From contig OZ360231.1 of the NCBI GenBank assembly GCA_977017645.1, positions 65,720,001-65,784,000 of the forward strand: DNA of 64,000 nucleotides, in the 5' to 3' direction. The notes under the pieces were generated by a model. That model worked only from the letters and a program-made list of their open reading frames with translations. It was not told where the DNA came from and made no database searches. This DNA is from Torpedo marmorata. Lineage: Eukaryota. A program made the position numbers and the translations under genes. Positions 1 to 64,000 of this stretch are shown here, piece after piece (positions within the stretch are counted from its first letter, which is position 1; the number at the start of each line of letters is the position of its first letter).

Positions 1-142
1 TATTATTCGATACATTAAACTTATCTTTCATTCTTTGAAAAGTAATAAATTTACTAGCTTCAAAACAATCATTTATTTTCTTAATTCCTTTTTGGAACCA
101 AATTTTAAATAATTGATTATCAACAGTAAATGGAATGTTTAT

Positions 143-730
143 TGTAAGAGCCGTAGGCTTAATTACTTACCTTTATCGCGGCTACGATGTCTCGACGGGT
201 TACGGAGAAGTCGTGACGTTTGTAGGCCGTCCTCGGTCTGTTTAGTGTTCTGCGCATGCACTAGAGTGCCGACGGGCGCATGCGCAGTCTGGAATTGACT
301 GCATTGTGCGCGGTGTAGTGTGGGAGGTGTAGTGTGCGCGGGGGAATAGGAGATGGATCATGCGCGAATTGAAAAGAATAGGAAAAAGATGGCGACGTAG
401 GAGGGTGAGTGAGATCGCCATATCTTTTATTGACCGTTTCATAGAACGTTTCATCGAGCTTTTCATTGAACATTTAACTATTTTCTTTGTGGTTTAAAGT
501 CATTTAATTGAGCATCTAAATACAGTCAAAGGAATCATTTAAAGGAACTCATTATACATCGTTATCAAGAACTGTTTATATTTAAGTCATTGAAGATTAC
601 TGCAAGTCACGTGTGTAAATAAAGTTTTTGAACATATTGGACTTTGTTGGTAAATTAATTGAAACGCGTCAAAGACAAGTATCTCACTTAGCCTCCAGGT
701 GACTATTGTTGGATAGAAGTCACCATAATA
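143..730 (+). mobile_element. Solo LTR (588 bp) inserted in L1 ORF2
   Basis: Begins TGTAAGAG and ends CATAATA (probably a decayed ...AACA). 5-bp TSD TTTAT at 138-142 and 731-735. AATAAA near 618. L1 ORF2 resumes seamlessly on both sides. Confidence 0.8.
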
Positions 731-3020
731 TTTATTTTGAGATAAAGACATTTTTGGAGAAATCGACCCTTTCCCTCCTATCTCCCTATCCACTCTATTC
801 CATATTTTTAACAAATGTTTAAAAATAGGAGAATTCTTCCCTTTTGTTAATAATAATTTAGAATTCCATTTATAAATAACTTCTTCTTTCAAATCTTCTC
901 CTATATTATTTAATTCTATTCTAATCCAAGCAGAAGACTTAACTAAATCAAACATTTCATTAACAAATTTTAATTGAGCTGCTTTATAATAATTTTGAAA
1001 ATTAGGAAGTTGCAAACCACCCATTTCATATTTCCAAGTTAACTTCTCCATACCTACTCTAGCCAACTTTCCTTTCCACAAAAACTTCCTAATAATTAAA
1101 TTTAAATCTTTTTAAAATTTCGAAGGGATTTCATAAGGAATTGATTGAAAAAGATATTGAATTCTTGGAAAGACATTCATTTTAATACAGTTTACCCTTC
1201 CTATTAAAGTTATAGGTAAATCCTTCCAACTTTCTAAATCTTTTTTAATTTTCGTAAATAATTTAATTTATATAAATTAGCTAAATTTGTATCGATCTTT
1301 ATTCCCAAATATTTAATTCCTTCCTTTGACCATTTAAATTGTGTAATTTCTTTACATTTACTATAATCCCCTTGTGTCAATGCCATAATTTCAATTTTAT
1401 CAGAATTAATCTTATAACCAGATATTTCCCCATATTCTCTCAATAAAACAGTCAATTGTATTAAAGAAGTAATAGGTTTTGTCATATAAATCAATACATC
1501 ATCTGCAAATAAACTAATTTTATGCTCTTCTCTTCCAACTTTAATACCTGCAATCTTAATATCTTGTCTAATTAATTCTGCCAAAGTTTCTATTGCTAAA
1601 ATAAACAATGCTGGCGACAAAGATCTACCGTAGTTGACCTAGTCAAAGAAAATTTTGAAGAAATTTGTCCATTTGTCACCACTTTAGCAGATGGTACTTC
1701 ATATATAGTTTTAATCCAATTAATAAATGTAGTTCCAAAACCAAATTTCCCCAATACCTTAAATAAATAATTCCACTCTAATCTGTCAAAAGCCTTTTCA
1801 GCATCTAATGTTAATACTAATGCGAGGTCATCTTTTTTTTCCCCACATTAATTAAATTAATTAATCTAGCTATGTTATCTTTTGAATATCTATTCTTAAT
1901 AAAACCAGCTTGATCTACATGAATTAAATCTAGTAAATAATTAGCCACTCTATTTGCTAAAATTTTTGCCATTATCTTATAATCCACATTTAACAATGAA
2001 ATTGGTCTATATGATTCTGTTTTCAACACATCTCTATCTTTTTTAGGTATAACTGTAATTATTGCATTCGAATGAGTTTCCGTTATTTGTTTCAACACAT
2101 CCATATATGGAGGTATCAATAAATCTTTAAACTCCTTATAAAATTCTGATGGGAAACCATCCTCCCCTGGAGATTTACCACTCGTTAAAGAACTAAGAAC
2201 ATCATTAACTTCCCTCATTGAAAAAGACGAGTCTAAAAATTCTTTACTTTGAGTATTTAATCTAGGTAATTTAATTTTAGATAAAAATTCATTAATTTTA
2301 GAATCATATTTATCAATCTGAGATTTATATAAATTCAAATAAAAATCCTTAAAAGAATCATTTATTTCTCGAGGTTTATATGTTATTTTCTTAGAGTTCT
2401 TTTTTATAGCATTTATAGTTCTAGAAGTTTGATCTTTCTTTAATTGCCACGCCAACACTTTATGTGCTCTTTCTCCCAATTCATAATATCTTTGTTCTTT
2501 CAATTAATTTTTCCATTTTATATGTTTGTAACATATTATAATGCAATTTTTTCCCAATTAAATTTTTCCTCTTTTCTTCTGATTTTTTTTGTGGCCTTCT
2601 CCAAAAATTCAATCTCCCTCTCCAAATTATCCACCTCCCGAACATATTCCTTCTTAATTTTTGCTGAATAACTTATTATTTGGCCTCTTAAATAAGCCTT
2701 TAAAGCTTCCCAAATAATAAATTTATTATCTATCGAATTAGAATTAATTTGTAAAAATTCTTGAATTTCTCTTCTTATATAATTACAGAAAATCCATTAT
2801 TTTTAATAAAGAGGAATTAAATCTCCACCTATATGTAGTTTTTTCTTTTTCTGGAATTATACAAGACATTAATAAAGGCGAATGATCAGAAATTATTCTT
2901 GCTGTATAACGTGCTTGTGTTACCCTATCTTGGACTTGTGAAGACAATAAAAACATATCTATCCTAGAATATGAATCATGTCTAAAAGAATAATCTTTTT
3001 CTCTAGGGTTCAATTTTCTC

Positions 3021-3073
3021 AGAATCAGAATCAGAATCAGAATTTATTGTCATGAACAAGTCATGAAATTCGG
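3021..3073 (-). mobile_element. 53-bp 3' tail of a Rex1/L2-type non-LTR element with (ATTCTG)n tail, inserted in the L1 endonuclease
   Basis: TSD TTCTC at 3016-3020 and 3074-3078. Same sequence as 30239-30286. Removing it restores DIWRKLNPREKDY. Confidence 0.85.
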
Positions 3074-3871
3074 TTCTCCAAATATCTATTAATTTTAACT
3101 CTTTTATCAAAATAAGAATTCTTTTAGCAATTTTAGATTTAACAACTGATTGCGATGTTTTATCCATTATCGGATCTAAACAACAATTAAAATCTCCACC
3201 AATTAAAATATTATCATTAGCTTCTGACAAATGCATAAAAGAATCTTGAATAAATTGTTCATCTTCCATATTTGGTACATATATATTCATAAGTGTCCAC
3301 ATCTCTGAATATATCTGACAATATATTAAAACATATCTACCTACCACATCTATAACCACAGATTGTATTTTAAAAGGTAACTTTTTATTAACTAATATAG
3401 CAACTCCTCTTGCTTTAGAATTAAATGAAGATGCAACCACTTGGCCAACTCATTCTCTCTTCAACTTCTGATGTTCTAAATCTGTCAAATGTGCCTCTTG
3501 TAAAAAAGCTATATCTACATTTAACTTTTTAATATATGCTAAAGTTTTCTTCCTTATAATCAGGTTATTTAGCCCATTTATATTAATACTTACTACATTT
3601 ATTGTTTTACTATCCATCATTACTAAATCTTAATAACTCTCTCTCCATCAGATCCACCAGTACCCTCCTCCACATTCGTAATCTATTTGACATCTCCTTA
3701 AAAAGAAAAAGAAAGAAAAAGAAAATACTGGCAAAATTACCCCAGTATTACCCCCCTCCATTACTCTGGAAGTGGCCCTCGCCACTAAGGTGGTATGCGG
3801 CTAGGAAGGAGAAAACAAAAAGTCCACCCCCCACCCCCAACAGATTTTACATAACATTTATTATCATATGT

Positions 3872-5284
3872 TCATTTAGCTTCTTCAAGGTCCTCATGAA
3901 CTTGGTCTTCATCAATCTCGATCTCGGCCTCATCCTCTTTTCCTGAAGTACTTGGCAAAGAAACTTGCGACGGTGAAATATCTTGAACTTGGTGATGTTC
4001 CATCAAATCTTGATCTTTCTTCAAATACGGAAGAGAATTTGCATGTTGGAGCGCTTGTTGACAATCCGTAAAAAAACAAGATTGATTCCCTGTGGACTGA
4101 ACCTTCAAAACCGCAGGATATCTAAACTAAAACTTATACCCCTTATTCCAAAAAATCGCTTTTGCTGAATTAAATTCCTTTCGTTTATTAACTATAACTG
4201 AACTCAAATCAGGGTAAAAGAAAACTCTATTCCCCTGAACCATCAATGGACCATTCTGCGACTTAGCGTTTTGAATAGATAATTTCAATACCTTCTCTTT
4301 ATCCGGATATCGAAGACATTTAACTAAAACTTTGACCAACATATGGTTTCTCCCTACCAACTCTATGTGCTCTCTCTAACTCCAGTCCATACTGAAAATT
4401 ACCAATACCCAGAGCATCTGGAATCCATTTTTGAAAGAATTCAGTCGTATCATACCCTTCGAAATTTTCAGGTAATCCCACAATTTTGATATTGTTCCTC
4501 GGCTCTGATTGTCCAATACATCCAGCTTTTGTAAAAGTTCATTTCTTTGCTGCTCCCAACCTGTAAATTAATCTTCTACTTTATCAACTCTATCTTTATA
4601 ATCCACCATTTCTTCATAATGTTCTTTAACCTCTTTTTCAATTTCTTGAACTTTCACTTTTACTGTATTCATAGTATTTGTCTGTCTTCTCATATCTTGC
4701 TTAATATCTTTCATTTCTTCTTCAATTCCATTCAGTCTAAGTTCCAAACGATATTCTATCGTTGAGATCCTCTTTGTCATGTTATCAATAGCCTTAAGTA
4801 TTTGTTGAGCTACCGATATTTCAATCTCTTCTCCACTTGAATCTTCAGCCTCTCCCTCCATTTCTCCCATTTCTTATTCCATTATTCCTTTCTTCTCTTT
4901 CTTTTTATCTTCTGAATCTGATGAAATTTCAAGTCCCACAACATATTGTAATGATTGTGGGACGTCTCCTTTGCCGTCAGCCTTATCTGACAGCTCCCGT
5001 TGTCTATCGCGCATGTGCACCATTTCGCGCATGCGCGGTTGCTCAGTTGGGATTTGCAGTTTTGTAGTCTTCATTCGCGCACCGGCGCCATTTTCCCCAG
5101 CTCCCCGGGACGGCAGCGCCGGCGCTTCAGTCGCTCTAGGCGCCCTCGTCCGAGTAATTCTAGGAGGGAGAGAAACTTGAACCTGAGGCTCCATCAAGCA
5201 GGTAGGCCAATCTTCTTCTTGAAATAAACTTTGTTGAAGCATTACTTTCCTTGCCTTTTGTTCTTTCGTTTTTCTTGTGGCCAT
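3872..5284 (-). pseudogene. L1 ORF1p (disrupted)
   Basis: ORF pieces 4874-5305, 4568-4870, 4127-4360 and 3872-4108. Coiled-coil heptads and an FFYPDLS...KRKEF CTD motif typical of L1 ORF1p. Confidence 0.85.
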
Positions 5285-6803
5285 TGTTAAGCCTTTAATA
5301 AACACTCTTTAACATGTTTTAAAACTAAATAAAGTATCTTATAAACAGTTTTTGATTAAATCTGTGGGGAGAGGTGTATTTCCACGTCTCCCACCCACGC
5401 CATCAAACCACGCCCCCTCAGTGGCTTATTATTGACAAACAGGAGGATTTTTGCAAGGGGTATTAATTTTTTCTGCTCATTGGCTAACTGCATTGATATT
5501 GTGGTTTAGAAATTCAGTTAAATTGAATTTGTTTTGTTATCAAGAAGTTGATTGCTCAATGTGTAAGTTCACCTTCAGTAGATGGCAGTCTAGGGACAAA
5601 TTTCCTAAACTTTTAAGTATTGCATTGTGTGATAGAACATGGAACATTAAAAAAAAACCCAGAATCATATAGACCAATTTCATTGCTAAATGTGGATTAT
5701 AAGATAATGGCGAAAATTTTAGCAAATAGAGTGGCTAAATATTTACCAGATTTAATCCATGTAGATCGAGCAGGTTTTATTAAGAATAGATATTCAAAAG
5801 ATAATATAACCAGATTAATTAGTTTAATAAATGTGGCACAAAAGAAAGAGGAATTAGCATTAGTATTAACATTAGATGCCGAAAAGGCTTTTGACAGATT
5901 AGAGTGGAATTATTTATTTAAAGTATTGGAAAAATTTGGTTTTGGAACTACATTTATTAATTGGATTAACACTATATATAAAGAACCCTCTGCCAGAGTG
6001 GTGACAAATGGACAAATTTTTCTTGACTAGGTCAACTAGACAAGGATGCCCTTTGTCGCCAGCATTGTTTATTTTAGCAATAGAACCTTTAGCCGAATTA
6101 ATTAGACAAGATATTAAGATTGTAGGTATTAAAGTGGGAAAAGAAGAACATAAAATTAGTTTATTTGCAGATGATGTATTGATTTATATGACAAAACCTA
6201 TTATTTCTTTAATACAATTGAATGTTTTATTGAAAGAATATGGGGAAATATCTGGTTATAAGATTAATTCTGATAAAAGTAAAATTATGGCATTGACACA
6301 AGGAGATTATAATAAATGTAAAGAAATTACACAATTTAAATGGTCAAATGAAGGAATTAAATATTTGGGAATAAAAACAGATACAAAATTAGCCAATTTA
6401 TATAAATTAAATTATTTACCATTATTTATGAATATTAAAAAAGATTTAGAAAGTTCGAAGGATTTACCTATAACTTTAATAGGAAGGGTAAATTGTATTA
6501 AAATGAATGTTTTTCCAAGAATTCAATATCTTTTTCAATCAATTCCTTATGAAATTCCTCAAAAATTCTTCAAAGATTTAAATTTAATTATTAGGAAATT
6601 TTTTTGGAAAGGAAAATTGCTAGAATAGGTATGGAGAAATTAACCTGGGATTACGAAATGGGTGGTTTACAACTTCCCAATTTTCAAAATTATTATAAAG
6701 CAGTTCAATTAAAATTTATTAATGAAATGTTTGATTTAGGAAAATCTTCTGCTTGGATTAGAATAGAATTAAATAATATAGGAGAAGATTTGAAAGAAGA
6801 AGT

Positions 6804-6966
6804 AAACACGAAAATCTGTAGACACCGTAATAATGTAGTAAAAAACACATTTTCTCATACTTTGATGAAGGGCTCAAGCCCGAAACGTCGGTTATGTATT
6901 TCTACCTTTGCTACATAAAAGACACTGTTTGACCTGCTGAGTTCTCCAGCTTTTGTGTTTTTTACT
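6804..6966. mobile_element. 163-bp fold-back PLE pLTR mini-element inserted in L1 copy 2
   Basis: 16-bp TSD ATTTGAAAGAAGAAGT at 6788-6803 and 6967-6982. An inverted pLTR tail is followed by a sense pLTR segment carrying the hammerhead motif. Confidence 0.9.
6862..6889 (+). ncRNA. Minimal type I hammerhead ribozyme motif (C3U variant)
   Basis: TTGATGA-A-GGGC(TCAA)GCCC-GAAAC-GTC. Flanks CATACT and GGTTATG can form stem I; stem III is the palindrome ACGT. Confidence 0.75.
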
Positions 6967-9086
6967 ATTTGAAAGAAGAAGTTATTTATAAATGGAATTC
7001 TAAATTATTATTAAGAGGAGGAAAAAAACTCTCCTATTTTAAAGCACTTGTTAGAAATATGGAATAAAGTGGATAGGGAGATAGGAGGGAAAGGGTTAAT
7101 TTCTCAAAAAATGCCTTTATATCAAAATAAACTTATTCCATTTACTATTGATAATCAATTATTTAAAATTTGGTTCCAAAAGGGAATTAAAAAAATAAAT
7201 GATTGTTTTGAAGCTAGTAAATTTATTACTTTTCAAAGAATGAAAGTGAAGTTTAATATATTAAATAATACACTTTTTGCTTATTATCAAATTAGAGCAT
7301 TTTTAGTTGAAAGGTTGGGTTATAGTTTGGCTTTACTAAGACAAAGTGAACTGGAATTATTAGTTACTAATGGAGGTGTAAATACATTTATTTCTCAAAT
7401 GTATAGATTGTTACAGAGGAAAATGCCTAAATTAGGAATTCATAAATCAAGATTAAAATGGGAATCAGATTTGAATGTAATGATAGATGAAGAACATTGG
7501 AAAGAACTATGTAAACAAAGTATGACGAAGATTATTAACGTTAGATATAGGTTAGTGCAATATAACTTTTTTCATCAATTATATTTAACACCTAAGAAAT
7601 TCAATCCGACATTATCAGGTTTTTTTTTAGATGTAATAGAGAGGAAGGTTCCTTTGTACACTCTACATGGCTTTGTCCAAAGATATATGATTTTTGGTTG
7701 AAAGTTAAAAAGTTTTTAGACAAAGTATTAAGAATTACACTCCCAATGGATCCTATGATATTTTTGTTTGGAGATATTAAAAGAATTAGTATTAAGATGA
7801 GATTAAATATGTATCTAATAGAATTTTTGTGAATTGCTTTAGCTGTTTCTAAGAAATGCATTGCTATTACATGGAAGTCTGATGTAGATTTAGGGTTAGA
7901 GAGATGGCATGCAGAACTTCGTTCAGCTATAGCGCTTGAAAAAGTTACTTATAATTTACGTAATAAATACCATTTGTTTTTGAAAATATGGAGCCCATAT
8001 GTAAAAACTGTTGGCTTAAGGATTTGAAGATCTCTGGATATCAGATCTGACTGGCGAACCTTTGTTCCACAACAAAATTAGCTTATAGTTGTTGTTTTTT
8101 AGATTGACATTCTCCTTACTTTATCTTTTTCTTTCTTTCTTTCTATTTTATTAGAATAGTAGGGGTGGGAGGGTTAGGGAGGGAGGGAGGGGAGGGGGGT
8201 GAAAATATATCACATGTATTTTGATAATTTTGCATTTTACAATATGTATTATCGAGTGATTTTAAAATGTTAAATAAAATATTTTTTAAAATTTAAAAAA
8301 AGAACATGGAACATAGAAATCTACAGCACAGTGTTGTGCCAACCTAATAGCCTGCTCTAACAACTGCCTAGAATTTCCCTACTGCATAACCCTTCATTTT
8401 TCTCAGCTCCATGCATCTATCTAAAAGACTCTTAAAAGATCCTTTTAACCTGCCTCCACCACTGTTGCCGGCAGTGCATTGCATGCACCACCACTCTCAG
8501 TGTGAAAAACATACCTCTTGGATCACCCATGTACTTACTCCCAAGCACCTTTAAAACTATGCCCCCTTGTGTTGGCCATTTCAACCATGGGACAAAGCCT
8601 CTGGCCATACACATGATCAGTGCCTCATCATCTTGTACACCTCTGTCAGAACACCCCTCATCCACCCTCTGCCTTCTCTGGGCAAGCCAGTTCTGTACTA
8701 CAAAGCAAGGCCTCCTTGGATTTCATGCCTCCTTACTTTCTTGCATGGAGAACCTGATCAAATGCCTTAATGAAATCCATATGCACTACATCCACTGCTC
8801 CACCTTCTTCAATGTGCTTTGTTACATCCTCAAAAATTCAATCAGGCTTGTGAGACACAACCCTTCCCTGGCGAAGCCATGCTGACTATCCCTAATCAGA
8901 TTATACCTCTCTAAATGCTTGTAAATCCTGTCTCTCAGGATCTTCTCCAACAGCTTACCCACCACTGAAGAAAGAGTAAATCACGAAAATCTGTAGACAC
9001 CGTGGTTGAAGAAAAACACAAAATGCTGGAGAAGCTCAGCAGGTCAAACAGTGTCCTTTATGTAGCAAAGGTAAAGATACATAACC

Positions 9087-9114
9087 GACGTTTCGGGCTT
9101 GAGTCCTTCATCAA
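9087..9114 (-). ncRNA. Hammerhead motif (C3U) in pLTR, one stem II mismatch
   Basis: Reverse complement reads TTGATGAAGGACTCAAGCCCGAAACGTC. Confidence 0.6.
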
Positions 9115-10174
9115 AGTATGAGAAAATGCCGGCAGGCGTCCGAACTAAAGAGTGGGGGGTGGGGGGGAGGGAGGGGGGTGGCAAAGGCAGGAGATGATAG
9201 GTGGAGAAAGGAGGGAGGGGACAGCAGCACTGAGGGGGAGGAGGGATGGCTAGGTGGGTGGAACAACTGGAAGGACAGGGAAGGGGGGAGGGGAGAGAAA
9301 AGGTGAGCAGGTTTAGTGGAAAGCGGAAAAGTCAATGTTAATGCCATCTGGCTGGAGAGTGCCCAGACGAAAAAGAAGGTGTTGTTCCTCCAATTTGCAG
9401 GTGGTCTGGGTGGGATAGTACATAAGGGCATGGACAGACATGTGAGTGTGGGAGTGTGACTTGGAATTGAAATGGTTGGCTACTGGGAGGTCGCTGTTGT
9501 TGCGGACGGAGAGGAGGTGCTCAGCGAAGCGATCTCCCAATCTACGACCAGTCTCTCCGATGTAGAGAATGCCACAAAGGGAGCACCGGATGCAGTAAAT
9601 AGGTCCTCTGGATGTACAAGTGAAGTTATGCTTCACTTGAAAGGCCTGTTTGGGGCCCTGGACCGTGGTGAGGGAGGAGGTGTGGGCGCAAGTATTGCTC
9701 CTCCTGCGGGCACAGGGGAAGGTGCTGGGGGTGCGATAGGTGGGGAGGGATGAGGGCACGAGGGAATTGCGGAGGGAGCGGTCCCTGCGGAAGGCCAAGA
9801 GGGGAGGAGAAGGAAAAATGTGTCTGGTGGTGGGATCCTGTAATAAGTGCCAGAAATTCCAACGGATAAAGTGTTGGATGCCGAGGCTGGTGGGGTGGTA
9901 GGTGAGGATGAGGGGGTTTCTATGTTTGTTGTGTCTGGGGGCAGAGGTGGCCAGGGCAGATGAGCAGGAAATGGAGGAGATGCGGGTGAGGGCTGAGTTG
10001 ATAGTGGTGGAGGGGAAGCCACGTTTGTGGAAGAAGGCAGACATTTTGGAAGATCTGGACTGGAAGACCTCATCTTGGGAACAGATGTGGCGGAGACGGA
10101 GAAATTGAGAGAAGGGGATGGTATCCTTGCAGGGGTCAGGGTGTGAGGAAGAGTAGTCCAGGTAGTTGTGGGAG

Positions 10175-10843
10175 ATAAAAGTAAATTACGAAAATCTGTA
10201 GACACCGTGGTTGAAGTAAAAACACAAAATGCTGGAGAAGCTCAGCAGGTCAAACAGTGTCCTTTGTGTAGCAAAGGTAAAGTTACATAACTGACGTTTC
10301 AGGCTTGAGCCCTTCATCAAAGTATGAGAAAATGCCAACAGGCGTCCGAACAAAAGAGTGAGGGGGGGAAGGGAGTGTCAAAGGCAGGAGATGATAGGTG
10401 GAGAAAGGAGGGAGGGGACAGCAGCAATAAGGGGGAGGATGGATGGCTGGGTGGGTGGAAGGACAGGGAAGGGGGGAGGGGAAAGAAAAGGCAAGCAGGT
10501 TTAGTGGAAATCAGAAAAGTCAATGTTAATGCCATCTGGCTGGAGAGTGCCCAGACGGAAAATAAGGTGTTGTTCCTCCAATTTGCAGGTGGTCTGGGTG
10601 GGATAGTACATAAGGCCATGGACAGACATGGGAGTGTGACTCGGAATTGAAATGGTTGGTAACTGGGAGATTTCTGTTGTTGCTGACGGGGAGGAGGTGC
10701 TCAGCGAAGTGATCTCCCAATCTACGACCGGTCTCTCTGATGTAGAGAATGCCACAAAGGGAGCACTGGATGCAGTAAATATGTTCTCTGGATGTACAAG
10801 TTGATGGACGTCAGGTGGGTGTAGAGGCGGGAGTTGAACGCGT
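10175..10843 (-). mobile_element. Second 5'-truncated PLE (EN plus pLTR) nested in the same-family PLE
   Basis: The host RT reading YYKPSNS|HNYLDY is interrupted here. The insert has its own GIY-YIG end, pLTR and hammerhead motif at 10293-10320. Confidence 0.75.
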
Positions 10844-12119
10844 GGAGTTAGAGGGTTTGTAGTATATGTCGGTGGAAAGCTTGTCTCCCGAGATGGAGAC
10901 TGAGAGATCCAGGAAGGGGAGAGTGTTATCGGAGATGGACTAGGTGAGTTTAAGATCAGGGTGCATGAGGCAGCCCCGATATAGTCATCGATATACCGGA
11001 GGAAGAGTTGAGGGGTCTTGCCTGTGTCGGCTTGCAGCATGGATTTCTCCACAAAGCCCACAAACAGGCAGGCGTAGCTGGGATCCATGCGGGTACCCAT
11101 AGCTACTCCTTTGATTTGGAGGAAGTGAGATGAGTTAAAGGAGGTTATTTAGAGTGAGGACAAGTTCTGCCAGGCGGAGGAGGGTGGTGGTAGAGGGTGA
11201 CTGGTCGGGTCTTTGGTCCAGGAAGAAGCGAAGTGATTTGAGACCTTCTATGTGGGGGATGGAGGTATAAAGGGATTGGACGTCCATCGTGAAGATGAGG
11301 CGGTCCGGTTCGGGGAATCTAAAGTCATTGAAGAGATGGAGGGCATGTGAGGTGTCACGGATGTAGGTGGGGAGGGATTGGACCAGGGGAGAAAAGATGG
11401 AGTCAAGGTAAGATGAAACTAGTTTGGTGGGGCAGGAGCAGGCAGAAACAATGGGTCTGCCCGGATGGTTGGGTTTGTGTATCTTGGTAGAAATGGGCAG
11501 TGCGGGGGTGGGAGAGAATGAGGTTGGTGGCCGTGGAGGGGAGGTGACCAGAGGTGATAAGGTTGGAGATGGTGTTGGAGACAGTGGCTTGATATGTAGT
11601 GGTGGGGTCCTGTGGGAGGGGTCAGTAGGAGGAGGTGTCTGAGAGCTGTCGACTGGCCTCGGCAAGGTAGAGGTCAGTGCGCCAGACCACCACCGCACTG
11701 CCCTTGCCTGCGGGTTTGATGATGAGGTTGGGATTGTTGCGGAGAGAGTGGAGGGCATAGCGTTCTGAGGAGGTGAGGTTGGAATACGAGAGGGGGGTGG
11801 TAAAGTTGAGACGGTTGATATCTCGGCGGCAGTTGGAAATAAAAAGGTCCAGAGCGGGTAGCTGGCCAGAACAAGTTGTCCAGGAAGAGGAAGAAGGCTT
11901 GAAGCGGGAGAAAGGATCTTGGGTGGGAGGGGGGTGGAGAGTCACGGTCATGGAAGTGAGCCCGGAGGCGACGGAAGAAGAGTTTGGCGTCGCGGCATGC
12001 ACGTAAGTGTTGAATTCCCTCCCTCCTTTCTCCACCTATCATCCACTGCCTTTGCCACCCCCTTCCCCCCCCCACCCCCCACACTTTTGTTTGGACGCCT
12101 GCCGGCATTTTCTCATACT

Positions 12120-12147
12120 TTGATGAAGGGCTCAAGCCCGAAACGTT
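12120..12147 (+). ncRNA. Hammerhead motif (C3U, GUU site) in the inverted pLTR
   Basis: TTGATGAAGGGCTCAAGCCCGAAACGTT. Confidence 0.65.
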
Positions 12148-12613
12148 GGTTATGTATCTTTACCTTTGCTACATAAAGGACACTGTTTGACCTGCTGAGC
12201 TTCTCCAGCATTTTGTGTTTTTACTGAAGTAAGAGTCACTGGTCCAAAATGTCTTGGGTTATCTCTACTCCCTTTCTGGAACAGGAGAACAACATTTGTA
12301 ACCCTCCAATCTTGCGGTACTTATCCTGTCCCTAGTGAAGATGCGAAGATCTTGTTTTCCATAGTAGCCTTGGGTAAATCATGTCTGGTCCTGGTGACTT
12401 ATCTAACTTCATGCTTTTTAAAAGCTCCAACAGATCCTCTTTCTTGCTGTCAATATGCTCAAGCGTTTCAGGCTGCTTTAAGTTATCCTCACAATTGCTT
12501 CGGACCTTTTCTTTGGTAAATACCGGAGCAAAGTATTCATTAAGGATATACTGTCTGCTGAAAGGCTGAATTATCATTAATACTAATTTTATCACTAAAA
12601 TAAAAGATTATAA

Positions 12614-12883
<270 letters not shown>

Positions 12884-13627
12884 TGACAGCAGTGATAAAT
12901 GTGCTTTACAGCTGCATCAACATTTTTCAGTCTTCTCTCAAAATGTACTCTAAATGATATAAAAGGATTTGCAGAATAAAATTTTCAGAGGTAACTTTAC
13001 AGTCTGTTTACTGTTTCTGAACAGTGTGATGCACTGGAACCTAAAGCTGCTCAGTCAATCAAAATTTTAGATTTTGAGAAGGAGCTGGTTTTAGTTTTGC
13101 TCATGCTAACATATTTCCTGTTGTACACATTATTTTCACCTTCATTATTGCAAGGGAGTCCCTGCTCACAAAATATGCACAAGCCCTTCCTGATATTTGC
13201 TGATTTATTGCAATTTTTGAAGTTTAGAACAATTTCTAGGTCAAAATATTCCATGCTCTTTAATCAGTGCCAAAGTAACTACTATCCTCATTTCAATACC
13301 TAATTGTTTTGTAAATACAGTTGGGAATTTGAAGTTCATTTCCAAATATTAATTAATACTTTTCTAAAATGTCATAACAATTATAAATTTCCTCTTTACA
13401 GAATTGCTTCTCTTCTTGCATTCTTTCCTCCAAATTAATTTAAGGCAATATTCCAGATACTCATTTATTTACAGTTTTATATTTTATCTCCTTTTGGATA
13501 TCACCTCTCCAAGTTTCAAAACATAACTCTTTCCTGTTCTCAGATCTTTGATATCAGGAAACAGTTTTCTGGGCTTAACTATCTTCTTGTGTACCAGTGA
13601 CCAGAACTGAACACTATATTCAAAGTA

Positions 13628-13920
13628 AAAACACAATGCTGGATAAACTCAGCTGGTTAAACAGTGTTCTTTATGTAGCAAAGATAAATATACATAACCA
13701 ACGTTTCGGGCTTGAGCCCTTCATCAAGGTATGAAGAGCTCGTCATACCTTGATGGTATGAAGGGTTTATTATACAGTATCTTGATGAAGGTCTCGAGCC
13801 CGAAACGTTGGTTATGTATCTTTATATTTGCTACATAAAGTACACTGTTTAACCAGCTGAGTTTATCCAGCATTATGTTTTTACTTCAACCACGGTGTCT
13901 ACAGACTTTCGTGTTTTACT
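13628..13920. mobile_element. Palindromic PLE pLTR mini-element with two hammerhead motifs (13700-13727 on -, 13782-13809 on +)
   Basis: Inverted arms of ~105 bp. TSD ACTATATTCAAAGTA at 13613-13627; its right copy (13921-13924 plus 14528-14538) is split by a later MITE. Confidence 0.88.
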
Positions 13921-13924
13921 ACTA

Positions 13925-14525
13925 CAGTACGTTTCTGATTATCCGAAACACTCGGGACCGGACGTGTATCGGTTAACTGCATTTTCCGGATATCTGAGAA
14001 ATGCCTTTAAGCAGCCCAATTTAAGCAGCAGAATACTTGTATCGTCCGTCGCCGATCCCGACACCTCTCCACCGCTGTCACCGATCCTGCCCAGGCGCCC
14101 GTGGTCTTCACTCGGATCCCCGACACCTCCCCACTGCCGTCACGGAATCTGCCCAGGCACCGCTGTCCCCGCTCAGATCCCCGACACCTCTCCACCGCCG
14201 TCGCGGAACCTGCCTGGGAGCCAAAGGTCCCTGCTCCGATCCCAGCCCAGTAGCATCAGCATAAAACAACAAAGAACAAGGGAAGGTTTTTCAAGCATGA
14301 AATAAAATTTAATTCTTACCTTGAGTACACTTGAGTACACAAGAGCTCCGTTGGATTCAAAATGATGCTAACAGCGCGTTAGAGTCCCACTTGAGTACAC
14401 GAGAGCTCCATTGGATTCAAAATGGCGCTAACAGCGCGTCAGAGTCCCACTTGAGCACGGCGAAAATTTTCGCTGTTAACTGACAATTTCGGTAAAGTGG
14501 CTTTCGGATAATCGGAAACGTACTG
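13925..14525. mobile_element. Tc1/mariner (Tigger/pogo-like) MITE, 601 bp
   Basis: 24-bp TIR CAGTACGTTTC(T/C)GATTATCCGAAA and TA TSD. Internal GC-rich repeats and a 60-bp tandem duplication (~14330-14450). Confidence 0.9.
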
Positions 14526-15298
14526 TATATTCAAAGTATAGTCTATCCACTTTCCAGAGCATTGTACAGTTTGATCATCAGTGTTCTTGACAACTCTGGA
14601 GGCCAAATTGTTTGTCGCATATTTTACTCTTTTGTTAAGTGTTAAATGTATGTTAGGTTTCGCTTGTGTTAAAAGGGCACTCATGAATTCTTTGTGCAAT
14701 GGCAGCCATCTTCCAGCTCTGCTTCACCCTGTTCTGCTGATTACAGGCCACATACAAGTATCAGTTTTCCCATCTATCTTTGCCAGTCACCTAATTTGTG
14801 ATTGGCCAAGAATGCATTGTTTACTTTTCCTGACTATCATTTTCTCTAACTTGTGCCATCATGTAACACTCAAGATTTTAAACTATTAATGTCTTTTGAA
14901 TATCACTTGTCGAGTTGCAAATCATGACCTCATGCACCAAACTTATTGTTTGCAAAGAAAAATATCTGATCATTACTCATTCAGTAGATATGAACGACAT
15001 GGTGGTCTTCTGTCAACTGCCTGTGGGATTATTTGTAGGAAGTGAGGGTGAGGTTCATGTAAATAGTGCAAGCAGAATACAATGGTTCAACTGCTGTGTG
15101 AAAGGGAAAGAGGTAACAATTGAAGTCAACAGGGAAATGTTAGTGTTGGGATTAAGGGGATGGTAGGAAGAAGAAGGGTTGTTGGGAAGTGAGTCTGGAC
15201 AGAGATGTGTGATGGATGGAGTGCATGTGAAGAAAGTCTCTGAGAGCTGCAAGATGCATAATGCGTTAAAAATGAAGCCAGGAGTCCTTTTTCATTTC

Positions 15299-16038
15299 AA
15301 GATTCAATTTATTGTCATGTAATAATACAGTGTCATATTACACAAAATTGCTTTTGCCTGCTGTAAGGCAGACAGATTCGCCATCGGCAGAAATTGCCTG
15401 AAGCGCCTCTTACAGTCAGAGAAAGAGAAGTAAAAGAGAGTTCCCCCAGAGTCACTGAGTGTCCGTATATTCGCCTCCAGCGCTTCCGCTGCCACACAGA
15501 GTCCAGTCCAAACCATTGGCAACCCGAGCTCCAGATCCGAACCTCCGACACGATCAGGAACCCTTCAGCGCCTTCGGCACCCCCTTGCATCCCGGTTCCG
15601 ATATCTGGTACCGCTTCAGCCAGTTTCGAGCCAGTCTCCAGCAGTCCGCAGCCCGGCGCGAGTCCTCCAACAGCAGTCTCCAGCAGCCCACATCCTCCAT
15701 GGGTTCCTCGCCTCGAGTCGCCAGCAGCCGCTGCCTGTGTGGGTCCTTTAGCCACAGAGCCCCCTCACTGGTCCGCCACCGTGGTCACCGTCCCGTGTGT
15801 CGTCTCCTCTGCTTCTCCTTCTCAAATGGGGGGTGTTCTCCCCTTTTATGGTACCCTGCGCCAGTCCTCCGCTTCCCTGGAGTCTGCAATCCCTTGTGGC
15901 TGCTGCTGATCAGAGACGTTGCAATCTTGGACGCAGACCCCACGGTCGCGGGATTTTAAATAAAACAACCGTCGGCTCCTTCAAAGCCTGTGCGGAGCTG
16001 ACGGCAGCGCTGCCGTTACAGTGGCTCCGGCAGCACCG
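15299..16038 (-). mobile_element. Non-coding non-autonomous retroelement (740 bp) with a Rex1/L2-type ATGACAATAAA...(CTTGAA) tail
   Basis: Possible TSD CATTTC at 15293-15298 and 16039-16044. A homologous copy lies at 59307-59634. Confidence 0.7.
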
Positions 16039-16627
16039 CATTTCTTTAACCTTCCCCATGTCCACGAAATTCACAAATGACCTTCCAGCTAGGGAATTAA
16101 AAGAAAGAGAAAAGCAGAAGGAAACAAAAAGAATAGTGAAATAGGTTATGAAGTAAAGTTGATAAAGGAAACAAGAAGCAAGGTAGATAAAAAGGTGAAG
16201 AGAAATAACAAAACGAAAACAGCAGAGACCAAAATGAGGGAGACTACATTTTTCAACTTACAATGTGAAAACACCATGGAAATCCACATACTGTATATAA
16301 ATTACAAAGCTACTTTTATATGAGGGAAAGCTTTCTCTTATTGTATTGTAGTCAATTGTTAGTAATAAAACACAATTTTAAATAACATTTTATCCTGTTA
16401 ATCTTTCTTTATTGTTTTCCTACTTTATTGGCATTATAACTAATTTTTTCTACTTAATGTTTCTGTTTACAAATAACTAGATTTTAGCACATACAGTCCC
16501 TCCGTAATGTTTGGGACAAATACACTTTTTGTCTTTTATTTGCCCCTGTGCTCCACAGTTTTAAATTTGTAATCAAACAATTCACATGTGATTAAAGTGC
16601 ACATTCCAGATTTTATTCAATGTTTTT

Positions 16628-16699
16628 ATAAAGGACACTGCTTGACCTGCTTTGTGTTTTTACTTCAACCACGGTGTCTGCAGATTTTCATGTTTTACT
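16628..16699 (+). mobile_element. PLE pLTR 3' tail fragment inside the Tc1 left IR
   Basis: AAAGGACACTG...TGTGTTTTTACTTCAACCACGGTGTCTGCAGATTTTC is absent from the right IR. Confidence 0.75.
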
Positions 16700-17885
16700 T
16701 TATTCGTATACATTTTGCTTTGACCATGTAGAAATCACAGCACTTTTTATACATCGTTCCCCCATTTCAGGGCACCATAATGTTCGGGACATTTGGCTTC
16801 ACAGGTGTTTGTGATTACTCAGGTATGTTTAATTGCTTCATTGGTGCAGGTATAAGAGAGCTCGGCTTGCTTCTAAGCTTTTGTTCACCTTTGGAGTCTT
16901 TAGTTGCTATTTTTCAACATGAGGACCAGAGTTGTGCCAATGAAAGTCAAAGAAGCCATTATGAGGCTGAAAAACAAGAATAAAACAGTAAGAGACATTG
17001 CCCAAACCTTAGGATTACCAAAATCAACTGTTTGGAACATCATTAAGAAGAAAGAGCGTACTGGTGAGATCAGTAATCACAAAGGGACTGATAGGCCAAA
17101 GATGACTTCCATTGCTGATGACAGGAATTCTCATCATAATGAAGAAAAATCCCCAAATGCCTGTCTGGCAGATCAGAAACACTCTTCAGGAGGCAGGTGT
17201 GGATGTGTCAATGACTACTGTCCGCAGAAGACTTCATGAACAGAAATACAGAGGTTACTCTGCAAGATGCAACCCCTAGTTAGCCACAGAAACAGGATGG
17301 CCAGATTACGGTTTGCTAAGACGTATTTAAAAGAGCCTGCAGAATTCTGGAAAAAGGTCTTGTGGACAGATGAGACCAAGATTAACCTGTATCAGAGCAA
17401 AGTGTGGAGGCATAAATGAACTGCCTAAGATCCAAAGCATACCACCTCATCTGTGAAACATGATGGTGGGGGTGTTATGGCCTGGGCATGTATGGCTGCC
17501 ACAGGTACTGGTGCACTTATCTTCATTGATGATGTTACTGCTGATGGCAGTAGCAAAATGAATTCTGAGATGTGTAGAAACATCTGCTCAAGTTCGAGCA
17601 AATGCCTCCAAACTCATTGGACAGCGCTTCATCCTACAGCAAGACAATGATCCCAAACATACTGCTAAAGCCACAAAGGAGTTTTTCAAAGCGAAAAACG
17701 GGAAAATTCTTGAATGGCCAAGTCACCTGATCTAAATCCAATTGAGCATGCCTTCCATATGCTGAAGAGAAAACTTTAGGGGACAAACCCCCGAAACAAG
17801 CAGGAGCTGAAGATGGCTGAAGTAGAGACCTGGCAGAGCATCACCAGAGAAGTTGCTCAGCACCTGGTGATGTCTATGAATCACA

Positions 17886-18373
17886 TACCCCTTTTACAAA
17901 GAGATCCCACTTAATTGGCGTGTGAATGACCCGTGTTTAAAGCCAGGTTGGGTCGTTCACACTGAACCAAGAAAAGTCAGGTCAGTGCGACCCGGCATCC
18001 CGGAGCAAAAGGAGGTGGGACCTGCAGCATTACAGCGTCGGGGTCCTGTGTGATGTATAACATACGTGCCAGGCAGTGACCTCGTCGCGACCTCTTTGCT
18101 GCCATTTCAAGTTTGAATCTCCTGCTGGTAAGTCGCACGCATTCAACGTCATCAATGCGTCACAGCCTTCGACCGTCCTGGACCCGGGAAGGCGGGTAAG
18201 CCTTTTAGTCAGGAGCCGATGCGAAACGCATCGGCTCTGATACTACCTACCTTGGCGGGTAATACATGGGATGAAAATGACCCCCCATCCCGTGTTCGTT
18301 GCATTCACACAGGTAAGTGAAGCGGTTAAAAGGCGGTTAATTCCCGTCTTTTAACAGCTGTGTAAAAGGGTTA
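17886..18373. mobile_element. PIF/Harbinger-like MITE (488 bp) inside the Tc1 transposase
   Basis: TIR TA(C/A)CCCTTTTACA and 3-bp TSD ACA (17883-17885, 18374-18376). Removing it restores the transposase reading MSMNHRLQ. Confidence 0.75.
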
Positions 18374-18800
18374 ACAGACTTCAAGTAATCATTATATGCA
18401 AGGAATATGCAACAAAGTACGGTACTAAACATGACCACTTTAATATACATACCATTGCTATGTCCCAAATATTATGGTGTCCTGAAATGAGAGGACTATT
18501 TATAAAAAGTGCTGTAATTTCTACATGGCCAAACCAAAATATATACAAATAACCTTGAATAAAATCTGGAATGTGCACTTTAATTACATATGAATTGTTT
18601 GATTACAAATTTAAAACTGTGGAGCACAGGGGCAAATAAAGGAAAAAAGTGTCTTTGTCCCAAACATTATGGAGGCACTGTATATTGCTTACAAACATTA
18701 TCGCATAAACTGTTAATAAATTGTGAATGTCATTGTTAACTGCATTTATGAAATAAACAGGGATTGCCTTTAAAATATTTTTTCTGTGCATCTGCAACAG

Positions 18801-18893
18801 GTAAATACAATTTGCTGGAATGATACAGGAGAATATATTCTATCAGGATCTGATGACACCAACCTAGTGATAACTAATCCATACAGTAGAAAG
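18801..18893 (+). CDS. DCAF6: DCAF6 coding exon 3 (WD40)
   Basis: caacag|[31 protein letters not shown]|gtacat. Confidence 0.97.
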
Positions 18894-19726
18894 GTACATT
18901 TAATTGGAAATATATGAATACAAAATATAGGTATCGAATTGCAGTGACAAAAAGTGTGCATTGTATTTTGTTTCTTTTATTTTGTTGGATAGAATTGTCT
19001 GCTAATGCACTGGAAATATAATTTAACAAAATAGCTAATTATGTGGGATTAACAGTGGGGTGTTGGTGGGAATGATATAGGTATGTAGGAGCAGATATAG
19101 GTTATTCTGCTATTTATTTATATGACAGCCCATCTGAGTTTTTTTATAAATGCAGGAAACTTGCCTTTGTTCCAACCTATTTTTCTTCCAGTGTCTCCTT
19201 AAAACTGTTTAGATGTGCCCAATTTTATGGTACTCAGTGCCCCAAATGACCTCTTTGGTCTTTTGAAGATTCTAGCACACACCAGAATACCATTCTGCAC
19301 AACATTATTAAAGACCAGATGAAATTTGGAAACCATGCAGGTAAAAAAAAACTAACTCCACTGAAGTCCATGCCAAGGTAATTGTGCATTTTGCTAAGTG
19401 AGCAGGATCTTTGTAAACATTCCAACATTTCTTTCTTGTTGCTAATTTTTTGCTATAAGATGTTGGAAAAAACTAGTTGATTTCATCTCATACAAACATT
19501 CACAATTACCACTTTAAGTAATGCTAAGTTTCATCCCATTGAAGATGTAAATAGACTTCAGGAAGATGGGTCCAATTCAGGGCCATTTATTGATTGCTCC
19601 ATGGTTCCACAGATATTCATGCCAGTCCTTGGTGATGTCTCGTTGCATTTGTCTAAAAACAATTTTGCTTAAGTTATTTAATGGATTCTGTGTCTTTCTT
19701 TATTTTCAAGAAAATTTTGCTTTCAG

Positions 19727-19912
19727 ATTCTTTCAACTATTCGTTCAGGTCATCGAGCAAACATTTTTAGTGCAAAATTTCTTCCACACACCAGTGACAA
19801 CCAGATTATTTCCTGCTCAGGAGATGGTGTCATATTTTATACAAACACAGAGAGAGATGCAGAAGCAAATCGACAGTGCCAATTTAACTGCCACTATGGA
19901 ACGGCTTATGAG
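19727..19912 (+). CDS. DCAF6: DCAF6 coding exon 4 (WD40)
   Basis: tttcag|[62 protein letters not shown]|gtaatg. Confidence 0.97.
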
Positions 19913-20714
19913 GTAATGTGGTCGTGATGGTGATGTCATCAGTAAAGAATAACAAAACAAGAAAACTCTTTAATTCATTATTGCAAGAGTTTATTGTTAA
20001 AGTCATTATGTGAAGGTAGATATCTTCAAAATTAATCCCCTAGAATACAAAGTTGATGAATTGACACTGAAAATCTTTTAATCAAAATGATGAGTAGTCA
20101 TATGTCACCACTCAGGTATAGATTTACTTCATTGCTTTATTGGCCTTTTAAAATTATTATCTTGGCTTAGTCTGAACGCTTTGGGAAATGTAGAATTCCT
20201 TTTGTCCATTATCTTTCCACACATTCCTCAATGTCCATTAAATGTTGTTCATCAATCAATAGTTCTTGAGGATGTGGGTATCATCTGGTTTTAACTATTG
20301 GGTAGTAAAAAAATCCTGTGTTTACTGTAGATTAAACAAAATAATGCCTAGCATATGTGCTAGAATGCAGGAAAGTCCACTGGCATTCTGCATTTCCTTT
20401 ATCAGTTGTCTTTAATAATGGAGGTATGGTGTTACTGGATGAAGTTTGAAAATCTAGGAAAGTTTGCAGATATAATTTAACCTTTGAACAGGTTGAATTA
20501 AAAGAATATGTATAAATTACTGCTCAATTTTTATAACAGTACAAATGTCAGTATTATTTAAAATAAAAATAATAAATCCTATCACAGAATCTCAAATTGC
20601 ATCTCTTACTAAACAACTTAATGACTTTCAATAAGGCAGTTTGTTAATGATAGTTTAAAAACAGAAAATGCTAAAACATTCAGAAAGTCGGACAATTACA
20701 TTCATTTTTTAATT

Positions 20715-20958
20715 TAAAAAAATTCAGATTTACAGCATGGTAACAGACCCTTCCGGTCCACGTGCCGCCCAGATACACCCATGTGACCAATTAACCTACT
20801 AATCCTGTACGTCTTTGGAATGTGAGAGGAAACCAGAGCGCCCAGAGGAAACTTACATGGTTACGGGGAGAACGTACAAACTCTTTACAGACAACGGTGG
20901 ATTCAAAGCCGGGTTAATGGGTCTGAAATAGTGTTGCGCTAACCGCATTGCTAACCGA
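20715..20958 (-). mobile_element. tRNA-derived V-SINE/HE1-like SINE
   Basis: A/B-box-like head on the - strand, V-domain-like core (GTTTGTACGTTCTCCCCGT) and CR1-like 3' end. Homologous to 29845-30097. Confidence 0.75.
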
Positions 20959-21112
20959 TATGTAAATTCACATCCTGTAGTTAGTTAATCTTTGATAATC
21001 TGGACTTCAATTAGATGATTAAAATGCCTACCCTGTGTTTCCAATTGAACAAATTTTTATAGACATTCCAGTCTATAAAAATGTTTTTGTCACTTTGAAA
21101 GAGATTATGTTG

Positions 21113-21333
21113 AAATAAAACCCCTGGTATCTGGCACCTATGGGGATTGGTAGATGCTGGATAAGTGAATTTGCCGGTTGCTTGAGATTGCATGTTGCGT
21201 GGATTGGCAAACTAAGGGGCGCCAAATTTAAACTTTCATACTTTTTTACCTGTATTTATTTTCCACAATATTTTTTTGCCGGTTGCTTGAAGGCTGCCGG
21301 TTGCTTGAATTCTGGATAACGGGGATTTTACTG
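21113..21333. mobile_element. Degenerate Tigger-like MITE
   Basis: Right end GGATAACGGGGATTTTACTG|TA; left end is a decayed AATAAAACCCCTGGTATCTGG. Confidence 0.55.
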
Positions 21334-22618
21334 TACCTTGAATTCATTGTTATTAATGACGGCTGGATAGCTCTGCAATTAAATACATGATTGCCTGTTA
21401 CCCTTTTTCCAAATCCATGTTGTAAAATGGCTGATACTGGTGTGGTTTTCCATTTTTATTTAACAAGTTTCTATTTCAAGAGAACCCATTCTGTATAAGA
21501 TATAAATTGTGAGACAAGTTTATTTACATTATAGCTAACAATTGCTTCATTTTCTCTCCATTGTAAAATCAAAGTTTCAGACTTCCGTGGAGAAAGTTTC
21601 TGAAAGTTGCAATTCACTGAAGCGTAAATTTTACTGAGAGTTTACGTTCAAGTTGTGCTTATAAAAACACACATAATGACCACAGTCAGTTTAAATTTTT
21701 AATTTACAAAATGCATTTTTTTGCTATACTGTGGAGAAATTTAACAGGGTGTTTGTGTATTGCACTCAACCCCAGCATCTGCAGTCTTTCTTGTTTAAAT
21801 AATTAAATGTTTTGCTATTTTGGAATAGCTTTCTACCCACTTAGGTTTATCATGACTAGTTTCCATTTCATTACTGAGAATGCAGAAGACATTTTGTTGG
21901 AGAACAATGCTAGTGGAACATAAGTGGTATTTTGCATTTGGCACAGACTCACTGAGCTGAAAGGCCTGCTTCCACTTTGTTTTTGAATTATAATTCTAAC
22001 CAAACATTTAATATCCTACCTAATTTTTTATAATTAAATCTCACAATCGTACTTTAAATTATGTAGATGAAGGCAACTAAAAAGCAATAAGGGGAGAAAA
22101 GATTAAACGTGAAGGTAAGCTAGCTAGTAACATGAAAGAGGATACCAAAAGTTTTTTTTTTCAGATATAAAAAGAGTAAAAGAGAAGCAAGAATAGACAT
22201 TGGACTGCTGGAAAATGAAGCTGGAGAAGTAGTAATGGGAAACAAAGAAATGGTGGATGAACTGAATAGGTATTTTGTGTTGGTCTTCACTGTGGAAGAC
22301 ACCAATGACGTGCCAGAAATTCAAGAGAGGGGCAGAAGTGAGTGTAGTTGCTATTGCTAAGGAGAAGGTGCTTGGGAAGCTGAAGGTGGATGTCACCTGG
22401 ACTGATGGACTATACCCCAGGTTTCTGAAAGAGGTATGTGAAGAAATTGTGAATGCATTAGTAGTGACCTTTCTAGAATCACTACAGTCGGAAATAGTTC
22501 CAGAGGACTGGAATGTTGCACATTTCACTCCACTCTTTATGAAGGGAGAGAGGCAAAAGACAGTAAAGTATAGGCTGATTAGCCTGACTTCAGTGGTAGG
22601 CAAGATTCAAGGGTGCAC

Positions 22619-25600
22619 TTTTTTTTTATACCAAATATAGACTTTATTCACAATAAATTATTTACAAAAAGAAAACCATTCAAAGTCTCTTCACACCCTT
22701 AGTTTCGTATCCATACATTTACATCATTGTACATTGTTACTTTTACACCATTGCCACCACTGTGGCACCTTGGCATTACTCTCCCCTCTGTTGTTTGAGG
22801 GGTTTCCCCTCGGTCTCAGCCTCTCAATGCCCGGTAATGGAAGGACTCTAGTCTTTGGTACTTCCCCACAGTGCCCTCGTGTTGGCTGCACCAAGCCTCA
22901 GTGCATCCCTCAGCATGTAATCCTGCAGCCTGGAATGTGCCAGTCTGCAGCATTCACGCACTGACATCTCCGTGTGCTGTAAGACCAACAGGTTTTGGAC
23001 AGACCAAAGTGTGTCTTTCACTGAGTTGATGGTTTTACTGCAGTTCTGGATGTCTGACTCTGTGTGTCCCCAGGAACAACTTGTAAATCAGAGAGTCCTC
23101 TGTCACGCTGCTACTGGGAATGAATCATGACAAGGGCCCTTGCATCCTTTTCCACACAATCTTAGCGAATCTGCATTCTGCAAAGAGGTGGACAACTGTC
23201 TCCACTCCACCGCAGTCATTTCAGGGACAATGTGCATTGTGGGTGATATTCTGGTTGTACAGGAAGGATCTGACTGGGAGGGCTCCTTTCACTGCCAGCC
23301 AGGCCAAGTCGTGCTTGTTCGTGTGCACCGGCAATGAGGCATTCCACTAGATGACCTGGACAGTCTGCTCAGGGAACAGCCCCACTATATCCATTGGTTC
23401 CTGATCTCTCAGTGTCTGCAGGACGTTCTGTGTTGACCACTACCTGTTGGCCTTGTGGTCAAAGGTGATTGTCTGAAAAACACTGACTTGTCTGGTGGTG
23501 TGGCAAAGTCCAGCTGACTGGGACATTGCGCAGCAATTGGGCCAGGCCCATCCTTCGCAACACCTGGGACAGTTAGAACCTCAGCAAATGGTGGCATTTG
23601 GTGCCCTCGTTACTATGGTTACACGCACAGCCTGATGCAACCACACACGAAGGTGGTCGTCATGATGAGGGCCTTGCCCCTGTCGTCTGGCGACTTGTAC
23701 ATGGCGACCCTTCAGACCCTTTCTTATCTTGCATCTGCTTATGAACTGAACAACTGCTCTGGTGACTGCTGGTGTGGAGGTGGGGGGGCGGGGTGATGGG
23801 CCACACCTCTGCAGCAGTACAGAGAGCACCTCGCACCTGATGACCAGGATCTTCCCTGTTATTGAGTGGGAGTGCCATGGCCACAGACCCAGTTACTGGT
23901 GGACCTTTACGATCCACTCTGACCAGTTTTTGTAACACACCCCGGCCCCTCCAAACTAGATTCCTAACACCTTCAGGTGGTCAGATCTGACGGTGAAGGG
24001 GATGGTGGACCAGTTGCACCAGTTACCGAAGAGCATTGCTTCGTACTTCCGGTTTACCCTGGCACCTGATGCAGATTCAAAATGCTGCAGTTGCTGATCA
24101 GTTTGCAGATCAATTGTGTGTCTGAACAGATGACAGTGACGTCGTCCATGTACAGGGAAGCTTTGACCTGAATGCCTCCATTGCCGGCAACATCATTCCC
24201 CTTATGCCCTTGTCCTTCCTGATGGATTCAGCAAAGGGCTGTATGCAGCACACAAATAAGACTGGAGAGAGCAGGCAATCCTGCCTGAATCCAGACTTGA
24301 CGAGGAGGTTATCTGTTTCCCACCCATTGATTTGGACTGCGCTACAGATGTCCATGTAGAGCAGTTTAATCCAATTTCTGATTCCCTCCCCAAAGCCCAT
24401 TTTAGAGAGCATGTCCATCATATCCGAGTGCAATATCCGGTTGATAGCCTTCTGGTCTAAGCTGACCAGGCAGGTGTCCACCACCTTGACCTGCATATAG
24501 ACGATGGTATCTCTGAACAACGTGAAGCTCAGAGATTTTCCTGCCCAGAACCATGCAGGTTTGGTCTGAGTGGATCACCTGCCCTAGGGCATACCGTACT
24601 TGACTCGATTGGCGATGGCTTTTGGACAGGATCTTGTAGTTAATGTTTAACAATGATATGGTTCTCAAATTCCTAATATCCTCCTTCTCCCCCTTCTATT
24701 TGAAGATGAAGGTGATGATACTCTTCTTCATGGAGTCTGGCATGCTGCCTGCCAGGAGCATAGCGTTTTATACTTCCAGCCGGTCTGGGCCCACCCAGTC
24801 CCACAGAGCTGTGGACAATTCAGCCGGTAAGCCATCGCTTCCGGGAGTTTTACTCGACCCATAGGAATGGATGGAGTCCATCAGCTCTCCCAGGGTAATT
24901 GGCTGGTCTAGACTCCACTTGCTGTCGTCTAAGATCTCCGTGGTACACGGAGTTCTGGAAGGCCATTCTGTCTAGCCTTAGTGTCATACTATTCTGCTGA
25001 TCCTCTGTATACCCATTTGCGAGGATGTGACTCAGCTTGAGGTTGTAGATCACAGAGGTCCCTTTGTGAACCCTTTGGAAGAAGCATGAACACAACTTAT
25101 CCTGCTCCACTGTGAGGACTCTGGATCAGAAAATGAAGCTTGCCAGCTCTTCATCTCTCGGAGTTCCTCTCTCCCATCCACTCTGCTCGACTGCAGAAGG
25201 AGGAGTTGCTGCAGGTCAATCTGATTTGGCTCAGTTTCCTCTGCCTCTGCCTTGCTCTCCGAACTACCTTTGAGGATAAAGAATATCTTCATGTTCTCCT
25301 TGGTCGCTTCCTACCAGTTCACTGGGGAGTCAAAGAGAGTTTCAAGGTTCTCCATCCAGCGTACTCCTTCTTTAGTTCCCTTACGTTCTCTGGGGTCAAC
25401 AACTTCATGTTCAGCTTCCACGTTCGTCTGCCTGCCTTCTGGTCCTTCTGTAGGTGACAGGAGGTGCGAAGGAGGCAGTTGTCAGAGAAGAACATTGGCG
25501 TAACATCGGTGGTTCTGACCGTGACGACCTTCAGCACGAAGAGGAAGTCTCTCCGAGACCGGATTGAGCCGTCCAATATCGACCAGGTGGGCTGCGGCTG

Positions 25601-27320
25601 TTTTCCACCTGCAGGGTTGCTGAAGATGTGGCACCGCTGTGCGTCCTTTACATATCCATCAGGAGTCTGGAGGAGCTGTCCAGTCTGCTGTCCATATCAC
25701 CGGATCGTCCAGCCACATCGATGACGTAGTTGAAGTCACTGGCCAAAACGACTAGCCTGGATGTTGCCAGCAATGGTGGGAGCTGCTGGAAGATGGCTGC
25801 CCTCTCGCTCCACACGGGTGAGGCGTACCCATTGATCAGCTGGAGTGGGGTGTCGCGGTACGTTAGATCCATCATGACGACACTCCCCAATCCCCCAACC
25901 ACCTCCTTAACCTCGGTAATTAGAAAGTTGCCTCGCCGCAGCAAGACCGGAAGCATGGCAATCGTTCCCCCCTGCCCATGACCATACAGCCCATGGCCCA
26001 TGGGTTGTCTGTATGGTCAGGGTGGGGGGGAGGGAACGATTGCCTCACCTCTGGTCTTGCTGCAGGGAGGCAATTTTCGTGGTGGATCTAACATACCACA
26101 ACACCCTACTCTGGCTGATCAGTGTTCCGTCTGCCATTTTTCCTCCGCAGCTCCCTCCTCCATCGACTGCCTCCTCGGGAGGAGCCTCCGGCCTCGTGGC
26201 TGGGATTTGAGAGTTGGAGGTGGACGTGCTTGGGGTCTTCTCGCTCCCCCTGGCCTTGGTCTCTTCCGGGGTCTCTGTTGCAGTGAAAGTTGAGGGGACG
26301 TTGACCTCTGTGGGGGTGCGATGTTGGCCATTTCCCATCTTGTTGCCTGTGCACAGGTGGCTACCCATTTTGGGCAGTCTCTGTAGAGGTGGTCTGCTTC
26401 CCCACACAAGTTGCAGCACTTCTCTCTGCACAGTCCTTGTTCTGGTGGCCTTCCTGCTTGCAGTTCTTGCAGATGACTGCGCTGCATTGGGCCACCATAC
26501 AGCCAGGTTTGTTGCAGTTCCTGCACACCCTGGACTGTCCAGCGTGACAAAGTACCCACGGTTTCCTCCAATGGCGAACACCGTGATGGGGTTGGATGAT
26601 GGCCCCTTTGCTGTCTTCTCTCAGCTTCACCTTCAATTGGATTTTGCGGGTCCAGATTCAAAATGTGTTTTTGACATCCACACAAGTCCCTGACCTCTTA
26701 ACATAACAGCCCAGGATGGTGAGCACATCCATGACTGGCACGTGTGGGTTGAACATGTGCACTGTTATAACTCGTTCCTTCTGCATTGAAAGGATGAAGA
26801 ATGGCTGTACCATGAATAGTGAGAGTGGAGCCACGTTCCCATTCTCCTGGAAGTCCTGGAGCATCCTCTGCCATCCCGTCAGGGTCTTGAATGTCACATT
26901 AACGTGACTGTTATCCGTGATGTCCTGGAGGCAGTAGATGTCCTTCGCCTTAAATTTGTAGCAATCCATCAAGACCTTCCGGATGAAGAGATCCTGGGAA
27001 AACGGGGAACTTTCCCTCATGTCCTTCACTGCCTCCCAGATGGTGTTCCAGATTATTTGACCTCCTGATGAGTTTGTTGCCGCAGCCATCCGAATGAGAC
27101 TGGTGGAGGTGGGTTTATTGCTGGAAAGAGCATTAGATTGGACCCCCATCAACATGGATCAGCCCCTGTCAGCAGGCCAGCTCACACCAGATGATCTCTT
27201 CTGCTCCAATGGTCCTCTCAGTTGTCTTCCTCTTCCTGCTTGATGCCACAGCTTCTCATAGACCAGTTGATCAGTTCACAGCAGACGAGCAACACTTGGT
27301 CTTGGCCGAAAGGCCGAGAA
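22619..27320 (-). mobile_element. Near full-length Tx1-clade LINE (Keno-like), degenerate
   Basis: ORF1 with CCHC-type knuckles (CRNCNKPG, CKNCKQEGH, CNLCGEADHLYRDC). ORF2 with APE (INGYAS, DFN, SDNC) and RT (ISLLNINYKILSK, RQDCLLSP, YMDD). AATAAA and A-tail at ~22620. Confidence 0.9.
27292..27320 (-). pseudogene. U2 snRNA 5' fragment (nt 6-34) at the 5' end of the Tx1 element
   Basis: Reverse complement TTCTCGGCCTTTCGGCCAAGACCAAGTGT versus U2 TTCTCGGCCTTTTGGCTAAGATCAAGTGT: 26/29 identical. Confidence 0.85.
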
Positions 27321-27370
27321 TGTAAAGATATATAACCAACGTTTCAGGCCTGAGCCCTTCGTCAAGGTAT
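27321..27370 (-). mobile_element. PLE pLTR fragment with hammerhead motif (27338-27365), interrupted by the Tx1 element
   Basis: Reverse complement TTGACGAAGGGCTCAGGCCTGAAACGTT. The rest of the pLTR appears at ~22607-22620. Confidence 0.7.
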
Positions 27371-28241
27371 TCTAGAGTCCGTTATCAAGGATGAAATTTT
27401 GGTGTACTTGAAAACACAAGATAAAATAGGCCAGAGACAGCATGGTTACTTTCTGGGGATATCTTGGCTCACAAATCTGTTGGAATTCTTTGAGGAAATA
27501 ACAAGCAGGACAGACAAAAGAGAGTAGGTGGATGTTTTTTAATTGGATTTTCAGAAGGCCTTTTTGACAAGATGCTGCATATCAGGCTCATAAACAAGAT
27601 AGGATGGTATTACAGGAAAGGTACTAACTAGCATGATAGAAGATTGGCTGACTGTCAGAAGTCAAAATGGGTCTTTTTCTGGCTGGTTGCAGGTGACTAA
27701 TGATGGTCTTCAGGGGTCGGTATTTGGTCCGCTAATTTTCATGTTGTACGTAACTGATTTAGATGACTGAATTGATGGCTTTGTGGCCAAGCTTGCGGAT
27801 GATATGAAGATAGGTGGAGGGGCGGTTAGTGTTGAGGAAACGGGGAGTCTGCAGAGGGACTTGGACAGGTTGGGAAAATGGGAAAAGATGTGACAGATGG
27901 AATATAGTGTAGGGAAGTGTATAGTTATGCACTTTGGTAGAATGAATAAAGATATTGACTGTTTTTCAAATGGGGAGAAAATTCAGAAAGCAGAGGTCCA
28001 AAGGGACTTGGGAGTCCCAAAAGGTTAACTTATAGGTTGAGTTGGTAGTAAGGAAGGCAAATGCAATGTTTGCATTCATTTCAAAAGGACTAGAATATTA
28101 AAGCAAAGATGTAATGCTGAGGCTTAATCAAACATTAGTTAGACCATATTTGCAGTTTTGGGCCCATATCTAAGGAAGGATGTGCTGGTGTTAGAGAGAT
28201 TCCAGAGGAGGTTTATGAGAATGATTCTGGGGATGGAGGAT

Positions 28242-29739
28242 CAAGTCGTCAAGTCAAGTTTATTGCACATTTACAACCCGATGAAACACCATTCTCTGGT
28301 CCTCGGTGCAAAACATGCAAGCACACAACCAGACATAACACACATACGGACAAAAATACATGTGCAGGACAAGTATTCCTATATGCAAATAAATAAATAA
28401 ATATTGTTTCGTAAATATGAGAGTCTCAGATGGTTAGTGTTACAAATTCAAACCAGCAACGACAGAAGACGCAATGCAAAAGGGGTAAAATTGAAATTTA
28501 TATTTATTAAAGACAACAATTAACCCCACTATAAACGTCTATAAACACTATTCTTATCTAAAGAGTGTGTGTGTGTGTGTGTGTGTAAAGCCCAGACCAT
28601 TACAGTCTGTGCCCAACCCTCATGTAAAAATGGAAAACCTTCCACAAAACCCCCAGGTCAGTCATAAAAATGTCAGTCCCAAAAATACAGTCCACAAAAA
28701 TTCACTCTCTATGTTCAGGGTCCAAATTCAGATCTGTGTGCTGGCACGAAGGACTTCTTAATGAACGTTGGAGAGAGAGACAATGACTGTTTAAGCTTAC
28801 GAATGCTTGACCTGCTTTTCTTCTCTGATCACTTTCCCTTTTGGTAGATACACGAGGATTGCGACTCCAAATCAGTATACCACTGATTGAGGCGTGTACT
28901 TGGATCTCACAGCCGGTCTCGCTGATCTCACGCCTGTTTTTCACAAAAGTTGTTTTTAACTCAGGATTTTGCTGATACAGGAGGCCATATGCTATTCTCC
29001 CAGCCTTTTCCCCTGGGATGCACAAGCCTGGATTTTGCTGTGTTCTCCAGCCTTTGCAACTCCAAACAACTGAATCTGAATGCTTTTTGCAGAGGTTTGC
29101 ACCTGCTTTTGCAAAAGTGCAACAAAGTATCTTTTCCACAGCCTGTCTCTCTCTCTCTCTGGGTACACCAAGTCCTTGGCAAGTTAACTCTTTCAGTACC
29201 TGGTCCCAGTGTGTACTCCAAAAGACTTCATCCTTCCTGCTGACCGTCCGCAGTCCAAATGGTCAGTCATGGTCCATAACATTAGTGTGATTAGTTCCTT
29301 TGGTCGTTCAGCATTCTCACTGCCCATGGGAAGAAGCTATTTCTCAGTCTGGTGGTGCTGGCTCTGATACTCCTGGATCTCTTTCCTGATGGAAGCAGCT
29401 GAAAGATGCTGTGTGCATGGTGGAAAGGGTTCTCAACAATTTAGCGCGCCCTCTTCAGAAAATTATCCCGGTAGATCACATCGATGGGGGGGAGGGAGAC
29501 TCCAGTGATCCTCCCTGCCGGTCTTATGATCCTGTGGATTGACCTCTGATCCATTTCTCTGCAGCAACCGTACCACACTGTGTTGCAGCCGGCCAGGACG
29601 CTCTCTGTAGAAGGTTGACATCATGGTGGCCGGTAGCCTTGCCCGCTTCAGTCTTCTCAGGATGTGCAGTCGCTGTTGCGCCTTCCTGACAAGTGAGGAG
29701 TTGTGTGTCCACGATAGGACACTAGTAAAGTGAACTCCA
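28242..29739 (-). mobile_element. 5'-truncated Rex1/Babar-like LINE
   Basis: KAQQRLHILRRLKRA...STFYR C-terminal motif and (CTTGA)n tail. TSD AGGAT at 28237-28241 and 29740-29744. Confidence 0.8.
28438..29281 (-). mobile_element. Solo LTR of the Gmr1-like family
   Basis: TGTTACAAA...GGTCCATAACA with 4-bp TSD TTAG (28434-28437, 29282-29285). Homologous to the LTRs in 44983-58735. Confidence 0.93.
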
Positions 29740-29844
29740 AGGATTAATGTATGATGATTATTTGATGGCTCTGGGCCTGTACTTGATGGAGTTTTAAAGG
29801 ATGAGGCGGGAGATCTCATTGAAACCTACCAAATATTAAAATTT

Positions 29845-30097
29845 TAAATTTTATAAATTTTAGACATACAGCACAGTAACAGGCCATTTCGGCCCACGAG
29901 TCCGTGCTACCCAATTTACATCCAATTAACCTACACCCCCGTTACATTTCGAATGGTGGGAGGAAACTGGAGGCCCCGGAGAAAACCCACGCAGACACGG
30001 GGAGAGCATACAAACTCCTTACAAACAGTGCGGGATTCGAAGCCCGGTCCTGATCGCTGGCGCTATAAAGGCATTGTGCTAACCGCTATGCCTACTG
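29845..30097 (-). mobile_element. V-SINE/HE1-like SINE
   Basis: B-box-like GCTTCGAATCC and A-box-like TAGCGGTTAGC on the - strand; V-domain-like core; AT-rich tail. Confidence 0.8.
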
Positions 30098-30236
30098 TAG
30101 GCTGGATAGAATGTAGGTGGAGAAGATGATTCCTGTAGTGGGAGAGTCTAGGACCAGAGGGCGCTGCCTCAGAATAAAAGGATGTCCCTCTAGAACAGAG
30201 ATAAGGAAAAATTTCTTCAGCTAAATCTCTAGAATT

Positions 30237-30462
30237 TCAGAATCAGAATCAGAATTTATTGTCATGAACAAGTCATGAAATTCGGTGTTTTGCGGCAGCA
30301 TCATAGTGCAATTAACATTCATATTAACCATCTAACGACATTACTATAAAAAATTATAAGCAATAGTGCACGAAAAGTAGGGTAGTGTCTATGGTTCATT
30401 GATTATTCAGGAATCTGATGGCAGCGGGGAAGAAGCTGTCCTTGTGCCGTTAAGTGCTCGTC
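30237..30462 (-). mobile_element. Rex1-type 3' UTR fragment with (ATTCTG)n tail
   Basis: Same 3' end as the 3021-3073 insert; interrupts the CR1 element. Confidence 0.7.
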
Positions 30463-30940
30463 TTTGTTGCCACAGATAGCTGTGGAGGCCAAGTCATTGT
30501 TTAGATTTTAAGTGGAGGCTGATAGGTTCTTGATTAGTAAGGGTGTTAAATGTTATGGGGAAAAGGCAGGAGAATGGGATTGAGAGGAAGAATACATCAG
30601 CCGTGATTTGAATGGCGGAGCAGCTCGATGGGCCGAATGGCCTAATTCTCCTATCTCATGGTCTCGTATTGTTCTTTGTTAACCTCAAACAACACCATCT
30701 AAACTTTAAAATTAGGGAGATACTGATAATTCAATAAATACCTACAATGTCTGCATATTTTTTTAAATCTTCTTTAATGAAGAAAGCATTAATTGGTCTG
30801 AGAACATAGTTATGCATGCAATTTGTGTGTGTTTACATGTGGGAGATATGGTAACGTGGGTAAATTTGCTTTGTTTGTATTTTTTACCATATTTTGCTTT
30901 TGCTATTCCTGTCCCACAAATTATAAGAATGATTAAATTA

Positions 30941-31873
30941 CAGTATATTTTGGCGTATAAGTCGACTCGCGGATAAGTCGACCCCCCTTTTTCAGCCTAA
31001 TTGTAATGGTTTTATTGTATATCCGGCGTATAAGTCGACCCCCAATTTTCAGGCTGTCCGGGCCTCCCAGCAACAACCCAAAATTTGTTACAACACCCCA
31101 ATCGCCAAGTAACAAAGCTGTAAATTAAGCAAGTAAGTATAAAAAAAACCTTTGCTTCTTGCGGGGAAGATGCCAAACGGAGCTGGGTCCAAGTCTTCAG
31201 CTTCGGCTGCAGCCAGAGTCGGCGACGGGCGACTCGATTCTCCACATCGGGTGCGGTGCTGTTCTCATTGAAGAAGTCGCCTCGCTGCCCAAGTGTGCTC
31301 GGTGCAGGAACCACGGTACGTGTCAGCTCCCGAGCAGGTGCGGGGACTCGTTCTCCCGAGCAGGTGCGGGGACTCGTTCTCCCGGGCATGAGCGGCGACG
31401 TCGTTCTCCCGGGCAGGTGCGGCGACCTCGTTCTCCCGAGCAGGTGCGGCGACCTCGTTCTCCCGAGCAGGTGCGGGGAGCTCATTCTCCCGAGCAGGTG
31501 CGGGGAGCTTGTTCTCCCGGGCAGGAGCGGCGACCTCGTTCTCCCGGGTAGGAGCGGGGACCTCGGGCTCTACAATTGTAGAATGTCTGGGTGGTTTATG
31601 GCGGCGCCCGGTGGTGGGGAGGTGTCGGGTAGCGGTGGCGCCGGCGGTGGGGAAGTGCTTCCAGCGTCGACCTATATGCCGAATCGGTTTTTCATGGGTC
31701 AACTTATACGCTGAATCGGGTTTTCAAGGGTCGACTTATATGCCGAATCGGCGTGGAGTGGTTTTTGAGCTGATTTTAAGGTCTCAAAAGTATATCTGGC
31801 GTATAAGTCGACCCCCGTTTTTTGAGAGATTTTTGAGGGTTTCAAGACTCGACTTATACGCCGAAATATACGG
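30941..31873. mobile_element. Tc1/mariner-superfamily (Tc2/pogo-like) MITE, 933 bp
   Basis: TIR C(A/C)GTATATTT(T/C)GGCGTATAAGTCGA, TA TSD and multiple subterminal TATAAGTCGAC motifs. Confidence 0.9.
31325..31562. repeat. GC-rich minisatellite (~26-27-bp unit TCGTTCTCCCGAGCAGGTGCGGGGAC, about 9 copies) inside the MITE
   Basis: Direct tandem units with no spacers. Confidence 0.9.
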
Positions 31874-32468
31874 TAGTTCAATATTTCAGCTTTTTATCTC
31901 TGGATTATTTGTCATGTAGCATGGTCATTAGGGTACTACACCCAAGTACTATTGAATTGAGTAGATAAACAACATTACAAGTTGGTCCTAAATTAGTTAA
32001 CCTTTCAACTATTGTAGAAGTGGAACTGCACCTGTTAGCTTTGAACTGGTCAGCTTAGGAAGCTATTAGAGATAGGTCATACTTGTAAGTGCTTCAGGGT
32101 GGCTCCTTTTCAAAAGTGCATTTATATCTATTTGGAGACAGCCAGATTGATTGTAGTTTGATTCCTTCCTGTTCCCAAGTAGTCTAATAAAACTTGGGTC
32201 AGTTTTCAGCTCACTGCTCACAGGTAAATTCAATTTTTAGAATTGGCAGCTGAAATAGAAATAGATTTTAATTTCTATTCATTGTACTGGAAATAAAATT
32301 GGATGGTTTCTATAAAAAAAACAGTTAATCAACTTTTATACTTGGACACCAAGATGAAAATCTATCTCTTCATGCCCAGGCTCTTCTAGGAGCAAGGTAA
32401 CATGCTGCTTATTTCCCTCGGATCAGTGGAGTATGGAATGATTTTGCATTCTTTATTTTACTACTCAG

Positions 32469-32582
32469 ATCATGACTGTACCAAATGATCCTTATACCTT
32501 TCTATCATGCGGTGAAGATGGTACCGTAAGATGGTTTGATGTGAGAGCGAAGACAAATTGTACAAAAGAAGACTGCAAAGAT
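32469..32582 (+). CDS. DCAF6: DCAF6 coding exon 5 (WD40)
   Basis: actcag|[38 protein letters not shown]|gtgagt. Confidence 0.97.
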
Positions 32583-33033
32583 GTGAGTTTAAAAAATACA
32601 TGTAGACATAAACAATAATTTTTAGCAAAAGTAATGTAACAATGCTCCTTTGAAATATGCTTGCATGTTTGAAAATTTAATCATTGACAAAAATTTGCAT
32701 TTTGTTTGCACATCTATAACATTTAAATATAAATTTAAAAACATGTTAAGATGTTTTGAAAGTAATTTTATTTTTAAGTTGCTGCTGTGGTTGATAAGTG
32801 AAGCAGCCATTATAAAGATTGGCATGAAAAATACAGCTTTACTCCAGTGCATAATGTTTTGCTACAATAAAATTGTGGGTACTCTTACGTACTGTTTAAT
32901 TTCATCATAGATGTGTTAACAATATTCCTATCTGGTGTTAATACTAAATTTTCATCCTTTTATGTGAGTATTTCACATCAAATTTTGGATAGATTCACTC
33001 CACTGTTTTGACTGATTGGTTGAAAATATTTTT

Positions 33034-34105
33034 TTTTAAATATTTTATTTTAAATTTTCAAATTTTTCACAATAATACAAAATAGTACAAAATATATAGT
33101 AAACATTAATAAATCCAATACAAACAAAATTTGTATTACCGTGGTTCTAACCCCATCTCAACCCACCCTCACTAAAACAACCCACCCTCTACCCTTCCCA
33201 TCCCTTACTCCCTCCCCTTACTAAAAATAAAGAAAAGAGAAAAGAAGAAAGAGGAGAAGACATTGATATTTATCGAAAACATCCGTACGGGTCCACGGCT
33301 CAGTGCGAGACATTCAACAGTATTCATTCTTTAAATTTAAGAGAGTCAGCAGGGTCTAGGATGTAGAGCAACACATTTAAATATTCATACCTAATAATTG
33401 GATGAATGGACGCCAAATTTGCAAAAAATACCCCATATTTATTCCTCATATTATATGTTATTCTTTCCAATGGAATACAACTCCGCATCTCTAAGTTCCA
33501 TCTGTCCATACTTAAATTTGTATCCGATTTCCAAGTTACTGCTATACATTTCCTTGCTACTGCTAATGCAATTTTTACAAATTTCAATTGCCATGTAGAT
33601 AACTTCAATTTTGGTCTAGTTCCTTCCACATTTCCCAATAAAAATAAGTCAGGATTCTGTGGAAATGTAACACCTGTAATTTGTTTTAACCGATTTCCTA
33701 ACTCTATCCAAAAACCTTTAACTTTTGGACATAACCACGTTGAATGTAAAAAGGTTCCCTCTTCTTCGCCACATCTAAAACATCTATTTGATATCGTAGA
33801 ATTTATCTTATTCAATTTTTGTGGTGTAAGATATAATTGATGTAAAAAATTATATTGTACCAGTCTATATCTTACATTAACAGTATTAGTCATACTATCT
33901 AAACATAAATCCGACCATCTTTTTTCATCAATTATAACATTAAGATCTTGTTCCCATCTTTGTCTAGATTTATGAAGTCCTCGTTTTAAAGCTCCCCTTT
34001 GTAGCAAAGAATACACTATAGAAGTAAATTTTTTAATATTTCCTTTCCTAATAAGGGTTTCTACCTCACTACAATCTTGTAACAACATATCTGGACCTAA
34101 TTTTT
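33034..34105 (-). mobile_element. 5'-truncated L1 (ORF2 C-terminus plus 3' UTR)
   Basis: ORF 33324-34130 with the CFRC..H...C knuckle. 15-bp TSD GTTGAAAATATTTTT at 33019-33033 and 34106-34120. Confidence 0.92.
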
Positions 34106-34285
34106 GTTGAAAATATTTTTGAAAAGTCATTAGTTGGACCCATTTTTCAAAAAACTTTTTTTTCCGAAAGATGCAATATGATCACACTTCTAAAAGTATT
34201 GCTTCAGCTATAGTTTTATATCCACTTTGTCTTGAGGAGAAGAGTCCAATCAAGCAATGTTGTTTAGTATCCATATCTTGTTACA

Positions 34286-35080
34286 AGAAAGTCTGTAGAT
34301 GCTGTGATTGTAGTTTACACAAAAATGCTGGAGAAACTCAGCAAGTCACTCAGTGTTCTTTATGTGGCAAAGATAAAGATACATGAGGCCATGGAGAGAT
34401 ATGCCGATGCGGGAGTGGGGCGTTGAATTGAAATGGTTGGCCAATGGGAGATCCCCACCATTGCTGCAGACAGAGCGAAGGTGCTCAACGAATCGATCTC
34501 CCATCAGCGTCCAGTCTCTCCAATGTAGAGAAGGCTACAACGGAATCACCGGATGCAGCAGATGACCCAGTGGCCAACCATTTCAATTCCGCGCTAACAT
34601 GTTTGTCCATGGCCTCATGGACTGCCAGACTGAGGCCACCCGCAGATTGGAGGAGTAACATCTAATATTCCATCTGGGCACTCTCCAACTGGGTGGCATT
34701 AGCATCAACTTCTACAGTTTCCATTAGGCCACTCCCCTGTCTCCCTCTCTCCCCCATCCCTCTGCGTCCTTTCCTCCAGCTCTCCACGCCCTTCCTTCTC
34801 CATTCGGAGCTACCTCTATCCCCTCCCTCTATCACCTCAGCTTTTTTCTCTTGCGCCCTCCCACCCATATCAATCTATGACCTCTTGCTTGTGGGCATGT
34901 GTCTCTCTTCCACCCCCCCCCCCTGCCCCCCGCCCCTTCCCCCACCTTTTTATTCAGGAGCCTGCCTGCTTTTAGCTCATATATTGACGAAGGGCTCAGG
35001 CCGCCCGAAATGTTGGTTATGTATCTTTATCTTTGCTACATAAAGAACGCTGTGTGACTTGCTGAGTTTCTCCAGCATTT
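34286..35080. mobile_element. Older rearranged PLE (inverted EN/pLTR pieces) with a decayed hammerhead motif near 34984
   Basis: Minus-strand pLTR tail and GIY-YIG piece to ~34562, then plus-strand PVANHFN..., pLTR and TTGACGAAGGGCTC...GAAATGTT. Confidence 0.75.
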
Positions 35081-35354
35081 AACAGTATCTTGTAGTCTTG
35101 ATAGGAAAATAGTTTCCATATTGGACTCATTATGATATTTAAGTTTGTTGCTATCAGTCTTACTTCCTCTGCATTTGTGTACTAGAATTTTGAAATCATT
35201 ATTTTATTGCAAAATGAATGATTGAGCTTTTTGTATTCAAAATTGAAATAATGTCTTGGAGCATTAATTTATTCTTAAATATTTTAGTTACCAATTTTGA
35301 ATCGCACAACTTGAGACATAAATCCTTAATACTTCAAATTTTCATTTGTAACAG

Positions 35355-35490
35355 GATATTTTAATAAACTGTCGCCGTGCTGCTACTTCAATCGCTATCT
35401 GCCCTTTGATGCCATACTACTTATCTGTTGGTTGCTCGGATAGCTCTGTGAGAATATATGATAGAAGAATGCTTGGCACAAGAGCTACAG
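35355..35490 (+). CDS. DCAF6: DCAF6 coding exon 6 (WD40)
   Basis: taacag|[45 protein letters not shown](G)|gttttt. Confidence 0.96.
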
Positions 35491-36037
35491 GTTTTTAATA
35501 CTTTATTTTTATCATGCAAAATAAGACCCTCTTTAACACTGCACACAGCTAAAATGTAATCAATTTATTTGTTTGATTTTAATTAAATGCATTGGATAAT
35601 TTTTGGTAGAAATATGCAATTAAAGTGAATCCATAATAAAAATGTTAATAAATGAAGGACACAAAAGTATAGTCAAATGAGGGCAATAACACAGATATGA
35701 GCTAGTGCCAGGAGGCAAAGATTTTGCCACTGGTTTTAAACTGAAACAAATTCTGACTTAATAACTGCAAGATGTCTGATAAAATATGAGCTATTGTACA
35801 TGTAAAATCTGTGCACCAGCTCTCTAAAACCATTTTGCACAGGTGGAAAAAATGTTCTTGACAGAAAGCAATGGTTAAGGAAGTGTAAGGTATTTTGGTA
35901 GCAAGTATGCAGGAGGAATAAAAGCCAGGTAAACAAGAAAAAAAGTCATCGCTAATGATGCTCGAATTATGACTGGATAGCTTGGTTAGAAGTGAAGGAC
36001 AATGAATGTTGTATTATTTATCTTTATTTCTTTGCAG

Positions 36038-36255
36038 GTAGTTACAATGCTCGAGCAACAACTGGAATGTGTGCAAGATTTGTACCCCCACATCTTGCCA
36101 ATAAATCTTGTCGAGTTACATCTCTCTGTTACAGTAATGATGGGCAGGAAATTCTTGTTAGTTATTCATCGGACTATATTTATCTCTTTGATCCTAACGA
36201 TGATCAAGGACGTGAACTTAAGGTCCCTTCAACTGATGAGAGAAGAGAGCCAGAG
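36038..36255 (+). CDS. DCAF6: DCAF6 coding exon 7 (WD40)
   Basis: ttgcag|(G)[72 protein letters not shown]|gtagga. Confidence 0.97.
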
Positions 36256-38269
36256 GTAGGAGATTTCAAAGAATTTGGTGAAAAATTTAATCTGCTCTTG
36301 TGACTACATTTTTTATGCATCTGGTTCAATAATATTTCTGGTCATTGTTAACCTTCAGAATGAATAATTCCTCAATGAGAGATTCTGCCAATTGTCCTTG
36401 TAGCCAACTTTTGAGGAAGTTCTTAAAAATGAATGACATTTGGACATAACAGCACTAATAGCAAAGATTCAATGTTTTAAATATATATATACACCGGTAT
36501 ATATTTAAAAAAAATAATTATTATTTTAAGACATTGAGTATCATGGGAAATCATTTTGATTATTTTGTTTAACTTGTTTTCAGTTGTTTAAGATTTAGTT
36601 ACTCAATGATGGATTGAAATTGATTTAAAATACTAATTTTTTCAATTAATTGTTTTTTGTTTTATTTCAATAAAACAAAACCTATTTATTACTCAAAAGT
36701 ATATAACAATGTTTTTAAAGCAAACTCTTAACAAGAAAAGAATGCTTTAAAATATTGCCAAGCTGCTAGTTCATGGCAGATTTTCCTTTCAACTTTTCAT
36801 AAAATATAATCAAAATGCAAAAAAAAACTTTTTTTCGGATGCCATGACCCTAAAAATTGCACATTTTATTGCTGTGTGATACTTTTTCACAGAAAGATTT
36901 AAAAATTAGGATGTTTTTTAGAAGTCGTGTTTATCAGTATTTTTCAACAGACTAAAATTTAATGCATATAGTCCTCTATTCGATTTCTCTTGAAAGTCTT
37001 TAGAAGGTCACATGCTAAGTCAGGCAGCTGTATTTGTAAAATGTCTAATGCTTGTTTACCAAGGTGAATTCATTTCCAGGAAAGCAACAGCACATGATTA
37101 TTGGTTCAGACTCTGTTTATAGAACAGCTAATGGAGGTACAAGAAGAAACTGATCTCTTAAAAGCCCCATTTGAATAAACATTTTTTACGTGTTGGTTAT
37201 TGTGTGTATTTGATGTGATCTCGTGATCTATAATATTGCCCATTTTGTAGAAATGTACAGATGATATTAGGGAATGTGCTGTCTCACTTCTCCAGTTGCA
37301 TGCATATTTACCCGTTTTCTGTATGCATTTTAAACCTCTGCGTCCAGTTCTTTTGTTGCTAACCTGCTATGACACTATTCAATTTATAATTAAATAGGAC
37401 TGACTGTTCCCATTAAATGTCATCAATTCTTTTCACATTCACTGACAGTGGAAGCAAATAATTAAAGCTTAATGGCATATTTATATATGTGTCAGTAATT
37501 TTGCCATCCAGTAAACAAAAAGCACTATGGATGAAGTTCTTCCAACTGTTAATGTCAGTACAATATTGTAGGGTGTAGGGTTCTAAGAAAAATATTTCTT
37601 GTAATATTTCCAACAACTGTTCTATAAACCATTGTTTTTTAAAAAGGTTTATCACCGAAGATGTACAGTAAAGAATGAATAGGTATCTAAGACCAGTTTT
37701 TAAAAAATTTCCCAGTTTTATACCACATTTTTCATTGTGTTCAATGCCACACACATATTGTCTTTTACATGTTCATTTACTGTTTTTCAGTGAGAATATA
37801 TACAGGCTCATTCAGAAATTTCAGGAATGTTCCTCCCCACCTTTTATCCCTGGTGACTGAAAATGGAGTCACCAGGGATAGAGAAACCGGGGCTATCAGT
37901 TTTTCTTTTGATAAGGCTGTGAGAGATTCTTTCCAATGCCAAATAGATTTATTTGTAAATTACAATTGAATCTTGTGGGTATTGGAAAACAAACATGAAT
38001 AACATTCATTTACCAAAGTTATAACATGCAATAGAAAGGTGTAATGAAACCAAATATCCAAAGATTATGTTTCATATAGAGCTGGAGTCTTTACCTCCAA
38101 TATCTAAATTTTTTTGTAAGAACTATTTATGCATTTTTGAATCTTATTGTTGCTTAGGTCATGACTGCACACTGCTCTTGTCAGGAAAACATGTTCCAAA
38201 TTAATAGTCTGGTTTTGAAATAATTGAATAGTGCTTTCATTTTCATCCAGAATTCTTATTCATATCTAG

Positions 38270-38365
<96 letters not shown>

Positions 38366-40114
38366 TAGTGCTTTCTATGTTAAATGTAGATTTGCCTGAA
38401 GTAAGTAACAGGGTAGAAATTCATTGTTAATTGCATGCACTGACTGTGCATTTTAATTACAACAGCACTTGTGCTTAGTTACTTAAATTCACCTTTCTTT
38501 GAATTAAATGTTGTACTGGATGGTTAAAACCTTTGATTTCTTAATAAAATTTCATTTTATTAAATTAAAAAAAGGAAAAGAGATTGAATTCAATTTGCAG
38601 CTGTGGTGGAGCAAAACGTGCAAAATTTGAAAGTGGATTTCAAGATAGTAATTACATTGAATAATTTTGTCATAATTTCTAACTATGCTTGAATATTTTT
38701 TAAATATTTAGTAAGACCCTAACTCGTTGTACTTCCTTGTCATACATCTTTTACACATTGTGTCCAGACAGAGAGATTTCCCTAATTTTTAGTGTCTTTG
38801 TCTGGATGCAATGTAATGAATAGTTCTGTCAAGAAAAAGTGCAAACTCACAGCTTGTCCTCGTATCAAAGAGAGGCAGTGTTTTATACAGCTTTTTATTT
38901 ACAGATGAAAGATAATATTAAAAAATGCATGAGAATCTGACAAATGTTTTGACTGTTAAATATTGCAAGATTAGTGCAGTAAAGTAGACCACTTTAGTTG
39001 ATATATTGCATTGAAATAAGTTTAAGAGTAACCCTAACTGTTATACAGTTCCAAAAACTGCTTGCAGATTACCTGACATTCTTTGTGTCACTTTCCCACA
39101 ACTGATGTCAACAGTTTCAATCTAATTTTCCCTGTCCTGCTTTTGTAGAGCTCTGGTTACTTTATATATGCAGATTATTTAATATGTACCTTTTTGTAAC
39201 ATCATCTCTCAGTTGTTACTTCCAAACTAAAGATCCTAGTTGTCATTATCTTTTTTTTCCCGCATCCAATCTGCCAAGGACAAATCTCACCACTCAATAG
39301 CCCAAATATTTCCATAACTTTCAGTGGCTGAGAGGTTTGAGGGAAATCAAACTTGGGTTCATTGAAGGATTGCTTGACTGGGAAGCAAGGCTGTTTTTTT
39401 GGATTATTGTGTTGGGATTTGTGACAAGACAGAACTGGGCCTCCATAATAGGAGACTAATGAGGGTAGTGGGAGCTAGTAAACAGATGAATAGGTAGGTG
39501 AGCCAGTGGCAGAAGCCGCAGCAGTATTTAACTAAAAAAGACACAGCAGCTCTGTGACGAAACACAAAGGGCCTTCTAGAGGGGAAATTCTATGAAGCAG
39601 GGGAAGTAAAAACTTGAATTCTGAGAATCTGAAATTATACACTTGCCTTCATTAGTCTTTTAGCAAATTATATGTTGTTTTGCAGGAAATACATGGCACA
39701 ATTTCACCTTTTGGTCACGTTAATCACAATAATTAAAACTGATAGTCACTTCACATTGAGTAGTTTAACATTGTGGTGACAGCACTACCTACAGATGAGA
39801 TACCATTATTTTGTTGAGGTCATCCCTCAACTTTAATGTACAATTAAATAGGAAAAGAAGATTATGACATATACATTCATGATGTACCAATTTTGTTTTT
39901 TCAGTTGCAAATTCCCACACTGAAACGCAATGATCAAAATGTTATTAGATCAGGCTCCCTGCCTGGTACCATTGCCTGTAGCACCCCATTCCTGAACTTG
40001 CATGGATCAAATGTGGCCAGCTGATCTTGCTGGCTCACTAACTCTCAGGTGCCAAGGTCTGGACAGTGACTGGGCCCCAGACTGCACAGTGAAAAGGTCC
40101 TGCTTCTGAACTAC

Positions 40115-41263
40115 CCTTGACAGTCCCCTGCAAGGATTCCATCCCCTTCTCTCAATTTCTCCGTCTCCGCTGCATCTGATGAGGTCTTCCAGATCTTCTG
40201 AAATGTCTGCCTTCTTCCACAAACGTGGCTTCCCCTCCACCACCATCAACTCAGCCCTCACCCGTATCTCCTCCATTTCCCGCTCATCTGCCCTGGCCCC
40301 CTCTGCCCCCAGATGCAACAAACATAGAATCCTCCTCATCCTCACCTACCACCCCACCAGCCTCCGCACCAACACATTATCCGCCGGAATTTCCGGCACT
40401 TACTACAGGATCCCACCACCAGACACATTTTTCCTTCTCTCCTCTCGGCCTTCCGCAGGGACCGCTCCCTCCGCGATTCCCTCGTGCACTCATCCCTCCC
40501 CACCCATCGCACCCCCGGCGCCTTCCCCTGTGCCCGCAGGAGGTGCAACACTTGTGCCCACAACTCCTCCCTCACCACGGTCCAGGGCCCCAAACAGGCC
40601 TTTCAAGTGAAGCAACACTTCACTTGTACATCCAGAGAACTTATTTACTGCATCCGGTGCTCCCTTTGTGGCATTCTCTACATCGGAGAGACCAGTCGTA
40701 GATTGGGAGATTGCTTTGCTGAGCACCTCCTCTCTGTCCGCAACAACAGCAACCTCCCAGTAGCCAACCATTTCAATTCCGAGTCACACTCCCACACTCA
40801 CATGTCTGTCCATGGCCTTATGTACTATCCCACCCAGACTACCCGCAAATTGGAGGAACAACATCTTATTTTCCGTCTGGGCACTCTCCAGCCAGATGGA
40901 ATTAACATTGACCTTTCTGCTTTCCTCTAAACCTGCTCGCCTTTTCCTTCCCCTCCCCCCTTATCTGTCCTTCCAGTTTTTTCCACCCACCCAGCCATCA
41001 CTCCTCCCCCTCTTTGCTGCTGTCCCCTCCCTCCTTTCTCTACCTATCATCTCTTGCCTTTGCCATCCCCCCTTCTCCCCCTCACTCTTTTGTTTGGACG
41101 TCTGCCGGCATTTTCTCATACTTTGATGAAGGGCTCAAGCCCGAAACGTCGGTTATGTATTTCTACCTTTGCTATATAAAAGACACTGTTTGACCTGCTG
41201 AGTTTCTCCAGCATTTGTGTTTTTTACTTCAACCACGGTGTCTACAGATTTTCATGATTTACT
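40115..41263 (+). mobile_element. 5'-truncated Neptune-type PLE (thumb, Cys linker, GIY-YIG, pLTR with tail)
   Basis: ORF 40484-40930 CARRRCNTC...LIYCIRC..YIGET. The pLTR ends ...ACGGTGTCTACAGATTTTCATGATTTACT. Confidence 0.9.
41123..41150 (+). ncRNA. Hammerhead motif (C3U)
   Basis: CATACT-TTGATGAAGGGCTCAAGCCCGAAACGTC-GGTTATG. Confidence 0.75.
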
Positions 41264-41588
41264 TTGATAAGAACAATTTGATTGAGACATCCAATCACAT
41301 GACTTATACAAATGGTATGGAAATTACCTTGGTTCATCTGGAGTTGGATACTTTTACCTGTTTTACGACAGGTTCCAAGAACAAGCAAGCAAGGAAAGAA
41401 GATAAAATTACAACCCCCTCTCCTCTTCCACCTTTGTACAGGGCCCCCAATCCAAATATTTCATAAAAATCGCACCCATTTTAAAATACCCAGGAATATC
41501 AATACACAGGGATGGTCGATCCTTATGCTACACAGATAAAGCCTCTCGTTAATGTAATTATCATACAGTGTATACCATGCAGAGAAAA

Positions 41589-41756
41589 GTAAAACATAAA
41601 AGTCTGCAGACACCGTGGTTGAAGTTAAAACACAATGCTGGAAAAACTCAGCAGGTATTGATGAAGGGCTCAAGCCCGAAACGTCGGTATGTATTTTTAT
41701 CTTTGCTATATAAAGTACACTTTTTGACCTGCTGAGTTTCTCCAGCATTGTGTTTT
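41589..41756. mobile_element. 168-bp fold-back PLE pLTR mini-element with hammerhead motif at 41658-41685
   Basis: 16-bp TSD TACCATGCAGAGAAAA at 41573-41588 and 41757-41772. The inverted tail joins directly to TTGATGA... Confidence 0.9.
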
Positions 41757-41846
41757 TACCATGCAGAGAAAATATGGTCGTAGGTGCAGAATTAAGCCCA
41801 CAATCAGTGCGACTTAAAGGGACAATTACGTTTGGAGCTAATAACA

Positions 41847-42024
41847 GCTGTAGGAACTCAATATGTCAGGCAGCATCTGTGGAGGGAAAGGAATAGTCGA
41901 TGTTTTGGTTGAGACTTTGCATCAGGAGTTGATGTTTCAGGTTGAGACCCTGCACCAGGAGCTGCTGAGTTTCTCCAGATGTCTGTTTTTTGCTCGAGAT
42001 TTCAGCATCTGTAGCCTCTTGTCT
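41847..42024. mobile_element. Ancient pLTR remnant of a different PLE family
   Basis: GGCAGCATCTGTGGAGGGAAA... and two decayed CCTG(A/G)TG...TCTCAACC...AAACATC motifs on the - strand, then an inverted tail. Confidence 0.55.
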
Positions 42025-42421
42025 CCACTGATTAATTTTGAGTTGGTTGGACTGGAGCTCATTAGAGTCATCCTTGTAGATGTTTTCAGCTGCAACAAGT
42101 TACGAGCATCCTGCATGTTTCTGAGTGAAGCCATTTACTTGTAATCAAAAAGTAGGTGCTTTAGCTGTGGCCATTCTGAGCATGAGTAGGAGAGGGGCTG
42201 ACTCTCTAGACACTGCTACACCTGTGTAAGGTGTGTGCACATTGCAGGTTATTATGTCCCCTGAGTGACATTGCATTTGAACAACACAAATGGCTTGAGA
42301 CTTGTTTATTATAAAACAAATTCAAACATTACATATATGGTCAATTGTGGGGTATCTCCATTCAGTCAAATGCCCTATTCATGTAACAATTTTCTGTTTT
42401 GCTCGAATAAGAGAACAAACT

Positions 42422-43324
42422 TTAAAAAAAAAAAAAAAAAGACTTTATTCACGATAAATTATTTACAAAAGGAAAACCATTCAAAGTCTCTTCCCACCCT
42501 TAGTTTCGTCACTACATTTCCATCATTGTACATTGTTACATTCATTTCTATTTACACCATTATCACCACTGTGGCATCTTGACACTTCTCCCCTCTCTGT
42601 TTGTTGTTTGAGGAGATTTCCCTCGGTCTCAGCCCCTCAATGCATGGTAATGGGAGGACTCTAGAGTCTAGACTGTGGTCCTTCCCCACAGCGCCCTCAT
42701 GTTGGCTGCACCAAGCCTCAGTGTGTCCCTCAGCACATACTTCTGCAGCCTGAAATGAGCCAGTCAGCAGCATTCCTGCACGGACATCTCCGTGTGCTGT
42801 AAGACCAACAGGTTTCGGGCAGACCAAAGTGCATCTTTCACCGAGTTGATGGTCTTCCTGCAGTTCTGCATGTTGGACTCCATGTGCCTCCCCAGGAACA
42901 GCTCGTAAATCAGAGAATCCTCTGTAATGCTGCTGCTGGGGATGAACCGTGACAAGGTCCCTTGCATCCTTCTCCACACACTCTTAACTACAGGAGTACA
43001 TGCTGAGGGACTCACTGAGGTTTGGTACAGCCAATATGAGGGCACTGTGGCGAAGGACCACAGTCTAGAGTCCTTCCATTACCGGGCACTGAGGGGCTGA
43101 GACTGAGTGGAAGATGCCACAGTGGTGGTAATGGTGTAAATAGAAATGAATGTATTAATGTACAGTGATGGAAATGTATGGATACGAAACTAAGGGTGGG
43201 AAGAGACTTTGTAAATAATTTATTGTTAATAAAGTCTATTTTTGGTTAAAAAATCTGTTTTTACACCGCATGTTGTCCTCGAGATGACTGCGGTGGAGAG
43301 GAGACAGTTGCCCACCTCTTTGCA
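42422..43324 (-). mobile_element. Rearranged Tx1 3' fragment (5' inversion plus a second inverted 3' end)
   Basis: 17-bp TSD GAATAAGAGAACAAACT at 42405-42421 and 43325-43341. Homologous to 22620-23260. Confidence 0.85.
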
Positions 43325-43702
43325 GAATAAGAGAACAAACTGCTCATCTATAACAGTGTACCTACACTATGAGTAAATTGTGTAGCACTTCCTTCCCAGA
43401 AGCCTCTTTCTCCTGTTTTGCAAAGCCTATTTTGATTACTGCTATTAAGCTGCAAAAGGGAGTATGTTGATGTCCTTTCTCTGATTGTTGCACAGTAATG
43501 TAGCCACAGCTGTGTTAGGAATTATGCAGGTGGTGCTTTAGCTGTTCTTTTTGCTTGATGCAATTATGTATTTTCTTTTGTTCAGTCTTGCAATTTTTTT
43601 TTAGAAAAATTCAATTTGACGCTAGCACTAGCAGATTGATGTGTTAGTAGACCAAAAACAGATAAGTCCAGTTCCCAGCAAATAATGCCATGTGCTTATT
43701 GA

Positions 43703-43870
<168 letters not shown>

Positions 43871-46800
43871 TAGTCACTAATATGTGCATGTACATAATTG
43901 TGCATTGCTGCTAACTACAGTATATGATTGAAAAGTACCGGTATGTATGTACCAAAATATTATGAACTGCAATTTATCTCATTATTTAATCATACACTTT
44001 ATTCGAACAAACTTTTGTTCATACTATGAGAACTATCAGAATGAGGGAAACTTCAGAAAATTCTGATGGCCAAAATAAAATTGAAACAGAAAAAAATCAA
44101 AAGTTTATTACTTTGACTATTGCAGAGGTTAACAAGGAATCAAACTGTCACAGGCTGCAGGAGGTAATCATCCTCTTCTTCAAACAATGCAATTGCTTAA
44201 TAAAGATTAGAACAGAGTTATTAAACATTTTAGAGATGATTTTAAACATGTATCGGTAGATTTACTCAAAAGAAAATATTTCGTTTTTGTTTTGTCCTTT
44301 GTGGTATATTTAAAACACACAATTAAAATGTTTTGAACAATTTGCAGAGGAGGAGGTGGGTAGCCTTCTGGTCTAACTAGAATTATTAAAGTAATTTTTG
44401 GGGATCTTTTTAAAGATATTTCCTGTTGCATTTTTTCCAGTTAGAATTTGTGCAGAGGTTGGTAAGCTTAAGAGTCCGATTTAGTGTTGCTCACATTTAT
44501 GCTCTTATTTATCTGGATTTTTCAACAAACATAAACAATCATCCAAAATTATGAGCCTTTGTGATTATATAGTTTGTCTAGCTCTAGCATAATAAAACAG
44601 ACTGAGGCAATTGATTGAGAAAATAAAAAGGCAAAGAGAAAATTTTTGACAAAATATAAAATTATTGAAAATACTTGACAAAACATTTGCTTCAGGATGA
44701 GGACAGGCAGTGGGTATCATGAAGAAAATTTAATAGTAAGGGCCTGACGAGGTGATACCACAGATAGAGACAAGCAGTGAGATGAGCCAGAAGAATGCAA
44801 AAATTGTCTAATTTCAAAAGCACAGAGACAGGAAATTAAAGGGAAGAATAAGTCCATGCAAATGTCACTTTTAAGTTTGAAAACTTGTTGCCAATCCAAG
44901 CCATGATGAGGGTTATGTCAAGAGGTTTGGTATGTTTGAGGTGAAGAATTTTTGTAGGATTCATTTGCTGCTGTTTGAAGTTTGTTACAAATTCAAACCA
45001 GCAACGACAGAAGACGCAATGCAAAAGGTAAAATTGAAATTTATATTTATTAAAGACAATTTAAAACATATAATTTCTTAACAATTAACCCCACTATAAA
45101 TACCACATCATTAATGAACATAGATTCCCAAAACCCCCAGTCACATTGCTATAAGGTGAATTATGTCCATAAGGTCCACTACAATAAACACTATTCTTAT
45201 CTAAAGAGTGTGTGTGTGTGTAAAGCCCAGACCATTATAGTCTGTGCCCAACCCTCATGTAAAAATGGATAACCTTCTCCAAAACCCCCAGGTCAGTCAT
45301 AAAAATAAGTCAGTCCCAAAAATACAGTCCACAAAAATCACTGTCTATGTTCAGGGTCCAAATTCAGCTCTGTGCGCTGGCACGAAGGACTTCTTAATGA
45401 ACGTTGAAGAGAGAGACAATGACTTTTTAAGCTTACTGTTACAAAATCAAACCAGTAACGACAGAAGACGCAATGCAAAAGGGGTAAAATTGAAATTATT
45501 ATTTATTAAACACAAGTAAACATATAATATCACAACAATTAACCCCACTATAAACGTCTATAAACTCTATTCTTATCTAAAAGGTGTATGTGTGTGTGTG
45601 TGTAAAGCCCAGACCATTACAGTCTGTGCCCAACCCTTATGTAAAAGTGGAAAAACTTTCCCCAAAAACCCCAGGTCAGTCATAAAAAACAAGTCAGTCA
45701 AAAAAAAAGGATAATACAGTCGACAAAATCCACTCTCTAAGTTCAGGCTTCCACTTTTCCTCTGTGTCTGGTAGAAGTACTTCTGAATGAACGTTGGAGA
45801 GAGACAATGACTGTTTATGCTTACAAATACTTGTTTTCTTATCTGATGACGTCCCCTTGTAGGTTCATAAGGATTGCAAGTTCCAGATCAGTATACCACT
45901 GATTTAGGCTTATGCTTGAATCTCACAGCTAGTCTCGCTGATCTCACGCCTGTTCTCCACAGAAGTTGCTTTTTCTCAGAATTTTTCTGAGACAGGAGGC
46001 CATGTGCTATTTTGTCAGTCTTTTCTCTGACTTTACACAAGCCTGGATCTGGCTGTGTCTTGTAGCCTTTGCAACTCACAACTGTGTCTGCTTTGCAGAG
46101 ATCTGCCCCTGCTTTTTGCAGAAGTGAAACAAATGTATCTTGTCTAGCCTGTCTCTCTCTCTCTGGTCTCTCTCTGTCTTGGTACACCAAGAGTGCAACA
46201 ATGTATCTTGTCTGGGTACACCAAGTAGCTGGGGAAGTTAACTCAGTACCTGGCCCCAGTGTATACTCCAAAAGAATTCATCCTTCCTGCTGACCGTCCG
46301 CAGTCCAAATGGTCAGTAATGGTCCATAACACCTCCCACCCACAAAGGAAATTTTGGTCTGCAAGAACAAAATTTAGGAAAGTAACTGAGGTGTCAGAAT
46401 ATAAACAAAATCTACAATGTTCATCCACAAATACAAAATATGAACTATTTTCATTGATAAAGTTTAACATCTAGAAAGACAATCAGCAATTACATTATCT
46501 TTCCCTTTTATATGAGTGATTACCAAATTATATTCTTGTAAAATTAGACTCCAATTCAACAACCGTCGATTCTTATTTTTCATTTTACAAAGAAAAACCA
46601 ATGGATTATGGTCAGTATACACTATGAGTGGTTTTTGAGCTGTACAGATATACACATCAAAGTGTTGTAGAGCCAACACAAGAGCCAACAACTCTTTCTC
46701 TATAGTTGAATAATTCCTTTGATGATCATTGAACTTCTTCGAGAAGTAGGATACCGGATGGTCAATGTCCTCTTCACTCTTCTTCTGTAACAGCACCGCA

Positions 46801-47464
46801 CCCACAGCTTCATCGCTCGCATCCACGGCTAAAGAAAACGACTGTTCTAAATTAGGTGACTTAAGCACAGGTTGGTGGCATAACATGGCTTTCAATTTGA
46901 CAAATGCTTCCTGACAACCTGTTGACCATACAAATTTTTCTTTCTTTCTAAGCAAATTTGTGAGAGGGAGCGCAAGATCAGCAACGTTTTTACAGAACTT
47001 GCCAATCATTCCCAGGAACCTCCTCAGAGTTTTCTTACCAGTTGGAACAGGGAACTCGGAAATAGCGACAACCTTTGCCTCTACTGGCGCCAACTGCCCC
47101 TATCCTACTACATAACCCAGATAAATAACAGTAGCATGTCCAAACTCACTTTTACTTAAATTAACTGTGAGTTTTGCTTTGGACAGTCGTTCAAACAATT
47201 GTTTTAGCTCAAAGACATGCTCTTCCCAGGTCTCACTACTTACAATTAAATCATCAATGTAAGCACCTGTGTTTTTCAACCCTTGAATCACTGAATTAAT
47301 CATTCTCTGAAATGTTCCTGGAGCATTCTTCATACCAAAAGGCATAACATTATACTCATAAAGCCCAAAAGGTGTTACGAATGCAGAAATCTCCCTAGCC
47401 CTTTTTGTCAAAGGAACACACCAGTATCCTTTTAATAAGTCAATTTTTGTATCTTCCGTATAGT

Positions 47465-49537
47465 TTACTTCACCCCAAGGTGTCCACCAAAGGGTGTACT
47501 ATGAGCCAAAGTTATTATTGCATCCCTATATACTTTAGGGATCACAACCTGCTGCACTACTGCCCATTCTTCATTGGCAGGAACATCACGTGGTCTCCAC
47601 TTTCTCATCAACACCCCATCTTTTTCAAAATAACCTACTGGCACCTTTTTAATCTCCTCTTCAGAGAGAACCTTATCCCTCACCTCAACAAGATCAGGAT
47701 CGTCCTTTTGCCTTGCTATTAACTCCTGTCGGGATAGTGACAAATCTGTGCCTTTAGGTGTCTTATCAGTGGATGGGTGTAATATAGGAGATAGCTCAAC
47801 CGTTTCCAGGTTTTCTTGATTATCAGTGTCTTTTTCTTTTACCAAGTTATTTTCCACTGCCTTATCTACAGTGACATTTTTCTTAGACATAGCCCTGGTT
47901 ATGGCACATGCCGGATAAATATCAGAGTCTTTCTCTGATTTATCAATGACTGGCTTAGTGGTCATTCTCACTGCAGGAACTACTTTACCCTTGGCCAAGT
48001 CATTGCCTAACAACAGTGAGACTCCTTCTACGGGCAACTCTGATCTCACTCCTATTATAACTGGTCCTTCCACCAAGTCTGAGTCCAATACTATTTTGTG
48101 CAAAGGAATGGACTCTACCTCACCACCAATTCCTTTTATTAAATTTATGTCACCGGTGTCAGTAGCTTCACAAAATTCCAAGACACTATCTAACACAAGT
48201 GACTGAGCAGCTGCAGTATCTCGCAAGATTTTCACTGGAACTTGTTTTGATCCTGCCTTAACTGAAACAAAACCATCAATCACAAAAGATTTAAATACAT
48301 CTTTAACTTTGTCAGTAAATTTATCTCCTTCCTGGGTGTTATACATCTTCTCACTCTGAATACAAGCATTAGGTGTTGTATCCTTTTCTCTCTTCTTTTT
48401 CAACACTGGACAGCTTGCTAGCATATGACCAACCTTCCTACAGTAGTGGCAAATGGGACCTGAATTGTTTTCCCTTTTCCACTTTCCTTCATCCCTTTCC
48501 TTAACACCACTTCCAAATTTACTTTCCACTTGCTTCTGATTATCCACCGTGACCTTTTGGAAAATTCTACCTGACGTCCACTTAGGCTTGTGGGTTAAAG
48601 CATATTCATCTGCTAACTTAGCTGAATTTTGCCAAGTTTTCACCTCCTTTTCATCTAAGTATGCCTTAATATCCTCAGGAACACACCTTTTTATCTCCTC
48701 GATTATTATCAATTCTCTCAATTGATTGTAATCATTGTTTACTTCCTTAGATGTGCACCATCTGTCAAAACACACAACTTTTTCATAGGCAAACTCTGTA
48801 TAAGATTGGGTTGCTGATCTTTTTAAATTTCTAAACTTCTGTCTATAAGCCTCTGGAACTAACTCATAAGCCTGGAGTATAGCCTTTTTCACCGTTTCAT
48901 AATCAGCAGCTTGCTCTGTGGTGAGAGTAGAATAAGCTTGCTGAGCTTTTCCTTTTATTACACTTTGCAACATAAGAGACCATTGGTCTTGTGGCCATTT
49001 TAATTTCACAGCCACTTTCTCAAAATGTTGGAAGTACTTATCTATTTCTGCCTCCTCAAATGGAGGAACCAACCTAACTTCTCTACTAGCCAAAAACCCC
49101 TCAGCAGGATGACGAATTTGATCTTGGCGCTCTTCTTGTCTCCTCTCATTTTCCAACCTCATCTTTTCCAACTCATATTTCCTATTTCTCTCATCGTTCT
49201 CTAAGTCTAATCTCTTTTGTTCTAATTCCATGTCAAATTTCTTTTGTTCCCTGTCTGCCTCCAATTCTAATTTCCTTTGTTTCAATTCCCTGTTCTTTTG
49301 TTCCAATTCCAATTTCTTTAATTCCAACTGTATGTTTTCAGAGGGTTTACCCTTGGGAAACTGCTCTAACATGCTCTCCTCAAATTTTTTTTCTTTTATA
49401 TAGTATTTGACAATTTTTCTCCCAATCTCTGCCTTTTTCATAGATGGTTTTACAGAAGCAATGCCCAACTCTGTTGCTATAGCCACTAACTGTTCCTTTT
49501 TCACCTTTTTTAAAATATCAGGTTTAGGTGATTCCAA
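47465..49537 (-). pseudogene. Gmr1-like Gag (capsid/SCAN-like CTD, CCHC), protease and integrase N-terminus; 690-aa open stretch
   Basis: YELVPEAYRQKFR..FDRW..LRELIIIEE capsid; CHYCRKVGHMLASC; LRDTAAAQSL protease; AHSTPFGGHLG integrase Zn motif. The natural ATG at ~49556 is frameshifted by a T run. Confidence 0.9.
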
Positions 49538-49671
49538 AAAAATGTTCTACATCCATTGTTGCTGTTTTTTTGTTACACACACACTAGCTTTTAATTAGCT
49601 TTACAAAAGGAATGCCTTATATCAAACTGGGATTCCTTCAATTACCAAGAAGGATTTTGATTCAAATCCTA

Positions 49672-49684
49672 GGACGAGCCCCCA
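49672..49684 (-). promoter_or_regulatory. Primer-binding site complementary to the tRNA-Pro 3' end
   Basis: Reverse complement TGGGGGCTCGTCC, 3 nt inside the 5' LTR boundary. Confidence 0.85.
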
Positions 49685-52600
49685 ATTTGTTACAAAATCA
49701 AACCAGCAACGACAGAAGACGCAATGCAAAAGGGGTAAAATTGAAATTATTATTTATTAAACACAAGTAAACATATAATTTCACAACAATTAACCCCACT
49801 ATAAACGTCTATAAACTCTATTCTTATCTAAAATGTGTATGTGTGTGTAAAGCCCAGACCATTACAGTCTGTGCCCAACCCTTATGTAAAAATGGAAAAA
49901 CTTTCCCCAAAAACCCCAGGTCAGTCATAAAAAACAAGTCAGTCAAAAAAAAAGGATAATACAGTCGACAAAATCCACTCTCTAAGTTCAGGCTTCAACT
50001 TTTTCTCTGTGTCTGGTAGAAGTACTTCTGAATGAACGTTGGAGAGAGACAATGACTGTTTATGCTTACAAATACTTGTTTTCTTCTCTGATGACGTCCC
50101 CTTCTTGTAGGTTCATAAGGATTGCAAGTTCCAGATCAGTAAACCACTGATTTAGGCGTGTGCTTGAATCTCACAGCTAGTCTCGCTGATCTCATGCCTG
50201 TTCTCCACAGAAGTTGCTTTTTCTCAGAATTTTTCTGAGACAGGAGGCCATGTGCTATTTTGTCAGTCTTTTCTCTGACTTCACACAAGCCTGGATCTGG
50301 CTGTGTCTTGTAGCCTTTGCAACTCACAACTGTGTCTGCTTTGCAGAGATCTGCCCCTGCTTTTTGCAGAAGTGAAACAAATGTATCTTGTCTAGCCTGT
50401 CTCTCTCTCTCTGGTCTCTCTCTGTCTGGGTACACCAAGAGTGCAACAATGTATCTTGTCTGGGTACACCAAGTAGCTGGGGAAGTTAACTCTTTCAGTA
50501 CCTGGCCCCAGTGTATACTCCAAAAGAATTCATCCTTCCTGCTGACCGTCCGCAGTCCAAATGGTCAGTCATGGTCCATATCATTACGAATGCTTGGCCT
50601 GCTTTTCTTCCTGGATGACTTTCCCTTTTGGTAGGTGCACGAGGATTACGATTCCAAATCAGTATACCACTGATTGAGGCATATACTTGGATCTCACAGC
50701 CTGTCTCGCTGATCTCACTCCTGTTCTCCATGAAAGTTGCTTTATCTCAGTCTTTTACTGATAAAGGAGGCCATGTGCTCTTCTCCACAGCCTTTCTAGC
50801 TGGAATACGCAAGCCTCTGGTTTTGCTGTGTTGCTCCAGCCTTTTGCAACTCCAAACTGAATGCTTTTTGCAGAGGTTTGCACCTGCTTTTGCAAAAGTG
50901 CAACAAAGTATCTTTCCACAGCCTGTCTCTCTCTCTCTGAGCACAGCCAGTCCTGGGCAAGTTACCTCTTTCAGTACCTGGTCCCAGTGTGTACACCAAA
51001 AGACTTCATCCTTCTTACTGACCGTCCGCAGTCCAAATGGTCAGTCATGGTCCATAACACCTCCCACCCACAAAGAAAAGTTTGGTCTGCAAGAACAAAA
51101 TTTTGGAAATTAATTGAGGTGTCACAATATAAACAAAACCCACAATGTTCATCCACAAACACAAAAATGTAAACTATTTTCATTTATAAAGTTTAGTATC
51201 TAGAAAGACAATCAGCAATTAGATTATCTTTCCATTTTATATGTGTTATCATTAAATCATATTCTTTCAAAATTAGATTCCAATTCAACAACTGTTGATT
51301 CTTATTTTTCATTTCACAAAGAAAAACCAATAGATTATGGTTAGTATATACTGAGTGGTTTTTGAGCTGTACAGATATACACATCAAAGTGTTGTAGAGC
51401 CAACACAAGAGCTAACAACTCTTTTTCTATGGTTGAATAATTCATTTGATGATCATTGACCATCCTACTTCTCGAAGTTCAATGTCCTCTTTGTTCTTCC
51501 TCTGTAACAGCACCACACCCACAGCTTCATCGCTGGTATCCACGGCTAAAGAAAACGGCTGTTCTAAATTAGGTGACTTAATCACAGGTTGGTGGCATAA
51601 AATGGCTTTCAATTTGACAAATGCTTCCTGACAACCTGTCAACCATACAAATTTTTGTCCCTTTCTAAGCAAATTTGTGAGAGCGCAAGATCTTCAGAGT
51701 TTTCTTACCAGTTGGAACAGGGAACTCGGAAATAGTCACAACCTTGGCCTCTACTGGCGCCAACTGCCCCTGTCCTACTACATAACCCAGATAATTAACA
51801 GTCCCATGACCCTCTCTGAAACTGGTTTTATCTGTCTCCTCCTTATCCCAGTCGATAAGCAGCACGTCTGGTAAATGATCAGTCTCTTTGTGTGGCACCT
51901 GTTCAAAATATGGCTTAATCATATTCACATGACAGACCTGTGTGTCTTGTCTGCGATTAGGTGTTTCTATGACATAGGTGACCTCATTAATTTTAGACTT
52001 AACTCTATAGGGTCCTGAAAATCTAGCCTAAGAGGATTTGAATGTGTGGGAAACAGAACTATTACGTTCTCACCAGGTTTAAAAGTTCTCATCTTGGCTT
52101 TTTGATCATAGCAAACCTTCATTCTCTGTTGAGTGGCCTTTAAATTCTCCTTTGCCATCTCACAAGCTTTATGCAACCGATCCTTAATCCTTAAATTTGG
52201 AAACATAATCCAACAGATTTAAATGCACATCACTATTGATACACTGTTCTTTTAATAACCTTAAAGGACCCCTCACTTCATGTCCGAAAACTAACTCGAA
52301 TGGACTAAAACCAAGTGATTCTTGGACAGACTCCCTCGCTGCAAATAACAACAAATGAACCCCCTCATCCCAATCCTTTTCCTTCTCACAACAATAGGTT
52401 CTAATCATGGTTTTCAAAGTCGAATGGAACCTCTCCAAGGCCCCTTGACTTTCTGGATGGTACGCAGAGGATACAATCTGTTTAACTCCCAGTTCATCAA
52501 CCACTTGTTGGAAAACGCCTGACATGAAATTACTGCCCTGATCTGATTGAATTTCCCTTGGCAAACCTACCAAGATGAAAAACTTTACCATAGCCTTTAC

Positions 52601-53626
52601 AATTGCCTTTGCTTTAATGTTTCTCAAGGGAATGGCCTCTGGAAATCTGGTGGCTGCACACATAATTGTTAACAAATACTCATTCTCCGCTTTGGTTTTG
52701 GGCAATGGGCCAACACAGTCCACAATCACTCTCGAGAAAGGCTCACTGAAAGCAAGGATAGGTTGCAAGGGTGCCACCGGGGGACCCTGATTAGGTTTAC
52801 CCACCACCTGACAAGTGTGACAGGCCCAGAAAAAGCTTACAACCTCCCTTCTCAAACTGCGCCAATAAAATTGTTTCATTATCTTCCGTATAGTTTTCTT
52901 CACCCTCAAGGTGACCACCTACAGGTGTGCAATGAGCCAAAGTTATTATTTCATCCCTATATACTTTAGGGATCACAACCTGTTGCACTACTGCCCATTC
53001 TTCACTGGCAGGAACATAACATGGTCTCCACTTTCTCATTAACACCCCATCTTTTTCATAATAACCCACTGGCACCTTTTTAATCTCCTCTTCAGAGAGA
53101 ACCTTATCCCTCACCTCAGTAAGATCAGGATCCTCCTTCTGCCTTGCTATTAGCTCCTGTCGGGATAGTGACAAATCTGTGCCTTTTGTGTCTTATCAGT
53201 GTATGGGTGTAACACAGGAGATTGCTCAACCTTTTCCAGGTGTTTTTGATTATCACCGAATTTTTCTTTCACCAATTTATTTTCCACTGCCTTCTCTACA
53301 GTGACATTTTTCTTAGACATGGCCCTGGTTATGGCACATGCCGAATAAATATCAGAGTCATTCTCTGACTTATCAATGACTGGCTTAGTGGTCATTTGCA
53401 CTGCAGGAACTACTTTACCCTTTGCCAAGTCATTGCCTAGCAACAGTGAGACTCCTTCTACTGGCAAATCTGATCTCATTCCTATTATAACAGGTCCTTC
53501 CACCAAGGCTGAGTTCAACACTATTTTGTGCGAAGGAATGGACTCAACATCACCCCCAATTCCTTTAATTAAATTCATTTCACCGGTGTCAGTGGCTTCA
53601 CAAAATCCCAAGACACTATCTAACAC

Positions 53627-53970
53627 TCTCCAGCCAGATGGCATTAACATTGACTTTTCTGCTTTCCACTAAACCTGCTTGTAGATCCCTTCACCTCTCC
53701 CCTCACCTGTCCTTCCTGTTTTTGTCCAGGTACTTAGCCATCCCTCCTCCCCCTCTTTGCTGCTGTCCCCTCCCTCCTTTCTCCACCTATCATCTCCTGC
53801 CTTTGCCACCCCCCTTCCCCCCTCACTCTTTTGTTCGGATGCCTACCGGCATTTTCTCATACTTTGATGAAGGGCTCAAGCCCGAAACGTCGGTTATGTA
53901 TTTCTACCTTTGCTACATAAAAGACACTGTTTGACCTGCTGAGTTTCTCCAGCATTTGTGTTTTTTATTT
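53627..53970 (+). mobile_element. PLE pLTR fragment with hammerhead motif (53864-53891) inserted in the Gmr1-B protease
   Basis: 10-bp TSD TATCTAACAC at 53617-53626 and 53971-53980. Confidence 0.9.
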
Positions 53971-55006
53971 TATCTAACACAAGTGACTGAGCAGCTCCAG
54001 TATCTCGCAAGATTTTCACTGGAACTTGCTTTGATCCTGCCTTAACTGAAACAAAACCATCAGTCACAAAAAGTTTAAATACATCCCTAACTTTTCAGTA
54101 AATTTGTCTCCTACCTGGGTGTTATGCCTCTTCTCACTCTGAATACAAGCATTAGGTGTTGCATCCTTTTCTCTCTTTTTCAACACTGGACAGCTTGCTA
54201 GCATATGACCAGCCTTCCTACAGTAGTGGCAAATGGGACCCGAAGGGTTTTCCCTTTTCCACTTTCCTTCATCTCTTTCCTTAACCCCACTTCCAAATTT
54301 ACTTTCCACTTGCTTGGGATTATCCACAGTACCCTTTTGGAAAATTCTGCCTGACGTCCACAAAACACACAAACTTTTCACAGGCAAACTCTGTGTAAGA
54401 TTGGGTTGCTGATCTTTTTAAATTTCTAAACTTCTGTCTATAAGCCTCTGGAAGTAACTCATAAGCCTGGAGTATAGCCTTTTTCACCTATCATAATCAG
54501 CAGCTTGCTCCGTGGTAAGAGTAGAATAAGCTTGCTGAGCTTTTCCTTTAATTACACTTTGTAACATAAGAGACCATTGGTCTTGTGGCCATTTTAATTT
54601 CACAGCCACCTTTTCAAAATGTTGGAAGTACTTATCTATTTCCACATCCTCAAATGGAGGAACCAATCTAACTTGTCTACTGGCCAAAAACCTCTCAACA
54701 GGATGACGAATTTGATCTTGGTGCTCTTCTTGTCTCCTCTCATTTTCCAACTTAATCTTTTCCAGCTCATATTGCCTAATTTTTTCCTCGTTCTCTAATC
54801 TCTTTTGTTCTCTTGCTGCCTCCAAGTTTAATCTCTTTTGTTCCAATTCCAATTTCTTTAGTTCCAATTCCCTGTCTAATCTCTTTTGTTCCAACTGTAT
54901 GTTCTCAGAATTTTTATCCTTGGGAAACTGCTCCAACATGCTCTCCTCAAACTTTTTCCCTTTTATATAGTATTTGGCAATTTTTCTCCCAATCTTCGCC
55001 GTTTTC

Positions 55007-57619
55007 CTTTTTTTAAATATATTTTATTTAAAATTTTTAAATCACAAAATACATAAAATAAAATATGAAATTATCAAAATATTTGCGATACATTTTCTCC
55101 CACCCTCCCCTCCCCAACCCTCCCAACCCCATTAATCTAATAAAAATAAAAAATATAAAATAAAAATAGAAAAAGAGAAAAAAAAAGAAGAAAGAATAAG
55201 ATAGAGTAAGGAGAATGCCAATCTAAAAAAACATACATCTATAAACTAATTCTATTATGGATGTCAGGTATGCCAGTAGATCCGATACCCAGAGATCTTC
55301 AAATCCTTAAACCAACAACTTTCATATATGGGCTCCAAATTTTTAAGAAAAAATGATATTTATTACGTAAATTATACGTATTTTTTTCAAGTGGTATACA
55401 CGAACGAAGTTCTGCATGCCATCTTTCTAATCCTAAATCTAAATCAGATTTCCAAGTAATAGCAATATATTTCTTTGTAACAGCTAAAGCAATTCGCAAA
55501 AATTCTATTTGTTACATGTTTAATTTCATCTTAATACTAAATTTTCTAATATCTCCGAACAAAAATATCATAGGATCCATTGGAAATATAATCTTAAATA
55601 CTTTATCTAAAAATTTTTTAACTTTCAACCAAAAATCATAAACTTTTGGACAAAACCATGTAGAATGTACAAAAGAACCTTCCTCTTTATTACATCTAAA
55701 ACATAAACCTGATAATGTCGGATTAAATTTCTTTAGTTTTTTAGGTGTTAAATATAATTGATGAAAAAAATTGTATTGTACTAATCTATATCTAACATTA
55801 ATAATCTTCGTCATACTTAATTTACATAATTCTTTCCAATGATTTTCATCTATTATTACATTCAAATCTAATTCCCATTTTAATCTTGATTTATGAATTG
55901 CTACTTTAGGAATTTTCCTCTGAAACAATTTATACATTTGAGAAATAAATTTATTTACATCTCCTTTAGTAACTAATAATTCTAATTCATTCTGTCTTGG
56001 TAAAATCAAAGCATAACCTAATTTCTCAGTTAGAAAAGCTCTAATTTGATAATAAGCAAAAAGTGTATTATCTAATATATTAAATTTATCTTTCATTCTT
56101 TGAAAAGTAATAAATTTCCCAGCTTCAAAACAATCATTTATTTTCTTAATTCCTTTTTGAAACCAAATTTTAAATAATTGATTATTAATAGTAAATGGAA
56201 TAAGTCCATTTTGATATAAAGACATCCTTGAAGAAATCAATCCTTTTCCTCCTATTTCCTTATCCGTCTTATTCCATATTTCTAACAAATGTTTAAGAAT
56301 AGGAGAATTTTTCTTTCTTGTTGATATTAATTTAGAATCCCATTTATAAATAACTTCTTCTTTGGAATCTTCTCCTATATTATTTAATTCTATTTTAATC
56401 CAAGCAGAAGATTTAGTTGAATCAAAAAATTCATTAACAAATTTTAATTGAGCTGCTTTATAATAATTTTGGAAATTAGGAAGTTGTAAACCACCCATTT
56501 CATAATTCCAAGTTAATTTTTCCATACCTACTCTTGCTAACTTTCCTTTCCATAAAAATTTCCTAATAATTGAATTTAAATCTTTAAAAAATTTTTGAGG
56601 AATTTCATAAGGAATTGATTGAAAAAGATATTGAATTCTTGGAAAAACATTCATTTTAATACAATTTACTCTTCCCATTAAAGTTATAGGTAAATATTTC
56701 CAATTTTCTAAATCCTTTTTTATTTTCACAAATAATGGTAAATAATTTAATTTATATAAATTAGCCAATTTTGTGTCAATCCTTATTCCCAAATATTTAA
56801 TTCCTTCCTTTGCCCATTTAAATTGTGTAATTTCTTTACATCTACTATAATTCCCTTGTGATAATGCCATAATTTCACTTTTATCAGAATTAATTTTATA
56901 TCCAGATATTTCCCCTATTCTCTCAATAACGCAGACAATTGTTCTAAAGATGTAGTAGATTTTGTCATATATATCAATACATCATCTGCAAATAAACTAA
57001 TTTTATGTTCTTCCATTCCAACTTTAATACCAACTATTTTAGGATCTTTTCTAACTAATTCTGCCAAAGGTTCTATCGCCAAAATAAATAACGCTGGTGA
57101 CAAAGGACACCCTTGTCTAGTAGATCGAGTCAAAGGAAATTTTGAGGAAATTTGTCCATTTGTAACTACTTTAGCAGATGGTTCTTTATATATAGTTTTA
57201 ATCCAATTAATAAATGTACTTCCAAAACCAAATTTCTCCAATACCTTAAATAAAAAATTCCACTCTAATCTATCAAAAGCCTTTTCGGTGTCTAAAGTTA
57301 AAACTAATGGTAAATCTTCCTTCTTTTTATGTAGATTAATTAAACTAATTAATCTAGCTATATTGTCTTTTGAATATCTATTTTTAATAAAACCAGCTTG
57401 ATCTACATGAATTAAATCTGGTAAATAATTAGCCATTCTATTTGCTAAAATTTTTGCCATTATCTTATAATCTACATTTAACAATGAAATAGGTCTATAT
57501 GATTCAGTTTTCAATATATCTCTATCTTTTTTTGGTATAACTGTAATTATTGCATTTAAGAAAGTATCTGGTAATGAGTGGGTTTCCGTAATTTGATTCA
57601 ATACATCCATATATGGAAC
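55007..57619 (-). mobile_element. 5'-truncated L1 inserted in Gmr1-B gag
   Basis: 13-bp TSD CTTCGCC(G/T)TTTTC at 54994-55006 and 57620-57632. ORFs 56915-57619, 55512-56870 and 55299-55499. Same family as L1 copies 1 and 2. Confidence 0.95.
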
Positions 57620-58973
57620 CTTCGCCTTTTTCATTGATGGTTTTACAGAGGCAATGCGCAACTCTGTTGCTATAGCCACTAACTGTTCCTTTTTAGCCTT
57701 TTTTAAAGTATCAGGTTCAGGTGATTCCAAAAAATTTTAAACATCCATTGTTGCTGGTTTTTGTTGCACACACACACGAGCTTTTAATTAGCTTTACAAA
57801 AGGAATGTCTTAAATCAGACTGGGATTCCTTCAATTACCAAGCTGGAGCTTGATTCAACCTCGGAGAAGCCCCCAATTTGTTGCAAATTCAAACCAGCAA
57901 CGACAGAAGACGCAATACAAAAGGGGTAAAATTGAAATTTATATTTATTAATGACAATTAAACATATAAGTTCTTAACAATTAACCCCACTATAAACATC
58001 TATAAACACTATTCTTATTTAAAGAGTGTGTGTGTAAAGCCCAGCCCATTATAGTCTGTGCCCAACCCTCATGTAAAATGGAAAACCTTCCCCAAAACTC
58101 CCAGGTCAGTCATAAAAATAAGTCAGTCCCAAAAATACAGTCCACAAAAATCACTCTCTATGTTCAGGGTCCAAATTCAGCTCTGTGTGCTGGCACGAAG
58201 GACTTCTTAATGAACATTAGAGAGAGAGACAATGACTGTTTAAGCTTACGAATGCTTAGCCTGCTTTTCTTCCCTGATGACTTTCCCTTTTGGTAGGTGC
58301 ATGAGGATTGCGATTCCAAATCAGTATACCACTGATTGAGGTGTATACTTGGATCTCACAGCCTGTCTCGCTGATCTCACGCCTGTTCTCCACGAAAGTT
58401 GCTTTATCTCAGTCTTTTACTGATAAAGGAGGCCATGTGCTCTTCTCCACAGCCTTTCTAGCTGGAATGCACAAGCCTCTGGTTTTGCTGTGTTGCTCCA
58501 ACCTTTTGCAATTCCACACTGAATGCTTTTTGCAGAGGTTTGCACCTGCTTTTGCAAAAGTGCAACAAAGTATCTTTCCACAGCCTGTCTCTCTCTCTAT
58601 GTGTCTCTCTCTCTGAGCACAGCCAGTCCTGGGCAAGTTAACTCTTTCAGTACCTGGTCCCAGTGTGTACTCCAAAAGACTTCATCCTTCCTGCTGACCG
58701 TCCACAGTCCAAATCGTCAGTCATGGTCCATAACAAGTTAAATAATACACGGTGTTTATTGCAATGTGTAGATTTCATTTTCAGAATAATTTAGTTCTTT
58801 CTATTTGTTTTGATTTTGAAACTGTTTCCAAAATGCATTCTATGCACTATGGGGGCTAAAAGGGGTTTCAAGGCATCACACATTTCTATAAATGTGTTCT
58901 CCCAAAATAACTGAAAGTGATGAAACCCAGCCCCACATAGCCCTCTCAGGAAATCTTCAGAACAGTTTGTCAC

Positions 58974-59091
58974 CAGTGTTCCCTCTAAGCTGTGCGCGCT
59001 TGCACAAAGGAAATCAATGCGCGCACACTGTCCGGTTTGTGCGCGCGCACAGCACACTTGTGCATGCGCGCACAGCTTAGAGGGAACACTG
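58974..59091. mobile_element. 118-bp hAT-superfamily MITE
   Basis: Perfect 26-bp TIR CAGTGTTCCCTCTAAGCTGTGCGCGC and 8-bp TSD TTTGTCAC (58966-58973, 59092-59099). Confidence 0.95.
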
Positions 59092-59306
59092 TTTGTCACC
59101 CAATAATACAGTCGGGATTTACTTCTCACCAGTTGCCGAAGCATTTTCAATCAAGCCCTCAGAAACCTGAGCGTCAAGACACTTTCTGCCACAGGAATAA
59201 CTACATGAACAAGAGCCACCTTCCATCAGATTTTCTGAAGCCACTGAAGGAGCACTTTGGGAGGAATACCTTTTCAGAAAAATAATTTGTTTTAAGTTAA
59301 TTTAAA

Positions 59307-59634
59307 AATGTACTGAAAGCTCAGCCCCCGAGCTTTCCTCATAAGGAGAATCTCGTGGAGACGAAGAGCCTTGGGCGCTGAAGGCTTCCTGATCGTGTCG
59401 GAGGTTTGGACCTCGAGCTCGGATTGCCGATGGATCGAACAGGAGTCTGCAGAGGCTGCAGGAGTGCTGGAGGCGAATGCACAGACACTCGGTGTCTCTG
59501 AAGGAACTCTTTTGCTTCTCTTTCTCATACTGTAAGGGATGACTCTTTTTCTGCCTTACAGCAGGCAGAAGGCAATTTCGTGTAATGTTACGTTCTGTAC
59601 TATTACATGACAATAAAGGAATCTTGAATCTTGA
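59307..59634 (+). mobile_element. Truncated copy of the non-autonomous element at 15299-16038
   Basis: Shared GCGCTGAAGG(C/G)TTCCTGATCGTGTCGGAGGTT...ATGACAATAAA...(CTTGAAT)n; possible TSD TAATTTAAA. Confidence 0.7.
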
Positions 59635-59929
59635 TAATTTAAATCTTTGTGCACATTTGGTGATTAATTGACTTTACATGGTTAGTAGCAGTATATCATC
59701 ACAGTAGAGGTTATTCCAATGATTTTGAAGCTCTTAAAGCTATGATGAAAGTTGTAACAGAGACTTTAAATGCATTTGGGCTTTCTGCAACTTTTAATGG
59801 TGGGGCAGTGAGTTTGCTTTGTGTGTTCTTTCAACTCTTTTCTGGCACCTTAAGCTTCTTTGCATTGTTACTCCTCATCTCTGGTTCCCTGTCACTATCT
59901 TCTAACTGCTCTCCTCTTTGTATTACTTT

Positions 59930-60742
59930 CTTTTCATTTTTATTTATTGATCTTTAAAACATATAAGGCCAAACAATACAGAGGCAATCAGTGCAAGAGT
60001 ATGCAATAAGTACAATACAAGGGTAATAATAAAGAAAATTATAATTACAAATGTCATTGAGTTCCCTATCAGAAGTAATAATACAAAGAAAGAACAATCA
60101 AGCAATGGCCACATAAAACTGACATACCCCCAAAACATAAAGGCAAGGGAAAAAGAAAGGAAAAGAAAAAAGGAATCTAAACTACAACTAACTAACAGAA
60201 AAGGGAGAAAATCTAAACCCTAATCCATGCGCGTCTGAGTCTGGCTAAGATAAAGAAAAAAGAGAGAAAGAATGTTATAAAGCCCGTATTACAATGTAGG
60301 AAAGAAGCTCATAAACAAACCCCATATCCTCTGAAAGTTGAGATTCTTATCAAGATTAGAACAACAAATTTTTTCCAACGTCAAGCATGACATCACACTG
60401 TTGAGCCAGTGGCGATGTGAAGGGGGATCAACGTCTTTCCAGTGTAAAAGAATATTTTTCCTAGCAATGTGTGACGTAAATGCTATCACATGCAATTGTG
60501 ACTTTGTAAGTTTAGAGTCATTAACTTTATGAATCCCGAATAAACCCATAAATGGGTTAGGAGTTAAATTTACATCGAGAACTCTGGACCACGTCTGAAA
60601 AATACTAGAGCAGTAATTATATAACGAAGGACATGTCCAAAACATATGGTATAAGGTGCCTTCCTCGATTTTACATCTATCACAAAGGGGGAAAGATTTG
60701 GGTAAAATTTAGCTAATCGAGACTCAGAATAATGAGCTAGAT
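59930..60742 (-). mobile_element. L1 3' fragment of a different family, interrupted by a Gypsy element
   Basis: ORF 60289-60645 (HMFWTCP...ARKNILLHWK...W) is an L1 ORF2 C-terminus. AATAAA and A-rich tail near 59935. Confidence 0.8.
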
Positions 60743-60895
60743 TGTTGTGTATTTCGGGTGTAAGCTTATAATAACACACTGAGACGACCGTCTTCATTCA
60801 TCCTTTATTACTAAACTAAAATGGTATTCAGCGTTACCCCTTATATAGTACGTATGACGTCATTACGTCATACGTTATACGTTACATATACAACA
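60743..60895 (-). repeat. 153-bp 3' LTR of a Gypsy element
   Basis: TGTTG...CAACA termini; adjacent PPT GGGGGGGAAGAG at 60896-60907 (reverse complement); TATATAAG and AATAAA in element orientation. Confidence 0.9.
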
Positions 60896-61148
60896 CTCTT
60901 CCCCCCCACGAAATATAGATTGTTATTATATGATTATATATTCCCCGATCACTGGTAAACTATTGTAACTACTGGAATATAGCGGGGAAACTACAACTAC
61001 AAACAAAAATCATGCAAGTAAAACTAGAACTACTAATTGTTAGTATTATACTGATCATCACTAAAGTGAAAAATCATTTAAGGTACATAGTCTCTCAAAT
61101 GTTCTGGTGGACGTCGTTGACGATGTGATCTTCTTAGGGGTGGATCCC

Positions 61149-64000
61149 CTACAGCCGTCGAAAACAATGGACTCTTTGCCTTTTCTGGACTCTTTGCCTT
61201 TTCTGGACTCTTTGCTTTTTCTGGACTCTGCTTTTTCTGGACTCTTTGCCTTTTCTGCTGTAATATCTTCTTCGGTGGAAACTGGAATCTGGAGTCTGTC
61301 TTTCTAGATCAGCATCATCGTCATTAACCCAAAATGGCAAATTCTTCGGCTCATCTGTGCAAGATACTGGATCTTCCACGGCTCTCAGCTGGTCAATATG
61401 TCGTTTCCATATGTTAGAGTCTACTTGTATTGCATATGAGCAAGGGCTTAGCTTCTTAATGATAACACCTCTTATCCATGTTTCTTTATTATTTCTGTAA
61501 TCTCTTACCAACACTCTTTCACCCACTTCCAGAGATCGTGTTGGTTTAGTTGGTGAGGTGTCGTATTCAATACGACCGCTGATATCCGGATGCACTGCGG
61601 ATAGCCACGTTCGAATATTCCTACCAAACATTAATTCTGCTGGCGTTCTTTTAGTTGTTGAATGCGGTGTATTTCTGTATCCTGCCAGGAAATTTGCTAT
61701 TCTATGATTCCATGACAAGTTAAGCAATTTTCCTGCTTTCATTGCGTTTTTAAATGTTCGCACAAAACGTTCCGCTTCTCCATTAGTACTCGGGTGGTAC
61801 GGTGCTGAAAGTACATGGCGTATACCATTGTTACGCATGAACATTTTAAATACATCCGAAGTAAACTGAGGACCATTGTCTGATACTAATTCCACTGGTA
61901 ATCCAAATGATGCAAACATAGTTCTTAATTTTTCAATTGTTTGGAGGGTTGTTGTGGTACGCATATGTGAAACTACTGGCCATTTGGAATGTGCGTCGAC
62001 CACAATCAAGAAATTCTCCCCCATAAATGGACCTGCAAAATCAACATGAATTCTGTGCCATGGTCGAGATGGCCATTTCCATGGATTTGCCTCGGCCTGG
62101 GGAGCTTTAGGTTGCATATCTTGACAAATGCCACACCTTCGCACAGTTTGCTCAATATCCATATCCATTGATGGCCACCAAACATGCATTCGGGCTAACG
62201 CTTTCATGCGGACTATTCCCGGATGGTTATCATGCAGTTCTGCCAATATGTCTTTTTGCCATTTCCTGGGAATAATAGTCCTGGCCCCCCATAACAAACA
62301 ACTTTCTTCAATAGTTATTTCATTTCGTCGGATGTAGTAAGGTTTAAGTTCTGCGGAAACAGTGTCCCCTTCTGGCCATCCATTTAATGTAAAATACAAA
62401 ACCTTGGCCAGTGTTGGTTCATTTCTTACTTCTTTACTGATTATTTTGGCTGTGATGGGCAGATGGCGAAGCTGTTCTTGATTAATAGCTGTGGCCTCTG
62501 ATGTCCATTGAACTATCTCTTCTGCTTGACCTGTCTCCGGCAGAGGTAGGCGTGACAAGGCATCGGCATGTCCATTTTGTGTTGCTGGTTTATGTTTCAA
62601 CTCATAATCGTAAGCGGCAAGCATTATTGCCCATCTCTGGATTCTGGTTGCTGTCAATACTGGGATGCCTTTTTTAGATCCCAAAATAAAACTGAGTGGT
62701 TTGTTGTCCGTTACTAGTGTGAATTTCCTTCCATATAAATACTGGTGGAATCTTTTGATTCCGAATACTATGGCCAATCCTTCTTTTTCTAACTGTGCAT
62801 AATTTCGTTCACAAGCTGTCAAAGATCGAGATGCATACGCCACTGGTTGCTCTCCCTTTTCTGTTATTTGTGACAATACTGCTCCTAGACCCACCGGTGA
62901 GGCATCTACCGCCAAAGTTACTTCTCTGTTAGGATCATAGTGGACGAGTATATTATTGCTCATAGTTAATAGTTTCTTTAACTTGTTAAAGGCATCATTC
63001 GCTTTTGTACTCCAGTACCATTTTTGATCCTTTCTTAATAACTGGTTCAATGGGTTGCACACAGTAGACATGTCTGGAATATGTTTTCGATAATGGTTGA
63101 CTAACCCCAAAAACGATTGTAACTCTGCTTTGTTGGTTGGACAAGGCGCTTTTCGGACGGCTTCAGTACCTGCTGCATTCATTTGGACGCCTTCTTTATT
63201 AATGGTAAATCCTAAATAAGTTACTGAGGGCACCATAAATACACATTTGTCTTGACGCCGACGGACATTCGCTTGTTGTAGTCGTGTTAGGACTTTTTCC
63301 AGGTTTGTTAAATGTTCTGTATCATCTCGTCCTGTGATAATGATATCATCCAGATAGCAACCCACATTTAGTCCATGTAGTAATTTGTCCATGATTGATT
63401 GGAATATCGCAGGTGCAGCTGATATTCCATAGGGCATTCTGGTATATGTGAATAATCCCCGATGGGTATTAATTGCCACATATTTTTTTGATGTCTCATC
63501 TAATTTCACTTGTTGGTACGCTTGAGAAAGGTCCAACTTGGTGAATTTTTTTCCCCCATTTAGTGATTGGAATAAATCCTCGGCTCTGGGCATTGGGTGT
63601 TGTGGTATTTGCAGAGCCTGATTAATGGTGACTTTGTAATCCCCACAAATTCGAATCTCTCCGTTCGGTTTCCGAACGGGTACGATGGGTGCTGCCCAAT
63701 CACTGTATTGCAGTTTTTCAATGACTCCCTCTTTTTCTAATCTATTAAGTTCTGCGTCAATTTTTCCTTTTATCGCAAACGGTACTGTCCTTGGCTTATA
63801 AAACTTTGGTTCCGCCTCTGGTTTCAATTTCAATTGTGCCTCGACTCCTTTGATTTTCCCCAGATCTTTATTAAATAATGTCTGATACTTCTTCAGCACT
63901 TGTGATAACTTTGATTCATCTCCTGATTGAACTTTTAGCACTGATCCAATCTCCATCCAATCTAATGGAATATGTGATAGCCAGTTCCTTCCAAATAAGG
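61149..64000 (-). CDS. Gypsy (Mag-like) Pol: RT, RNase H and integrase, uninterrupted; continues beyond the window edge
   Basis: 935-aa ORF with RICGDYK, KLDLSQAY, PYGISAAP, YLDD, DAS...EKEGLA...TDNKPL, HHCC zinc finger, and VDFAGP / SDNGPQF / NGEAER DDE core. Confidence 0.95.
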   Translation of the reverse strand, partial: LFGRNWLSHIPLDWMEIGSVLKVQSGDESKLSQVLKKYQTLFNKDLGKIKGVEAQLKLKPEAEPKFYKPRTVPFAIKGKIDAELNRLEKEGVIEKLQYSDWAAPIVPVRKPNGEIRICGDYKVTINQALQIPQHPMPRAEDLFQSLNGGKKFTKLDLSQAYQQVKLDETSKKYVAINTHRGLFTYTRMPYGISAAPAIFQSIMDKLLHGLNVGCYLDDIIITGRDDTEHLTNLEKVLTRLQQANVRRRQDKCVFMVPSVTYLGFTINKEGVQMNAAGTEAVRKAPCPTNKAELQSFLGLVNHYRKHIPDMSTVCNPLNQLLRKDQKWYWSTKANDAFNKLKKLLTMSNNILVHYDPNREVTLAVDASPVGLGAVLSQITEKGEQPVAYASRSLTACERNYAQLEKEGLAIVFGIKRFHQYLYGRKFTLVTDNKPLSFILGSKKGIPVLTATRIQRWAIMLAAYDYELKHKPATQNGHADALSRLPLPETGQAEEIVQWTSEATAINQEQLRHLPITAKIISKEVRNEPTLAKVLYFTLNGWPEGDTVSAELKPYYIRRNEITIEESCLLWGARTIIPRKWQKDILAELHDNHPGIVRMKALARMHVWWPSMDMDIEQTVRRCGICQDMQPKAPQAEANPWKWPSRPWHRIHVDFAGPFMGENFLIVVDAHSKWPVVSHMRTTTTLQTIEKLRTMFASFGLPVELVSDNGPQFTSDVFKMFMRNNGIRHVLSAPYHPSTNGEAERFVRTFKNAMKAGKLLNLSWNHRIANFLAGYRNTPHSTTKRTPAELMFGRNIRTWLSAVHPDISGRIEYDTSPTKPTRSLEVGERVLVRDYRNNKETWIRGVIIKKLSPCSYAIQVDSNIWKRHIDQLRAVEDPVSCTDEPKNLPFWVNDDDADLERQTPDSSFHRRRYYSRKGKESRKSRVQKKQRVQKRQRVQKRQRVHCFRRL
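61167..61256. repeat. 18-bp tandem repeat CTGGACTCTTTGCCTTTT (about 5 copies) at the pol 3' end
   Basis: Direct inspection; encodes the QKRQRV repeats. Confidence 0.85.

What the first reader, a model, noticed from the sequence alone, without database searches (positions are those of the whole stretch)
6862..53891. Eleven minimal hammerhead motifs, all with U in place of the conserved C3, in Neptune-type PLE pLTRs
Seen: TTGA(T/C)GA-A-GGGC-TCAA-GCCC-GAAACGT(C/T), with minor variants, at 6862(+), 9087(-), 10293(-), 12120(+), 13700(-), 13782(+), 27338(-), 34984(+, decayed), 41123(+), 41658(+) and 53864(+). Established: PLE pLTRs carry minimal type I hammerheads with a palindromic stem III that cleave as dimers, and canonical cores need the C3-G8 pair. 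Every copy here has U3 with G8 kept, an extra A after A9 and a loop-less ACGT stem III, so the variant is fixed in a recently mobile family rather than decay. Inference: an attenuated or dimer/protein-dependent ribozyme, or a fold reused as an RT recognition signal. Seven copies are on the DCAF6 pre-mRNA strand.
Basis: partly seen in the sequence, partly recalled or inferred. Interest (0 to 1): 0.7.

Follow-up and report, generated by a model that had tools for sequence, protein, structure and literature searches.

The report
Wobble-core hammerhead in prolific Penelope retrotransposon
A jumping gene with over 100,000 copies in this vertebrate genome carries a small hammerhead RNA motif whose normally fixed C-G core pair is U-G in every recent subfamily examined, while the rest of the motif stayed conserved, so it is likely a slow or helper-dependent self-cutting RNA, although cutting is untested.

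Summary
All 11 motifs are real. They are minimal type I hammerheads in the terminal repeats of a Neptune-type Penelope-like element (PLE). U3 with G8 is fixed in the master lineage: 117,704 U3 against 3,040 C3 copies genome-wide, both repeats of intact elements, and contigs of other coded organisms. C3 revertants (0.7%) and U3-A8 (about 1.2%) occur only at mutation background. U3 arrived with a one-base gain that lengthened stem I. Across 10 U3 subfamily consensuses, 0 of 10 core positions changed against 28 of 48 flank positions, N7 takes all four bases, and stem I shows paired changes. Copies do not pile up at the cut site, and neither do the C3 ancestors. The extra A after A9 and the palindromic stem III are standard for PLE hammerheads, and one U3-G8 example is already drawn in Cervera and De la Pena 2014 (Fig. 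S3). No strand bias in the host gene (7 of 11). Best reading: an attenuated, protein- or dimer-assisted ribozyme on a mostly uncut template; cleavage untested. The scan found this family at least four times before in this genome. New variant of a known kind.

The parts
6862..6889 (+). U3-G8 minimal hammerhead (position 3 to 17), main subfamily, in a short head-to-head pLTR stub (6797-6967) with a 16-base target duplication
9087..9114 (-). U3-G8 hammerhead, one stem II mismatch, at the 3' end of a truncated PLE (8975-10174) with the GIY-YIG end of the ORF
10293..10320 (-). U3-G8 hammerhead at the 3' end of a second truncated PLE in tandem (10179-12013)
12120..12147 (+). U3-G8 hammerhead in the inverted piece (12017-12222) that closes the composite insertion
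13700..13727 (-). U3-G8 hammerhead, older subfamily (C2.1), left arm of a head-to-head stub pair
13782..13809 (+). U3-G8 hammerhead with stem II decay, right arm of the same pair
27338..27365 (-). U3-G8 hammerhead with C7, short stub of an older subfamily
34984..35014 (+). decayed U3-G8 hammerhead with C7 and a 3-base duplication in stem II, in an older PLE piece (34288-35080)
41123..41150 (+). U3-G8 hammerhead at the 3' end of a truncated PLE (40123-41264)
41658..41685 (+). U3-G8 hammerhead stub whose 5' junction falls at position 3; 5' strand of stem I missing
53864..53891 (+). U3-G8 hammerhead, main subfamily, in a truncated PLE end (53624-53967)
9313..10185 (-). 3' part of the PLE ORF (Zn-finger-like linker and GIY-YIG endonuclease), 90% identical to the intact 1159-aa frame of L119
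18774..43870 (+). host gene: WD40-repeat exons read in frames at 18774, 19682, 32442, 35352, 35959 and 43703 (DCAF6-like by recall)

Best explanation
The motifs are the terminal-repeat hammerheads of an autonomous Neptune-type Penelope-like retrotransposon in which a U-G mismatch replaced the C3-G8 core pair in the master lineage, and they likely act as a slow ribozyme, predicted to cut only as a dimer or with the element's own protein, kept by selection while most RNA is likely copied uncut. Shown: U3 in the masters, a conserved core, paired changes in stem I, no revertant or compensated subfamily, no pile-up of copy ends at the cut site. Inferred: that U3 came from a one-base gain that put the old C into stem I, that the fold forms, that it cuts, and that slow cutting is tolerated because reverse transcription starts downstream and must read through the motif. 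The window's copies are truncated passengers; a role in the host gene is not indicated.
For: U3 68,603 vs C3 474 exact copies; 117,704 vs 3,040 with free N7 and loop. Four of 10 fetched long loci hold both pLTRs and an open frame of 1158-1159 aa, all with U3 in both repeats. U3-A8 1,386 vs control G5A 1,133 copies, both near 1%. 0 of 10 core and 1 of 10 stem II/III positions differ among 10 U3 subfamily consensuses against 28 of 48 gap-free 3' flank columns (Fisher p=0.0008). In 78 copies found by a downstream anchor and not by the core, N7 is T53/A13/G8/C4 while non-CpG core positions differ in at most 6. Stem I: 3 of 6 pairs with changes on both sides, 4 of 500 shuffles reach the covariation score. 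No T>C at position 3 listed at the 3% threshold in 8 of 8 runs laid (three runs had under 15 contigs, and the table hid 2 rows). Literature: PLE minimal hammerheads cut weakly and only as multimers (PMC4209133); the Anolis PLE hammerhead needs its protein and its cleavage is dispensable for insertion in vitro (PMC11167929).
Against: No cleavage data. Only 80 of 94,325 anchor matches have a junction at the cut site (the total includes a satellite array), and only 8 of 29 inspected are true joins to other DNA; the +12 control gives 86. A lineage that needed cutting should have favoured C3 or U3-A8 masters, and none amplified. Loop II is nearly as conserved as the core, so the conservation is not specific to catalysis. 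Several subfamilies were found with core-fixed patterns, which inflates core invariance; the 12 rows were hand-picked and related, 4 of 11 break the 2.3-1.4 pair in the chosen register, and the U2.1-A1.1 change is a CpG-type mutation. Monomer folds of the main subfamily pair the core with stem III and the cut site instead (P(2.1-1.1)=0.09). The strong loss of rate by C3U alone is recalled from the literature; those papers were not held.
Confidence: 0.5

Rival explanations
1. The motif is catalytically dead and is kept as a non-cutting signal: a binding or folding site for the PLE protein, a reverse-transcription pause, or a DNA-level promoter element of the pLTR.
For: No cut-site junctions in U3 copies and at most 1 of 60 in C3 ancestors; 14 of 25 copies that hold the 5' UTR run through the whole upstream hammerhead, 1 of 25 starts at the cut site; 5' junctions are frequent at the 5' edge of the motif (1,440 at -4, vs 361 at -31); no revertant amplified; hammerhead mutants do not affect insertion in vitro; Naiad PLEs thrive without hammerheads (bioRxiv 2021.04.23.441226).
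Against: The freedom of N7 beside invariant G5, A6, G8, A9, G12 and A13, with H17 kept as C or U, is the pattern of a catalytic core. Insertion 3' ends lie 75-110 bases downstream. The -4 peak may be a target-site microhomology effect, and 40 of the first 100 listed matches are the two halves of 20 fold-back palindromes. Circularisation after cutting would leave no cut-site junctions.
Confidence: 0.3
2. Neutral vestige: the hammerhead lost function before or at the U3 step and hitch-hikes in successful masters.
For: The immediate C3 ancestor had a weak stem I, with C3 predicted to pair with G1.1 (P=0.65); the youngest subfamily has G10.1-U11.1 in place of the conserved G-C pair.
Against: 28 of 48 flank columns and a 7-base indel changed while the core did not; stem I grew from 4 to 6 pairs by two routes after U3.
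Confidence: 0.1
3. The ribozyme is fully active in vivo: the protein, the dimer or an alternative register (old C kept as C3 with a U inserted after it) restores normal rates.
For: U3 copies of the transitional subfamily are one base longer than C3 copies (9 of 10 vs 8 of 10 with an upstream anchor; 3 and 24 copies had none); older U3 subfamilies keep C just before U3; saltern hammerheads with insertions near C3 still cut at high Mg2+ (PMC3088659).
Against: The dominant and the youngest subfamilies have U at 2.1, so no C is available; the C pairs with G1.1 in stem I where present; no cut-site junctions.
Confidence: 0.1

Closest known systems
Minimal type I hammerheads (min-HHR) in pLTRs of metazoan Penelope-like elements (Cervera and De la Pena 2014, PMC4209133)
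   Same: Position in both pLTRs, CUGANGAH-type box with an extra base after A9, G10.1-C11.1, GAAA, palindromic 15.2-16.2 with no loop 3, NUH cut site, short stem I, many solo copies.
   Different: U3 with G8 instead of C3-G8 (their discussed variant is U3-A8); over 100,000 copies against thousands; G10.1-U11.1 in the youngest subfamily.
Saccoglossus kowalevskii (1) PLE min-HHR in Fig. S3 of PMC4209133
   Same: Drawn with a UUGAAGAA box, that is U3 with G8, a CGU stem III and a short stem I: 1 of 56 representatives.
   Different: A single example, not discussed in the parts of the text I read and not assayed there; no lineage history.
Anolis Poseidon PAc hammerhead (PMC11167929)
   Same: pLTR hammerhead upstream of two RT start sites that define a 30-40 base tail; no RNA or DNA ends at the cut site.
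   Different: Canonical C3-G8; Poseidon clade; shown to cut only with protein; the ORF starts inside the motif, here the first ATG is about 180 bases downstream.
Saltern hammerhead variants with 2a/2b insertions (PMC3088659; one given as U3...G8 in PMC7151607)
   Same: Natural change at or next to position 3 with low residual activity.
   Different: Prokaryotic or phage setting, two inserted bases, high-salt dependence.

Membership tests
PLE minimal type I hammerhead | Located in both pLTRs of an RT plus GIY-YIG element | tested here: met
PLE minimal type I hammerhead | Core U4 G5 A6 N7 G8 A9, G12 A13 A14, A15.1-U16.1, H17 | tested here: met
PLE minimal type I hammerhead | Watson-Crick pair between positions 3 and 8 | tested here: not met
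   U3 with G8; C3 and A8 forms only at mutation background
PLE minimal type I hammerhead | Stem II, stem I and palindromic stem III | tested here: met
   4-bp stem II 100% paired, stem I 88% paired in 11 distinct hand-picked copies; ACGU palindrome
PLE minimal type I hammerhead | Self-cleavage as a dimer or with protein | not testable with these tools
   no assay; only contigs were available, which cannot show RNA ends
Neptune clade of EN+ PLEs | C-terminal GIY-YIG endonuclease after the RT | tested here: met
   RVT_1 at 647-829 and GIY-YIG at 1063-1102, both just under Pfam's cut-off
Neptune clade of EN+ PLEs | CX2-5CXXC Zn-finger-like linker before the endonuclease | tested here: met
   CARRRCNTC in the intact frame; feature as given, shared with Nematis
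Neptune clade of EN+ PLEs | Placement in an RT tree with reference clades | not tested
   no reference sequences were at hand
EN+ PLE insertions | Partial tandems, inverted 5'-truncated partners, 30-40 base tail | tested here: met

The most novel reading that the evidence does not exclude
A one-base register repair created a U3-G8 wobble hammerhead that has been held by selection through about ten subfamilies and across related species, outlasting its C3 ancestors and never reverting: a deliberately slow ribozyme that lets a retroelement keep uncut template while still cutting occasionally, or only inside its own protein complex.
Probability: 0.3. Interest if true: 0.65.

Novelty: new variant of a known kind. 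Interest (0 to 1): 0.45.

Why it matters
What hammerheads do for Penelope-like elements is open. A family with intact young copies, over 100,000 insertions, a broken core pair and its C3 ancestors in the same genome gives a matched natural series to test whether cutting is needed, must be slow, or is irrelevant. It also shows that searches that require CUGANGA miss the most abundant hammerhead motif of such a genome.

Tried and rejected
Rfam scan: no hammerhead family hit. Pfam on five truncated window frames: nothing; the intact frame gave weak hits. Cut-site scar test: negative in U3 copies and in C3 ancestors, so it cannot be ascribed to U3. Transcript-start run-off at -4: not supported, since 5' junctions of 25 copies holding the 5' UTR scatter from -1365 to +124. 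The first junction histogram stopped artificially near -50 at a variable pyrimidine tract and was used only for 3' ends and by eye. The flank count (30 of 35) was inflated by a misaligned indel and replaced. The pattern was mis-specified and its count is not used. Sequencing runs: no RNA holder listed; all eight laid runs are contigs, one guessed to be RNA. Host-gene strand bias: none. Thermodynamic folding does not show the active or the dimer fold and is weak evidence either way. Atlas search not available. Papers not held: Lunse 2017 (the closest study of small PLE hammerhead variants; it may already cover U3-G8), Przybilski 2007, Martick 2006, Lee and York 2010, Nelson and Uhlenbeck 2008. 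Searches for a discussion of U3-G8 or C3U found none beyond PMC7151607; the library is partial and the bioRxiv supplements are closed.

Full report
Observation. All 11 motifs are present at the stated places, each with U at position 3, G8, one extra A after A9, a 4-bp stem II and GAAAYGT; the loose motif has 0 hits in 20 shuffles. They sit on truncated pieces of one Penelope-like element (PLE) family, several in head-to-head pairs. Seven share the strand of a WD40 host gene (DCAF6 is my recall), which is no bias (p=0.55). Two decayed C3 remnants lie near 41900-41958(-).

The element. A search of the own genome with a window frame listed 135 scored matches, four with open frames of 1158-1159 aa. 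I fetched 10 of the long-frame loci; those four hold pLTR-ORF-pLTR with U3 in both repeats. The frame has an RT, a CARRRCNTC linker and a GIY-YIG domain, which fits Neptune as defined in bioRxiv 2021.04.23.441226 (passages); no tree was built. The motif lies about 190 bases after the stop and about 180 before the first ATG. Insertion 3' ends cluster about 75-80 bases after the cut site or run on through a tail to about 110, as for the two RT start sites of the Anolis element (PMC11167929, passages and section 3 part 2). Reverse transcription therefore starts downstream and reads through the motif (inference).

Fixation. Exact U3 copies number 68,603 against 474 with C3; with N7 and the loop free, 117,704 against 3,040, and most of the 30 C3 loci read belong to older subfamilies with other flanks. 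U3-A8 (1,386) is as rare as the control G5A (1,133). Neither a revertant nor a compensated master amplified. Contigs of 8 runs under seven organism codes show no T>C at position 3 at the 3% threshold, while N7, 2.1, loop II, 17 and CpG sites vary; three runs had under 15 contigs, the 80% likeness filter favours close subfamilies, and one run may be the source of this assembly.

Origin. One transitional subfamily with a shared 3' flank has both forms (597 matches; 18 C3 and 12 U3 among 30 loci). U3 copies are one base longer before the box: 9 of 10 have six bases after an upstream anchor, 8 of 10 C3 copies have five (3 and 24 copies lacked the anchor). The simplest path is one inserted T that moved the old C into stem I opposite G1.1; a C gain followed by C3U fits one copy and is not excluded. 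In the C3 ancestor that C is already predicted to pair with G1.1 (P=0.65), so the gain may have repaired the register (inference).

Selection after U3. Among 10 U3 subfamily consensuses (4 to 116 copies each; copies that fit no rule and the junction-selected loci were left out) 0 of 10 core and 1 of 10 stem II/III positions differ, against 28 of 48 gap-free flank columns (p=0.0008). Part of this is built in, because several subfamilies were found with core-fixed patterns and two were split by N7. The check without that bias: of 162 copies found by a downstream anchor, 78 had a full box, 20 a partial one and 64 none; in the 78, N7 takes four states while non-CpG core positions differ in at most 6 copies. 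On 12 hand-picked natural copies (11 distinct) stem I has 3 of 6 pairs changed on both sides, 4 of 500 shuffles reach the score, and slid controls fall to 48% paired or less; 4 of 11 break one pair in this register, one change is CpG-type, and the rows are related. Loop II is nearly as conserved as the core, which a non-catalytic role would also give.

Is it cut? Junctions exactly at the cut site number 80 of 94,325 anchor matches (the total includes a satellite array). Of 29 inspected, 13 are inversions, 8 small indels and 8 joins to other DNA. Controls: 86 at +12, 361 at -31, 1,440 at -4; the share that each pattern can catch differs (about 0.18, 0.34, 0.34 and 0.39, estimated by hand). The -4 peak holds many fold-back palindromes (40 of the first 100 listed) and may reflect target microhomology. 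Of 25 copies with the 5' UTR, 14 run through the upstream hammerhead and 1 starts at the cut site. C3 ancestors behave alike: at most 1 of 60 starts there. Templates are thus mostly uncut or re-ligated, before and after U3. No RNA reads were available.

Literature. PMC4209133 (parts 1-2 of 4 of the text, parts 1-2 of 3 of the supplement) gives the extra base after A9 and the palindromic stem III as consensus, reports U3-A8, low activity even as multimers, and draws one U3-G8 motif (Saccoglossus) among 56. PMC11167929 shows protein-assisted cutting that is not needed for insertion in vitro. PMC3088659 (section 8 and passages) and PMC7151607 (passages) describe U3-A8 and saltern variants near position 3. 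PMC3884650 (passages) confirms the C3-G8 pair. PMC6765202 and bioRxiv 2026.07.22.740005 were seen as passages, PMC6795133 only in its reference list. Lunse 2017 and the mutational papers on the 3-8 pair were not held; the strong effect of C3U is recalled. Searches found no discussion of a U3-G8 PLE family.

Earlier scan notes. At least four notes describe this same family in this genome with the same reading, and one the stubs that begin at the motif. My reading and the junction counts were made before I saw them. Notes on cut-site scars in other genomes prompted the C3 control.

Verdict. It is built like a PLE minimal hammerhead but fails the 3-8 Watson-Crick test. Most likely a slow, assisted ribozyme kept by selection on the element (0.5); a non-cutting signal (0.3), a neutral vestige (0.1) and full activity in vivo (0.1) remain. 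New variant of a known kind, interest 0.45.

Noticed in passing
G000:C1:705500-721700 (L389 holds 705500-712500): A satellite of about 27-base units derived from the pLTR segment that spans the hammerhead cut site (from about A15.1 to 20 bases downstream), without the core; at least 16 kb long.
   Followed up: partly
G000:C5:20311138-20314403: Ten matches to the PLE 5' UTR anchor at a 363-base period, four on one strand and six on the other: a tandem mini-element array that may be retrozyme-like.
   Followed up: no
L250, L253, L259, L262, L266 and many more: Perfect fold-back insertions centred 4 bases before U3; other inversions join the copied 5' strand of stem I to its 3' strand (L132-L136), as if the cDNA primed on itself through stem I.
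   Followed up: partly
L119:7031-7066: The youngest intact subfamily has A7, G10.1-U11.1 and U2.1-A1.1; the last two are CpG-type changes fixed in a master.
   Followed up: partly
L119:3897-5357: A 450-490 codon open frame overlaps the repeat-rich N-terminal part of the PLE ORF in another frame in several intact copies; may be a by-product of the C-rich repeat.
   Followed up: no
window 45000-55000: Nested gypsy-type LTR retrotransposon pieces (gag, RT, integrase frames on the minus strand) with LTR copies at 28434, 44979, 45433, 49684 and 57875; described only.
   Followed up: no
window 587-7700 and 55512-57736: L1/Tx1-like LINE pieces in both orientations.
   Followed up: no
window 31341-31597: 27-base tandem repeat, about nine units.
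   Followed up: no
window 24100-27300: Decayed CCHC-gag and endonuclease-RT frames of another non-LTR element on the minus strand, with a PLE stub at its edge (27338).
   Followed up: no
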